A stretch of 64,000 nt of DNA, from positions 351,356 through 415,355 of the forward strand of contig NMRA01000142.1 of assembly GCA_002633005.1 (NCBI GenBank), written 5' to 3'. The stretch comes from Phoronis australis (Eukaryota; Animalia; Phoronida). Made by a program: the position numbers and the translations under genes. Under the pieces are notes generated by a model. That model saw only the letters and a list, made by a program, of their open reading frames with translations. It had not been told where the DNA came from and did no database searches. Shown here piece after piece: positions 1 to 64,000 of this stretch; position 1 is the stretch's first letter; every line of letters begins with the position of its first letter.

Positions 1-3000
1 CTTCAGTGAAGATTTTTATGTTATTTTCCTGCACACTACCCTCACTGTCTTTGTCCAAGGCCACTGAGTACTTCTCTTGCTCGTTGTTAGTGTCTTCACT
101 TAAGTTCTGAATTTCTAACACTATTTCAGACCTGGTAACTGGTTCTGCTTCAGTGTCCTCTGTGTCTCCTCTGTAGATGACAGCTTGCAACTCTAAATCT
201 TCAGCAGTCTTGTTAATAACCTCTTCGTTAGCAGGCACCTCCAAATCTTTCTTGCACTTGATACCGTCTTCTTGGCGTATTATTGCTTTCTCATATTCTT
301 TGCCAGTGTGTTCTGAACCTGCTTGAAGGATGGCGCCGTCCTCTTTGTCTTTTAATGTGGCCACTGGAAGTTCCCCATCTTCAATATTCTGATCAGAAGC
401 ATTGTTATTTGTGCTATCATGGAATGTGTCCTGTGAACACGCTCTGTCTCTGGGAGCTTCTTTGCCATCGTCACTGGCTATTGTAAACTTCTTTTCATGC
501 ACACTGTCCTCATTATCTTTGTCAGTGGACTTCTCTTGTTTGACATTAGTGTCTTCATTTGTGTTCTGAGTATCAGATATTACTTCAGAACTAGGACTTG
601 TTTCTGACTCAATGTATTCTGAATCACCTTGGTAGGTGACACCATGCAGCTTTAATATTGTAGCACTGTAAATTTCTTTGTCAGTGTCTTCTGAACCTTT
701 TTGACAGGTGGCATCATCCTTTTTGTCATTTCTTGTAACCACTGAAAATTCCCCATGCTTGGTATTCTGATCAAAAGTGTTGTTAGTTGTGTCTAGGAGT
801 TCTGCACTCATATTGTCTCTGACGTCTTCATTGGCAACTGTCTCTAAAACGTCATTGTGACCAAAGCCAATTGTATCCTCAGCACTTGCACTGATGTCAT
901 ACCTGCTACTATGCTGTGTTTTGAATACCACTTGATATTCGTCCAACCTCCCATCATCCATGTCAACCAAAATGTCTTCCTGGTTTTTGCCATCTCCTTT
1001 GTCTCTGGTATCACAATTTTGATGACTAATGACATTTCTTTCTTCTATTACAGTTTTAATTTTGTCGTCCTTTACAGTGTTCAAATCCTCTCTGTTACAA
1101 GATGCATTTTGGTCAACCGTGTGATCTTTCCCAGTCTCCACTTCATTGTCTCTTTCTCCGTAACTGTTTTCAGTATCTGGGTGGACTTCGTCATCATTGC
1201 TCTTTGCGTGCAAACATTCATTCTTGGTATCAGTCTCTATGTCTTTAACATTGTCATCTGGATCTCCTGCAAACTTGGAATCTTTCTTACCTGCTTCGTC
1301 CATTCCCTCTAAAGCGCTTTCACTCTGATGTTCATAATCGCTATCATTATCAGTGACCTCTGAACCATCTTTATGCATGCTGTCCGCCTCATATGGTTCC
1401 CTTGTTTCATCGCCTTCAGACATTTTTTCAATTTCAACTTTTTCAGAATCATTTTCTTCATGCCTGTTACCAGTTTTATTGTCTTGTGAACCAACAGGCA
1501 TTGAGTCTTTGTCATCTTTGCCAGAATCTTTTAACCCTTCTTGATCGTCATCTTTATGCCTTTTTAATGACTTGTCATCATTTCTGGGAGCTTCTGTGAT
1601 GATGTTATTGTTGTTGACAGTTGCGTCATCTTCTGTGTCCAATGCCTCTTTACACTTCTGTTTCTCTGAGTCGTCAGTTGTGTTTTGAATGTCATATATC
1701 ATTGCTGACCTGTCCGTGTCTATTTCAGATGCCTCTAAATCATCTTGACAGATCGCAGCTGCTTCCATTTTGTCAAACAGTTCCAATTGTCCTTCAGTGT
1801 CATCTTTTTTGGCAGTAGTTTCTCCAGTGTTTTGGCAGGTGCTATCGATTTCTCTGTATGAAGTATTAATTGCCTTTTCTTTGGCATTGTCTTCTGAAAC
1901 TTCTTCACGGATGTCATCTTCCTTTCTGTCTTTGCATGTGGCATCTGAATGATCCCCGTGATCAGTATTCTGATTAGCAATCTTGTCAGTTGTGTCGTCT
2001 CTGTATTTGTCCTGTGAACATTCTCCACTTGTGGAGGTATTTTCACTATCTTCATTGGCTGTTTGAGTGTTCTTTTCATGCATGCTATCCTCATTCTCTT
2101 TGTACATGTCCTCTGAGTGCTTCTCTTGCCTGCTGATAGTGCCTGCACGTGTGTTATGAATATCCAATGTTATTTCAGACCTGGTGCTTGTTTCTGGTTC
2201 AGTGTCCTCTGAATCTTCTTGGTGGTCAACAGCATGCAACTCCAAGTCTTCAGCAGTCATGTCAATTATGTCTTCTTTGTCAACAGCACCCAAACCTTCC
2301 AGGGAGCCTATTTCATTGCTTTTATATATTGTGGCATTCTCACTTTCTTTGTCAGTGTCTTCTGGACCTTCTCGACTGATTATATCGTCCGATTTGTCTT
2401 TGGATGGCATATCTGAAATTTCCTCATGCTTTATATTTTGATTAGAAGTATTGTCATCCTTGTAGGTATCCTGTGAACATTCTATGCTTCTGGGATCATC
2501 TTTGTCATCTTCATTGTCAATTTTTACATTCTTTTCATGCACACTATCCTTTTTACTGTTTTCCGATGCCTCTGAGTACTTCTCTTGCTGGTCATTAGTG
2601 TCTGCACTTGTACTCTGAATATCTAACATCATTTCAGACTTGGCAACTGTTTCTGCTTCAGTGTCACCTGAATCCTCTTGATAGATGACAGTATCCAACT
2701 CCAATGTTGTGGCATTCTCAATTTCTTTTTCAGTGTCTTGAAAGGTGGCAACATCCTTTTTGTCTGTTCTTGTGACCTCTGAAAATTCCCCATGCTCAAT
2801 ATTCTGATCACAGGTATTGTTAGTTGTATCTGAATTTCCTAGACTTATATTGTCTCTGCCATCCATATTGGCAACTGTCACCAGAACTTCACTGTGGCTG
2901 AGGTCAACCGTACAAGTTTTTCCATGTCTCTCATCAATTTCATTGCAGTCTTTTTCAGTCACTTGGGAACCAACAGGCTTTGAATCTGTGTCATCTTTGT

Positions 3001-6000
3001 CAGAATCTTTTGAACCTTTTTGTCTGTTCTCTTGCTCACCATCTTCATGCTTGTATTGTGACTTGTCACTTCCGAGATCATCTTTATCATCTTCATTGAT
3101 GATCTCATCATATTTGTCCATTTTTTGTTTGTGCTTTTGTTGCTCCTTGTCATTGTCATCAGTTGTGTTTTGCATGTCAGGTGTTACTTCTGAGATTTCG
3201 TCTGCCTCTGCTTCAGTCACCTCTGAGTCTTCTTGGCGAATTGCGGCAGCCTCTACTTTGTCAAACAGCTCTGAATGCTCTTTAGTATTGTCTGTGGTAG
3301 CAGTTTCCACAGTGTTTTGACAGGTGCTATCATTTTCTTTGTCTGTAGTAGCAATTGCCTTTTCTTTGCTAGTGTCTTTAAATTCTTCACCAATAGAAAC
3401 ATCTTTTCTATCTGTGTATGTGGCCTCTGAAAATTTCCCATGCTCAATATTTTGATTGGAAGTATTGTCTGTATTGTCATCCCTGGAGATTCCCTGTGAA
3501 CATTCCACACTTGTGGAGACATCTTTGTCATCTTGATTGTCAAATTTAACATTGTCGTGCACACTGTCCTCGTTATCTTTCTCCATGGCCTCTGATTTCT
3601 TGTGTTGTTTGTCATTAGTGTCTGCTGTTGTGTTCTCATTACCTGATATCATTTCAGATCTGGTGTCTGTTTCTGCATTAGACTCCTCTGAATTTCTTCG
3701 GTAGGTGACATCATCCAGGTCCACTGCTGTGGCATTCTCAATTTCTGTTTCAATGTCTTTCAAACCTTCTAGACAGGTGGCATCTTCATTTTCGTCTTTT
3801 CTTGTGACCTCTAAAAATTCCCCATGCTCAATATTCTGATCAGAAGTATTGTTAGTTGTAACTGAATTTTCTTCACACACATTTGCTCTGTCATCTTCAT
3901 TGGCAACTGTCACTAAAACTTCACTGGAGCTGAAGTCACCTTTGCTCACAGCACTTGAACTGATGTCGGGCCTGCTACCATGTGTTTTGGACAGTTCTAA
4001 ATATTCGTCCATCCAGCCATCACCCGTACTGGCTTTGTGCATGTGAACCAAAGTGTCTTCATGGCTGTTAACGTTTTCTTCTTTGTCGGTGGTATCAGAA
4101 CTTTGCTGACTAATCACATTTCTTTCTTCTCTCACAGTTGTCATTTTGTTGTCTTTTACAGTGCTCAAATCTCCTATGTTACAAGATGTATTTTGCTTAA
4201 TGTTATGAGCTTTTCCAGTCTCTACTTCATTGTCTGTTTCTCTGTAACTGTCTTCAGTGTCTCGATGGACTTCATCATCATCGGCCTTTGCCTGCAAACC
4301 TTCTCCATCCTGGTTATCATCTCCTTTGTCTTTAACAGCGTCATCTGAATCTTTTTCAGGCTTAAGATCTTTCTCACCTACTAGAGCCATCGCCTCTGAA
4401 GCACTTTCACACAGGCATTCATAGTTGCTATCATTGCCAGTAACCTCTGATCCATTTTTATGCATTCCATCTGTTTCGTGGTTTTTGATTGCCTCATTGT
4501 CTTTGTTAGGCATTTTATCAATTTCATATTTTTCAACACAAGTTTTTTCATGCCTGTCACCAGTTTCGTTGTAGTCTTTTTCAGTTTGTTGTGAACCAAC
4601 AGGCATTGAATCTGGGTCATCTTTGTCAAAAGCTTTTGAGCCTACTTGTTTGTTGTCTTGCTCATCTTTATGATTGTCTAGTGATTTGTCACTTTTGTTA
4701 GCATCTTTGAGATCTTCATTGATGTTCTGATCATCTTTGTCCAACTTCTGTTTGCACTTTTGTTGCTCCTTGTCATTGTCATCAGTTGTATTTTGCATTT
4801 TGTGTGCTGTAGCTGGGCTTTGGTCTGTCTCTGCGTCAGTTGGCTCTGAATCATATTGGTGAATTGTAGCAGCCTCTATTTTGTCAAACAATGCTGAATG
4901 TTCTTCAGTATCATCTTCTTTGGCATTAGATTCCACATTGTTCTGGCAGGTGGTATCATTTTCTTTGTAAGCAGTTGCAATTGCTTTTCCTTTGTCAGTG
5001 TCTTCTGAAACTTCACCTATGGAAACATTCCTTCTGTCCATGCATGTGGCCTCTGAAAATTCTTCATGCTCAGCATTCTGATGAGAAGTATTGTCGATTT
5101 TGTCATCTTTGTATGTGTCCTGTGAACATTCCATGCTTCTGGGGTCCTCTTCATTGATAATTTTAAAATTGTTTTCATGCGCATTATCCTCGTCATCTTT
5201 GTCGATGTCCTCTGAGTTGCTGTGTTGCTTGTCATTAGTGTCTCCATTTGTGTTCCGATTATCTGTCATTTCAGACCTGGCATCTGTTTCTGCTTGAGAC
5301 TCCCCTGAATTTTCTTGGTAGATGACAGTATTCAGGTCCGCTATTATGGCATTCTCAAGTTCCTTTTCAATGTCTTCTGAATCTTCTTGATAGGTGGCAT
5401 CATCCATTTTTTCTTTTCTTGTGGCCTCTGAAAATTCTCCATGCTCAATATTCTGTCCAAAAGTATTGTTAGTTGTATCTGATATTTCTTCACACATTTT
5501 GGTTTTGTTTTCTGCATTTGCAACTGTCACTAAAACTTCACTGTGGCTGAAGTCAACTGTACCCGTTGCATTTGAACTAATGCCAGATCTGCTACCATGC
5601 TGTGGTTTGGATACCTCTGAATATTCATCCATACTGCCACCACCCATTTTAGCTTTGTCCATGTGAACCAAAATGTCTTCCTGGCTATTACCATTTTCTC
5701 CTTTGTCGCTCGTATCAGAACTTTGAGGACTAATGACATTTCCTTCTTCTGCTACAGTTGCAATTTTATCGTCTTTTACAGTGTCCAAGCCCTGTGTGTT
5801 ACCAGATGTGTTCTGGTCAACATCATAAGCTTTCCTAGTCTCCACTTCATTGTCGATTTCTTTGTAAATGTCTTCAGTATCTGGATCAGCTTCATCATCA
5901 CTGCTTCTTGTCTGCAATCCTTCTCCATCCTTGATATCATCTTTGTCTTTAACTGTGTCCTCTGAATCTTTTTCAGGCTTGAGATCTTTCTTACTCACTT

Positions 6001-9000
6001 GATCCATCTCTTCTGAAGCACTTTCACACTGACGTTCATAGGTAGTATCATTGTCAATGATCTCTGATCCATCTTTATGCATGCTGTCTACATCATATTT
6101 TTTGGTTGTCTCATCTTCTTCAAACATTTTATCAGTTTCAAAATTTTCAGCATTCATTTTTCCATGCCTGTCGTCAGTTTCATTGCAGTCTTTTTCAGTG
6201 TCTTGTGAACCTGTAGGCATTGAGTCTGTTTCATCTTTGTTAGAATCTTTTGAACTTTCTTGTCTGTTGTCTTGTTCATCATATTGAAGCTTGTCTTTTG
6301 ACTTGTTGTCATTTCCTAGAGCATCTTTGGCATCTTCATTGATGATGTTCTCATCATTTTTGTCCGATGTCTGTTTGCACTTTTGTTGCTCCTTGTCATT
6401 ATCATATGATGTGTTTTGTATGTCGGGTGTTGGCATTGCGCTGTTGTCTGTCTCTACTTCAGTTTCAACTGAGTCATCTTGGTGTATTGCAACAGCTTCT
6501 ATTTTGTCAAACAGTTCTGAATGTTCTTCAGTATCACCTTCTTTGAGAATAGTTTCTACACTGTTCTGACTGGTGCTGTCTATTTCTTTGTATGAAGGTG
6601 CAATTGCTTTTCCTTTGCCAGTATCTTCTGAAACGTCTTCACCAATGGGAACATCCTTTCTGTCTATGTATGTGGCCTCAGAAAATTCTTGCTCATTATT
6701 CTGATTAGATGTGTTGTCAGTTGTGTCATCCCTGTAGATGTCCTTTGAACATTCCTCTGTTCTAGGGACATCTTTTTCGTCTTGATTGGGAATTTTAACG
6801 TTGTTTTCATGCACACTATCCTCGTTATCTTTGTCCATTGCCTCTAAGTTCTTGTGTTGTGTGTCATTAGTGTCTGCACTTGTGTTCTGAATAATCAATG
6901 TCATTTCTGACCTGGCATCTGTTTCTGCTGTAAACTTCCCTGAATTTCCTTGGTAGATGACACTATCCAGGTCCGCTGTTATGGCATGCTCAATTTCCTT
7001 TTCAGTGCCTTCTGAACTTTCTTGATAGGTGGCATCATCCATGTTGTCTTTTCTTGTGGCCTCTGAAAATTCCCCATGCTCAATATTCTGATCAAAAATA
7101 CTGTTAGTTGTGTCTGAATTTTCTTCGCACATATTGGTTCTGTTTTCCACACTGGCAACTGTCACTAAAACTTCACTGTTGCTGAAGTCAATTGTACCCA
7201 TAGCACTTGAACTAATGTCAGATCTGCTACCATGCTGTGGTTTGGTTACCTCTAAATATTCGTCCATACTGCCACCACCCATTTTAGCTTTGTCCATGTG
7301 AACCAAAATGTCTTCCTGGCTATTACCATTTTCTCCTTTGTCGCTCGTATCAGAACTTTGAGGACTAATGACATTTCCTTCTTCTGCTACAGTTGCAATT
7401 TTATCGTCTTTTACAGTGTCCAAGCCCTCTGTGTTAACAGATGTGTTCTGGTCAACATCATAAGCTTTCCAAGTCTCCACTTCATTGTCTATTTCTTCGT
7501 TAACGTCTTCAGTATCTGGATCTGTTTCATCATCATTGCTCCTTGTCTGCAATCCTTCTCCATCCTTGATATCATCTTTGTCTTTAACTGTGTCCTCTGA
7601 ATCTTTTTCAGGCTTGAGAGCTTTCTTACTCACTTGATCCATCTCTTCTGAAGCACTTTCACACTGACGTTCATAGGTAGTATCATTGTCAATGATCTCT
7701 GATCCATCTTTATGCATGCTATCTACATCATATTTTTTGGTTGTCTCATCATCTTCAAACATTTTATCAGTTTCAAAATTTTCAGCATTCATTTTTCCAT
7801 GCCTGTCGTCAGTTTCATTGCAGTCTTTTTCAGTGTCTTGTGAACCTGTAGGCATTGAGTCTGTTTCATCTTTGTTAGAATCTTTTGAACCTTCTTGTCT
7901 GTTGTCTTGTTCATCATATTGAAGATTGTCTTTTGACTTGTTGTCACTTCCTGGAGCATCTTTGGCATCTTCATTGATGATGTTCTCATCATTTTCGTCC
8001 GATGTCTGTTTGCACTTTTGTTGCTTCTTGTCATTATCATATGATGTGTTTTGTATGTCGGGTGTTGGCATTGCGCTGTTGTCTGTCTCTACTTCAGTTT
8101 CAACTGAGTCATCTTGGTGTATTGCAACAGCTTCTATTTTGTCAAACTGTTCTGAATGTTCTTCAGTACCACCTTCTTTGAGAATAGTGTCCACACTGTT
8201 CTGACTGGTGCTGTCTATTTCTTTGTATGAAGGTGCAATTGCTTTTCCTTTGCCAGTGTCTTCTAAAACTTCTTCACCAATGGGAATATCCTTTCTGTCT
8301 ATGTATGTGGCCTCAGAAAATTTTCCTTGCTCATTATTCTGATTAGAAGTATTGTCAGTTGTGTCATCCCCGTAGATGTCTTTTGAACATTCCTCAGTTC
8401 TAGGGACATCTTTTTCGTCTTGATTGGCAATTTTAACCTTGTTTTCATGCACACTATCCTCGTTATCTGTGTCAGTTGCCTCTAAGTTCTTGTGTTGCGT
8501 GTCATTAGTGTCTGCACTTGTGTTCTGAATATTCAATGTCATTTCTGACCTGGCATCTGTTTCTGCTGTAAACTCCCCTGAATTTCCTTGGTAGATGATA
8601 CTATCCAGGTCGCCTGTTATGGCATGCTCAATTTCCTTTTCTGTGCCTTCTGAACCTTCTTGATAGGTGGCATCATCCATGTTGTCTTTTCTTGTTGCCT
8701 CTGAAAATTCCCCATGCTCAATATTCTGATCAAAAAGACTGTTAGTTGTGTCTGAATTTTCATCGCACATATTGGTTCTGTTTTCCACGTTGGCAACTGT
8801 CACTAAAACTTCACTGTGGCTTAAGTCAACTGTACCCGTAGCATTTGAACTAATGCCAGATCTGCTACCATGCTGTGGTTTGGATACCTCTGAATATTCA
8901 TCCATACTGCCACCACCCATTTTAGCTTTGTCCATGTGAACCAAAATGTCTTCCTGGCTATTACCATTTTCTCCTTTGTCGCTCGTATCAGAACTTTGAG

Positions 9001-12000
9001 GACTAATGACATTTCCTTCTTCTGCTACAGTTGCAATTTTATCGTCTTTTACAGTGTCCATGCCCTCTGTGTTAACAGATGTGTTTTGGTCAACATCATA
9101 AGCTTTCCCAGTCCCCACTTCATTGTCTATTTCTTTGTAAATGTCTTCAGTATCTGGATCAGCTTCATCATCACTGCTCCTTGTCTGCAATCCTTCTCCA
9201 TCCTTGATATCATCTTTGTCTTTAACTGTGTCCTCTGAATCTTTTTCAGGCTTGAGATCTTTCTTACTCACTTGATCCATCTCTTCTGAAGCACTTTCAC
9301 ACTGACGTTCATAGGTAGTATCATTGTCAATGATCTCTGATCCATCTTTATGCATGCTGTCTACATCATATTTTTTGGTTGTCTCATCATCCTCAAACAT
9401 TTTATCAGTTTCAAAATTTTCAGCATTCATTTTTCCATGCCTGTCGTCAGTTTCATTACTGCAGTCTTTTTCAGCATCTTGTGAACCTGTTGGCAATGAG
9501 TCTGTTTCATCTTTGTTAGAATCTTTTGAACTTTCTTGTCTGTTGTCTTGTTCATCATATTTAAGCTTGTCTTTTGACTTGTTGTCACTTCCTGGAGCAT
9601 CTTTGGCATCTTCATTGATGATTTTCTCATCATTTTTGTCCGATGTCTGTTTGCACTTTTGTTGCTCCTTGTCATTATCATATGATGTGTTTTGTATGTC
9701 AAGTGTTGGTGTTGCACTGTTCTCTGTCCCTACTTCAGTCTCAACTGAGTCATCTTGGTGAATTGCAATAGCTTCTATTTTGTCAAACAGTTCTGAATGC
9801 TCTTCAGTATCTCTTTCTTTGAGAATAGTTTCCACACTGTTCTGACTAGTGCTGTCTATTTCTTTGTGTGAAGGTGCAATGGCTTTTCCTTTGCCAGTGT
9901 CTTCTGAAACTTCTTCACCAATGGGAACATCCTTTCTGTCTATGTATGTGGCCTCAGAAAATTTTCCTTGCTCAATATTCTGATTAGAAGTATTGTCAGT
10001 TGTGTCATCCCCGTAGATGTCCTTTGAACATTCCTCAGTTCTAGGGACATCTTTTTCGTCTTGATTGGCAATTTTAACCGTGTTTTCATGCACACTATCC
10101 TCGTTATCTTTGTCCATTGCCTCTAAGTTCTTGTGTTGCGTGTCATTAGTGTCTGCACTTGTGTTCTGAATATTCAATGTCATTTCTGACCTGGCATCTG
10201 TTTCTGCTGTAAACTCCCCTGAATTTCCTTGGTAGATGACACTATCCAGGTCCGCTGTTATGGCATGCTCAATTTCCTTTTCAGTGCCTTCTAAACCTTC
10301 TTGATAGGTGGCATCATCCATGTTGTCTTTTCTTGTGGCCTCTGAAAATTCCCCATGCTCAATATTCTGATCAAAAATACTGTTAGTTGTGTTTGAATTT
10401 TCTTCGCACATATTGGTTCTGTTTTCCACATTGGCATCTGTCACTAAAACTTCACTGTGGCTGAAGTCAACTGTACCCATAGCATTTGAACTAATGTCGG
10501 ACCTGCTACCATGCTGTGTTTTGGATATCTCTAAATATTCATCCAGACTGCCATGACCTGTACTAGCTTTGTCCATGTTAACCAAAATGTCTTCCTGGCT
10601 TTTGCCATTTTCTTCTTTGTCACTGGCATCATAACTTGGATTTTTATTGGTATTTCTATCTTCTATTACAACTGTAAGTTTGTTGTCTTTTACAGTGTTC
10701 AAATCCTCTCGGTCACAAGGTGCTTTTTGCTCAATACGATCTTTCCCAGTTTCCACTTTGTTGTCTCTTTCTCTGTAACTGTCTTCAGCATCTGGGTGGA
10801 CTTCGTCATTATCACTCTTTGCCTGCAAACCTGCTCCATCCTTGTTATCTTTTTTGCCGTTAATAGCATCCTCTGAATCTGTTTGAGGTTTGAAGTCTTT
10901 CTTACCTACTTGATCCATCTCCTCTGAAACACTTTCACATTGACATTCATCGTTGGTATCATTGCCAGTGACCTCTGAACCATATGTATACACGTCATAT
11001 GCCTCATATTTTTCAGTTGTCTCATTGCCCTTTTCAGACATCTCATCAATTTCATATTTTTTATCATCAGTTTTTTCATGCCTGTCATCAGTTTCAGTGT
11101 AATCTTTTTCATCCTCTTTTGTATCTGTGTCCTGTTTTTCAGAATATTTTAACGCTTCTAGTTTTTGGCCTTCATCATCATTTTTATCACTGTCTTTTTC
11201 TACCTCAGTTGTGTCATCTTGGTGGATCACAGCAGCCTCTGTTTTTTCAAACAGTTCTGAATTTTCTGCGGTGTCATCTTTTGCCGTAGCTTCCACAATG
11301 TTTTCGCTGGTGTTATTGTCTTTGTCCATGGCGTCTGGGTACTTCTCCTGCTTGTTGTTGATATCTGCACTCATGTTATCAATATCTTTGTACCTAGTGC
11401 CAGCTTCTGCTTCAGTATCTTCTAAGTCTTCTTGGTCGATGGTAGCGTACAGCTCCAAATCTTCAACAGTCATGTTAACAACATCTTCTTTGACAGCAGC
11501 CTCCAAACCTTTCAGGAAGGTACCCTCTTCTTCGCATATTGTGTCATTCTCAGCTTCTTTGTCAGTGGTTAATGAACTTTCTTGGCATATGGTATTATCC
11601 TTTTTGTCTTTGCACAATGCCTCTGAGTATTTTCCATCCTCAATTTTCTGAATGGAAGCATTGCTAGTGATCCCATCATTGTACATTTCATGTGAACATT
11701 CTCCGCTTTTGGTGGCATCTCCATCTTCACTGGCAATTGTAAAGTCTATTTTATGCACACTATCCTCATTATCTTTGTCCATGACCTCTGAGTACTTCTC
11801 TTGCTTTTTGTTGGTGGCATCTGTTGTGTTCTGAATGTGTGACATTGTTTCAGACCTGATGCTTGTTTCTGATTCAGTGGCCTCTGTATCTTCTTGATAG
11901 ATGAGAGCACACAGCTCCAAATCTTGAGCAGAGCCTTCATGACTGTCTTCAGGATATGGATCAGCTATGTCATTACCATCACTCTTTGCCTGCACACCTT

Positions 12001-12100
12001 CTCCATCGCTGATATTATTCTCCTTAACAGTGGCCTCTTGATCTATTTCATGTTTGAGATCTTTCTTACCTCCTTCATCCATCTCTGAAGCACTTTTTTC
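1..12100 (-). repeat. Coding tandem repeat array, unit ~1.62-1.67 kb (~545 aa), about 7 units visible, continuing beyond window start
   Basis: Anchor gt(g/c/t)aaccaaa(a/g)tgtcttc at 962, 4043, 5663, 7298, 8936, 10577 (spacings 3081, 1620, 1635, 1638, 1641). Near-identical shadow ORFs at 5663/7298/8936 and 6051/7686/9324. Left-hand units carry ~460-bp sub-duplications and a deletion. Confidence 0.95.
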
Positions 12101-15100
12101 TTCATTCTGGTTCACCTTGTCACCTTCTTTGTCAAAAGTTTTTGAATCTTTTGTACAGAAGGAGTCATTATCATTGTTTTCTTCATTGTCCTCTGAATCT
12201 GCTTTGGTGACACTAATGTTGTCAAATTCTCTTTTGTTGTCATTTGAACCTTCTTGAAAGTTGACACTTTTGTCATCATTAACAACAGTCTCCTTGTCTT
12301 CATAGCTGTGGTCATTCTTGTCAGCTCTGTCAGCTACACACCTGTTGTCCTCCACAACTTCTTTTTCTGTGTTGCTTAACATCACACCAACATCGTCATC
12401 TTCATCTGCTGCATCCGAACATTCTTTGCTGTTGATACCATTCTTATCCTCTTGATTCATGAAATCTAAAATTTCTTCCCTGTTATTACCTGTTTTATCC
12501 TTGTCTATATCATCTAAACTTTCATGGTGCGTTGTAACACTCTCTACATTGTCTAAGGTAATAGCTTCTAAGTCGTCTTCCTCTATGGTATGCATGTTGT
12601 TATGTTTGTCCATATTCGTTGGATCGTCATTTTCTGTGGCAGTTAAACTTTTGTCTTTTTCTTGATCAGTTTTATCAAAAATTTCTTCATTGCTGGTAAG
12701 GCTTTGTTGAGCATTGTAACTTTCTTTGATTTCTGGGAGACCATTAACGTTATCAGCATCACCGTCTGCACTCTTAGAACTTGTGTCCTTTTTACTTGTA
12801 TTATTTGAGTTGTCTTCATCATCTTCAATCAGGTTCGTAGCTCCACCACTGCTATCTTCATCTCTGTTATATTTGATATCGGAACAGTCTTCATTACTGT
12901 TACTCATTCTGGTGTCCTTGTCCACAGCACCAGAACTTTGCGCAGTTGGGATGTCTTTCTCTTGGCAATCCTCATTGATAATTTTGTCCTGTCCATACTT
13001 TGCATTTTTATCTTCATTGACTGGAAGACCCTCTTGGGTGATGCTGTCATTCTTCTCTTTGTTTGTTAAGTCTAAATCTTTGGTTTGGGGAATATAAACT
13101 TCTTTTCCCTCAAATTCATTTTGCTTGGTGGTCCTATTTTCTTCTCTGCAGGTGTTGACCTCTGAATCACCATGGAAAATTGTGTCATCCCTGTCTTCTT
13201 TGTATATTGCCTCTGCGCCTGTTGCATGCCTAGCCTCATTCTGATCAAAACTCATGTTAACAGGATCTGAACTCTCCTCATCCTTAGTCAACTTGACATC
13301 TTCAGTAGTGACATCGGAATATTCCTTGCTGCCATTGTTTTCAGGGTGGATACCCACCCTTTTAACTTCGTCATGCACACAGTTTTCAAGTGAATTGTCT
13401 TCTGACCTAATATTCACATTATCTTCAAGTTTGATATCTTCTGAGTCCTTTTTGCAGCTGGTGTCTTTTTCCTTGTCTTTGGTGATGCTCTGCACATCTG
13501 TTTCATATCTAGTGTCGTCATTTACTTTATCTGTCTCATGACTGCTTGCTGTTACATAACCTTGCACATCAATGGTATCATCATTGCCATCTTTTTCTGT
13601 TGCCTCTGAACTTTCTGGATACCTGGCATCATTGCTATCTTTTACATCAGATTCTTCCTTTTCTATGGATTTACTTTCATTGGTGCCAGTTGTTTCTAGG
13701 TGTTCTTCATTCTGGGTTTCGCTGTCATTGTTTCTATCGGCGATATCTTCCTCCCTGCTATCATCAGCATCTTTGTCAACATGGTCAGACTGTCTTTGTC
13801 TGTAATCCACATCATCATTCTTGAAATCTGAACTCTCTTGACACTCTTCATTTTCTGCTTCATCCATGTCATTGACATGTACAACTTCTTGGTTCGTAGA
13901 ATTGACTGCATTGTCAACTTGTGTTTTGCTAGTCTCCTCTAGATTTTTATCACTTTTATCACCGAGCTGGGATTTTTCTTGTCTGTTTGCATTATCAACT
14001 GTATCTATGTCTATTGAGGCTTCTTCTTGCAGGCAACTACTGTATTCTTTCTCATCAGTGGTTTGCGTCTGTTCTGAGAACATTGCATCATTTTCTCCTT
14101 CGTTGTTGTCAACCTGTGAGTCATTTTCATGTCTGTTGTCATTAATTTTGTCATTGTTAACTGAACTTGTCTTTCCATCTTTAGTAGTGTCCTCCAAAGC
14201 TTTTTCATACCTGTAGTTGCATGTGGTGTCTTCTTTGTTCACAATTTCATTAATTTCTTCCATGTCTTCTTTTTCAGTAGTCTCTGAAGCCTCTTGGTCT
14301 TTTTCATATGTTGTACCAGTATCAATACTGTCATATTTTTTAGCTGGGGTGCTAAAAGCTCCTTCAAACTTGGGTTCATTTTGCACCTCTTGATTGATTG
14401 CCTCAGAGATGTTTTCATATGATAATGTTTTGCTTATGACCTTTGAACCATCTTCTTGCTTGCCTTCATTGTTCTCTTGAAGAGTTACCTGTTGACTGTT
14501 TGCAAAACTTCCAATAATCTGGATTTCAGTTCTAGTGGTCTCTAACAGTGTTTCTTGTCTTGTAATTCCTTCTTTATTCAAACCTTCTGTATCCTGATAT
14601 GTAAGATGAACATCATCTGTCTCACGCACCCCTGACAGTTCATTTGTAGCATCATTTGTATTATCTTGTGAAATTTCTTGTGTCGTAGTATTCACACATG
14701 TGTCTTTTACAATATGGCATTCTTTGTCTTCAGAAGAATCTGGTTTTTCTTCTTCCCTGATTTCATTTGTATCATTTTCAGTACTGATATCATCCTCATC
14801 TTCATTCCCGTTATCTTGATCACCAGGCCCAATTTCCGATTTATCTAGTCTTTGGGTATTTAATCTCAATTCCGCATCTGTCTTAATACCCTTGATTGTG
14901 GTATGAGAAGCTATATTCCAAATACCCTCTTCGTCTGTACCCGGTTCATGTTTGTTAACATTTCTGTTGTCTATATCACTGGTGTTTCCATTTCCTTCAT
15001 CTTCAGAATTTTCGCTTGAGTCATCGCCCACATTTTTTAGTTTGGTCCCAAGACCTTCCTCACTTGTGGGATCTGCACTGGCATCTTCATCACTGTCCAT

Positions 15101-18100
15101 CATTTTTGTATCTTTGCTTCTTTTGTAGTTCTTGATCTCTTTGTCAGTGACCTCTGGATCTTGTTCCTTTCTGGTATGATTGATTTTTGAATGTTCGGAG
15201 TTGTCTTGCGACTTGGCGTTATCTTTCAACGCTAAGGCTTCTAAGCCGTTTTCATCGCCATCCTTGTCAGAGCGTTGCTCCACTGAGTGTTCTTTACATG
15301 TGCTATCAATCTCATCATCTTCACCCTTGTCTTTCAAACTTTTTTTATGTTTCCAAAGTGTAGTTTCTTCAAATTGGATGTCATCATCTTTGTCTTTGAT
15401 AACATTTTCCTTGTTTTTATCGTCTAAATCTTCTTTGAGATTGATTGTCTCTTGACAGCCATCAGTTTCATAAGTGGTCTTAGAATCGTTATTGTATTTC
15501 AGTGTGTCACTCTTGTCTTGTTGGGTAGCAGGAACTCCTGTCTCGTCTTCATGTACAGTATCATCCAAGTTGTCATTGTCTTCTAGCATTGAATCTTTGT
15601 GTGTGGAAAGACCTTGTTCGTTGGTTGTTCTGTCATCTTTGTCATTGGTTTCTTGGCTGTCATTGGATACTTTATTGTTTTTGTCTTGCCGTTCTGAATC
15701 CCTTTCTTGGCTTATTGCATTCTCATAGTCATTGTCTGCAGTTTCTAAACCTTTTTTCTGTGCTTCATTCTCATCAATTAGCTCATAGTTGATGAGCTCT
15801 GTACCTTGTTCGGTTCCCCTCTCATTGGATCTGTTGGTAGTTTCTGGAAATTCTTGCTTGCCATTTTCATTAGATTCTCCAGAATCACACCTTGTATCAT
15901 CAGTCTCATTCTCCTTATCAATAGGCTCTTCATGTCTGGTGATGTCTTCTTCACCTCCATAAATTTTATCTGAATCTTCTTGGTGCGTTTTATGGTCCTC
16001 ATTGTTTTCATCTTTAATGTTTGATCCTACTTTATACCTGGCAATTTTTTCACCATCATGGGCAATGGTGTTTGAGCCTTTTTCCAATTGAATACTATCA
16101 ACTTGATATTCAGCCTCTGAGACTTCTTCATAATTTGTTTTGTTGTTGTCTTCCTTGACTGTGCTGACTGTTTCTTCTTTAGGTCTGCTTGTAGTCTTTT
16201 CTTTGTCCAAGGTTCTTAAATCATCTTCACTGGTGCTATTTTCATTTTTCTCCTGGATGATCTCCGTATCCTCTTGGTTCCTGGTATGGTTCTGTACCTT
16301 TTGATTTAAGTAATCTTCCTGTGACTTGTCGACGTCAGCCTCTTCATCCATAAAGTCACATTTTTCACTGTCACCTTTCTTGTTTTTTGTGACTTCTGAA
16401 CTGCCTTTGATCCTGATAACATTTTCATATTTCTCTGTAGTCTTTGGATCATTTTTGTCTGTGGTCTTTCTATCATCGTCAACTTTGTCAGCCTTTTTCA
16501 AGTCTTTGATCAACCATTTAGAATGTGGTACATTCTGGATTTTCTCATCAACTATGGGCACAATGTCAGATTTTTCATCTTGTGTGCTTTGTTGATCTCC
16601 TCTTTCTGTGACCTGTGAATCATCTGCATATGCGATATTGGCATACTCTTCGGCAGTGTTTTCAGAACCTTCTTTGGCCTCAACCTCTGAATCTTCATGT
16701 GTCATGTCTTTACTGTAGTTCACATCAGATTCTTTTGAGATGTCTTCATACCAGATATGAGCATCACTATCTTCTTCCTTATCTTCTGCAATTTCTCCTA
16801 TGGCTTTAGAACTTTCATTGCATCTGCTGTCATTTGTTGCATACTTGTCACTGGTCTGAGAACCTACACCCACTTTGTCAATTCCATCTTGTTTGCCTTT
16901 CACCTCCGAACTCTGGATGTCATTCATGTCACAAATTGTTGTGGGCTCTGAACCTTCATGCCAGTTAGAATTCTCATTAGATGTTTTCATACCATCTATC
17001 TTGTCTTCTTTCGTGGTATCACTTTGGTCTTCTGTGTGAGTAACTGCCAAGACTTCTTCGTATTTTGAAGTAATGTCCTTTTCATTGCCCTTAGCTTTAA
17101 TTTCATCATCCTTTGTTCCAATATCTTGTTCTTTGTAAGCCTCTTTGTTGCCATTGTCTGAGACCACCAGTTCTGACTTAAGTGACGTATCATTCTCTTT
17201 TTCTGTGTCTGCAATCTCCGAGTCTTCTTCATCATGACAATGCTTGCCATCATATTGGCCTGTTGCCATTGAACCTTCTTCATCTTTGATGTTAATTTCT
17301 TGAATAGCCTTTGAGTCCTCTTGTCTGTAAATAATTTGATAATCTTTCACCATGGTTTCTCTATCTTCATTAGTCTTGTCATGTGCCATCAGATCTGAAC
17401 CTCTTTCAGGGCTTGCGTTTTCGTCAACTTTGTCTACATCTACTGAATGATGTTCGTGCTCTTTTTCAGTCAACGGTGAATCATCTGCATATACAATATC
17501 TTTGTCAGATTTTAAATCTATGGTCTCTGAATCCTCTCGGCCTACTGCAACTAGATGTCCTTGGGTGATGTCATCACAATATTCCATCACAACTGCCTCT
17601 GAACCCTCATGATACCAGGCTTCATGCTCATATTTGTATAGGACCTTTAAACCTTTTTCACTATCTTCCTCTGCCTCGGTACTTGCTATGTTTGAAGTTT
17701 CCTTGGAGCTGCTATCATTCTCTTGTTTTTTATTAGTCTGAGTAACAGTATCTACATTGTCATTGCTATCAAGATCATCTTTCAGGTGAGATTTTGGTAT
17801 TTTCCAAGTTTTGTTATCTTTCCAAGTGCCTTCATCACATGTTTCAGATTGCTCAGAACTTCTAAATGTACCGTGGCTCTCATTGTGATTGTCTTGAGTT
17901 TCAATGCTTTCTTCATTCATCGATTCATGTTCTACATCTTTGTCAGTGGTCTTCCAGGATTCTTCCTGCCTTGCAACATTCTCATTGAAATTTTCTTGGC
18001 CTTTATCAATATCATCATATTTAACGAGAACCTCTGCATGGTTTTGACTTTGAACATTTTCTTGATTTTGGTCCACTGTTTTGGGGCTAAGTTCATAACG

Positions 18101-21100
18101 GTTATCAGTCAAGTGAACTACATTCATGGTAACGGCATTTTCTTTTAACTTGGTAAGATTGTCTTGTTTTGTATCAATGGCCTTTAACGTATCTTCGTAG
18201 TTGCTGTTATTCTTTTCAAGTTGGGTCATTGATGTTGAAGGAGGTTCTAGATTGTTTGTTGTTAAGTGATCTTGGCTCACGGTTTCTAGGACTTCGTCAG
18301 CCGTGGTGTAATTTTTCATATCTGTATCAATCTGCTCTGAAGTAATAGCACACCTTCTGCCGTCAGCTGCATCTGCATAGTCTAAGTCTTCTTCATGCAT
18401 AGTATTAGTCTCTTGTTCGTTTTGTACAGTTCTCGTCTTTTCTTTGTGCAAATTATGGTCACTATACTCATTCTTCACTGATGCTAAACCTTCTTCATAT
18501 TTGGCATCCGTTTCAGCAGGATTGTCTTTACCCATTGAGAGTTGTGTATCACGAACAAAGTCAGATCCCTTTGTGGCTACATCCTTTTCTGTCTTCTCTT
18601 CTTTGTCATTGCTATAGCCAAGCTCTGTATCATAGTCCAATTCTTGTGAATTTTGGTCATGACTGCTGTGACTGCTTTCATCTTGGTAATGGCTGTCACC
18701 CATGTCTTTTTCTTTGTTAGTTTCTGATGAACGTTCTTGACATGTGATATACTGATCATTTTCAATTGGATCTGAAATGTATGCGTAATTAATATCATCA
18801 ACTGCTTTGTTGATGACTTCTGACCCTTCTTGTGCGGTATCATTGTCATACCCTGTATATTCTGGCTTTGCTTCAGAACTTTCATACTTGCCGTTTTCAT
18901 GAGAGTTGTCTTTTTCAACTAGCTTGTCATAGCTGTTCTCATAAGCTTTGTTGATGTTGCGGAATCCATATTGGTGTGTGTTGTCTTTCTCATCATCTTT
19001 TCCCACTGCCTCTCCCAAATCATTGATGCACTTAGCTTCCGAGCTTAGCTTAATGCTGGCAACATTTCCTGTGTCTATGGCACTGATATCTGACTCTTTA
19101 AAGCAGGTGTCAGCATCAGAATTCTTTTTGATGATGTCTTTGGAGCTTCCAAGCCGAGAATCATTGTTGTCAGTTGTTTCTGTAACTATGAGGCTTTCCT
19201 CGTGCTTGATATTTGCGTTGTTATCTTCGTCTGTTGTTTCAGAGTTTTCTCCATCTTTGAAGTTGACCTTTGGAATCTGTCTGGCAATAGCATCACTCTC
19301 ATCGTTGTCAGCATCTTCTGAACCAGTGTCATTCTTAGTGTCATTATTGTGTGAGGCATCAAAGTCTTCTGCTAGTATGGTATCAATGTTGTTGTCTTTG
19401 TTCGTGGTTATTGACCATGCTTGTCCATACCAAGGTTCTTCTACATTATACATGGTCACTGACCGTTGTTGATACATTGTGTTATTTTGTAGGCATTCGT
19501 TCTGCTTAATTTCAACATCAGTTTCTGTTTTGATGGTTTCTGACAATTCTGGTTCATCCTTAGTTTCACGATCCTGCGTTTCATTCATGACATATGACTG
19601 TTCTTCATATCTTGTATCATTGTCGTCTTGATTGTCTTCAACAGTCTTAGCTTCTTCCAGTTTCATTTCCACCTTTGTTCCTGTATGTTGTTTAGCACCG
19701 TCATCATTTTCCCGTTTACCTTCATTTTTATCATGATCGGGCATTAGTTTGGTACATGCTTGTTCTGACTCATCAGTCTTTTTGAGTCTGTTTGTTTGTG
19801 CCACTAAGTCATTACTATTCATCAAATCATTTTTTCTTCCATTATCAGTTTCCAGTTCAGTATAGTCTGCCTCTGTTGATGCTTCATCTGATACTTTAGC
19901 AACAGACTCTTTAATCTTGCTGTCCTCAGTATCTAGGAATGGTAGTTTATCATCTAGAAAAGCAGAGTCTGCTTTAAATATTTCTTGAACTACCTCATCC
20001 TCTAGGTGATGTTTATTTGGCTCGGGCACTATAGTTTCGTGCTCTGTTATGGTTAGTGGCAGGTGCTCTAGTTCTGTTTGTTGCAGATTGTCATGTTCAG
20101 TATGTAAAGTTATGAAGTCCTGCCGATTACGTTGGTCCTGGCTCCTATCAACTGATTGATAACTTTTTGCATCTGGCGGAATTTGTTTGTCATCATTATC
20201 CGATGGTGTTGATATTTTCTTGTCTTCTGTGGACCCAGTTGATGATGATGCTTCATTGATACTTTTACTCTCTGGTTCTGATTCTGCCAACTGGTTGCTG
20301 GGTAACTGGTCGCTGATACTTGCTTGTAATGAAAAACTGTGTGCAGCTCCATCTACTTGAAACTGGTGTGGAGCATCACTTTTTGATGTTGATTCCACCT
20401 GCGCCGCATGGTCATGCTCTAACAATTGTTTATGATCATGCATAGTGTCTTCAGTTGACGTTGGTTCTTGAACTTTTTGTACGGTTTCCCTTTGGCTGTG
20501 GATAGAGTCTCCTGGTACAATTACACAAGTGTCTATCTCATCCTCGATTGCTTGCTCCATGCTACTGTCTTCCATTTCATGTTCGTGAAGTTCTTTCATA
20601 TCGGTTTCCTTGGTGATACTTGGTTTCACTTCCACATGCTCTAAAGCGTCCTCCCTGTTAGATGTCTCTGCTGCACTTTTGCTACCTCCCTCTCTCAGTT
20701 GGTCACTACTAGTCATGTGATAGATAATTTCATCAGTTGTTTCTATATCTAACCTTACACCATTGTTATCATTGCCATGGTTAGCTTCCCACACTTCAGC
20801 CAAAGACTCATTCTCATGTCTGACATTGTCTTGTGTCTTCAATTCATGGTCTCCTAAATCTATGCTTTCATTTGTGGCATTACCTGTCTGTGCTGGAACA
20901 CCGTCTGTTTCAGACTGTAATGATAGGCATGATGCTGCCTGTGATGTCTCTGTTACCATTGGTCGTTTGTCCATGGATTTGTCGTCATTTGTTGGTCGAT
21001 GAAGTACTGGCACTGTACTAAGCATCGTTCCTTGTTCAGGCAGTAAGTCACACCTGTTTACAGATTCAAGTCTAATTGATGGTATTGTGGACCATACAGA

Positions 21101-24100
21101 GATTTCACTTGGTATCTGCATTTTGTCATCTGTAGTACTTTTTGTGGGCGTGATTCCTTTGCGATTAATCTGTGGTTCTTCAAGAATTATCTCATGTTGC
21201 ATTGACTGAATGTATAGGTCTTCCTTCGAGTTAACTGAGACATCTTGGGTTTCACTTGTGCCTCTTATGCCCATGGTCTTGTTCTTGGTTTTTTGTTCAG
21301 CTTCATTTGTTTCCTGAGCTGTAGTGCTGATGTTTTTACCAAAGTGTAATTGGATAAGCTCTTTCTCATCTGTAAGTACCATAGTTCGAGCTCTGCTTTC
21401 GTCTTTCCATGGACTATCCACAGATGTCAGTGTACTTCTAGCCTCTGATCCATGCATTCTTGTTTGGATCCTCTCATTCATTTGCATACTGTCAAATATG
21501 TATTTTGTTCTTCTCTTTGCTATAGTGTGTAGATTCTCCTTGGTTTCTTTGACAACAAGAGGCTCGTCAACGCATGCGTCATCTTCTGCTGTAACATTTA
21601 ACTTCTCCCTGTCTTGAGCTTCTTGCCAATCAGTTCCAGTGATTATTTGGTTGTCTATTCTGTCCACTGGTTGTTGTCTGTTTGATACAGTTTCGTGGTC
21701 TATGTAATTGCTTGTCAGCTGCTTGTCACTTATATCTGTTGTCATCAATTGGGCTGCTGGTGTTCTTTCTGGAGGAAGAATTTGGAATAAATCATTTAAT
21801 GTCTGTGTTGGCCTTGTTATAATGACAGCAGCTACATGTGGTTCATCAACAGCTTGTTCGGCAACCCCGTCAACTTTGATGAAACGTAAACTGACTTCTT
21901 TTCTTGTTACCACATCACTTCTGTCCTTATCTAGTGACTCCAGTGACAATTTCTTCACTGGTGTTGTTTCTTTGTCAGTCCGTTGAAGAGGGCTTTGCTC
22001 ATTCATAACTTCTTGACAGTTACCAATCTTCCTGACCCGATTGTCATCGTCACTTTCCTGATTGTTTTGTCTGACTGTTTCATTCCTTGCACGTGGACCT
22101 AATTCTTGAATTATGTCATGTGTGATTGAATAGTTTATATCAACCGCTGCCTCTTCAGTTTCAAACTTTGTTGGATGTGCTTCTTCTCTTGAATTTTTTT
22201 CATGATCTTCTTCCTGTGGTTCTTGTGATACTTCGTTTTCTGACTCCGGGGTTGGTGTTTTAGACAGAATTTCCAAGTCCGTTATCAGCTGCTCATAGCT
22301 CTGACTTATTTTTGTTGTCTGACCTAAGCTTCCTTTTGGAACCATTCTTTCCTCTAGTTCTAGACTCAGATCTTTTATGTCCAATGGGCTTTTGTCTTTC
22401 CAACATAATTTTGTGTACGGTACAGTCTGACTGCTCAACTGTATTTTGTGGAGCTGAGTTGATGTTGCTTGCGGAAGCGAACTGTCTGATTCACGTCGTG
22501 GTCGATCTCCATTCACTTCAGGAGGACGTTTGATGTCGGGGATGGCGTCTAAACTTCTGTGACCTCTGTGCTTTTTATGCAAAGGTTCCAGCATGTATTT
22601 TACAGTTGTTGATGTAGAAGAAACCCCACCGTCATCTGTCTGTTGCCAATCACCTTTGTGCTTCTTGGGTGACATGTCTGTATTATAGACGTGCTGATTC
22701 ATGATCGTCTGTAGTTGTTGTTTAGACTGCACTACATTTGTTTGGACCACATTTGCATTCCTTATTTTTACTTGTTGATAACTGTTTCTGATATGATGCT
22801 GTTCAACAACTTTCATCTTTTTAGCGTTTTCGTGCTGGATGGGTTGGCTTGGAATTACCTGCTTTCCTACTTTAACTCTAGCGAGATCTTCTGTCCTGCT
22901 TGGACGTTTTTGTTTTGTGTCCTCAACTTGGACTTGCCTTTGTTGATTGCCAATTCGTTCTTCATCTAATACAGACATGGGAATCATGCTTATTCGTTGT
23001 TCTCTGTCTATTGCTTGTGGTTTTTGTTTGCTTTGCTTCTTAGAAAGAAGCATAGTTGATTCATCGTCACCATCGTACATTTGGGAAAATTGCTTTTCAG
23101 AAGTCTTGTACTGAATAGGTGTTGATGTTGTCATTGTGAATGCCTGAGTGTTCAGCTGTTCTTCGAACGCATCATTATCAAAAGCCACTTCCCGTTTAAT
23201 TCCGTGAAGAAAAACTGGATCTTCTCTGATCATCTTTCTTGACGACTTTCGTCTGATGTAGTCTTCTTTTAGCAGTACAGATTTTCTTTGGAGGTAATCA
23301 AAATACGCCTGTTGTTCACTTTCTGAAAATCTGTAACTCTTATTTCTTTCACTTGATTCGTCTTCTAGCTGTACATTATTATCTTTACCTGTGTCTAATT
23401 GGTTAACACATGCTGCACCTGCTAAGTGTGAAATGTGGTAGTATGAACTTCTCTCCACCTCAGACAGCAATAACAGTGGCTGTGGTTTCATTGATTCTGG
23501 TTTCAGTAAAGGTTGGTTTCTCCGCTGCGGAAAATTGTTGACAGAAGATGCAACCTTCATCTTCATTTTCACTGTTTGTTGCATGGACTCTTCTACCTCA
23601 TGCTGGGATTCGTCTGAGTCATCTATGTACAATATGTGTGGGTCAGAGGTCATCTGAACGACAAGTGGCGAATTTGGAGCAACTGTGTGCTCTTGCTTTG
23701 TCATCAAAGGAGTGCACACGTCTAGTGATGGCACGTTGTCATAAGTTTCTGAAAGTGAATATACCTCTATCTTTTGAGAAGAAGGTGTGTCATCGACGTT
23801 GGTCAACATTGTTACATCAGCATCTGTCTCATCATTGTTCATTGTACCGTATGGTTTTCTAAGGCTCGTTTCGTGAGCCGTATGCCAGCAACACAGGGGA
23901 CAACAGTGCTCACGAGGTTGCTTTTGTTTACAGCAACACTTATTAATGAGGTAAATGATAATTAAAAGTGCAATTGCTAAAAGCCAGTTGCCAGCTACTA
24001 TGCCTACTACTAGGTATACTTCATTGTTGGCAGTCAGTGGTCCAGTGGCTCTTCTTACTCGAGATCGTATTTTGCTCGACAGAGTTTTACCAGTTTCCCT

Positions 24101-25117
24101 TAGGTGAACTGTAGTTTTCTGGACACCCACAGCATTTTTGGCCAGACACATGTAAATTCCTTCTTCGTGTATCGTTTGGTAAAGAGTTGCAGTGCAAATG
24201 ACTCTGGATTTGTCTGCTTCTGGGAAGTCTTCACAAGGTAGCTGCATCCCTGATGGGGAATAAACTGTCAACATTGGTGGTGGATTCCCAACTGAAGCAC
24301 ACTGTATGTTGACCTTTCCTTCTGTTTGCTTGTAGTGCAGCTGGGTTGCACTTGGTTTCCTGCAGACAAGGTGGTGCTGGGTTTTACCATATCTTGCCTT
24401 TGATGCCTTTGTTGAAGGGAAACATCTGACTGTATAAACGTCTATATCACCACAGTAACTGGAATGGGTCTTTTGAACACTGTGTGTTGTTTTGTTGAGA
24501 TGCTTCAACTCGCAGGTACACTCAAGTGGATTGTTGGCAACGGAAATGTCAGACAATTTTGGAAGTGATCGTAAGTTCTTCGGCAAGGTCTTCAGTTGGT
24601 TTCTGTGGAGGCAAATGGAGTGTAGTCCAGTCAGCATATTGAAAGCATCACGTTCGATCTCCCTTATAGCATTGTGCGACAAATTCAAAAACTGAATACT
24701 TTGTGCTGGATGTCCGGCAAACATTCCTGTTCTGATGGTGGTCAGATGGTTGTAGGATAGGTTCAGGTAGACTAAGTTTTCCAAATCATGCAGCCATCTC
24801 AAGTCGATATGATGTATTCTGTTGCTTGATAGATCTAAAGTTTTCAAATGCCTCAGACCTTTGAATGTGTTTTTGAAGACGGCAGGAATTGCATTGCTGT
24901 GCAGGTCAAGAGTTTCTGCATGGGTCAAAGCACGGAAAGCTCCAGCAGTTATTCTGGTAATTCCACAGTTGCCAAAGTGGATGGAACTTGTAGCTAATAA
25001 CTGCCTTGTAGAGTTGAATGTGACCAAACCATTGTAAGGACACCACGCAGCACTCTTCATTATGCAGCCAAGAAGTGTTAGAATTTGCATAACCAGGTTG
25101 CATCGGAGAAGCGACAT
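2..25117 (-). CDS. Giant single-exon LRR-Ig type I membrane protein with a >=7,980-aa acidic repetitive tail (3' end outside window)
   Basis: ATG at 25117, 4 nt after a ttttccag acceptor (exon starts 25121). Translation begins MSLLRCNLVMQILTLLGCIMKSAAWCP (signal peptide-like). LRRs follow (ETLDLHSNAI, KTLDLSSNRI, VYLNLSYNHL, QFLNLSHNAI, SICLHRNQL), then LRRCT NNPLECTCEL, Ig (VNIQCASVGNPPP...EEGIYMCLAKNAVG) and TM VYLVVGIVAGNWLLAIALLIIIYLI. The same frame is still open at positions 2-60 (DKDSEGSVQENNIKIFTE) and at every spot checked. None of the minus-strand ORFs the track lists in 1-25117 is in this frame, as expected if it has no stop. Confidence 0.9.
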   Translation of the reverse strand, partial: MSLLRCNLVMQILTLLGCIMKSAAWCPYNGLVTFNSTRQLLATSSIHFGNCGITRITAGAFRALTHAETLDLHSNAIPAVFKNTFKGLRHLKTLDLSSNRIHHIDLRWLHDLENLVYLNLSYNHLTTIRTGMFAGHPAQSIQFLNLSHNAIREIERDAFNMLTGLHSICLHRNQLKTLPKNLRSLPKLSDISVANNPLECTCELKHLNKTTHSVQKTHSSYCGDIDVYTVRCFPSTKASKARYGKTQHHLVCRKPSATQLHYKQTEGKVNIQCASVGNPPPMLTVYSPSGMQLPCEDFPEADKSRVICTATLYQTIHEEGIYMCLAKNAVGVQKTTVHLRETGKTLSSKIRSRVRRATGPLTANNEVYLVVGIVAGNWLLAIALLIIIYLINKCCCKQKQPREHCCPLCCWHTAHETSLRKPYGTMNNDETDADVTMLTNVDDTPSSQKIEVYSLSETYDNVPSLDVCTPLMTKQEHTVAPNSPLVVQMTSDPHILYIDDSDESQHEVEESMQQTVKMKMKVASSVNNFPQRRNQPLLKPESMKPQPLLLLSEVERSSYYHISHLAGAACVNQLDTGKDNNVQLEDESSERNKSYRFSESEQQAYFDYLQRKSVLLKEDYIRRKSSRKMIREDPVFLHGIKREVAFDNDAFEEQLNTQAFTMTTSTPIQYKTSEKQFSQMYDGDDESTMLLSKKQSKQKPQAIDREQRISMIPMSVLDEERIGNQQRQVQVEDTKQKRPSRTEDLARVKVGKQVIPSQPIQHENAKKMKVVEQHHIRNSYQQVKIRNANVVQTNVVQSKQQLQTIMNQHVYNTDMSPKKHKGDWQQTDDGGVSSTSTTVKYMLEPLHKKHRGHRSLDAIPDIKRPPEVNGDRPRRESDSSLPQATSTQLHKIQLSSQTVPYTKLCWKDKSPLDIKDLSLELEERMVPKGSLGQTTKISQSYEQLITDLEILSKTPTPESENEVSQEPQEEDHEKNSREEAHPTKFETEEAAVDINYSITHDIIQELGPRARNETVRQNNQESDDDNRVRKIGNCQEVMNEQSPLQRTDKETTPVKKLSLESLDKDRSDVVTRKEVSLRFIKVDGVAEQAVDEPHVAAVIITRPTQTLNDLFQILPPERTPAAQLMTTDISDKQLTSNYIDHETVSNRQQPVDRIDNQIITGTDWQEAQDREKLNVTAEDDACVDEPLVVKETKENLHTIAKRRTKYIFDSMQMNERIQTRMHGSEARSTLTSVDSPWKDESRARTMVLTDEKELIQLHFGKNISTTAQETNEAEQKTKNKTMGIRGTSETQDVSVNSKEDLYIQSMQHEIILEEPQINRKGITPTKSTTDDKMQIPSEISVWSTIPSIRLESVNRCDLLPEQGTMLSTVPVLHRPTNDDKSMDKRPMVTETSQAASCLSLQSETDGVPAQTGNATNESIDLGDHELKTQDNVRHENESLAEVWEANHGNDNNGVRLDIETTDEIIYHMTSSDQLREGGSKSAAETSNREDALEHVEVKPSITKETDMKELHEHEMEDSSMEQAIEDEIDTCVIVPGDSIHSQRETVQKVQEPTSTEDTMHDHKQLLEHDHAAQVESTSKSDAPHQFQVDGAAHSFSLQASISDQLPSNQLAESEPESKSINEASSSTGSTEDKKISTPSDNDDKQIPPDAKSYQSVDRSQDQRNRQDFITLHTEHDNLQQTELEHLPLTITEHETIVPEPNKHHLEDEVVQEIFKADSAFLDDKLPFLDTEDSKIKESVAKVSDEASTEADYTELETDNGRKNDLMNSNDLVAQTNRLKKTDESEQACTKLMPDHDKNEGKRENDDGAKQHTGTKVEMKLEEAKTVEDNQDDNDTRYEEQSYVMNETQDRETKDEPELSETIKTETDVEIKQNECLQNNTMYQQRSVTMYNVEEPWYGQAWSITTNKDNNIDTILAEDFDASHNNDTKNDTGSEDADNDESDAIARQIPKVNFKDGENSETTDEDNNANIKHEESLIVTETTDNNDSRLGSSKDIIKKNSDADTCFKESDISAIDTGNVASIKLSSEAKCINDLGEAVGKDDEKDNTHQYGFRNINKAYENSYDKLVEKDNSHENGKYESSEAKPEYTGYDNDTAQEGSEVINKAVDDINYAYISDPIENDQYITCQERSSETNKEKDMGDSHYQDESSHSSHDQNSQELDYDTELGYSNDKEEKTEKDVATKGSDFVRDTQLSMGKDNPAETDAKYEEGLASVKNEYSDHNLHKEKTRTVQNEQETNTMHEEDLDYADAADGRRCAITSEQIDTDMKNYTTADEVLETVSQDHLTTNNLEPPSTSMTQLEKNNSNYEDTLKAIDTKQDNLTKLKENAVTMNVVHLTDNRYELSPKTVDQNQENVQSQNHAEVLVKYDDIDKGQENFNENVARQEESWKTTDKDVEHESMNEESIETQDNHNESHGTFRSSEQSETCDEGTWKDNKTWKIPKSHLKDDLDSNDNVDTVTQTNKKQENDSSSKETSNIASTEAEEDSEKGLKVLYKYEHEAWYHEGSEAVVMEYCDDITQGHLVAVGREDSETIDLKSDKDIVYADDSPLTEKEHEHHSVDVDKVDENASPERGSDLMAHDKTNEDRETMVKDYQIIYRQEDSKAIQEINIKDEEGSMATGQYDGKHCHDEEDSEIADTEKENDTSLKSELVVSDNGNKEAYKEQDIGTKDDEIKAKGNEKDITSKYEEVLAVTHTEDQSDTTKEDKIDGMKTSNENSNWHEGSEPTTICDMNDIQSSEVKGKQDGIDKVGVGSQTSDKYATNDSRCNESSKAIGEIAEDKEEDSDAHIWYEDISKESDVNYSKDMTHEDSEVEAKEGSENTAEEYANIAYADDSQVTERGDQQSTQDEKSDIVPIVDEKIQNVPHSKWLIKDLKKADKVDDDRKTTDKNDPKTTEKYENVIRIKGSSEVTKNKKGDSEKCDFMDEEADVDKSQEDYLNQKVQNHTRNQEDTEIIQEKNENSTSEDDLRTLDKEKTTSRPKEETVSTVKEDNNKTNYEEVSEAEYQVDSIQLEKGSNTIAHDGEKIARYKVGSNIKDENNEDHKTHQEDSDKIYGGEEDITRHEEPIDKENETDDTRCDSGESNENGKQEFPETTNRSNERGTEQGTELINYELIDENEAQKKGLETADNDYENAISQERDSERQDKNNKVSNDSQETNDKDDRTTNEQGLSTHKDSMLEDNDNLDDTVHEDETGVPATQQDKSDTLKYNNDSKTTYETDGCQETINLKEDLDDKNKENVIKDKDDDIQFEETTLWKHKKSLKDKGEDDEIDSTCKEHSVEQRSDKDGDENGLEALALKDNAKSQDNSEHSKINHTRKEQDPEVTDKEIKNYKRSKDTKMMDSDEDASADPTSEEGLGTKLKNVGDDSSENSEDEGNGNTSDIDNRNVNKHEPGTDEEGIWNIASHTTIKGIKTDAELRLNTQRLDKSEIGPGDQDNGNEDEDDISTENDTNEIREEEKPDSSEDKECHIVKDTCVNTTTQEISQDNTNDATNELSGVRETDDVHLTYQDTEGLNKEGITRQETLLETTRTEIQIIGSFANSQQVTLQENNEGKQEDGSKVISKTLSYENISEAINQEVQNEPKFEGAFSTPAKKYDSIDTGTTYEKDQEASETTEKEDMEEINEIVNKEDTTCNYRYEKALEDTTKDGKTSSVNNDKINDNRHENDSQVDNNEGENDAMFSEQTQTTDEKEYSSCLQEEASIDIDTVDNANRQEKSQLGDKSDKNLEETSKTQVDNAVNSTNQEVVHVNDMDEAENEECQESSDFKNDDVDYRQRQSDHVDKDADDSREEDIADRNNDSETQNEEHLETTGTNESKSIEKEESDVKDSNDARYPESSEATEKDGNDDTIDVQGYVTASSHETDKVNDDTRYETDVQSITKDKEKDTSCKKDSEDIKLEDNVNIRSEDNSLENCVHDEVKRVGIHPENNGSKEYSDVTTEDVKLTKDEESSDPVNMSFDQNEARHATGAEAIYKEDRDDTIFHGDSEVNTCREENRTTKQNEFEGKEVYIPQTKDLDLTNKEKNDSITQEGLPVNEDKNAKYGQDKIINEDCQEKDIPTAQSSGAVDKDTRMSNSNEDCSDIKYNRDEDSSGGATNLIEDDEDNSNNTSKKDTSSKSADGDADNVNGLPEIKESYNAQQSLTSNEEIFDKTDQEKDKSLTATENDDPTNMDKHNNMHTIEEDDLEAITLDNVESVTTHHESLDDIDKDKTGNNREEILDFMNQEDKNGINSKECSDAADEDDDVGVMLSNTEKEVVEDNRCVADRADKNDHSYEDKETVVNDDKSVNFQEGSNDNKREFDNISVTKADSEDNEENNDNDSFCTKDSKTFDKEGDKVNQNEEKSASEMDEGGKKDLKHEIDQEATVKENNISDGEGVQAKSDGNDIADPYPEDSHEGSAQDLELCALIYQEDTEATESETSIRSETMSHIQNTTDATNKKQEKYSEVMDKDNEDSVHKIDFTIASEDGDATKSGECSHEMYNDGITSNASIQKIEDGKYSEALCKDKKDNTICQESSLTTDKEAENDTICEEEGTFLKGLEAAVKEDVVNMTVEDLELYATIDQEDLEDTEAEAGTRYKDIDNMSADINNKQEKYPDAMDKDNNTSENIVEATAKDDTAENSELFEKTEAAVIHQDDTTEVEKDSDKNDDEGQKLEALKYSEKQDTDTKEDEKDYTETDDRHEKTDDKKYEIDEMSEKGNETTEKYEAYDVYTYGSEVTGNDTNDECQCESVSEEMDQVGKKDFKPQTDSEDAINGKKDNKDGAGLQAKSDNDEVHPDAEDSYRERDNKVETGKDRIEQKAPCDREDLNTVKDNKLTVVIEDRNTNKNPSYDASDKEENGKSQEDILVNMDKASTGHGSLDEYLEISKTQHGSRSDISSNAMGTVDFSHSEVLVTDANVENRTNMCEENSNTTNSIFDQNIEHGEFSEATRKDNMDDATYQEGLEGTEKEIEHAITADLDSVIYQGNSGEFTAETDARSEMTLNIQNTSADTNDTQHKNLEAMDKDNEDSVHENTVKIANQDEKDVPRTEECSKDIYGDDTTDNTSNQNIEQGKFSEATYIDRKDVPIGEEVSEDTGKGKAIAPSHKEIDSTSQNSVETILKERDTEEHSELFDKIEAIAIHQDDSVETEVGTENSATPTLDIQNTSYDNDKEQQKCKQTSDKNDEKIINEDAKDAPGSDNKSKDKLKYDEQDNRQESSKDSNKDETDSLPTGSQDAEKDCSNETDDRHGKMNAENFETDKMFEDDETTKKYDVDSMHKDGSEIIDNDTTYERQCESASEEMDQVSKKDLKPEKDSEDTVKDKDDIKDGEGLQTRSSDDEADPDTEDIYKEIDNEVGTGKAYDVDQNTSVNTEGMDTVKDDKIATVAEEGNVISPQSSDTSDKGENGNSQEDILVHMDKAKMGGGSMDEYSEVSKPQHGSRSGISSNATGTVDLSHSEVLVTVANVENRTNMCDENSDTTNSLFDQNIEHGEFSEATRKDNMDDATYQEGSEGTEKEIEHAITGDLDSIIYQGNSGEFTAETDARSEMTLNIQNTSADTNDTQHKNLEATDTDNEDSVHENKVKIANQDEKDVPRTEECSKDIYGDDTTDNTSNQNNEQGKFSEATYIDRKDIPIGEEVLEDTGKGKAIAPSYKEIDSTSQNSVDTILKEGGTEEHSEQFDKIEAVAIHQDDSVETEVETDNSAMPTPDIQNTSYDNDKKQQKCKQTSDENDENIINEDAKDAPGSDNKSKDNLQYDEQDNRQEGSKDSNKDETDSMPTGSQDTEKDCNETDDRHGKMNAENFETDKMFEDDETTKKYDVDSMHKDGSEIIDNDTTYERQCESASEEMDQVSKKALKPEKDSEDTVKDKDDIKDGEGLQTRSNDDETDPDTEDVNEEIDNEVETWKAYDVDQNTSVNTEGLDTVKDDKIATVAEEGNVISPQSSDTSDKGENGNSQEDILVHMDKAKMGGGSMDEYLEVTKPQHGSRSDISSSAMGTIDFSNSEVLVTVASVENRTNMCEENSDTTNSIFDQNIEHGEFSEATRKDNMDDATYQESSEGTEKEIEHAITADLDSVIYQGNSGKFTAETDARSEMTLIIQNTSADTNDTQHKNLEAMDKDNEDSVHENNVKIPNQDEKDVPRTEECSKDIYRDDTTDNTSNQNNEQEFSEATYIDRKDVPIGEDVSEDTGKGKAIAPSYKEIDSTSQNSVETILKEGDTEEHSELFDKIEAVAIHQDDSVETEVETDNSAMPTPDIQNTSYDNDKEQQKCKQTSDKNDENIINEDAKDALGNDNKSKDKLQYDEQDNRQESSKDSNKDETDSMPTGSQDTEKDCNETDDRHGKMNAENFETDKMFEEDETTKKYDVDSMHKDGSEIIDNDTTYERQCESASEEMDQVSKKDLKPEKDSEDTVKDKDDIKDGEGLQTRSSDDEADPDTEDIYKEIDNEVETRKAYDVDQNTSGNTQGLDTVKDDKIATVAEEGNVISPQSSDTSDKGENGNSQEDILVHMDKAKMGGGSMDEYSEVSKPQHGSRSGISSNATGTVDFSHSEVLVTVANAENKTKMCEEISDTTNNTFGQNIEHGEFSEATRKEKMDDATYQEDSEDIEKELENAIIADLNTVIYQENSGESQAETDARSEMTDNRNTNGDTNDKQHSNSEDIDKDDEDNAHENNFKIINEEDPRSMECSQDTYKDDKIDNTSHQNAEHEEFSEATCMDRRNVSIGEVSEDTDKGKAIATAYKENDTTCQNNVESNAKEDDTEEHSALFDKIEAATIHQYDSEPTDAETDQSPATAHKMQNTTDDNDKEQQKCKQKLDKDDQNINEDLKDANKSDKSLDNHKDEQDNKQVGSKAFDKDDPDSMPVGSQQTEKDYNETGDRHEKTCVEKYEIDKMPNKDNEAIKNHETDGMHKNGSEVTGNDSNYECLCESASEAMALVGEKDLKPEKDSDDAVKDKGDDNQDGEGLQAKADDDEVHRDTEDSYRETDNEVETGKAHNIKQNTSCNIGDLSTVKDNKMTTVREERNVISQQSSDTTDKEENVNSHEDTLVHMHKASTGDGWMDEYLELSKTHGSRPDISSSAVSKGDFSSSEVLVTVANEDDRANVCEENSVTTNNTSDQNIEHGEFLEVTRKDENEDATCLEGLKDIETEIENATAVDLDDVTYRRNSEESNAETDTRSEMISGNENTTADTNDKQHKKSEAMEKDNEDSVHDNVKFDNQDDKDVSTSVECSQGISRDDNTDNTSNQNIEHGKFSEATYTDRKDVSIGEEFKDTSKEKAIATTDKENDSTCQNTVETATTDNTKEHSELFDKVEAAAIRQEDSEVTEAEADEISEVTPDMQNTTDDNDKEQQKHKQKMDKYDEIINEDDKDDLGSDKSQYKHEDGEQENRQKGSKDSDKDDTDSKPVGSQVTEKDCNEIDERHGKTCTVDLSHSEVLVTVANMDGRDNISLGNSDTTNNTCDQNIEHGEFSEVTRTDKKDVATFQDTEKEIENATTLELDTVIYQEDSGDTEAETVAKSEMMLDIQSTSADTNDQQEKYSEASENSKKDSVHEKNVKIDNEDDKDDPRSIECSQDTYKDDNTSNQNIKHEEISDMPSKDKSDDIISREGPEDTDKESENATIYKSNEIGSLEGLGAVDKEDIIDMTAEDLELHAVDHQEDSEDTEPETSTRSEITLDIHNTRAGTISRQEKHSEDMYKENEDSMHEKNTQTANEDSENTSTSGECSQDKYRDDTTDKIANQNTDHGDHSDATCKDRKEDDIREEVSEDNAKEKAINTSYREIDSTCQNTGETTAKKDDTEGQLELFDKMEAAAICQDDLEASEIDTDRSAMIYDIQNTTDDSEKQKCKEALDTEDDATVNNNNIITEAPRNDDKSLKRHKDDDQEGLKDSGKDDKDSMPVGSQDNKTGNRHEENDSEKVEIEKMSEGDETREPYEADSMHKDGSEVTDNDSDYEHQSESALEGMDEAGKKDSKFAGDPDDNVKDIETDTKNECLHAKSNDDEVHPDTENSYGERDNEVETGKDHTVDQNASCNREDLNTVKDDKIKTVIEERNVISHQNCDTRDKGDGKNQEDILVDMDDGRLDEYQVVFKTQHSSRYDISASAEDTIGFGHNDVLETVANEDVRDNMSAELLDTTNNTFDQNTKHGEFSVVTRNDKKDDATCQKGSEDTDKEIYSATILKLHGVTYQGDSEYIESETSPSSEVISDTQNTNEDTNVKQEKSTDKDNEDSVHEKKFTIASDDGKEAPRDRACSQDTFHDSTNNNASDQNIEDGELPVATLKDKEDGAILQAGSEHTGKEYEKAIIRQEDGIKCKKDLEVPANEEVINKTAEDLELQAVIYRGDTEDTEAEPVTRSEIVLEIQNLSEDTNNEQEKYSVALDKDSEGSVQENNIKIFTE
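23945..24019 (-). other. Transmembrane helix of the giant protein
   Basis: 25 mostly hydrophobic residues VYLVVGIVAGNWLLAIALLIIIYLI followed by NKCCCKQK (basic and Cys stop-transfer). Confidence 0.88.
24020..25117 (-). other. Ectodomain (~366 aa) of the giant protein: signal peptide, ~5-6 LRRs, LRRCT, one Ig-like domain
   Basis: LxxLxLxxNxI repeats, NPxxCxCxL cap, CxxxGNPxP and EGxYxCxAxN Ig motifs read directly from the minus-strand translation. Confidence 0.9.
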
Positions 25118-25448
25118 CTTTCTGGAAAATGAGATTAAATGTGATTTATTCTAGTAACAAATCGCGCTAACTAGAAAGTATTCACCAAGGCATTGCTGCT
25201 CAAAATAAATAAAATTTATCAACTCGCTTTCCTAAGTTCAACTAAAGTCGATTTGCCAAAGCTGAAAAAATGCCACTTAAACTGGGATGAGTGAAAATCT
25301 CAAAGTCTTCGGTTAATTATTCGGTGAAAACTTGTTTTCGGTAAATATAACCAATACATGCCTTAACCATGTTAGCTATTTCAACATTCACTCACAATGT
25401 CAATAGAATTTGCGGAGCGTAATTAACTTAATTATCATTAAAACGTAC

Positions 25449-25560
25449 CGTCCCAAGCCACGAGATGGGATCAACTGTTGCTGTTGTTTGACCTATTTAA
25501 AAGTAGGTCACAGTTCATTGTTATAAACGTAGTCTGTACACATCACGTGCTGCGAGACTG
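25449..25560 (-). other. Possible non-coding first exon / 5' region of the giant LRR gene
   Basis: The coding exon starts at a splice acceptor, so an upstream exon is needed. The nearest plausible minus-strand donor is GACG|GTACGT at ~25448. The upper boundary is a guess. Confidence 0.3.
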
Positions 25561-27229
25561 ATACAAAATCAAATAAGAAATGGATAACAAAAATCAAGTC
25601 GGTGGTTAAAGCATGACATTAGCATGAGATCAAAACAATGAAATGTCAGTTTACGTACTTATTGAATTAAGGAATTTGAGTGAGGATTTATTTCTTTTCA
25701 CAACTTGCTGTGTTCATGACCACAGAGGCGTGAAGCAACTCGTAGCATTAATTTGTTCTCGACGGCCGTATGCATGTAGACGCACAACTCCCTCAGGATC
25801 AAAACTATGTTTTTTCTTTGTTTTCCCCACCACCATTCTATCATAAGTACACCTCGTTGACTCAGTATTATAGTGACTCGGTGAATGAAAGGACTGAGGG
25901 TACATATGAAGCTGCTCTGTACCTGGCCGGAGATTCAATTTTGAGTGACACCCCAGTAACCTTTGACCTCAGATAAGTTGTAAACAAATATCCACGCGTT
26001 TCTCACTACATGGAATATATTTTGTATTTGAAGTTCCCCGAGAATCAAGATAAGGTATTTTGCTAGACACATATGAAATATTGTAAAAATGTCCAATTGT
26101 TGTGAATAAGGTTTGATATATCTTTAAGGCCCCTAAACATTGATTTTGTATACTTCACCTACTTCAAAGAGAGTTTCACTTGCATTTCTGTAACCATCTT
26201 AATAATGTTCTGAGCATCAATAACAAATTTACATCGTTTGGAACATGAAAAAATGACATTTTTTGAAAAAGTGCTACAGACCTTTCTTTTCGAGTAAAAT
26301 TGTCAAGATATATGCTCAAATTTTTTTGGCTTCATTTTTGTTGCTTTGCAATTTTACTCATCAGCATTTTAATAGTTGTAGCTGTAGAAACTCTTAGTTA
26401 ATGGACGATAAATAACTCAAAAATCATTTAAATTAAATTCCTGGCACAAGAATTTCTTTGAGGCAGTGATCCTTGATTAACACAGAGGGGGGGGGGGAGA
26501 ATAACCTGGACTGTGTTTATTCATTGATGGCTTCAAGACTAAGATTTATTGCCCCTTCCTATTTGAAGTTCCTATTGTAATTTTGGCTTGGCCTAATTAC
26601 CACAGCATGGGACCATAGTGAAATTCCTTTCACTTAAGGCCAAACATTTGGTGAGGTAAAACCTGACCTACATTTTGTTTAGAGATGGCAGTCTATCTCA
26701 TTCTAGTCTCACTCTGCAAGTAATAAGGAATTGTTATCATAAGAAAGCATAATTTATCTATAGGATTGCTTCTACCAGCAGGTGTCTGGCAATACATATA
26801 GCACTCACATGGTGCTGAAGATTGTCTATTTAATAGTTCCCAACTGTTCAACATTTGAGTTCTTTTGGTCATCTTGAACTCATTACCAGTAAGCTGAAGA
26901 TACTGGTTGTGTCTGTAGTCATCACAGATGTGTAAGATGGCAGATTCACTACCATAATACAAAACGCATTACACACTTATCATAAATATACATGCATTAT
27001 GTATTAAAGCAATTACAAATTTTTGTTACTCAAAGTGCTGTCCAAACAAAAACAATCCATGACATTCCTTCAAGTATTCAAACACTGACATCTCGTGCTA
27101 CCGTAAAGTCTTTCCATTTCTAATGACAGTATTTTCATTTTTTACATCATTAATCTTAAAAAGCTCCCTCCATTGAACTGAGAAAAAAGAAACGTCCAAC
27201 TCTCTGATGACAGAGTTGGTATCTAAAAG

Positions 27230-27648
27230 ATGTATTTGCATGCTCCTAACTATGCTAATATTTTTTTATAGCAGGAATGGCTAAACGGCTTAACGGCAAT
27301 ACATTTTTTATAAAATCTATGCTTAACAAAGTGCAGTTGTATTCATTGACTTCTTGTAAATGTAAAAACAAAAAAATAGCAGATAGGTGACCTTTGCACT
27401 TATGAAGTACCTCGCAGGCTAACATAGCCCACGTCATGCAGTGTTATTCTGAGCACCACGTCATGATACTTACTGGACATGGTTCAGTGATTTGCTTTCG
27501 CCACAAAACTTGTTCTTAAAAATATTTGGCAATTTTCAGCCTACTTCATATTCATATCATCGCACATCATCGCGATATGCTATGTTTCTAACTAATTTGG
27601 CCAAGCAAACACAGAGATAATGAATTAGCCAGCAAGTTCCACTTTAAT
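27230..27648. repeat. Diverged direct repeat, copy A (~420 bp)
   Basis: atgtatttgcatgctcct...aacaaagtgcagttgtattcattga...aggtgacctttgcact...tacttcatattca...ccaagcaa.cacagagat recurs at 28769-29512. Confidence 0.85.
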
Positions 27649-28048
27649 TTAAATAAGGAAAAACTAAAACAAAAAGTTTTGTCTAAAACCACATCCAGCT
27701 ACAGCAGCCATGTCTTAAATTGGAATTTCCTTTTGCAGAGTTAGAAAATCACATTGCGTGTTAGAATCTCTCCAACTTACGAAAACACTTTAGCCGACAC
27801 GTGAAATAAATTTTATTTTTGATTGATATTTGTTCCATGCATCATGCAGTACTAAACTAAACATTTTCCATGTTCAAGCTCTGTATCACAGCTACCACGA
27901 GACAAAGATTTGAAAATTTGTTGGCATTAACAAAGTTATGTTAGAAGTGATTGAAAAATGAAAACATGTTGATTTATCATTTTTGCATTTTTTTCTGCAA
28001 TTGATGAGATTTTTCTGTGGTTTTTTAATGGGTTGACCTCTTATTCAG

Positions 28049-28061
28049 GCATGAGATGGAT
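28049..28061 (+). CDS. Candidate TERT micro-exon carrying a start codon (MRWI...)
   Basis: ttattcag|gcATGAGATGGAT|gtatgt; ends in phase 2, the phase required by exon 30501. No homology support. Confidence 0.25.
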
Positions 28062-28768
28062 GTATGTAGCATGCCATACCCAGTTTGTTTAATTTCTTGG
28101 TTTCTTTGCTAAAAACGTCTTAAAAAGAGTTTCTTACAAAATAGAGGTACCCAAAGATATTGACATGTGGCACTTTAAATTCTGTTGTTGTTGTGCTTCA
28201 ATTGTGAACAGTGTTAGCATGTCCTGTTAAAAAATTGCTTTGAAATTATCATAATTACTAAATGCAGAAAAAGTGGCTTGTTCTGATGGTCTTGGCTAAT
28301 TAATAATTCAATAAGAAGGCCAAGGAATAGTGTCTTGTCAAGCTCACCTTCGAATTGTTTCTCTGCACCTCTCTCAAACACACCCCACAACTTCAGACTC
28401 TTAGATGCTACTACCTGCGTGCAGGCTGAGTTGTTTTTATAAACAGGTTATTTCTGGTCTGTGCCTTCAAGGAACTTACCCATTCTTGTCTGGGACTGGC
28501 ACTTTGATTGTGTATTTTGCTTGTTATGCAATAGGTGTATGGTAGACTGCTGACCCTCACTAGGAAGACTTTCAAAGGAGTCTTTTAAAGAGCAGTGCCT
28601 GATGTACACATTAAGTGGGACTGACTTGTGTATTAAGCAATAGTTTCATTTTGTATCCCTTGTGTGTGGTAGATATTTGATCTCTCCTCCTTTATCTCCA
28701 AATCTACAATGCTAATGTAAAATTGGACAAGACCACACATGTAATTCTCAAATGCATTCACTATAAAA

Positions 28769-29512
28769 ATGTATTTGCATGCTCCTTGCTATGCTAATGT
28801 ATAGCAGGAACTAAATGAAAACGCTATTTGAAGATCATCTACGCTAAACAAAGTGCAGTTGTATTCATTGAGAACTTGTAAATATGAAAACAAAAATTCT
28901 GCAAACAGGTGACCTTTGCACTAATCATGTACCAGCTTCACATGATGCAATGTTATTCCCAACACCAGGTCACAATACTTAATGGACACGGCTGGGTGAT
29001 TAACGCTGATCATTTTCTGTGGAGATAGTTCATGGTAGTATAGTTGGCTTACCCGGTAAATAGATAGTTGGCTAACGAAGTGGCAAAAAACTTTAAAATA
29101 TAGTCGTTGAGTTTCTACTGACACACAAAGTTTATTAACTCTAACTACAAGATATGTGATGAATAAAAATATCTGTGGGTTGTGGGTGATTTCATCCAAA
29201 TCATAAACTTTATTGAAGTCTGGACAGCTTTCTGACATAATAGGGTTTCTCTATGAGTAGGCACTGGGTCAGTGACCCAGTAAACAAAACCACAGGGATG
29301 TCCAGCATGGTTATACAAAATAAATTGTTTTGCTGGGACAGTTATAGGTAGTAGAAAATGATTAAATTTGCACTTGGTAAATTTCATGAGAATTAGTTCT
29401 TAAAAACGTTTGTCAATTTTCAACGTACTTCATATTCACATCGTGTTGTGTTTCTTACTAATTTGACCAAGCAATCACAGAGATGAGGAATTAGCGTACA
29501 AGGCCCACTTTA
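28769..29512. repeat. Diverged direct repeat, copy B, interrupted by a ~380-bp insertion (~29000-29390)
   Basis: Colinear blocks matching 27230-27648 lie on both sides of the extra segment. Confidence 0.85.
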
Positions 29513-30500
29513 AAACAGTTTCACGTTGATTACAGTTTTTCTTTAATTTGTATTTTGAGGTGATGTAGGTCTTAAAAATGTCCAAACTTGACTAACTCAA
29601 AATATATCTCAGTAATGGCTGTTCGGACTCATTTTATGACTTCGCCAAAATATTGTTTTATAATGTATCACTTTTTCATGATGGGCTTTATAATTTTATA
29701 AAAAATTACAGAAATTGCAATGATAATTTAGAAAACTCACAGGGTTTTGAGAGTTCCTCTTGAATATTCATATCAAACTCTTGAATATTCATATCAAACC
29801 AAATTCGGTCATGTAACTGATGCCGTTGTTTTGAATTTAGTGAATATACCGTTTTTGTTCTTTCTCGTTTGCTGAACTTTACTAAAGAGAAATGATCACA
29901 TGACCCTAAAAAGGGCAAAGTTTTATAAATTCAATAATAAAACTCCACAGGTTTTCTACTTTTAAAAATGCATACTTTTGCCGAGTTAAAGTCTACAGTT
30001 TTGTAGAACAGTGCATTACCATGGCATCTGAAAGGTTCATACAAATCGGTGGTTTCTGGGATAACGTGCCTCAGCATTTGCCACGTTTGGATATTTTTCT
30101 AGTGTGCTACTCCTACATACTCCTACATAACTTAACTTGTGCTTGTCTAGTATTTGTTTTGCAGTGGCCTTAATACATATACAAATACAAATTGTATTAT
30201 CAGCATTTTTTACTTTTTTCTTGGTGAACCTAAATGTATAATTGCATTAAATCGGAACTATCACATGTTTCTTTTTAAAATTAAAATTCTCAAAATGTGT
30301 TCTACAATATCAGCAACTTTTTTATTGAAACTATAAACATTTAGTGTTCATTTTTTTAATGAAAGTAAGAGAACAGTACAAAACAGAACGCTAATGTCTA
30401 GGCTTTATTAAAAGTTGTTTAAGGTTAATTTGAGGTGCATGTTCAGTGTGTCAGGTGAAGAATAGAATAAAAGCTCATAAATTGTGCTGTGTTTTTGCAG

Positions 30501-33500
30501 TTTTCACAAAGTGTTACCTAGGAGACGGTTATTGCACGGCCAGTCTTTGAATGAATGCTTGCCAAGAAATTGTAAGTATGATTTGATTATCTTTTAATAA
30601 GGTTTTTATAATACCAATTATAATTCGTTTGGTTTTATGCCATATGAATACTTAATTCAAAACAGTGTCTTTAATTTGAAATGCTATACAACTTGTTTTG
30701 AAAAAGGTGAAATAGTTGGCGTATTTAATTTATATGATATCCTTTTTCTTCACTTATTTATGAAAGCATAAAGTTTGGAAGTAAATAAAGAATTCTTCTT
30801 AGAATTGAATTAAATAAAGAATTTTTATTATAATTGTAACAACACTTACCTTAGTGAACCTCTCAGCCTCTCAATTCCTGTCAGTGCTTGATATTCTTAT
30901 TTTCCAATTTATATCAGACACAGATTTCCAATATTCAGTGCTCGTTTTGCAACTGCAGCTCTGGCTGTTCCTCAAATTCTCCTTTAAATTGATAAAACTT
31001 AATTTGTTCACGAATGCATAGATTTCTCCGAGAGACTGTGGACATGTTAATGCATGCATGCCTTGTTGAATAGTAGCTACCGTGCCAGACATGTGTTACA
31101 GTTAATGCACAACAAGATAATGGATAATACAGGTTGATAATTTCTTGTTATATTCTTATCGTGGGTTCTGTAACTCCGTTGGTATCTCTTTGGCTGAGAT
31201 AGATGCAGTCTGATCTTTAATACAAGGATAAAAGCTCTTGGTGGTTTATTTGTGCAAGGACTGTCTAGATGCTAAGCTTAGAGGCACTGGAGATAAACTG
31301 TCATGTCTGTGTTTATTTAGTTGTGTCAGAAAGTGATTATTCTTTGTGGAAATGGGTTTTTTGAGGTTATAGTAATTGCTGCTGTCCTTGATTTTTTGTC
31401 TGCACTACTTTTCAGTGAGGAAACTGCGTGAATGAACTATGTTTGAAATACATCCTTTGTTCCTATATCACATTTCAACACATCTCGTCAAAAGTTAGTC
31501 ACTTCTCTGATTGTCACGTCTTTATTTTTTCTCAAAAATGTTGTGTAAATCTTATAGGTTCCTAGATCTTAGGTACACTGTCTCATAAATTTCAAGAAGT
31601 GAGTTGAATTCAAAACTTGTAACTATTACTCACCTCATCAGGCAAATCTTACGCTAACAGGATTTGTATGCAAGTGGACAAGAAAGCGTGCACTGTTTAC
31701 CTCAGCGTTTCCAGGGTATTCATGTGCACATCAGAGGCTTGATGGCACCCTCACATATTGAAGTGAGGTAATCCCTATTTGTGGGCTTGGCAGGGTGTAT
31801 TTATGGAGATAATTGGGGTCGTAAACAACACCCATGATAAGCATACTAGTTTCAAAGTAGAAAAGTAGCAAAAGTAAAGCAAACAACTAACGTGACTTTT
31901 TAAAATTGAAAAATAAATGTTTGCCATCTTTGAATTTTTAAAATCAGTGCATTATAAGAGAGATTAGCGAATAGGATTTCTTCACGCGTGTTAATTTGTT
32001 AATTGATTTGGAGGGGTTAATCAGAGTTTGGTTTAAGCTTGCTTAGGCATTGGGGTGACAAAACCCCAAATGTTAGCGTAGGAGCTCACTCAGTGTAGCT
32101 CACAACATAGTGGAAATGCGACTTCTGTTCTTGAAGAATAGTAATTAAGAAAATTTATCAATTGCGTATTTACAAATTTAATAACATAGTTGGTTCTGGT
32201 CTCTGCTTTTTTCAGATGATGTTTTTAGTTGTCCATATTGTTAAAACGAAAAAGTCACCTGATGCCAGCTGAAATTTTGATAGGATTCTTCTTTTTTCCA
32301 GCATCATATTATGCCAGTTGTATTGGGTCATGACCCTTCTAGTCGTTGGCAGACAAGAACCACTTATGCTATCTTTGGTCTAATTTTGTACCTTTCAGTT
32401 GATGTAAACATCATTTTCAAAATATTCCATTGAACACTGGAAAGTATTTTCTCAGTAGTTTGTGCTTGAAGGTTTGTTTGAGGACTAATAATCTTGACTT
32501 TAATTTGCCTTTAGAAGTTATTGAAGCTTCTAAGCATAACTCAATACAGTCAAAATCTCGTCACAATTTCCCTGTGTGAGATTGACAGTAATTAAAACAG
32601 TTTTAACTGCAATTTTATCGCCTTCCTTTATGTGCCTACCTTGCGAGCACTCAAAAGTTATCGTTTTTTCTTGCAGTCTTACTAAATTCCGATGATGTGG
32701 TCGAAAATTTGAAGTCCCTTATGTTTGATTTTGACACTGATCTGGAGGGGGTAAGTGTGGCATGTTGAATGTATCCCAAAATGTAAATAGCGGAAAATAG
32801 GTGGTAAAATTTCGTTGTTTAGGCCATCCTCTTCAATTTGGTCATTTGGGTTTATAGAACTTGCTTAATGTGACATTTTCATAATTTAAGCTTTCAGTTA
32901 GAAGCTAAATTTTCATATGCAACATGAATGTTAAGCTATATTCGTGTGAAATAGTTGTATTTGTTTTAAGGTTATGGAAACTGTTACAAAATTGTCGGAC
33001 ACTAATTTGTTATCTGTTGTCCATGATTATATTGTTTGTTTTTGTCATTAAAATCAAAACAACCATTCACTGAAAAATCTACGTTCTCATGTCTAATTAT
33101 GGCTATGCCAAATGCTCCATAAGTTGAGTGTTAAAACTTAGTGGTTCCTAAGTGATGTTAATGTGGTCATATTTAAAGAGAAGCAAAGTTTCATAGCTGA
33201 TGTCTCTTTGACATTTCATGGGTTTTTCAAGACTGGCCTCTGTAGATCACAGGTGGGATATTTGCATTTTAGGTAGTTGTTTATCTTCTTTATAAGGGTC
33301 ACATTTCTTCAAATACAATTTTTAAGTGCAAAAAAATTTAAGTTCTTGGTTCTCATGTAACTACAGCCTCTCTTTACATCTTGTTCACAATATGTTTTTC
33401 TGATCAAAGATTCTAAAAGCAGATGGTTCTGTGGGTTGAAATTTAGAACTTAGCATGATATTTGGAGAAACAAGACTCTTGGTAATGAAGTTCAGCAGTT

Positions 33501-36500
33501 ACCCACTTAGTGTTGGGACATCACCTTAGTTAAGACTGCACAATTTTCGATTTACATTATTTCAGAAATCAAAACTATGGTTACGTGCCAGCAGTTCTGG
33601 ACACAGTGATGGCGGACAAGTGAAATATTATTCTATTTTTGTCCATAAAATATAAGCGGCACCAAATTAACAATTTCCCCGAGTTCAAGCTCTTTTCCAT
33701 GGCTACCAGTAGACCGTAATTTTGAAAAAATGTGGACATTCATAACAACAAATGGAAGCCCTTGAAAAATGAACAATGCAATTTTGGCAATTATTTTTGT
33801 CTGAAATATGCGAGATTTTATGGTATGTGATTATTCTTCATCAGTTGCATAACTCGTATTGATTTATGTAAGAAGTTCTTAGTTTTTTATAAATTTAGGG
33901 CTCTGTGGCAGGCTGCATCAACAGTCCCAAATAGGGACTCCACTGAGTTTCCTAAATCTTTCGCGTATTTGTTTTGTTCTTTATTCACAGATGTAATATT
34001 TTTCAATTATTTCATCTTTATTACGAGCTCCTCTTTAACTAGTGACATTTTCTAATAATATTACTAGAAACTGAGCCCTTGACTGAATCTAAATAATTAA
34101 AAACTTAGTCCTTAAACTGGGGGCGTTGCATGAAAAGATTCCTATATTGAGACTTCAACGCACAGTTCACTGCTTGATTTGCATAAAAGCCAAACATTGG
34201 CTTAGTAATGATACTCAAACAGCATAAAAAGGACAATCAGTGTTGTCACAAGTCCACAAATCCGCAGGGAACTTAGAGGAATCCCTGTTTGGAACTGTTT
34301 CATGGTACCTGTTGATTGTGTAATTGAGAATGGACTGCCCTTGATCACAAGAGATTCTTTGTCATAACCTCTTATGCTTTGTTCCAGGGCGCAAGGGAAC
34401 TACCAGAATCTTTCTTCCCCCTGTTGCAATTATTGTTGGAAAATCACAAGTAATTATTACTTTTGATAGTTTTATAACATAATATAAGATTTTGTTGTTA
34501 ATGTTCAAAAACAGACTCTCTTTGTTCTGTACGCATCGCATACAAATGAGGATATAGAATAGAATGTAAAGTGTACAATGATGATAAGCAGAGATATTGT
34601 CATGAGCCATGAAGATGTCTAGTAATGGATCGAGGGCCTGTTTCACTGTTGGGTGACCTTTTTCAGTCGTATTCCTGATTTACACACCCAGTGGCAAGTG
34701 TTTAGTTATGTCTTCTTTCTGAGATTTAAACCAAAGTTAGGTGAGACCTTGATTTTGGAAAATTACCAGCTTTTGTTTTGAGTGAAACGCTGACAAATTT
34801 AAGTTATGGCTCAAGTTAAAAAAAAAGGTTTTAGAAGTTATGATATTTTAGTGAAACAGGTCTCTGAATATTGATAAGCTCATGATTCAACTTTGCTCAC
34901 AGTTTCCAATAACTTTTGCTGTAATTTGAAACTAATTTAATTCATTTTTTAAAGCAGTTGTTAACAACACAGAAGCCAGGTCTCTGCCAGACACGAAATT
35001 CAAGTCTTAGTCACTTAAAGTAGAAATTGCAGGCTTACTACTTATCTCTGTAATTCCTTGGCTAAATTAGAAACAAAGTTAGCAACAAAGATGTGAGTTT
35101 GAAGTAGCTTGAACATTGCTGAATGTTTTTAAGTACGAGTTTTGTAGCAAAAATTTAGGGGAAAATCGCTAATTTTCTCTCAGTGCAGTGGCTGCTTCTG
35201 GGGTTATGTGTCTCGAAAATTGCGTCACCCTTTGTTGGTGTACTTGGTCAGCAAGAATCCCTCCCTGAATAGGTCCCGGGAGTGTCTAGGAAACCAAGGG
35301 AGCGTTGCGCAATTTTTGTAGTCATTATTACCCTGTAGAAAGAGCCAGACAGCTCCATTACCCTGGGAGAAACTTTTTATAAATTTGAGAAGTTTTAAAT
35401 TAAAATCAGCAAATTTGTAGCTTGGATTTTGTTCTGTTTTATAATTAAAGAGTTCCGCTTGCACTATAGGAAAATGAAATATGGAAGTATTCTCAATTAC
35501 TACTGCCCTTACCAAAACAGTAAAGCACGGCGTTCATTGCAAGCACAACCAATGAAATCCCTTATCCAGAAATACTGCAGTCACCAACAGGTATGTTAGC
35601 CATAATTTTTTCTGGTCTTGGTTTACTTCTTTGTGTGTTAGCAGGATCGCACAATTTATAAATTGTTTTGAATGGATTTCTTTGACATTTGTGTGAGAGG
35701 TCAGAGATTTTGGTTGTGTCAGTTGGCCTTGCGAAGGAAAAACAGCAAAAGAGATGTCTTTCAATGACACACAAAGATATGATAACACCATTTGATGCAA
35801 ATGATTTAGAAGTGCAGCTGCAGATATTGGATAGATTATGCTGATTTGGTAAATTGTTAACTTCTGGGAGTGCATGTTGCTACATTGATAAGTGGAACGA
35901 TAAGTAGAGCTTTTTACCAAATTGTGTGTAAAGGTTACGCAGTCAGCCAGCAAACATTTGAGGTTCTCGGGTGATAGATATAAAATCATCTTGTGCTGGC
36001 GTAGTTCAAAACTGAAGCAGGGAAATTCCTGTGTATTATTTCATGTTTATTTTATTTGTGTAGCTTGAACTTGTCTATTTGATTTGCAGGTGTTTCTTTT
36101 CGTAAGAAAATGCGTCTACAGTGTTGTACCTCTTGACCTATTTGGATCAAAGAGAAACAGAACAGTCTTCTTAAAGCGTATCCTTGACAAAAACACAAAA
36201 AGCAGACGTCATTTCAGAAAAAAGGTGGCTATGAATCAATTGACCCGCATGGCCTTGCATCTATGGGTTAATTGTTTAGGACCAATGGGGCATGTTAGTC
36301 AAATGTCTGCCCTTTTTCGATTCAAATTTTGGACGGTGACATTCAAATATACGTGATTTCATCTGCTATCTCAATATAAGTTATCCGATTAGTGATTGGT
36401 CGGAATAGCTAAATGCATTTCAATTTTAACCAAGTTGTCAGATGTGTATTTTCATAATCGCTAAAATTGTTGTTTTCGCCAGCTGCTCTGCATTGAGGTT

Positions 36501-39500
36501 GTATTAGGTTCTGAAAGCAATGCATGCTATTCAAGACAAAATGAGGCAAAACTGTGACAGTTTTAGTGCACCCAGGGGCCTGAGGCGGGGGAGGGGGGTG
36601 CCCCCAAAATTATCCCTGAAAATTCATTGATTACTATTCATATTGCCCTTCAGTTTATAGTTGAGTTCAAGTATTGCCTTTCCTTGATGTGCTCAGGTAC
36701 CAGAGAATTTATTTCTCTCGGTCTTCATGAGAGCTTCACACTTGGCCGATTGATGACCAAAGTTAAGGTAAGAAATTTTGTGCCCCACTCCTCGGTATTT
36801 GTGAACTCATCGAATTATTGGTTGAATTGTTTTAGGTATTTGTAATGTCCAGTTGTTATTTTTTTTTGTTTAATCAGACAAGATAAAGCTCAAAATATTT
36901 AAAGTTATCGCTAAAAGTGTTTAGTGGCCAAAAATGCATAGTTTGTTCTCGCCTGTACTCGACTCAGAAAAAAGCACCAACTCAAGCCTTAGAACTTCTT
37001 ATTGAAAAGCACCACAAAGGCACTGAAATTCATGAGATTTGTATACCTCAATCACACAGAGTTACTTCTGAAAGTCAGGCAGCAGCTCTGTTTTGTTGCA
37101 TTATTTCCAAACTCTGGTATTAAGTCAGGCAGTTTAATGCAATGTTTTGTTTACAGGTCTCTGATTGTCATTGGTTGAGAAAGTGTTCCCATGGAAACTG
37201 CGCTTTGGCTGTGTTTCTGTGGTGGTTGTTAACAACATTTGTATCAACACTTCTGAAGGTAATATTCTGTCAAGACCATAAACAAAATTTAAATGCGTCC
37301 ATATTTCACTATTTGGATTAATGAAATGTTTTATTTCAAATTTCCAGGTAAGCCAATTTCTGCGCCTGCCTCAGTCCTTTCCACGTAGACTGTTTATCAT
37401 AATTTTTTATTTCCATTAATTATATGCTCAGCACGAAAACAAATCTATAGTTTTATAATTTAGACACATGTAAATAAAATTTAAAGTGAGTCGTTTTACT
37501 TCATTGTGATCCTGCAGTCATATTTCCACCTGACGGTATCATGTGTCTACCACAACCTGGTGTTTTACTATCGAAAGACCGTCTGGAGGCAGATGGTGCT
37601 CATTGCAACCAAAGGTATGACTATCGTTGGCTGTTATTTTATTGTTAAACTGATGGTAAAAACTGAGTTGATGAGAAAATGTGGATGATGGCAAAGCATA
37701 GTTGTTATGAAACAATAGAAGTCATGTGACAATATTAGACTTATCTCATTGGACACCAACAATATGATGAGTAGTGTCTACATATAATTCAGTTTCGTTT
37801 CACTAAAAATTATATTCAGTGCTCCTTCGTCTGTAAAATTACTTTCAAAGGTACATTTTGTAACCTATAATAACAATTTTAAATTTACAATGGAATTCCG
37901 AAATCTTGCCCATAAGAATGTTTTAATTGCTGTATCATGCACTTTTAAAGTTCAATACCATCGTTATCTGTAAATGGCTTCAAAGGCAAAAATTTCATTT
38001 TTTGGAATGTTTTTCTTGATTTATTACTCTATTTTATATGAATTTATTTACTAAATTTGCATTAAATCATGTTTGTTTAACTTGACTTAATTGGAATTTT
38101 GTGACAAGTTGTTTTCTGTTTATCGTGTGTTTATATTTCGGTAAAATCTTTGTTTGTACTCGGTATATTTTATGGAGTATATTGTTCTTCCAGATTTATT
38201 AAAAACAAAGATGTTCAAACAAATATCCCAAGTAAGTTATTTTTCAAATTTACGTACAAATTATTTACCTTTTCGATCAATTAAGCCAAAACTGCAGGAT
38301 CTCCTTGGTTATCAACTACCCAGGACGTTCGCAGTGTTTTGTTTTCTGGTGAAATATGTTCCATTAGCAGAGCATACCCTAAGTGGTTTTCAACAGTGTT
38401 ATGACTGGTGTAAACACTTAATGAAAGAACATGTAGTAACCATTGTGCTTTTTCTGTAACAGTGCTTCCCTCTTTTGGAGTTGAAGGATAAATTGTGATT
38501 TGAAAAAGAAGCCTGAAGGTTTTGAAATGTCAGGCACGTCGCTTTCATTGGGACAGGAGAGCTGTGCATTAACCCATTGTCTGATTAATTTGTGTCCGCA
38601 ATGTTTCCCAGTGGACATCAGTGAAATTTTGATGTTTATGAATCATTGAAAGTGAAGAATCTTGTGAGTCTTCTTCTATTAATTTGATCTGTATTGATAT
38701 TTTGAGTCATAATAATCACAACTTACTTTCTACAGGTTGAGGCCTCTAAAGCAATAAACAGCAAGATATCTCTTGGCCTGGCCAAACTGAGGTTCACTCC
38801 CAAACAGAAGTCTCTACGACCAATTGTTTCCTATCGCCACATTTTTCCTGGACAGTCTGTAAGCTACTTCATTTATTTTAATTTTTGTTGTTTCCTACTT
38901 CAAATACAAATCCCGTATCACATACAGTTATCTTGAACAATTTGCTCTTACTCGAGTTGGATTTTTGCTTAACTCAGTCGGCTCTTCTGGTAACTTAAAA
39001 GTCAGATTTCATGTTAGTTGGATCTGACTTATGTGTGTGCTACAATATGCGTGTATTTAGACCCATGGATCTGTATGATTGCGTATTAATGTGTTTTTTT
39101 CAAAGAAAAAATTGCTCAGATTTTTTCATATGCAGGCACACACCTAAGCTTCACGAGTAGACAAAGACGGCCCTCCTTTGTGTATGTTGTGTAAAATGAC
39201 TTTTGTTGCGACTCCATCAATTCGTCACTATGTCTTAAGCGGGTTATTAATGTGCGCTTCTCCATTCCTAGTATTTTTATTTAATAGTTAGTGTTAGATT
39301 GGTTACATGACAACGTCTACCATTTTGCAATGGATAAGTCAAGTTTCACTGGTGAATAACATTTAACAGCTTAGCTCCTTCATTTAATAGTGTTTCATTA
39401 CACAGATGCTTACATGTAATTCTGAATTAAAGCTGCAGCTTCACATTCTGGGCTCCACTATTCAGAATTCAAAGTGGGTGGGGTATTAAAACAGATATCT

Positions 39501-42500
39501 ACTTAGCCAGCACTATAAACCCTAAGATGTGTTTAGTTACACAGTGCAACTGTCACATTTGTGTGACTAAGACCTGCTTTCACTGACCTTGCTTGTCAAT
39601 TTCAAAAGGCCTGTTGTATGTGAAAGACACCCATTATTTACTAAAAGTTGTATGCTACTATATGGACTAGTTACCCGATCCAAGCCCAAAATGACATATA
39701 GGCGAATGGGTCGGAGTACGCGCATGCACGGTATAAATTAGGCTAAGTTCAGGCTTCACTTAAATTCTTCTTGCAACCTTATTTCGATTTCTATTTTGTT
39801 GCCTTATTTGTCTCTAGTTTGAACATGAATTACCAGCATCTGTATTGATTTTCTTTTTGTCTTGAGGTTTGTGTGAACACAAAACTGAGGAACCTGTTCC
39901 ATGCTTTGAAATTCAAAAAGGTAAGAACTGCTATCAGTTTACAGCTTACTACAGGATATGGTTTCTTGTAAAAGTGAATTGTACTGAACAGTAGTGTAGA
40001 CTTTGCTTGTACTCGTTCACATGACGACCGCGCCATGAATACTTGCTCGTCTGCACAGGAGCACAGAAAACGGGTCTGCTAGCTTGGAGAGGAATAAAGA
40101 AGTTTTATTACTTTATTCCTTTATTTCAATCTGAGTGGCTAGTGCAAAGGCCACTTATAGCCCACGAATAGTTTCTGGATGTTTGTTATCCAAGTTTGCT
40201 TCATGAATATTTGCTACCTGTGAACCTTCAATGTGTCCTTCAATCCAACACAACCCAGAAATCAAATGAATGCGGTACTGCAGTCTAATTAAAAATGCTG
40301 AAAAATTTGCTGGATAGCGGAACAAAAACAAAAAAATTAATTTCCAACATTATTTTTTGGTAATATTTGGATGATGTTGGTACACAAGTGATAGTTTTTC
40401 TCATTTATGATGTCTGCTGTCACAGTGTTAAATTTTATGCTTTGTATACTAAATGGTAACAGTTTGTCTTTCAAATGTGTACATGACATGAAATTGCCAT
40501 TTACATTGAATACCCACCTGGACCGACTCATTATCCAGCCAGTCCAGTCACCTCATTTCCACATCTTGCATTGCTTGTATCACAAGTCTATTCAGGTGAA
40601 GATAACTGAGCCCAGTCTGCTTTCCTTATCAGTCGCGGAGCTGAAGTCGGTGTAATAATTTTGACAAAATTCAGTGAAAACCCAGTTACAGTGAACTGAT
40701 TTTTATGATTGGTACACCAACTTTGGTTACTTTTTTATGTTTTACATGTTTGTGGAATCGTTAATTCTTGAAAATGTGTAGTTTTTTAAAAAGCAGTTTT
40801 ATATTTTGATAGGCAGGGCTGTTTATTACATTTTATGACCATGCTCGCAACGTTCGATTAATTGTGTTCGTGCATGGAAATACATTTTCAAAGAATATCG
40901 CTGACTGAAATTAAGTTCAGGCGCTTCCGGCTTAGCGCTGCTCATATAGTGGCCGGGTTATCTGGACCTTTTCAGTACGTTCATTTGGTTGATGTAAAAG
41001 TCAGTGTACTTGCATTGAGAAATTCATGTAATGAGTCTTAATTTCACACAGGATGCATTACAGACAGTCTTTTAAAGATCCATTGCGTTCGAGTTGGCTT
41101 AATGAATTAAACTCCAATCACAAGGTTTTATTTCGGCAACTTGAGCAGTATGAACTTAAGACTGTCTGCAATGCACGATGTCAGATTTTCAACATTACAT
41201 GGACATGTAAGCTTCGGTCTCTATAATGTTGTAGTGTGTTTTATAGTCCATGAAGATTGTAGCTCTCTGTCCCTGTGGCAGCAGTAATTATATAACCTTG
41301 TTTTTTAAGTCATATCTATTTTCAATTATTTTCAGAAAGCCATGCCTGGCCTATGTGGCTATGGAATAGAAAATGTAGACCAAGTATATCCAGTTTGGAG
41401 AGACTTTGTGAGGAAGCTTAAAGAAAGAAATGACAGAAGGTACCATGAATGTATCAATGATTTTGCTGATGGACTTTTATCATGCTTCTGTCCCTGTTTT
41501 GCACTAGTGGCATGGGTTTTTTATTGTGTCTCCTGAGGGGTTAAACCCCCTTTAAATTTCAGTTGATTCACCGTGACTGTTTTATTTTTCCGTGATGTTT
41601 GAACTGTCATTCATAATTTTTTGTGTAAAATTATACATCGTAATTCATGGACTGTTAAAACCGGTGTATTCAGCTGCTGATTATTTTACGTTAGTATCAT
41701 GAAAGATCAGGTCCAGCATAGATTTAGAGAGGAGTCTGAATCCATCATTTCTATGTTTTTGAAAAAGGAGAGAATGGAATGTGTATTATATAAACATATC
41801 TTACTTGTAGCTATCTATGTAAGGCTGCTGTCCATTATTTCCAGGCCTCTGTACTTTGTTACTGCAGACTTTGAAGGCTGCTACGACAATATAATTCCTG
41901 ATAAAATGCAGCAGATCATTTCCAGTCTAATGCCTGAGAAGGTTGGTAAATTTTGTTGTTTCTACCGACTTTGAATTTAGTACTTGTTGTGTGATACTGA
42001 TGAGGGATTTGTAGTCAAACCAATCACAACTATAGCTTGGATTGCGAAATAAAACCTGGAAAATAAGCTTTCTTTTAGCAGTAAAAATTTGATATTTCTT
42101 TGGTTATATCTTTTCCTGAGTAGCTCACTTTGGCTAAGTTATTACAACAGTTATAGAGAGCATGCTGCCACAGCATCAAAAAGTTTTTTGAATTTTTGTC
42201 TGTAGCTTTGTGTTTCACGAGAATCTCACAACAATGCGTAGAGCTTTACTTTCTAGTTAGTTAGTGGCTATTATGACTTTTTGACGGCAACTATGTTTAG
42301 TTGTCAAACCACTTTGCTGACGTTCGTGAAATTCATCAGCTGTTAATTTGCAGATAGTGACAGACAGGCAGAGGATTTTTTTCAATTTAGAGCACAATAT
42401 GGTGGTACAGTGAAATTTCGTTTATGAAAATTACAAAGTTAAGAGGATGTAAACTTTAGTTTGTTAATTACACAGTTTTTATATTGTACAGCTGTCATCA

Positions 42501-45500
42501 ACAAGCACATGACAAAATTTTGAGCAGTATTAACAAAATAATGTAGTGGGGTTTTGACAGATGAAAAATGACAATTATGGCATTTATTTGTGTTCAGATA
42601 TGAGAAATCTTATTCGCCAGTTGACCTATCGCAAGCTCTGCCCCCTTGCGTAATGTCGACTAACAAATAAGTTTTATCCGGCAACTTGTTGTTTGTCGGA
42701 TAAAATGGCGGCTTGGAAACGAATGTGTGTCAATAATGCTGTGTTCTAAATGGTCAGTTAAACCGTCACTAAAAATCCTGGCGATTGGTCAATTTTCAGG
42801 TGACTTCACCTGTCCTTAGGAACACCCTGAAGAGGTTCCCTAGTGTTGTGACCTCTTGTGAAAGTTTACAGTAAACAGCTTCTTATTGTGTCCTTGCTGT
42901 CTGTGGGCACATTTCAATACCGTGTTGCTTTTTTCAGGAAGTTTTCGTTTTTGGTTGTTTCGACCTCATCAGTAAAGGAGGCCAGTCAGCCTCCAAGAGA
43001 TGTGAGACACTGACTTTCCCGTTGGTGGACTTGAACAAGAACTACGATCCCTTTCTGAAGAAACTGGTCAGAGATCGAACACAATGCAGCACTGTGGTCA
43101 TTCCAAAGGTACATTGCCTAATATCGGTGTTTTGCTAACAGGTTGCATTGACACTATACAACTGCTGTTAAATGAAGGCGGAGTCTGGTGTGATTTAAAA
43201 CTTAAGTTACTTGACGTACAGCATGGCTAGCCAAACGTTCTACAAGAATGAAAAACCATAGAACAAAAGCGAATAAAACAGTTGGATATCGGCAAATCTG
43301 AGGAGCTAAATTAATCTTTGGACTCCATTCAATCCATTGTGCCATGAACAATTAACAGTCTGTTCTAATTCCCTGTTTTACAAAACAGTATAAAAACAAT
43401 CTCCATACTTCTACTTTGTTTTTTTTTTTTCAAAAGATGGTTATTTTTACGATTTTAAAGCAAACGAATTGCAGCTCTTTTGTGGGCTTTGTTTGTTGCT
43501 ATGTATGTGTTCTTGGTTATCCTTGTGGAATACGTAAATATAATCAGGTCATAAGAAGTGTTGAGGGCACATGCCTGACCTTTGACCTCCCTTCCAATCT
43601 CTATAGTACTGATCTGGTCAGCCTATGTGTTACAAAGCTGTTTTCACATTCCCATTAGACTGGAAAAGTGACATTGCTGTCTTGTGGATTTCAGGCCACC
43701 TGGTATCATGAAACTTCAGAGAATCTAATACAGAAGTTGAACTCATTGTTGCATCATAATATTATACAGGTATGAAAAAAGAACCTCTTGTTAATTTCTC
43801 CCAATTTCAATCTAAGGCATTGCAGAGCCTTTTCTATCCTCTGTAGGGACCATTAGGGTAGTGATCATTGGTTTGTGTAATCCAATTAAGGCTTGAGGCT
43901 TGATAACACCCAATAATACGTACCTGGAATGGACAGAAATGAATAGCCCAGTAGACACGGCCTGTCCTTGACTAAATTGCTCCAGATTCACTACTGACAA
44001 ATTCACGGTTCACTGCACATAATCCTCAAAGCAGAAGTTGAGTGATGCACTAACATTTAAACCAACAAGTCATTTTTTCCTTTTATATCTAAATAGCTTG
44101 GAATCATTACTTTGTGAACAGTTTTTCTTTGTGAACATTCCTGTATTTTACTGTCAACATTTTATCAAGTCATAATAGATACATTACATTTGGCCATATA
44201 TTGGAAAATTATGTAATAAGCTCAGAACTTCAAACTAGAATGTATTCAGTTTGTGACTGTGAATCTAATTAATTAAAAGAATTAGGGCTGTGTGTGGTCT
44301 GTAGTGTATCTGTGTAAGCTTATAAACGCTATCTGTGGTATTAGAAAAAAGAAATAAGCATTCCTGGCAAAAGAGCATTTTTGATAGTGATATGATAAGC
44401 TTCGGTTTTGTAGTCGGTGAATCAAGATTACTGTGCTGCAAAATATGTTTTGTAGATTGGACAGCGTTATTACCTGCAAACAAAGGGTATCACTCAGGGA
44501 TGTGTCTTGTCAGCTGCACTAAACGACTTCTACATCGGAGATTTAGAAAAGAATCACTTGATGGACATTGGCGATGATGAAGTCGTCTTGAGATGCGTGG
44601 ATGATGTGCTTTTTGTCACACCCTGTAAACAACGTGCTGAGAAGTTCATGGGCAAAATGCTTAAAGGCAAGACTAAACTGTCCACATGATATTATTTTTC
44701 TGTTTGTCTAGCTTCAGGTCTCTTTAATTGTCTGGGCCCAAAGGATTGTGGGTTTGGGTTCATCCCTGAGTGGCACTGCCAGTGGACATTCGGACTGTAG
44801 AGGTCACTTTGTTTTCATTTTGGACAACTCAAATCATACAAATCTGTGCTCTGGGATACGCACGCCCTGGTTTTTGCTGTCCGTAAAAAGGTCAATTGTA
44901 GCATGGGTTTTGCTCGCGGCTAGTGATGTACATACTACATATAACGAGCCTTATTCTTTCACAGGATTTCCAGAGTACAACTGCCACGTGAACAAGAATA
45001 AAGTAATGGTGAACTTTGACCCAGAAACCGTCCAGTGTGCGGATGGAGATAGAACTGCTTCTGATGGTAAGATCATGCTAGGATGTCCCGAGTAAAATGG
45101 CATTGTGTAGTGTAGCGTTTAAATTAAGGGCTATGGTATTATTATGGAACAAAGCTGTTCACCAAGTTAATAGACAGTGCTCTTGGCAAGGGACTTCTCA
45201 AGATGCTCCACTTTTTGGGGCAACATGTATCCAGATGACCGGTGAGAAGACATTGGCAAGTTGGGTTGACTAGTGCGCATGTCCAGTGACTTTACTGTGA
45301 CCAGGTAATCTTTGCCAGCTCATTCCTGTGTCTCGTATCTGTTAATGGCAGGAATCAGTGTGAACACGGAGAGTGTAGCAAAATTCCGTGCAATAAGCAA
45401 GAGTTTATGCTTAACATAACATCAACTTGCCAAATGGGATATGAGGTTGCATTGGCAAGCTGCAAAAAATTATAATTGTGAACAGATTGAAAGGAGTCGT

Positions 45501-48500
45501 GAGAGGATATTTGAAACCATTTTTTTTTCAAATTGTATTTTCTGTTGCCTTGAGTTGAATTTGAAGTGAGCTCACCACTGGCTTATAGATAGAAGTATTC
45601 AGCAAAAAGGGGGTCAAACACGGTAGATTGACTGAGTAAAGCCAAGAGCTATCAGGTGTGTTATCTGCACTTACAATAGGGTTCTTGAACATGCCCCTTG
45701 TTTTCCCTCATCTATAGGAGCGGTGCTCATGTGATCACTTTCATATAAGAACTGCTGTTTTGTGAACAATTGTTTCTTATTGGTGTTATGTTTATTTCAG
45801 CCTTTTTCCCTTGGTGTGGTCTTCTCTTCAATCCTGTGTCCTTAGATGTCCATATTGACTACACACGCTATATTGGAGTTTGTAAGTTAGAAGAGAATTT
45901 TCCATTGACACTGGGCAAACTGAACTGTTCCAGTCCTTGTTAAAAACTTTGTTGTCCTGCTGCGTTGTGTAAATGGAAACATTTATCCTGGGCCCGGTCT
46001 CTAATCTTTGTACTCGAAACGAACTCGAAACTATTTTTGGCAATTTCTCTGCTCCTTTTGTGCGAACTTAAGATAATTGGTTATCAGACTGTGCTCGAAT
46101 ACATTATAGTTTATGCATAGGAGTTTCTAGTTCAAGTTTGCCCTTGAAGACCCTTATATTCGTGCTACAAACTCGAGTAAAAACTTGAAATTTCGAGTTC
46201 AAACTCGAACTTAATGCTTTAATATTGGGTTTACAAACTGTGAACTAAGGGCAATAAATTATCTACGAAAGTTATTGTGTACTCGAGCATAGAATAATAG
46301 ACACTTATCTTGATTTCGCCCAAAAGTAGAGTAGAAAATGCCAAACCTAATTCCGAGTTCCATTTTGAGTAAAAAGATTGGAGACCGGGCCCAGGTTTAT
46401 CAAGGGAACAGCACTTGAAACAACTGACAGAGAAGCAATATCCTTTATCATAGTTAGTCAATTTTGACATTTCAAACACTAGGCTATGCATAAAATAAGG
46501 TATTTTTTTCATAGCTTTCATTTCATTGGAAACTTTCTTCAAAAATGCGCATCAAGTTTTTAATCAAGTTAATTTATGGAGGTCATATTGCACTCGGTTA
46601 GACAAGATCACAGTAAGCAGTGGAACAACTGTTTGAAGTAACCGCTGGGAAGATAGGTTAGCCAACACGTTATTAGGAAGTAGCTGTTGGGGTGTCATTG
46701 GTTTGTTCTTCCAAATTGTTGTGGATTGCTCCGTAGAACATGAGGTCGTAGCTCGTTGTTTTTGTATCTAAAATATTGTCGCTGTGCAATGTTGTTCGAT
46801 TGACTTCCAGCATTTTAATTGTAGGCCCCTCATCTTTTTGTTAATATTAAACAAAAAATAATTGTTGTTTTTGCGCTGTCTGCATAATACTTTTTTTGGT
46901 TGATTGATTAACTATTTAACCCCAATTGACCACAAGAGTAATACAGTACTGCTCTATAATATAATAGAATACTATACAACACTGAATGAAGATTTATAGA
47001 GATAGACAAGGATATAAACTAAAAATAAAGACTACAAAAAGACCAAGAAACAAGTAAAAAAGGAAATGAAAAAAAATATTGTAAATGTACTGATGACGCA
47101 AAAAAGTCGTTTCTCATATCCTTTACGGTCCATCCATTTTTGTGACTGTCAACCACAAAATATGTGGATATGTCATTTCCAGTAAAACAGGATTATGTAA
47201 TTAGGTTTTGGTTTGCTTGCATGAGCAATTGATGAAATCTAAACTTTTCATTTCCAGCAATTCAAGAGTGTGTGACATGTGAAACCAGCAGTAAACCCGG
47301 TGAGATGATGAAGTCGCGACTTAGTAGGTATGGCAGTTTACATCATTTGATAATCATGAGTATCATGGTAAACACATGTGTTGTAGTTTGTGATCAAGTC
47401 CATGTGCATGTGATTGTTTGGTAATAAAGTTTTTGGCTGTGTTCGGAGAAGAAAATATGCCATGAATTGAGGTGCTCAAAAGTGTAAACTATTGGTCATT
47501 ATGTATTGTAATCAGCAAGTGTTAGAAACAGATGATTAAAACGAAGCGGTGATAAATTTGTTTCTTCTCCCTAGGTGGATCATGTGGAAATGCCATGCTG
47601 TCCTGTTTGACACGTCTGTCATATCTCGGTCAGCAGTGGTTATTAACATACATCACAGGTTCCTTATGGGTGCTTTCCGGTTTCTTTGTCACGTGAGAAA
47701 ACTATCTCACTGGAACTTTGACTTCCTGTTGGGTACGCCTTGCTACAATTATTGTAATGTTTCGTAAAGAGCAATTATGATGTTTTTCCTCAGTCTACAA
47801 AATGATGTTAAGTTTTGGTAACCATTACACTAAAAATTGCATTCAGTTTGAGACAGATTGATAAAAGGGCCACATTAATTACTTTTAGAGACTTATCACA
47901 TTGTTACGAATAATGGTCAAAATATTCCCAAATGTTCTTCGGTTTGCTACGCTATACAAACGTTGCTAAAAGCAAAGAAAAGTTGTCTGGAAACTTATTT
48001 TTGTTGAGAAATTTGGTAAAATGAAATTTCACCTATTCACCACATCGAGTCCCAAACTTTTACCGTACATGTGGTGACCTGGCCTTTGTATTTAACTGTT
48101 CAAACTGTAGTCTGCGTAATTCTGTTACTTTCACTGTACTTTCAAATACTGCTAGACAGTTTTCTGTTACACTTCAGTAAATGACTAGTTTTTCTCTGCT
48201 GGACAGGTCTTACTGTGATGCCAAAGAAAAATGTATCGGACATTCAGTTAAATTGTTGTGACACATAGGGAAATAATAGTAGTTTATCTTACCTTACAGG
48301 CACTATTGATGGTATGGTCAGCAGTTTTTATTGGCAGACTGTTAGGAGTCTACACAAGGCAAGTGTCTACTGTTGATAACTTTGTCAGCAGTTTTTATTG
48401 AGAGACTGTTAGGAGTCTACACAAGGCAAGTGTCTACTGTTGATAACTTTGTCAGCAGTTTTTATTGGCAGACTGTAGTGTAATGAGAAGCAATTGACAA

Positions 48501-50372
48501 AAATGTAAAAGGTAATTTAAAAATAAAATGTACTATCTTTTTCATTAGGAAGCCGTGCCGTTCAATGGTATTTGGACAAAGCTTCAGTCTGTACATAAAT
48601 CATGAAAATCAGTGTTGCCGTCTGCCTTTGATATCACGAATTTTAATCCAAGTTCGTACTGTGTTGTACAAGGTAATTATTGCATTTTAGCGATGTCTTC
48701 ATGGCAATAAAATACTGGCTGAAATGTTAAGGACAGAAACTGGTATTTTTTTGACCCGTTTGACTCTGAAATTGAATTCCTTCGGGAAATGTTAACGTTT
48801 ATGATAATTCTTTTGGTGAAGAATTACTATAAAAATTGGCCAAAAGGCTGCAATGTTTTTTTCTTTGCAACAGTTTTGAGTCAATACGTGCTTACTAATA
48901 AATGTATTCATTCATCGGGGTAGGTAATTGGCTTTTGTGTCATGTTATTTGGACAAAAGACTGAGCCTGGGCGATAAACGGAAAAAGATTGATATCAGGC
49001 CTCTGGAAACCATAATTATGTTTATTTCTTTTAAGGTCATGACATATATTATGCTTAAGGGCGCAATAACATCTTCATTGTGGAATGAATAGTAAATCTG
49101 CTTCAGACCTGTTGCACAGTAATCTCAAGTCGTGAAAATAGACAATAGTCTTCTTATCACAGCAAATAACTGTACGATTGTTCAAAAGTCTATTGTTTGA
49201 TTGCAGAAACAGCATGTGTATTTTTAAGAGTTTCGATTGGGTAAAAATTGATTGTGAAATCTTAAGATTGTCTTTTAATTCTCTTGGTTACGATTCACAG
49301 GTCGGAGCAGGTGACCTGGCATTTGGCATATCAACTGTGAAATGGTAAGATCTGGCATAGTGTTTGAATATAAATTTGCTCATTATTTCTTTCTCTTTTC
49401 ATTGTAGTATCTAACATAGTCTACTGCATAGCAATTGTGGTTTCCCAAATGACAGCACCAGCTGCTATTTTCATGTCAGCATTTATTCACTCCCACTGTT
49501 GTTGTCTTTTAGGATATGTTATCACAGTTTCACGACGGTGCTTGGACCGCATGCTGGACAGTTCAGTAAATTATTGAAACGCTTGAGGCGTCGGAAAGAC
49601 AGGCTGAGTCAAGAAATGGTAAGTGATATTGAAAATAAAGCAGTATATGCTAACTTTCTTGAATGTGCAGAGTGGTTAGGTCAAATACAAACTTTGGTTC
49701 TGGTCTTAACTGGACTTCTTTTTGATTCCTGACGTGTTTTCTGATGGATAAAAACGCCTGCCCCTATCAATGCGGCCAAGGTTTTGCATTCATTTTTGAT
49801 AAAAAGCTGCATGATGGCATTTAACAGGGGTAAGCAAGATTTGAAATGCCACGATTTACCAAGCGTTAAATAGAAGAACAGCAAATCTCGCATCATTTTG
49901 CTCGTCTCGGGTGGATTTTCTTTTGTGAAAAAGTGAGCAAGTAAAAATATGTGATTCATGATGGCGGGTACGTCGAGTTTTTTATTCTCTTCCATGTTTA
50001 CCCTGCTTAATATACACAGTATCACAGGTGGAGAAAAGTCTGCGCAGGTACACGTGAAAGTGTATTGTGAATGGAGAGACCAGAAATCAAAACAGTTGGA
50101 GCTCAAATGAACCAAATATGTTTCTACCTGACAGTCAGTTTGTTGACGCATTGCAGATTTTTAGAAACTTGACATTGCTATGAAATGGAGATGATTGTAT
50201 TACACCATGCATGCTATTTATTTATTTGACTAAACTTTTGTTTTCTAACCTGTTATGCCTTTGGTACTTGTTACAGGATGAACCGAGCAAGTCTTTGATG
50301 AAAGAAGTCATCAGAAATGAACTGCCTGCAATGTTTAAAAACTTTACCACCAGAGTATGTGTGCTACATTAA
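30501..50372 (+). CDS. TERT: Telomerase reverse transcriptase (TRBD, RT and CTE; 5' end unresolved), 23 exons identified, ~743 aa
   Basis: Exons: 30501-30571, 32677-32750, 35451-35590 (CP: YGSILNYYCP), 36090-36177 (QFP: VFLFVRKCVYSVVPLDLFGS), 36697-36767, 37157-37258, 37518-37614 (T: SYFHLTVSCVYHNLVFYYRKTVW), 38194-38231, 38736-38858 (motifs 1/2: LRFTPK..LRPI), 39867-39920, 41336-41439, 41845-41941 (A: YFVTADFEGCYDNI), 42938-43108, 43695-43769, 44456-44666 (B': GITQGCVLS; C: LRCVDDVLFVT), 44965-45066 (D: GFPEYNCHVNKNK), 45801-45881 (E: FPWCGLLF), 47258-47327, 47575-47732 (KCH), 48300-48358, 49301-49344, 49513-49618, 50277-50372 (TAA). Splice phases agree throughout except between 32750 and 35451. 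Confidence 0.95.
33909..34311. mobile_element. MITE-like element in TERT intron
   Basis: Imperfect inverted ends: caggctgcatcaacagtcccaaatagggactccactgagtttcct versus agggaacttagaggaatccctgtttggaactgtttcatggtacctg; no ORF. Confidence 0.6.
45987..46395. mobile_element. MITE with >100-bp imperfect terminal inverted repeats in TERT intron
   Basis: cctgggcccggtctctaatcttt.tactcgaaa... versus ...ttttgagtaaaaagattggagaccgggcccagg; tttat on both flanks. Confidence 0.8.
48317..48476 (+). repeat. 67-bp tandem repeat (2.4 copies) spanning a TERT exon end and its GC donor
   Basis: gtcagcagtttttattg..agactgttaggagtctacacaaggcaagtgtctactgttgataacttt begins at 48317 and 48384, with a partial copy at 48451. 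Confidence 0.95.
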
Positions 50373-50376
50373 TAAA
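50371..50376 (+). terminator. Candidate polyadenylation signal overlapping the TERT stop codon
   Basis: cat TAAtaaa: AATAAA at 50371-50376. Confidence 0.4.
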
Positions 50377-50609
50377 AATTTAGTAATTTTAAAGACCGGA
50401 GTGGCCTTGACTCTTGACTTTCAGTGATGGGAATCACTTTAATCATTAAAGTACTCCTTCCTTGTGTTGTTAAATATGGTCGTTTTTTAACAAGGCGGAA
50501 ATTCGTAGAAGTCTCTAAAGTAGAGTACACTTTAGCTTAGGTAAATTGACTGATTTTTTAAACTGAAGTACGAACTTTAAGACAGGTTTTTATTTTTTTT
50601 GTTGTTTCA

Positions 50610-51020
50610 GTGACAAAAAGAGGATCGTGACGAAAAGGGGATTGTGATGCAAAGCAGATCATGACAGAAAGCAAATTGTGACAAAAAGCAGATCGTGACG
50701 AAAAGCAGATCGTGACAAAAAGCAGATTGTGACACAAAACAGATTGTGACAAAAAGCAGATTGCGACACAAAGCAGATTGTGACAAAAAGCAGATCGTGA
50801 TGCAAAGCAGATCGTGATGGAAAGCAGATTGTCACAAAAGGCAGGTCATGACACAAAACAGATTGTGACAAAAAGCAGATGATAACAACAAGTGGATCGT
50901 AACGAAAAGGGATCATGAAGAAAAGCAATGGGTGACAAAAAGTGAACTGACAAAAAGTGGACCGACAATAAGTGGACTGACAATAAGTGGACTGACAATA
51001 AATGGACTGACAATAAGCTG
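50610..51020. repeat. Minisatellite: 17-bp units grading into 15-bp units
   Basis: (gtgacaaaaagcagatY)n to ~50930, then (tgacaataagtggac)n. Confidence 0.95.
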
Positions 51021-52128
51021 ATTGTCACAAGGGCTCAGTGAAACCATTCCAGTCATTGCAACTTGACAGGCCAAAGCAATATAAAGAGGCTGGCATATTC
51101 TGGGCAACTACAAGTACTCGTCCGCTATGAATTCTTCTGTCTGTGATTTCAATTCATGCTTAAACTTTGTCACTTTTAAGAAGATTAAAGTAATTCAAAC
51201 CCACTCCCATTGTTTGTTGGAAAGTTCCAAGGAATTTACTAACATCACTAAATACTTCTTTCCAGAAAAGATTAGGTAAACGTTTGAACCAGGTCTAAAA
51301 AATGTCACCAAAATACAGATGATTACCATTTGTATTTAAAAGAATGTTTTGCCACAGGTCGCCATCAATTAAAGTACGGCTTCAAGAAACCATTTCAGCA
51401 AATTTATATTTCAGTAAGTCATTTTACTGCTACCAACAAGACAAATCTTGGCATAGGAGAACTCTCTTAATTCTATCATTTTTACCATCCCAGGTAGAAT
51501 TGTGTTTTTCAACCCTATAGTTTCATTGGATGGTGACGACAAAGAAACATTAAATAAATAAATGTACTAGTAAGTTGAGAAAGCAAAACTATTTCACAGA
51601 GTCAGAATTCTTTTATTCCAAGAATTTATACCATTTTGAATTTCCTCAAATCTTCAGAATTTAGTGAGACAATCTGAACGATCTAAACTAAATGTATCTC
51701 TCCAAGTGTTGTAAAAAATTCTCTTCCCCAATTTAGGTTTTTCTCAGGCCACAGAGGTCCATCATCTAATTTAACGTCTCCCCAGTGAAGTTAGTGAATC
51801 TTCAGTTTGTTAAAATCTGCGATCATTGTTCCTGAAATTGTTGGTTATGCCATAGCCAAGTCATAATATGTTATTACTTCGTAATTTATCAGTGCTTTTC
51901 AACAAATGGCAGTTTTATTGTAGGACATAACCACTGGATGATTTACGTTGCGGTGTGCTGTTGTCACTGGACAGCATAACTCAATGTTATGGCCTGTACG
52001 ATAAAATCTCAACTCAAAATTATATTTTTCATCGTTTGTAAAAAATCGTGTGTAAGTAAATAAATGCTTCATCATTTCCATGATACAGTTCATAAAAACA
52101 AAGGTTCTGCAAATTTAAAAATCAATAT

Positions 52129-52134
52129 TTTATT
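52129..52134 (-). terminator. Candidate polyadenylation signal of the PLPP gene
   Basis: tttatt on plus strand (AATAAA on minus) ~125 nt past the stop. Confidence 0.35.
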
Positions 52135-52257
52135 GCAAAAGATATACCAATAAAATTCATATTTTATCTTCAACAAAAATAATTTTAAAAAAATAAAAAT
52201 CACATTGCGCGTAACAAATTACCACACCACTGATTTAACAAATAAAAAAACAGTTTG

Positions 52258-55200
52258 TTACACAAAACGTATTGTCCCAAGAGTTTTGTGATTGATGTCT
52301 GCATCACTGTTGTTTGATGCACGTGATGTTAGAGAGACGAGTGGTTTGTGCGCATTGACGGCTACCAGTGGTGGATAGTACTGGAAGTAGGAGCAATAGG
52401 CCAGGCTGTAACCAAGAAGAGCTCCAGCAACCACGTCTGTAAGGAGAAAAGAAATTTTAATTAAATGCATAACATAAAGACGACACATAAACTCATTCCA
52501 CCTGCATTTGCCAACATCCGCCAGTAACTGGTTAATATTTTGAAATAATTTTTATTATTTTGGCAGTATAAGCATTCTGTTTCAATTGATCCATGTATTT
52601 CCTAGACATCGTCATTGTCCCAACATGGCAACCGTTGACTGCCTTGTGAAAATGATGTTCTACTATCCATTTGGGGAGACGGGTAGGTCCTTGCCATTTT
52701 TTGTCGAACACCAAGACCAAATATCATATTACCACTGCCTTGTGATAACTTTGCTGAACTAGTTTTCTGACTAACTAGGAAGCTGATGGGAACACCGACA
52801 CTTAACTTCGCAGTTAACTGCATTTAACATCAAAGCTTCGATAGTAGCGGAATTAACTGCACGAAAATGCCTAGAGCCTGGTCTTGAGCAATAACGAACT
52901 GTTCTTTTCAAGCCCACAAATAGCACCTGTTTTGGCTATAAGGAAAGAGTTGACACCAACTTCATAACAGTAAGTGTTATAGTAAAGCGTTTTTTGACTG
53001 TCTGTGGATTTATAGCCTCTAAGCTATTTTCAATAATTTATTTAAAGTAAGGTTATACGATATCTGTCGATAACTACCTTGCCAGTGATGGTGATAATCA
53101 CAAGTTCTTGACACGGCAATCATCGCTGCTGCCACTAGAGGAGCTATAGTCAACAAAAGTCGCCATGCCTCTCCTCGAGCCCAACTGAATACGTGTAGTT
53201 TGCCGGCAATGTACAGGCTGATGAATCCTAAACAGGAAAATGCACCTGCAAAAGAAACAAATGCATGAATTTGGCAACAGTCTCATCTCAAAACTCTTCT
53301 CTGTGGAGATACAGATGCTCCCAGTTTTGGAAATGTCTGGCGCTGGAATTTAAAGCGACAATTCGTTGTAAGTATTTTTTACTCCATGACACGATCTGAG
53401 TTGATAAGATCTTTTGGCAATTACGGGAAAAATTCTGCTAGGGACGGCGAAAATTATTTTGCTCAAGGTTGGAGCTTGTACCAAATTTTAGAAGTAATAT
53501 ATAATGGCCCCCCCAAATTCAAGAATTATGATTATTGACAAATGATCATTCTCCTTGATGTCACACACAATACGGGGACGCACGAAAACGTGTCGGCTGT
53601 TTTCAACGATTTTGAGAACTGTTTTATTGATACAAAACGCATTGTCCGATATTAAAAAAATATTACAAATGGCAAAATCACACTCAACTCCCCATGTTCA
53701 CAAACAAGAAAAGACAATTTGGTCTTTAATTTTGATGTCCCAAATTTTAGAAACTGCTAAACTAGACAATTTTTACAGTAATACCGTAGAAGTACGTAGT
53801 TATGAAGTTATCTAAGCCAAACACAGGTTTAGGCTAAAGAGTTCCAACAGTGGACTTACAAACTCATAAACGTGAACAAATTAATTTCAGCTGAAAAACT
53901 TGCTACGTACATGTTAAAATCCACACTTTTTACGTACAAGAGGAATGTCCGCTAGGAAAGCTTTTTCTTCCCTCAGTGACTACATGAGGACTCCCAGTGC
54001 ACTCTTTTGTCAGTAGTTCTTTTCCTTCAGGCAAACCATCTGGGAAACATCGATGAAAATAGTCTGGCCTCGGTCTAGAAAAATATGCAAATTGGCTACA
54101 TGGGGGGTCTATGGTTCATCCACGGAATACCAGCAGAAACACTCTGAAGTCTTTCTTAGGTGACTCGAGACTTAAGTCAGAAATTTGTTCTTACACTCCA
54201 CACTATTTCTGGAAAATAATTAAGTCTCGCTTGAGCAAAGGTGCAGTGTCTTTTAAAACGCACGTTCCTGCTGGGAAACTTTCTGTGAAAGATCTCTTCA
54301 CTGATGCACCCATAAATTATTACTTAGTCATAAACATTTTTTCAACAATTTTTAAAGGGACCACCACAAGATCAAATTTCTGTCTTAAAGCTCAACTTCA
54401 ACAGAACTTTGTTATTAATATTTGATTTACTGAGCTAACCAGACAGTCCTAACAAAGCCTTAGCAAAATAAGAAAACACAAGTTGATAGTCACTCAAATG
54501 TAGGCCCGTAAACGATAAGTGAAGCTGCCTTTTCATGCCATATTGCGTCACCACCAGATGCCAGCACAAACAACAAAAGGCCGATAATACACCATTGTGT
54601 GCAGGTGTTCTTTGCTGCTGTTTGAATTTAAAGGTGATTCTCGTTGTGACATAGACAAAAGCTAGCCAATAAGCCTATTAACAAGTTTCATTTGCCAATT
54701 TATGCCACTGTTGGTCTCAGAGCGATGCTCTTACAGGCGAAGGCAACCATTTTTCATGTCACTTTTAGCAAAAATAAGGTTCATTCATTATCCCAGACAT
54801 ATTTTTCAAATAATTACAGCTTTTTTGTAATTTAGACAATTACTCGTCTGCTACTGCGGAAGTGACGTTTTGGGAGGCAAGGATTTTGCGCCAATTTCTT
54901 TTCGTATAGATCGACTGTGAGAGCTGGCGAGTCAGTCATCGCTCTACCTCCGTTGTGATAAGTTCGGTCGTTGTTTGATTTGTTCACGAGTCAGTCAACA
55001 TGCCACACTGTTGCTGCGTGCTGGGATGTACTCATCATCTTATGGACAGAGGAACAACTGTCCCACTTGCCCGAGTGTCTCGCGACACACTCCCACTGGA
55101 TGGTTACCTGAGCACACAAACTGCTTACATCCCGCTTTGTGACTCTCTCGCCGCAAACCTGGCACCTTCTAAATAGTTCCAATACTTTAGACACGTCCAC

Positions 55201-58200
55201 AATAAACTTACCAATATTTAGCTCACCGATCTGTTCATTGGACGACGAACTGTCCTCTTCACTCGGTGTCTAACTGGGCCTGTATTCACTTCCACTACTC
55301 AACATCGCAGCAGGGCTACTTACAGGCTCTGGGCGATAATGAATACATCCCGGTATGCAGCAACAGCGTGGCATGTTGACTGACTCGTAAACAAAAGCAA
55401 ACGACTACCAAACTTATAACCGAGGTTGAACAATGACTGACTCGACATCTCTCACAGTCTGACTACATATAGAAATTGGCGCGAAATTCTTGCCTCCCAA
55501 AACGTCACTTCCGGAGTATAGGACGAATTGTTAATTAAATTGCGAAAAGCTGTAATTAAGTGAAAAATATGTCTGGGATAATCAATTAACATTATTTTTG
55601 CTAAAAATGACATGAAATAGGTTGCCTTCCCTTTTACCATACTGACAGTAAAGAAACCAAATTTACAGGACGTGTTACACTTCAAAATAAGCTTTAAGTC
55701 TCAAGTCACTTTTCATGAAACGCACCCCTGTGGTCTTGGTCCAGAAAAATGCATCCTGGTGTTCATTTAATAAGTAACACCACATGAAAGATCCCAAAAT
55801 TACCAAACACTGGCCAAGTGACCAGTCCGTTACTCATAATATGGGAAAACGGGTAAAGATACAGTGATCATATGTCTAGAATATTAAATAAAAGAATTAG
55901 GATGGAGACTTAATTCTATATTTCTCCTCCAAAATGAACGTGGGACCTTATCACCAAGTCTGTACATTTAGCCAATTATTTACAAAACTGCAGAATTTAA
56001 CTCAGCAAAAAAACATATTTTCTGAAAGTAGAAAATTTGACTGTCGATTTTAGACAAATCTGCTATTGACAATGTCATGAGACCATGTTTTTAGCAAAAT
56101 TTAGAAAAAAGAAACTAAAGATACATTTAAAGAAAAACAAGATCAACAGCATGACCAAATTTCATATGATATAAATAATTAATGTTTAAGATAAAATCTC
56201 GAAAACGCCGTTAGAGCTTTCCAAATTGTTGTCGCTTTTGTTTTATGCAAGTTCGATATTTTTTGAATGTCCTCATACAACAGCGGAACATTTTAAAAGC
56301 AATTCTTAAAATTTTTGGAGAACAGTGCATATAGCACAGTATCTGAAAGCTTCGTGTAAATTAAATCAGCGACGTCTGATAGTATGTCGTTCCAAAGTTG
56401 GCCAAAATTGAAAATCTTTCTAGGGTCCTACATAACCTTAAAAACTGACCTATCGCCAGGATTTTGAGTAAGGGCTTAACTGACTAATCAGAACGGAGCA
56501 TTCTTGAAACACCTTCCGTTTCTAAGCCGCTATTTTACCCACCAAACCTTGAACACCATGTTGTCTGGTAAAACTTGTTTGTGGACTTTTAGCAAGGGGG
56601 CGGAGCTTGCGATAGGTCAATTGTCAGGACTAGAAAGGGTGTTGAGTAATCGTTTCATCAAGGAATGTCCTATTCTCAGTGAAAACCAATACATTATTGT
56701 TATGTGTAGTCACACTAACACAAAGTTTATTTCTGGCTTTTGTTCTCAGATCCAGACAGTTGCTAGTCAGTGATCAACTGTCAATAGTTCCAAATAGATA
56801 CACCAGGTTGCGAGTCAGCCTGGCAAATGAGCTAGTTTATAGCAAACATTCCACGCAAATGTGCATTACGGAAACTACACAAAACCGCCACAAACTTTAA
56901 TTTGATGTACTACCTAAAATATTAGTTTTCTCATCTAAACATAATTTGGTTTTATGTAATTGCCTGTAATTTATTTAGCCGAAGTAATTTAGCATTGAAA
57001 ATCCAATGAAACAACAACATCTCAACAACTTACCGGCCCACTGTGAGCTTTATAGCATTTGTTATCAAACCATTCAGTAGAAAAACTAACGACACGCCTG
57101 CAAAAACAAAATGAAAGTTTTGTCAAAACTACGTAGCATCTACCTGCTCACACATCTACATGGTTAATAAATTAAAGCATTTTATTTATTTATTTATTTT
57201 ATTTTATTATTTATTATTTAAAATGAGGGTGGCCTCTTCAGTGATAGCACTGCTTTCCAACAGGGCCCTCTCTTTCTATAACCTTACGTAATTCTCTCTC
57301 AGAAAAATTCGTTTCGTTTAATATGCTCTTACCGTTGCTGTAATTTCCATTAAATATTCTATTCCGTGTCATACAGAGATTATGCAATAAGTGCATGTAC
57401 AGGGTGAATCACCCGAAACAGGCCTCAAACATTTGCTAATATTTTTTTTAATAGAGGCAGCAACTTCAAATAAATCTTGCAGACTGTCAATTCTACGCTA
57501 ACTTTTTTAATGCTTCCGTTTTCAGCGGCGTCTTAACATTTATCTCGAGGCTCATAGTCCAATGACTGGAGCACAAAGAAGCGTGAAACATGTCCCAGTT
57601 GAGCCACTAAAAAGAAGGTCTGAGACAAAGTCTAACAACTATGAATTTCGAGCACTTTTACAGTTGGCACTAAAATAGTCCCTATCAGTATCTAAGCGCA
57701 ACAAATTGAAAAACGCCCTGCTCTATGGAACATATCTGTTGAGAGAGAAACTACTGACACACTGCTGAAAAAAAAGTTGAAATGAACACTCTCTACGCAG
57801 CACGATACATCGTATGTTCGCGATATAACTGTGAAAGTCTATGCAAAATTTCAGGTCCCTCGCTCAAGTAGAAAAAAGTATGTTTGGGGACCGTTTCGGA
57901 GAATCACCCGGTGTAATACACAAACTGAATCCACACTCTTTGCAACCACATGACAAACTGAGCACAAAGCATAGTATCTGAAAGACAGTTTAATTCTTAT
58001 GAATAAGACAAATCATACCTTAGGTATGATGTTATGAATTAAGCCAAATTTGGACATTCTTCTAGGGTCCTAACATCATTCTTCTAGGGTCCTACATTTA
58101 CCTTAAATGTCCAACATTATATCAGATAGGACAACATACTAATGGAGCATCATGAAAGAACTGACATATCGATTGGGTAATGGTCTGATATAATGTGCCC

Positions 58201-61200
58201 GAAACCAGTTTTCTCCACTGAATAACTGGCATCAAACTGGTTCTCAAAATACGGGCAAGTTATATCAGACTATTGCCAATTGATGGAACAAAGTACAGAG
58301 AAAAATGTATTGCGGTTTCCCACTTACAATAAATAGCTTGCTTAACATCCCTCCAATCCTTCTTGACTAGGAAGTTGAGAAATATAACGGCAAGTGGTAG
58401 AATGCAGCAGGTGATCTGAAATATGCAAAAGCTGCACAATAACAAACATTTGAAGCAGGTCAATTGCGTAAAGGTCAAAACTGTGATTCACGACTAACCT
58501 GGCAATTATGAACAAATGCAGAATGCAGCCACATTAACCGTAATACCTTATGATCGATATGTGCTATTTCAGTTGTCATGTTGAGAAACAAAACTATTCA
58601 TGCCATGTCATGATATCTGTTTATATGCATAAAGTCTAGTCATATGAAGTATCAATTATTACATATCCCTTTGGCAAATTTCATAGTAGAATGTCCTCAT
58701 AAAGCATAAAGGCCCGTTTCCATTTAGTACGTGACGTGTAATGCATTTAAAGGAAACAAGTCCACTTTCAATGCTACATTTAGTAAAAACGCTGGTCCCT
58801 CAGGTAATCTTGGAGATTTGTTTTCTTTAGTGTTAATTTCTGTTCCCCTGGCACGTGTTAGTAATCCAAAGAACAAAAGAAAGTGACGTGAACCCCCCCC
58901 CCGCAAAAGGTCCACATTTCAGCAATCATTTCCAATGAGAAAACACAATTTCCAACTCAATACTGAACGCAGTCTGTGTTGGTCATCCGTGTTTCCTCAG
59001 TGGAACTGAATGTATATCCAAGATGAGGTGCTGTTGTCGAACCAATCACATCACTTTCTATAATTGTTTGGATAGCAAATACATGTCAGGGGAAGAGAAG
59101 TTTAAACAGTAAACTGTTTCTCCCGAGATGATCAAACATGTGTATTTTTACTACAGGTAACATTAAAAATGGTTGCTTTCCCCTTTAAATTGCTTAAGCA
59201 ATAAAATGAAAGAGATGTTTCCAATTGTCCGCAATACAAAAAGCATAAATGCATAACCTGTGTTGTGTTTATGAAACGGATTTATTGTGTAGCGAATAAA
59301 TACGTGATACGGAAGGGGTATTCTGTTTTCATGTCATCGCTGGGTCTCCCATTGACAGCCAAGAAACACTACAGTGGGTGTCAAAATGGCAATTACGGCC
59401 TACTTTCCACCCACAGTGATTAGAGACAAAATTTTGCTTTGCGAAAAATAAAATGTAAACTACATGTAGTAACCTACATTCTCACACTGTCATCCATGTA
59501 CAACAAGTGCTGTCTGCTCCCTGGAAATATTGGAGAGCCACTATGTAGAAAGTTTACTGGGCTCATAGAAAGGTTTGGCTGTTGAGTTGAGAGATACAAA
59601 GGGAGCTTCGAAAATGCATCACTTTATGCGAACATGCGTAAACATGAAAACTCATTGGTTATTGTAATGAATATAATGCATTACACACGCAACAAATTAA
59701 TGTTGAGGAAATACATACTGAGTAGAAAATTTATTCATTTCAAATCATAAGATAATAAAACTGAAAATACTGAAGAATAAAGAGAACATGAGAAGGGCAT
59801 TTCAAAATTCAGCATGTACACTGATCATAAATCAGAATAATGTTACGGTTTCCCATGTGGTAGCAGCTTTCATTTCCACGTGGTCATTCATGAAACGTTA
59901 GAAAACTTATTATTTAAATGTAAATGTGGTTCATCTGCCAGTCAGGTGTGTCTCCTTAAAAGGATACCAAACCCAGCTTTGGCCTATAAACAAAATACTG
60001 CTCTGTAACCCTCGCCAACCCTCAAAAGTTTGGAGGAGATTTGAAAACTCCTTTCAAAGTCTGCTAAGCGGGCATTATCGTGACCTTCGCTTTCCGCAAA
60101 TTACTCGGCAACCATCATCAAAAGACCACCCACTCTAAGGACCATGATGTCCAAGCTGTGACATGAAGAGTAGTACGAGTTTTTACTTAATTGCCTTTAA
60201 CTTGGAAGATTGGGGCATTAGCAGGTGACAAAATGAGGATTGATTGAAATTATCAAGACAGGGTTTAGTGTCCTTTTGAACATGCCAAATGAAATAAAGT
60301 GTTTGTAGTTAAGTCTTACCAACAGCATCCAATCTGGAAAGTAACTATCAACGGAGGGGTATTTGTACAGCCAGACCTCATTTAGATGTATCTCTCTTTT
60401 AAACGGCTCTAAACTCTCTGTTAATCTAAAAGAGATGAAGACACGCATGAGTCTTGATGACGTTACTAAACGAATGATTGATCAATGTTGATAGCTGACC
60501 GACATCATTCTTGAATGACTGACTTCCTAAATGGGCCAAAATCCAAACTTAACTAAAAACATCCACGAATCATAGCTAACAAAAACAATTCCTGAAATGA
60601 GTGTCAACTGCAGTAAAATTCTTCAATTTGAGTCAAATTTGCAATAAGTGCCGTATTTCTAATGACAGATACACGACAATGCTAAGAAATTTACCAAATG
60701 CTGTTTAGTTACATAGGGCTCAGTTTGACAGCCTGCAGAGTGCCTCACCAATGAAACCTCAGATTTTGCTTGGCACCCTGGTAAAAATTCCAAGTCGTCA
60801 TGAAATCGCCAAATTTTTGCGAGTTACAACCACTGAAGTCAGAAAAATAAGAATTAAGCCGTGATTTGGTTCGAAACTTGTGGTGACTTCCAATAACACT
60901 GTCAACAGGAAGTAAACAGACACCAGTCAGAGTCGGTGTTAGGCAAAAATCAGCAAAGTCTGACCATGAAGCATGCACAAAACAATTTTTTGATCTTTTG
61001 TTACGTAAAGAAAACTCCTGCACACTCAAATGCATAACAGTAATATAGCGAGAGCTGAACAGGAAATCTGTAGACAACGTGCAGGAGAGTAATCCTTAGT
61101 TTTCCGTTCGACTAAATAAAAAACAAAAAATACCACTGGGACGTTCTAGATGCCCTTTTTCATTTTTGAATGTTGCCAACTATATCATTTTCACTGCGAT

Positions 61201-61333
61201 GGCAGTAATTGCCATTGGATACTCATGCATTCAATCACATATTAGCCACTTACATGAAAATGCAAGCGAGTATCACTCTCACTAATACTTCCATCATGAC
61301 GGTGGTGTTCATCTCCGCCAATTTCACTTTCAT
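52258..61333 (-). CDS. PLPP5: Phospholipid phosphatase 4/5-like (PPAPDC1, PAP2 family), 7 coding exons, 273 aa
   Basis: Exons 61333-61254 ([12 protein letters not shown]), 60425-60320 ([19 protein letters not shown]), 58415-58328, 57097-57034 ([14 protein letters not shown]), 54074-53938 ([13 protein letters not shown]...[12 protein letters not shown]), 53245-53078 (YIAGKLH...[11 protein letters not shown]), 52436-52258 (DVVAG...YYPPL, TAA). All GT-AG with consistent phases; PAP2 motifs KxxxxxxRP, PSGH and SRxxxxxHxxxD intact. PLPP4 versus PLPP5 orthology is not resolvable by eye. An alternative in-frame ATG lies at 61369. Confidence 0.95.
54735..55633 (-). mobile_element. Non-autonomous Kolobok-like DNA transposon with ~280-bp TIRs and a transposase remnant
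   Basis: 54740-55020 is the imperfect reverse complement of 55356-55630. The minus strand reads a THAP-like start [10 protein letters not shown] and a fragment [19 protein letters not shown]...[13 protein letters not shown]. Ends resemble TTAA-AGG. Confidence 0.7.
56444..56622. repeat. Short dispersed element with inverted tgacctatcgc ends; related terminus at 42620-42650
   Basis: actgacctatcgcca ... gcaagggggcggagcttgcgataggtcaatt; gttgacctatcgcaagctctgcccccttgc at 42620. Confidence 0.55.
57179..57220. repeat. AT-rich microsatellite (TTTA/TTA)n
   Basis: tttatttatttatttattttattttattatttattattt. Confidence 0.8.
57400..57911. mobile_element. Tc1/mariner-type MITE
   Basis: ta-cagggtgaatcacccgaaacaggcctcaaaca ... 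tgtttggggaccgtttcggagaatcacccgg; ~35-bp imperfect TIR starting TA-CAGGGTG. Confidence 0.7.
58751..59184. mobile_element. Second Kolobok-like non-autonomous element flanked by TTAA
   Basis: TTAA|AGG at 58747-58753 and CCT|TTAA at 59182-59188. The right end (aaagcaaccatttttaatgttacctgtagtaaaaata on minus) matches the TIR of the 54735 element. Confidence 0.65.
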
Positions 61334-63036
61334 GGTGCTCTTCACACGATTGCTATGTAGACATTTCATATGTCATCATGTTCCGACGCAGAGAAGAGAT
61401 CTAAGATCTGCAAATTAAAGCATGAAGCGGATATTATGCAACACTAGTCTGTGACCTTATAGGTGCAATACATGTATACATTTAATTAATAAAGCCATAT
61501 GCCACCAAAGTTTAAATCAATTCCACACCTTTTACAGCTTATTATCATCAGATTCTGTAACTTATTAGAAATATACCAACACAACTAGGATTTTGTAATA
61601 AATCCTTACACAAATTATTTAGGTCACATAACAATAACAAGGTGTGCCAATTACAAACGTGAGAAAACCAACCCTGGCCGAAGCTAGTACAACCAGAAAA
61701 CGGCTACACAAATTGTAACAATGGAAACAATTCCTCGTAGGAAAAATGTACCTGCGTGAAAAACGTTGCAGAATTTGTACTTTTCTATATAGTGAACAAG
61801 TCAAGTAAAAGACAGTGAAAGTCTTCTCAGATGCTGTTCATTCAAAGTCGAAGCAAAATCAGATGTTTCTAACATTGGACGAGACGCTTACAACAAATGG
61901 TAAAGGTAATAATCCTGAAAATAATTTAACACCATATTATTTAAAATATTACAGAAATAAACTAAGTTCTTGGTCATTCATCGTTTTCAATTTCATTGAG
62001 GAATACATGTAAGAATATCGATTCCACCGTTTCTCTCACAAAACATGAAACTGTCGCAGAGTTATGCTTTAAAATGATGAAACGTATCATGTTCATCGCA
62101 GATCAGTGTCACCTATTGAGCACATCATCTTCAAAGGATGGGTGGCATAACATTAGCCCAGTCTAGCCAACAATCAACTTTTTTTCGACTAAATTCATTC
62201 CCATTGCAGTCAATGAGATAGAGATCAACCAAAAACATACAGAAGGCTACAAGGAGGTCATCCGACAGCCAGCCATGCGAAGAGGTGGCATCAAAGACAA
62301 AAGACCTGTCTAGCAAAGGCAATAAAGTACATGCCTGGTCAGAATCATGGAGTGGGCTTCTGAGACCACCAGTGAATGTGGTTTTGGCTTAATGTACCAA
62401 TTAACAATCTGTCGCCTAGATGGCCTAGCCACTTCTCTCATACTGTAGACTGTAAATTCCAGAGTTGAGGTTCAGTAGCATCGGTGAACCCATGATCGAC
62501 AGCGTAATCCACAATCGCGCGATGCCCTTATGGCCTTATGATTTTCGTTTCAGTATCAAAAAGTATTGAAAGGTCTTACCCCTTAAATTGAATTAATTTC
62601 AAGTTTCAGACGCAAGAAGTTTGCACTACGAGCATGACATCTTGTTTACTGAATCACGCATGCACAAAATCTTGCTTTTCTGAACGTGGGTAATTAAATT
62701 TAACAAGTTGACCTGCACTGCTGCAGCAGAGGAAGCACACGATTGGCAAATTTCCCTTTTGGAAATAATTGTTTTAGTCGGTGTGAAGCGTAATTCGTTG
62801 AAAAGCTTCCGGCATATGATGCACTTATAGGAGCTACACCGTCTCTTCTGAGCTAGCTAAAAGAAGTAAATCCGGCCTTGTTAGGCCTACTAAATTTCTG
62901 AATTCTGGTCCAGATGGCAGATGGCCGAGTCCAATTAGGTATTCAAAATTGGCAAGAATGCATATCCGGAAGACGGTGTTACGTCAAGGGACGTATTTAA
63001 AACAATGCAAGACACAACACGTGGCAATACATTTAC

Positions 63037-63108
63037 CTATAGTATATACAATCGCTCCGCCGAATGATAAATGATGAACTAAGCAAACACAGCAGCTTGT
63101 TGAGACGT
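63037..63108 (-). other. Possible 5' UTR exon of the PLPP gene
   Basis: The first coding exon is preceded by an acceptor (ttaatttgcag, exon starts 61407). A minus-strand donor TAG|GTAAAT lies at 63036, near a relatively CpG-rich region. Confidence 0.35.
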
Positions 63109-63370
63109 CTGCAAAGGAGTGGCGTTACAATAGTAAATCTAACAAGTTTGTTGCTGTTCCCAATTAATAGAATCGTTACATCGCAAGGTATATTGTTTTT
63201 TTTTTCAATATTTCTTGTTTGCTTAACAAAAAAGTTCAGATGTTTGGTCTGTAATGCATTTTTTCGCTAAAAAAGATTCAAAATAGCAATGATCGATAGG
63301 TGACGCTAGTAGTGTTCGTATTATTCCGTATGCTACGGAACTTATCGAAGAATTTTATGGGGAAGCCAAA

Positions 63371-63424
63371 ATGGCGGAGAAGCTGCCATGGGGGCTTCAA
63401 GGAACCACGAAAGGTTCTACAAAG
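63371..63424 (+). CDS. Probable first coding exon of an unidentified gene (MAEKLPWGLQGTTKGSTK...)
   Basis: gccaaaATGGCG start context, 54-nt open frame ending at AAG|GTAGGA donor, divergent from PLPP. Product not recognised. Confidence 0.4.
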
Positions 63425-63902
63425 GTAGGAGAGAGTAAAACTGAGCAATTTTTCTCTTTGTCATGTGATAAGAAATTATAGTTATGCACTCTTGATTGTC
63501 ATCTAAGTTGCACATTTTGTCGAGAATCGCTGATTGCCCTGACTTTGTGAATGTGAAAAAAATGGTTATTTCAATTTTCATTCTGCGCCGCGGGGATGAC
63601 AAATGTATGGCAGAGGTCAGACTGAAACCAGTTGTACCTTTATTTGCTGAATTTGGTTGGCAAGTTTGAAATCAAAATCTGGACCTGAAAATCCTCTTTT
63701 AAATATCTTTGTGCAAGTTCCCGCTCACCGGGGTTGAGGGTCACCAGTCTAATCTCATCTGAAATCAACAAGATTTAAGAAGATATTCTGCAATGAAGTT
63801 GGCCTCCCAGGCATTTTTTTTTGTTGGTGTAGTGTGCTCTTCAAGATATAGAGTGTAGACTGGTAGCCTTACTTGAAATCTCTATGTTGCGGTTGGTAAG
63901 AA

Positions 63903-64000
63903 CAGGGCTCGACGCTATTAAAATCGCCAGGTCGCATTTTGCGACCTAGCCAAAATCCCAGGTCGCATTTTCAAAATCCAGCTCGCATTCCTAAACGCCA
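63903..64000. mobile_element. Possible left end of a hAT-like element
   Basis: cagggctcg terminus followed by subterminal repeats ccaggtcgcatttt (x3, one forming the hairpin aggtcgcattttgcgacct); the other end is outside the window. Confidence 0.35.

Follow-up and report, generated by a model that had tools for sequence, protein, structure and literature searches.

A putative LRR-Ig receptor of Phoronis australis with a predicted acidic cytoplasmic tail of at least 7,980 residues

Results

The locus and its open reading frame

The window considered here, 64,000 nt of the Phoronis australis assembly GCA_002633005.1 (contig NMRA01000142.1, positions 351,356 to 415,355 of the forward strand), contains no N and holds on its minus strand a frame that runs without a stop from position 25150 to position 2 (8,383 codons), the runner-up in any of the six frames being an open stretch of only 182 codons. 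Two neighbouring genes, one TERT-like (matching telomerase reverse transcriptase at E 2.5e-7) and one of the PAP2 family (E 1.5e-4), were found as short exon-like pieces only. A preliminary description of this DNA had proposed that the frame stays open from the ATG at 25117 to the window edge, and this is borne out, with 8,372 codons (943 kDa of visible protein) and not one stop against about 544 expected in the tail from base composition (log10 P of none = -245, or -122 for the non-repeat part of the tail alone); an in-frame stop soon after the membrane segment, which that description had named among the observations that would overturn it, does not occur anywhere up to the edge. Since the frame leaves the window at its left edge, the C-terminus and any C-terminal domain lie outside the visible part. 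The features that we assign to the frame are collected in Table 1.

Table 1. Features assigned to the minus-strand frame, in order from its 5′ end (positions are those of the window).
Feature	Positions	Strand	Basis or remark
Splice-acceptor-like site, pyrimidine tract and CAG	25122..25140	-	Sequence; ends 4 nt upstream of the ATG
Open reading frame, at least 8,372 aa	2..25117	-	Stop-free; other frames full of stops
Putative signal peptide, aa 1-24	25046..25117	-	Hydropathy peak 1.65; cleavage site by eye
LRR solenoid, aa 26-198, 6-7 repeats	24524..25042	-	Pfam LRR_8; alignment; AF2 pLDDT 82-97 across the repeats
LRRCT cap and linker, aa ~195-252 (C200, C202, C222, C232, C252)	24362..24535	-	Sequence, alignment; pLDDT partly low
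Single I-set-like Ig domain, aa ~253-345	24083..24361	-	Pfam, alignment, AF2, Foldseek
Furin-type site R351-x-R353-x-R355-R356, 13 residues N-terminal of the TM helix	24050..24067	-	R-x-x-R match
Predicted TM helix, aa 370-391, with G372-xxx-G376 motif and Asn377	23945..24010	-	KD19 2.66; sequence
Seven cysteines interspersed with Lys/Arg, aa 394-410	23888..23938	-	Sequence; function inferred
Proximal tail, aa 392-900, charge-neutral (f+ = f- = 0.135)	22418..23944	-	Composition
Largely unique acidic, predicted-disordered tail, aa 901-4300	12218..22417	-	Faint repeat traces from aa ~3550
Degenerate partial copies ahead of U1	10457..12217	-	nhmmer with U3
Repeat unit U1, 547 aa	8816..10456	-	DNA-level alignment
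Repeat unit U2, 546 aa	7178..8815	-	95.7% nt to U1
Repeat unit U3, 545 aa	5543..7177	-	96.3-96.6% nt to U1/U2
Repeat unit U4, 539 aa	3926..5542	-	About 81% nt to U1-U3
U5 and later: partial, rearranged older copies, to the window edge	4..3925	-	nhmmer with U3

The remaining two minus frames carry 17-160 stops in every 3-kb bin. Codon periodicity in the open frame is strong, T making up 11%, 15% and 32% of the first, second and third codon positions respectively, the last being near the level of the flanking DNA (34.5%). A cross-validated codon-position model scored 147 of 159 tail blocks of 150 nt as coding in this frame and none of 84 intergenic blocks above zero, with all 12 non-coding-scoring tail blocks confined to aa 401-1400, a region of differing composition. 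There is strong evidence that the whole frame is under coding constraint and is kept open by selection. From the DNA we infer that the 25 kb form one exon: the same model finds no intron-like block from aa 1400 onward, and acceptor-like pyrimidine tracts inside the frame number only one. The acceptor-like site just before the ATG makes an upstream non-coding exon likely.

The receptor head and the membrane segment

The N-terminal part of the predicted protein reads as a putative signal peptide, six or seven LRRs, an LRRCT cap, one Ig domain and one TM helix, ahead of the acidic tail. Pfam identifies LRR_8 in the head over three stretches (E 4e-31, 107 bits), while I-set and Ig_3 match weakly, at E 0.005-0.008 and below their curated cut-offs. 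The assignment of the Ig domain is helped by the retention of C273, G320, Y322 and C324 and by an AlphaFold2 (AF2) model, in which a beta-sandwich is predicted between the LRRs and the membrane with pLDDT 75-91; the C-strand tryptophan present in all six comparators has been replaced. The LRRNT cap is likewise degenerate, keeping its first cysteine (C26) and lacking the CxC found in six of six comparators, and the LRRCT motif N-P-x-x-C-x-C is invariant in all seven rows of the alignment (this head and the six comparators). The AF2 model of the head was built from a 43-row alignment and reached a mean pLDDT of 79; a model from the single sequence was poor (pLDDT 46).

The best matches in sequence, features and fold are the LIG receptors, namely AMIGO1-3, NGL1-3/LRRC4, SALM2/5, LINGO1 and Drosophila Kekkon. 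Foldseek placed SALM2, NGL2, AMIGO-1, NGL3 and LINGO-1 at the top with E 2e-11 to 2e-10, at TM-scores of only 0.3-0.46, the ESM Atlas tied the LINGO and AMIGO clusters at 0.96, and in phmmer one single stretch covered both LRR and Ig of LRRC4C, LRRC4B and LINGO1. By Pfam, ESM Atlas and Foldseek the head is thus predicted to be of the AMIGO/NGL/SALM/LINGO type. Matches covering both the LRRs and the Ig domain show 22-25% identity. The protein belongs to the LIG architecture class and, with this low identity and the Atlas tie, to no assignable subfamily. The small LRR-Ig head with one TM helix of the preliminary description is supported, the head by Pfam, ESM Atlas, AF2 and Foldseek and the helix by hydropathy.

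Only two hydrophobic segments rise above a KD19 of 1.0, one at the N-terminus and one at aa 370-388, and the figure of about 366 residues ahead of the TM helix needs only a slight refinement, to a start at about aa 367-370. A signal peptide and a single TM helix with a basic, cysteine-rich cluster after it predict a type I topology, and the juxtamembrane cysteines are likely to be palmitoylated and to mark the cytosolic side. Close to the membrane lies R351-S-R353-V-R355-R356, the sole R-x-x-R in the ectodomain, with arginine at P1, P2, P4 and P6, which we take to be a furin-type site and at which the protein may be cut. None of the six LRR-Ig/AMIGO-like comparators aligns reliably in this region. 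Neither this site nor the repeat array described below figured in the preliminary description.

The tail

At least 7,980 residues follow the TM helix, acidic and predicted to be disordered. The chain from aa 401 onward carries a net charge of -1,132, with 25.5% D+E and 2.1% proline; the pI is 4.3. Of 166 windows, 158 score negative on a FoldIndex-type measure, six of the eight positive windows falling in the head and TM helix; the earlier picture of a tail of about 1 MDa, acidic, predicted to be disordered and cytosolic, agrees with these values. Polymer scaling laws give such a chain a radius of gyration of about 28-42 nm and a contour length of 3 µm. Of its three zones, the charge-neutral proximal one carries YxxPhi motifs at 423, 459, 559 and 780 and one [DE]NxAF at 647, which may be sorting or adaptor motifs, and the third (aa 4301-8372) is built from a unit of about 546 residues.

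Pfam matched no family in tail pieces aa 501-5000 and 5001-8372, so that the earlier statement that the tail holds no other folded domain stands for its visible part and for that part only; neither a TIR nor a kinase domain was found there, nor an EF-hand family. Coiled-coil prediction returned one weak stretch near aa 1070-1125. Glycosylation sequons were considered as a sign of an extracellular tail and rejected, their number in the unique part (48 against 44.6 expected) showing no enrichment; they are enriched in the repeats (76 against 52), where the copies are not independent. CK2 motifs are not enriched in the tail; S-x-E numbers 48 in the unique part, where 37 +/- 6 would be expected, and falls short of its expected number in the repeats.

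The repeat array and the selection acting on it

A self-BLAST of the protein gave no matches once filtered, and repeats were delimited at the DNA level and by motif anchors. Units U4 and the partial U5 are about 80-82% alike to U1-U3, and the distal ~4,000 residues arose through duplication of a ~546-residue unit whose copies are 80-97% alike. In a frame-blind DNA alignment of U1-U4 all 17 gaps, at 11 distinct positions, measure 3 or 9 nt. Pairwise alignments including the partial U5 give 54 of 64 gap runs in multiples of three, the other ten being compensating 1+2 gaps or belonging to pairs that involve the partial U5, and all 26 self-matches start in frame. Neutral simulation at the divergence of U1-U4 yielded a mean of 11.6 stops, and none of 2,000 runs was stop-free, as the observed units are; for the young U1-U3 set alone the chance of zero stops is 0.016. 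Neutral change would also have shifted D+E from 0.265 to 0.203 +/- 0.011 and hydrophobic residues from 0.186 to 0.231 +/- 0.013, against 0.262 and 0.180 actually found in U4, a composition 4-5 SD away from neutral drift. Comparison of the copies gave a dN/dS of 0.52-1.10 at kappa 3 and of 0.37-0.75 at kappa 1, the observed transition ratio of about 1.3 lying nearer the kappa 3 case. In-frame indels, absent stops, kept acidity and near-neutral dN/dS together mean that frame and composition are under selection and the exact sequence barely is; with a dN/dS so near neutral, the repeats give no sign of a particular binding sequence.

Transcription and splicing signals

The preliminary description had called for RNA-seq coverage of the frame. 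Three raw runs carrying the same species label, each contributing 11.0-12.8 million records (~18-19% of the run), and one contig set were mapped over 11901-31900 only, with no neighbour-gene control and with the tissue and species match of the runs uncontrolled, and over 11901-24573, the 5′ 13 kb of the frame, essentially no reads were found: data sets X2, X3 and X4 had zero depth in all 19 bins, and X1 had it in 18 of them, its sole non-zero bin amounting to about one read pair, in antisense orientation under the usual stranded library. Traces of 0.01-0.23 at 24574-25240 may be spill-over from the repeats upstream, on which nearly all mapped reads fell, partially and at 90-95% identity, and no splice joint at the acceptor-like site was seen in the mapped RNA. 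This result counts weakly against expression in those samples.

Avoidance of poly(A) signals was considered as proof of transcription and rejected, as it reflects a general avoidance of TpA. AATAAA occurs 6 times in the frame against 21.8 expected under synonymous shuffling, and GATAAA is depleted more; T-ending codons before AAA are as rare in Asn-AAA (0.21) as in Asp-AAA (0.22, P = 1.0), and under a junction-preserving null the count for AATAAA is 6 against 12.3 (P 0.016; GATAAA P 0.012). Splice donors show no depletion, with 10 donor-like sites in the frame against 8.1 +/- 2.8 expected, the first at 22858 and others at 14488 and 12069.

Search for relatives

No orthologue was found among the 120 matches to proteins of 231-735 aa, among the best 120 of 396 matches at 736-2100 aa, or at 4,604-14,651 aa, where three matches showed 31-32% identity over 21-25% of the query and no Ig Pfam family; lengths of 2,101-4,603 aa were covered solely by a search of a library of 1.84 billion sequences. 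The latter gave 40,725 matches, of which the best 150, down to 177 bits, are all multi-stretch LRR proteins at no more than 38% identity, so a distant orthologue may be hidden behind them. Among metagenome contigs, none of 91 pattern matches was confirmed. A literature search by titles and abstract openings, with mostly non-subscription coverage, returned no LIG protein with a giant tail, nor any case in which one frame joins such a tail to a receptor.

Discussion

The predicted protein shares with LIG receptors a signal peptide, about six LRRs, an LRRCT, a membrane-proximal Ig domain, one TM helix and a tail free of domains; AMIGO is described as having six LRRs, two caps, one Ig domain and a tail without known domains (PMC2173769). 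It differs from them in its low identity over LRR and Ig, in the degenerate LRRNT and the missing Ig tryptophan, in the furin-type site near the membrane and, above all, in a tail of at least 7,980 residues, where the six aligned comparators measure 511-987 aa over their whole length. The size record implied by the preliminary description does not hold, as the Ank2-XL exon of Drosophila is longer at 27,804 bp, contains 93 repeats of 76 aa and is reported as the largest ORF of that genome, its array being 'postulated to serve as a molecular spacer' (PMC5135030). Ank2-XL has a mass of 1,200 kDa; through Ank2-L, an adhesion molecule is joined to microtubules (PMC6703079). With this precedent neither the giant exon size nor the giant intracellular repeat is new.

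The frame from P. australis resembles Ank2-XL, with its lineage-specific repeats and about 1,200 kDa, in great length, a repeat array, a proposed role as a spacer, a product near a megadalton and a predicted tie to the membrane. Ank2, however, is a cytosolic adaptor that reaches an adhesion molecule via ankyrin repeats, whereas here receptor and spacer would be one chain, apparently encoded in one exon; no ankyrin repeats, ZU5 (or ZU5-ZU5-UPA) or death domain are matched by Pfam in the visible 8,372 aa, and the unit of ~546 aa contrasts with the 12-76 aa of long ankyrin exons, whose mean length is 8.1 kb (PMC5135030). We regard the resemblance as one of analogy, not homology: the gene does not appear to be a giant ankyrin, and its product may work like one. 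Membrane mucins such as MUC16 and AHNAK-type proteins also combine giant single exons with tandem repeats and low sequence constraint. Mucin repeats are extracellular and rich in P/T/S, in contrast to repeats that follow the TM helix and are poor in proline and rich in D+E.

The reading that we favour, though we would give it slightly less than an even chance, is that of an LRR-Ig type I protein whose predicted-disordered, polyanionic cytosolic tail is anchored at the membrane and acts as a spacer or tether. Owing to the signal peptide and TM helix the head would lie outside and the tail inside, the TM helix and palmitoylated cysteines would hold the tail at the membrane, and the neutral first ~500 tail residues, which may be the original tail, would carry the sorting or adaptor motifs. 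The remaining ~7,500 residues would form a self-repelling coil tens of nm wide that sets a distance or excludes material, for which the full length, or a C-terminal element beyond the window, would be needed; the purging of stops to the last visible codon indicates that length or something beyond the window is required. The head, which may be lost by cleavage at the furin-type site, would serve in adhesion or targeting. A Ca2+ buffer, the other role suggested in the preliminary description, is unlikely on general grounds, as the affinity of unstructured carboxylates for Ca2+ is much too low for the levels of the resting cytosol, and Pfam matched no EF-hand family. More specifically, the protein could be a single-chain 'receptor plus giant ankyrin', a megadalton cortical spacer tuned by duplications of 546 residues, switched by furin shedding, with possible release by gamma-secretase, and encoded in one exon maybe longer than the 27.8 kb of Ank2-XL; this fuller version we consider possible, if rather doubtful.

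If it is expressed as predicted, the gene would give an LRR-Ig receptor whose cytoplasmic tail greatly exceeds in length any found in our searches. In such a receptor one could ask whether selection on a tail may act on its length and charge only, with no sequence conserved. The repeat array shows this separation cleanly, with frame and composition kept and sequence nearly free. It would also be a case for studying the splicing and translation of a purine-rich exon of 25 kb, and it represents a kind of gene liable to be missed by annotation and by length-limited searches.

The furin-type site means that head and tail could be uncoupled, which speaks against the receptor-tether reading and puts in doubt the coupling to an extracellular sensor suggested earlier, as cleavage there would cut the head off. 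The degenerate head with its low TM-scores, the near-absence of RNA reads over the 5′ 13 kb and the near-neutral dN/dS of the repeats weigh on the same side. The protein might instead be a processed precursor, in which furin releases a soluble LRR-Ig head that acts as ligand or decoy, gamma-secretase cuts the remaining stub of 10-13 residues, and the released tail acts away from the membrane. The sole R-x-x-R of the ectodomain is well furnished with arginine, it lies in a region where none of the comparators aligns reliably, and gamma-secretase usually acts on a short stub. Furin-like motifs nevertheless arise by chance in basic stalks, a released tail would stay on the membrane through its cysteine cluster, and our limited literature search found no direct LIG precedent for such processing; we judge this course unlikely.

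The membrane-anchored spacer has a further rival in selection that maintains little beyond the frame. The tail could be a near-inert linker that has run away in length through unequal crossing-over, its frame kept for a distal domain or motif or by mRNA surveillance and its acidity for solubility. The dN/dS near 1, the repeated partial duplications and rearrangements in the array and a C-terminus that lies beyond the window all suit such an origin, as does a tendency of long exons to elongate and to encode disordered regions, reported in PMC9825244. Against it stand the composition 4-5 SD from neutral drift, though solubility selection alone could give that, and the presumable cost of making a 1-MDa chain; we regard the inert linker as distinctly unlikely.

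It is improbable, to our mind, that the giant product is confined to a minor isoform or to certain tissues, with most mRNA arising by early polyadenylation or through internal donors, so that the locus would not be one constitutive 25-kb exon. Among ankyrins the giant exons belong to particular isoforms and to neurons (PMC5135030, PMC6703079), the frame contains its ten undepleted donor-like sites and six AATAAA, and three RNA runs gave no signal. The head is likewise without reads, however, and hence no short isoform was seen, while the lack of any intron-like block beyond aa 1400 and the single acceptor-like tract also tell against internal splicing.

The least probable account, and one to which we attach very little weight, is an assembly artefact, with alleles stitched in tandem, or a recent pseudogene: U1-U3 differ by only ~4%, a level that alleles can reach in polymorphic invertebrates, and RNA reads are absent, yet private differences in each of U1, U2 and U3 (32, 37 and 22, spread along the unit, among 92 variable sites) make them three distinct sequences, which argues against two stitched alleles, the removal of two units would still leave ~7,280 codons, and a dead gene would break quickly, as 4.9% of single-base changes in the tail give a stop.

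Sequence context of the giant frame

At codon junctions of the giant frame (window 2-25117, minus strand), which encodes an LRR-Ig head followed by an acidic tail, CpG has an observed/expected ratio of 0.30 as against 0.46 in the flanking DNA, while CpA reaches 1.8. Because CpG is more strongly depleted in the frame than in its flanks, this composition hints that the gene body may be methylated in the germline.

Upstream of the gene, window 25241-31900 holds several interspersed repeats, to which RNA reads align in large numbers but only over part of their length, with 90-95% identity. Since reads join pieces near 27450-27650, 28760-28930 and 29400-29500, these three are suggested to belong to one repeat family.

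Neighbouring genes and related modules

The TERT-like gene gives its PDB TERT match at window 44456-44686 (plus strand; E 2.5e-7), with a weak one at 41681-41971 (plus strand; E 0.37), and the alignment places a Thr for the Pro of the GxPQG motif. The PAP2-family gene, whose Pfam match lies at 53022-53282 (minus strand; E 1.5e-4), presumably resembles PLPP4/5. Pfam searches with the 159-codon and the Cys-rich 92-codon frames returned no match; the latter may be transposon-associated.

Features flanking the giant-frame gene (window coordinates)
Feature	Position	Strand	Basis or remark
Telomerase reverse transcriptase gene, exon-like pieces	38706-49732	+	Limits guessed from ORF fragments
67-bp repeat	48317-48476
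159-codon open frame	49681-50160	-	Overlaps plus-strand frame at 49415-49732
Minisatellite, 17-bp units (about 20 copies), then 15-bp units	50610-51017
PAP2-family phosphatase, exon-like pieces	52258-53282	-	Pfam PAP2
92-codon Cys-rich frame	54991-55269	-	ORF

Two unnamed proteins, P0297 and P0371, are built of tandem signal-LRR-Ig(-TM) modules and are probably fused predictions of tandem LIG (LRR plus Ig receptor) gene clusters in other animals.
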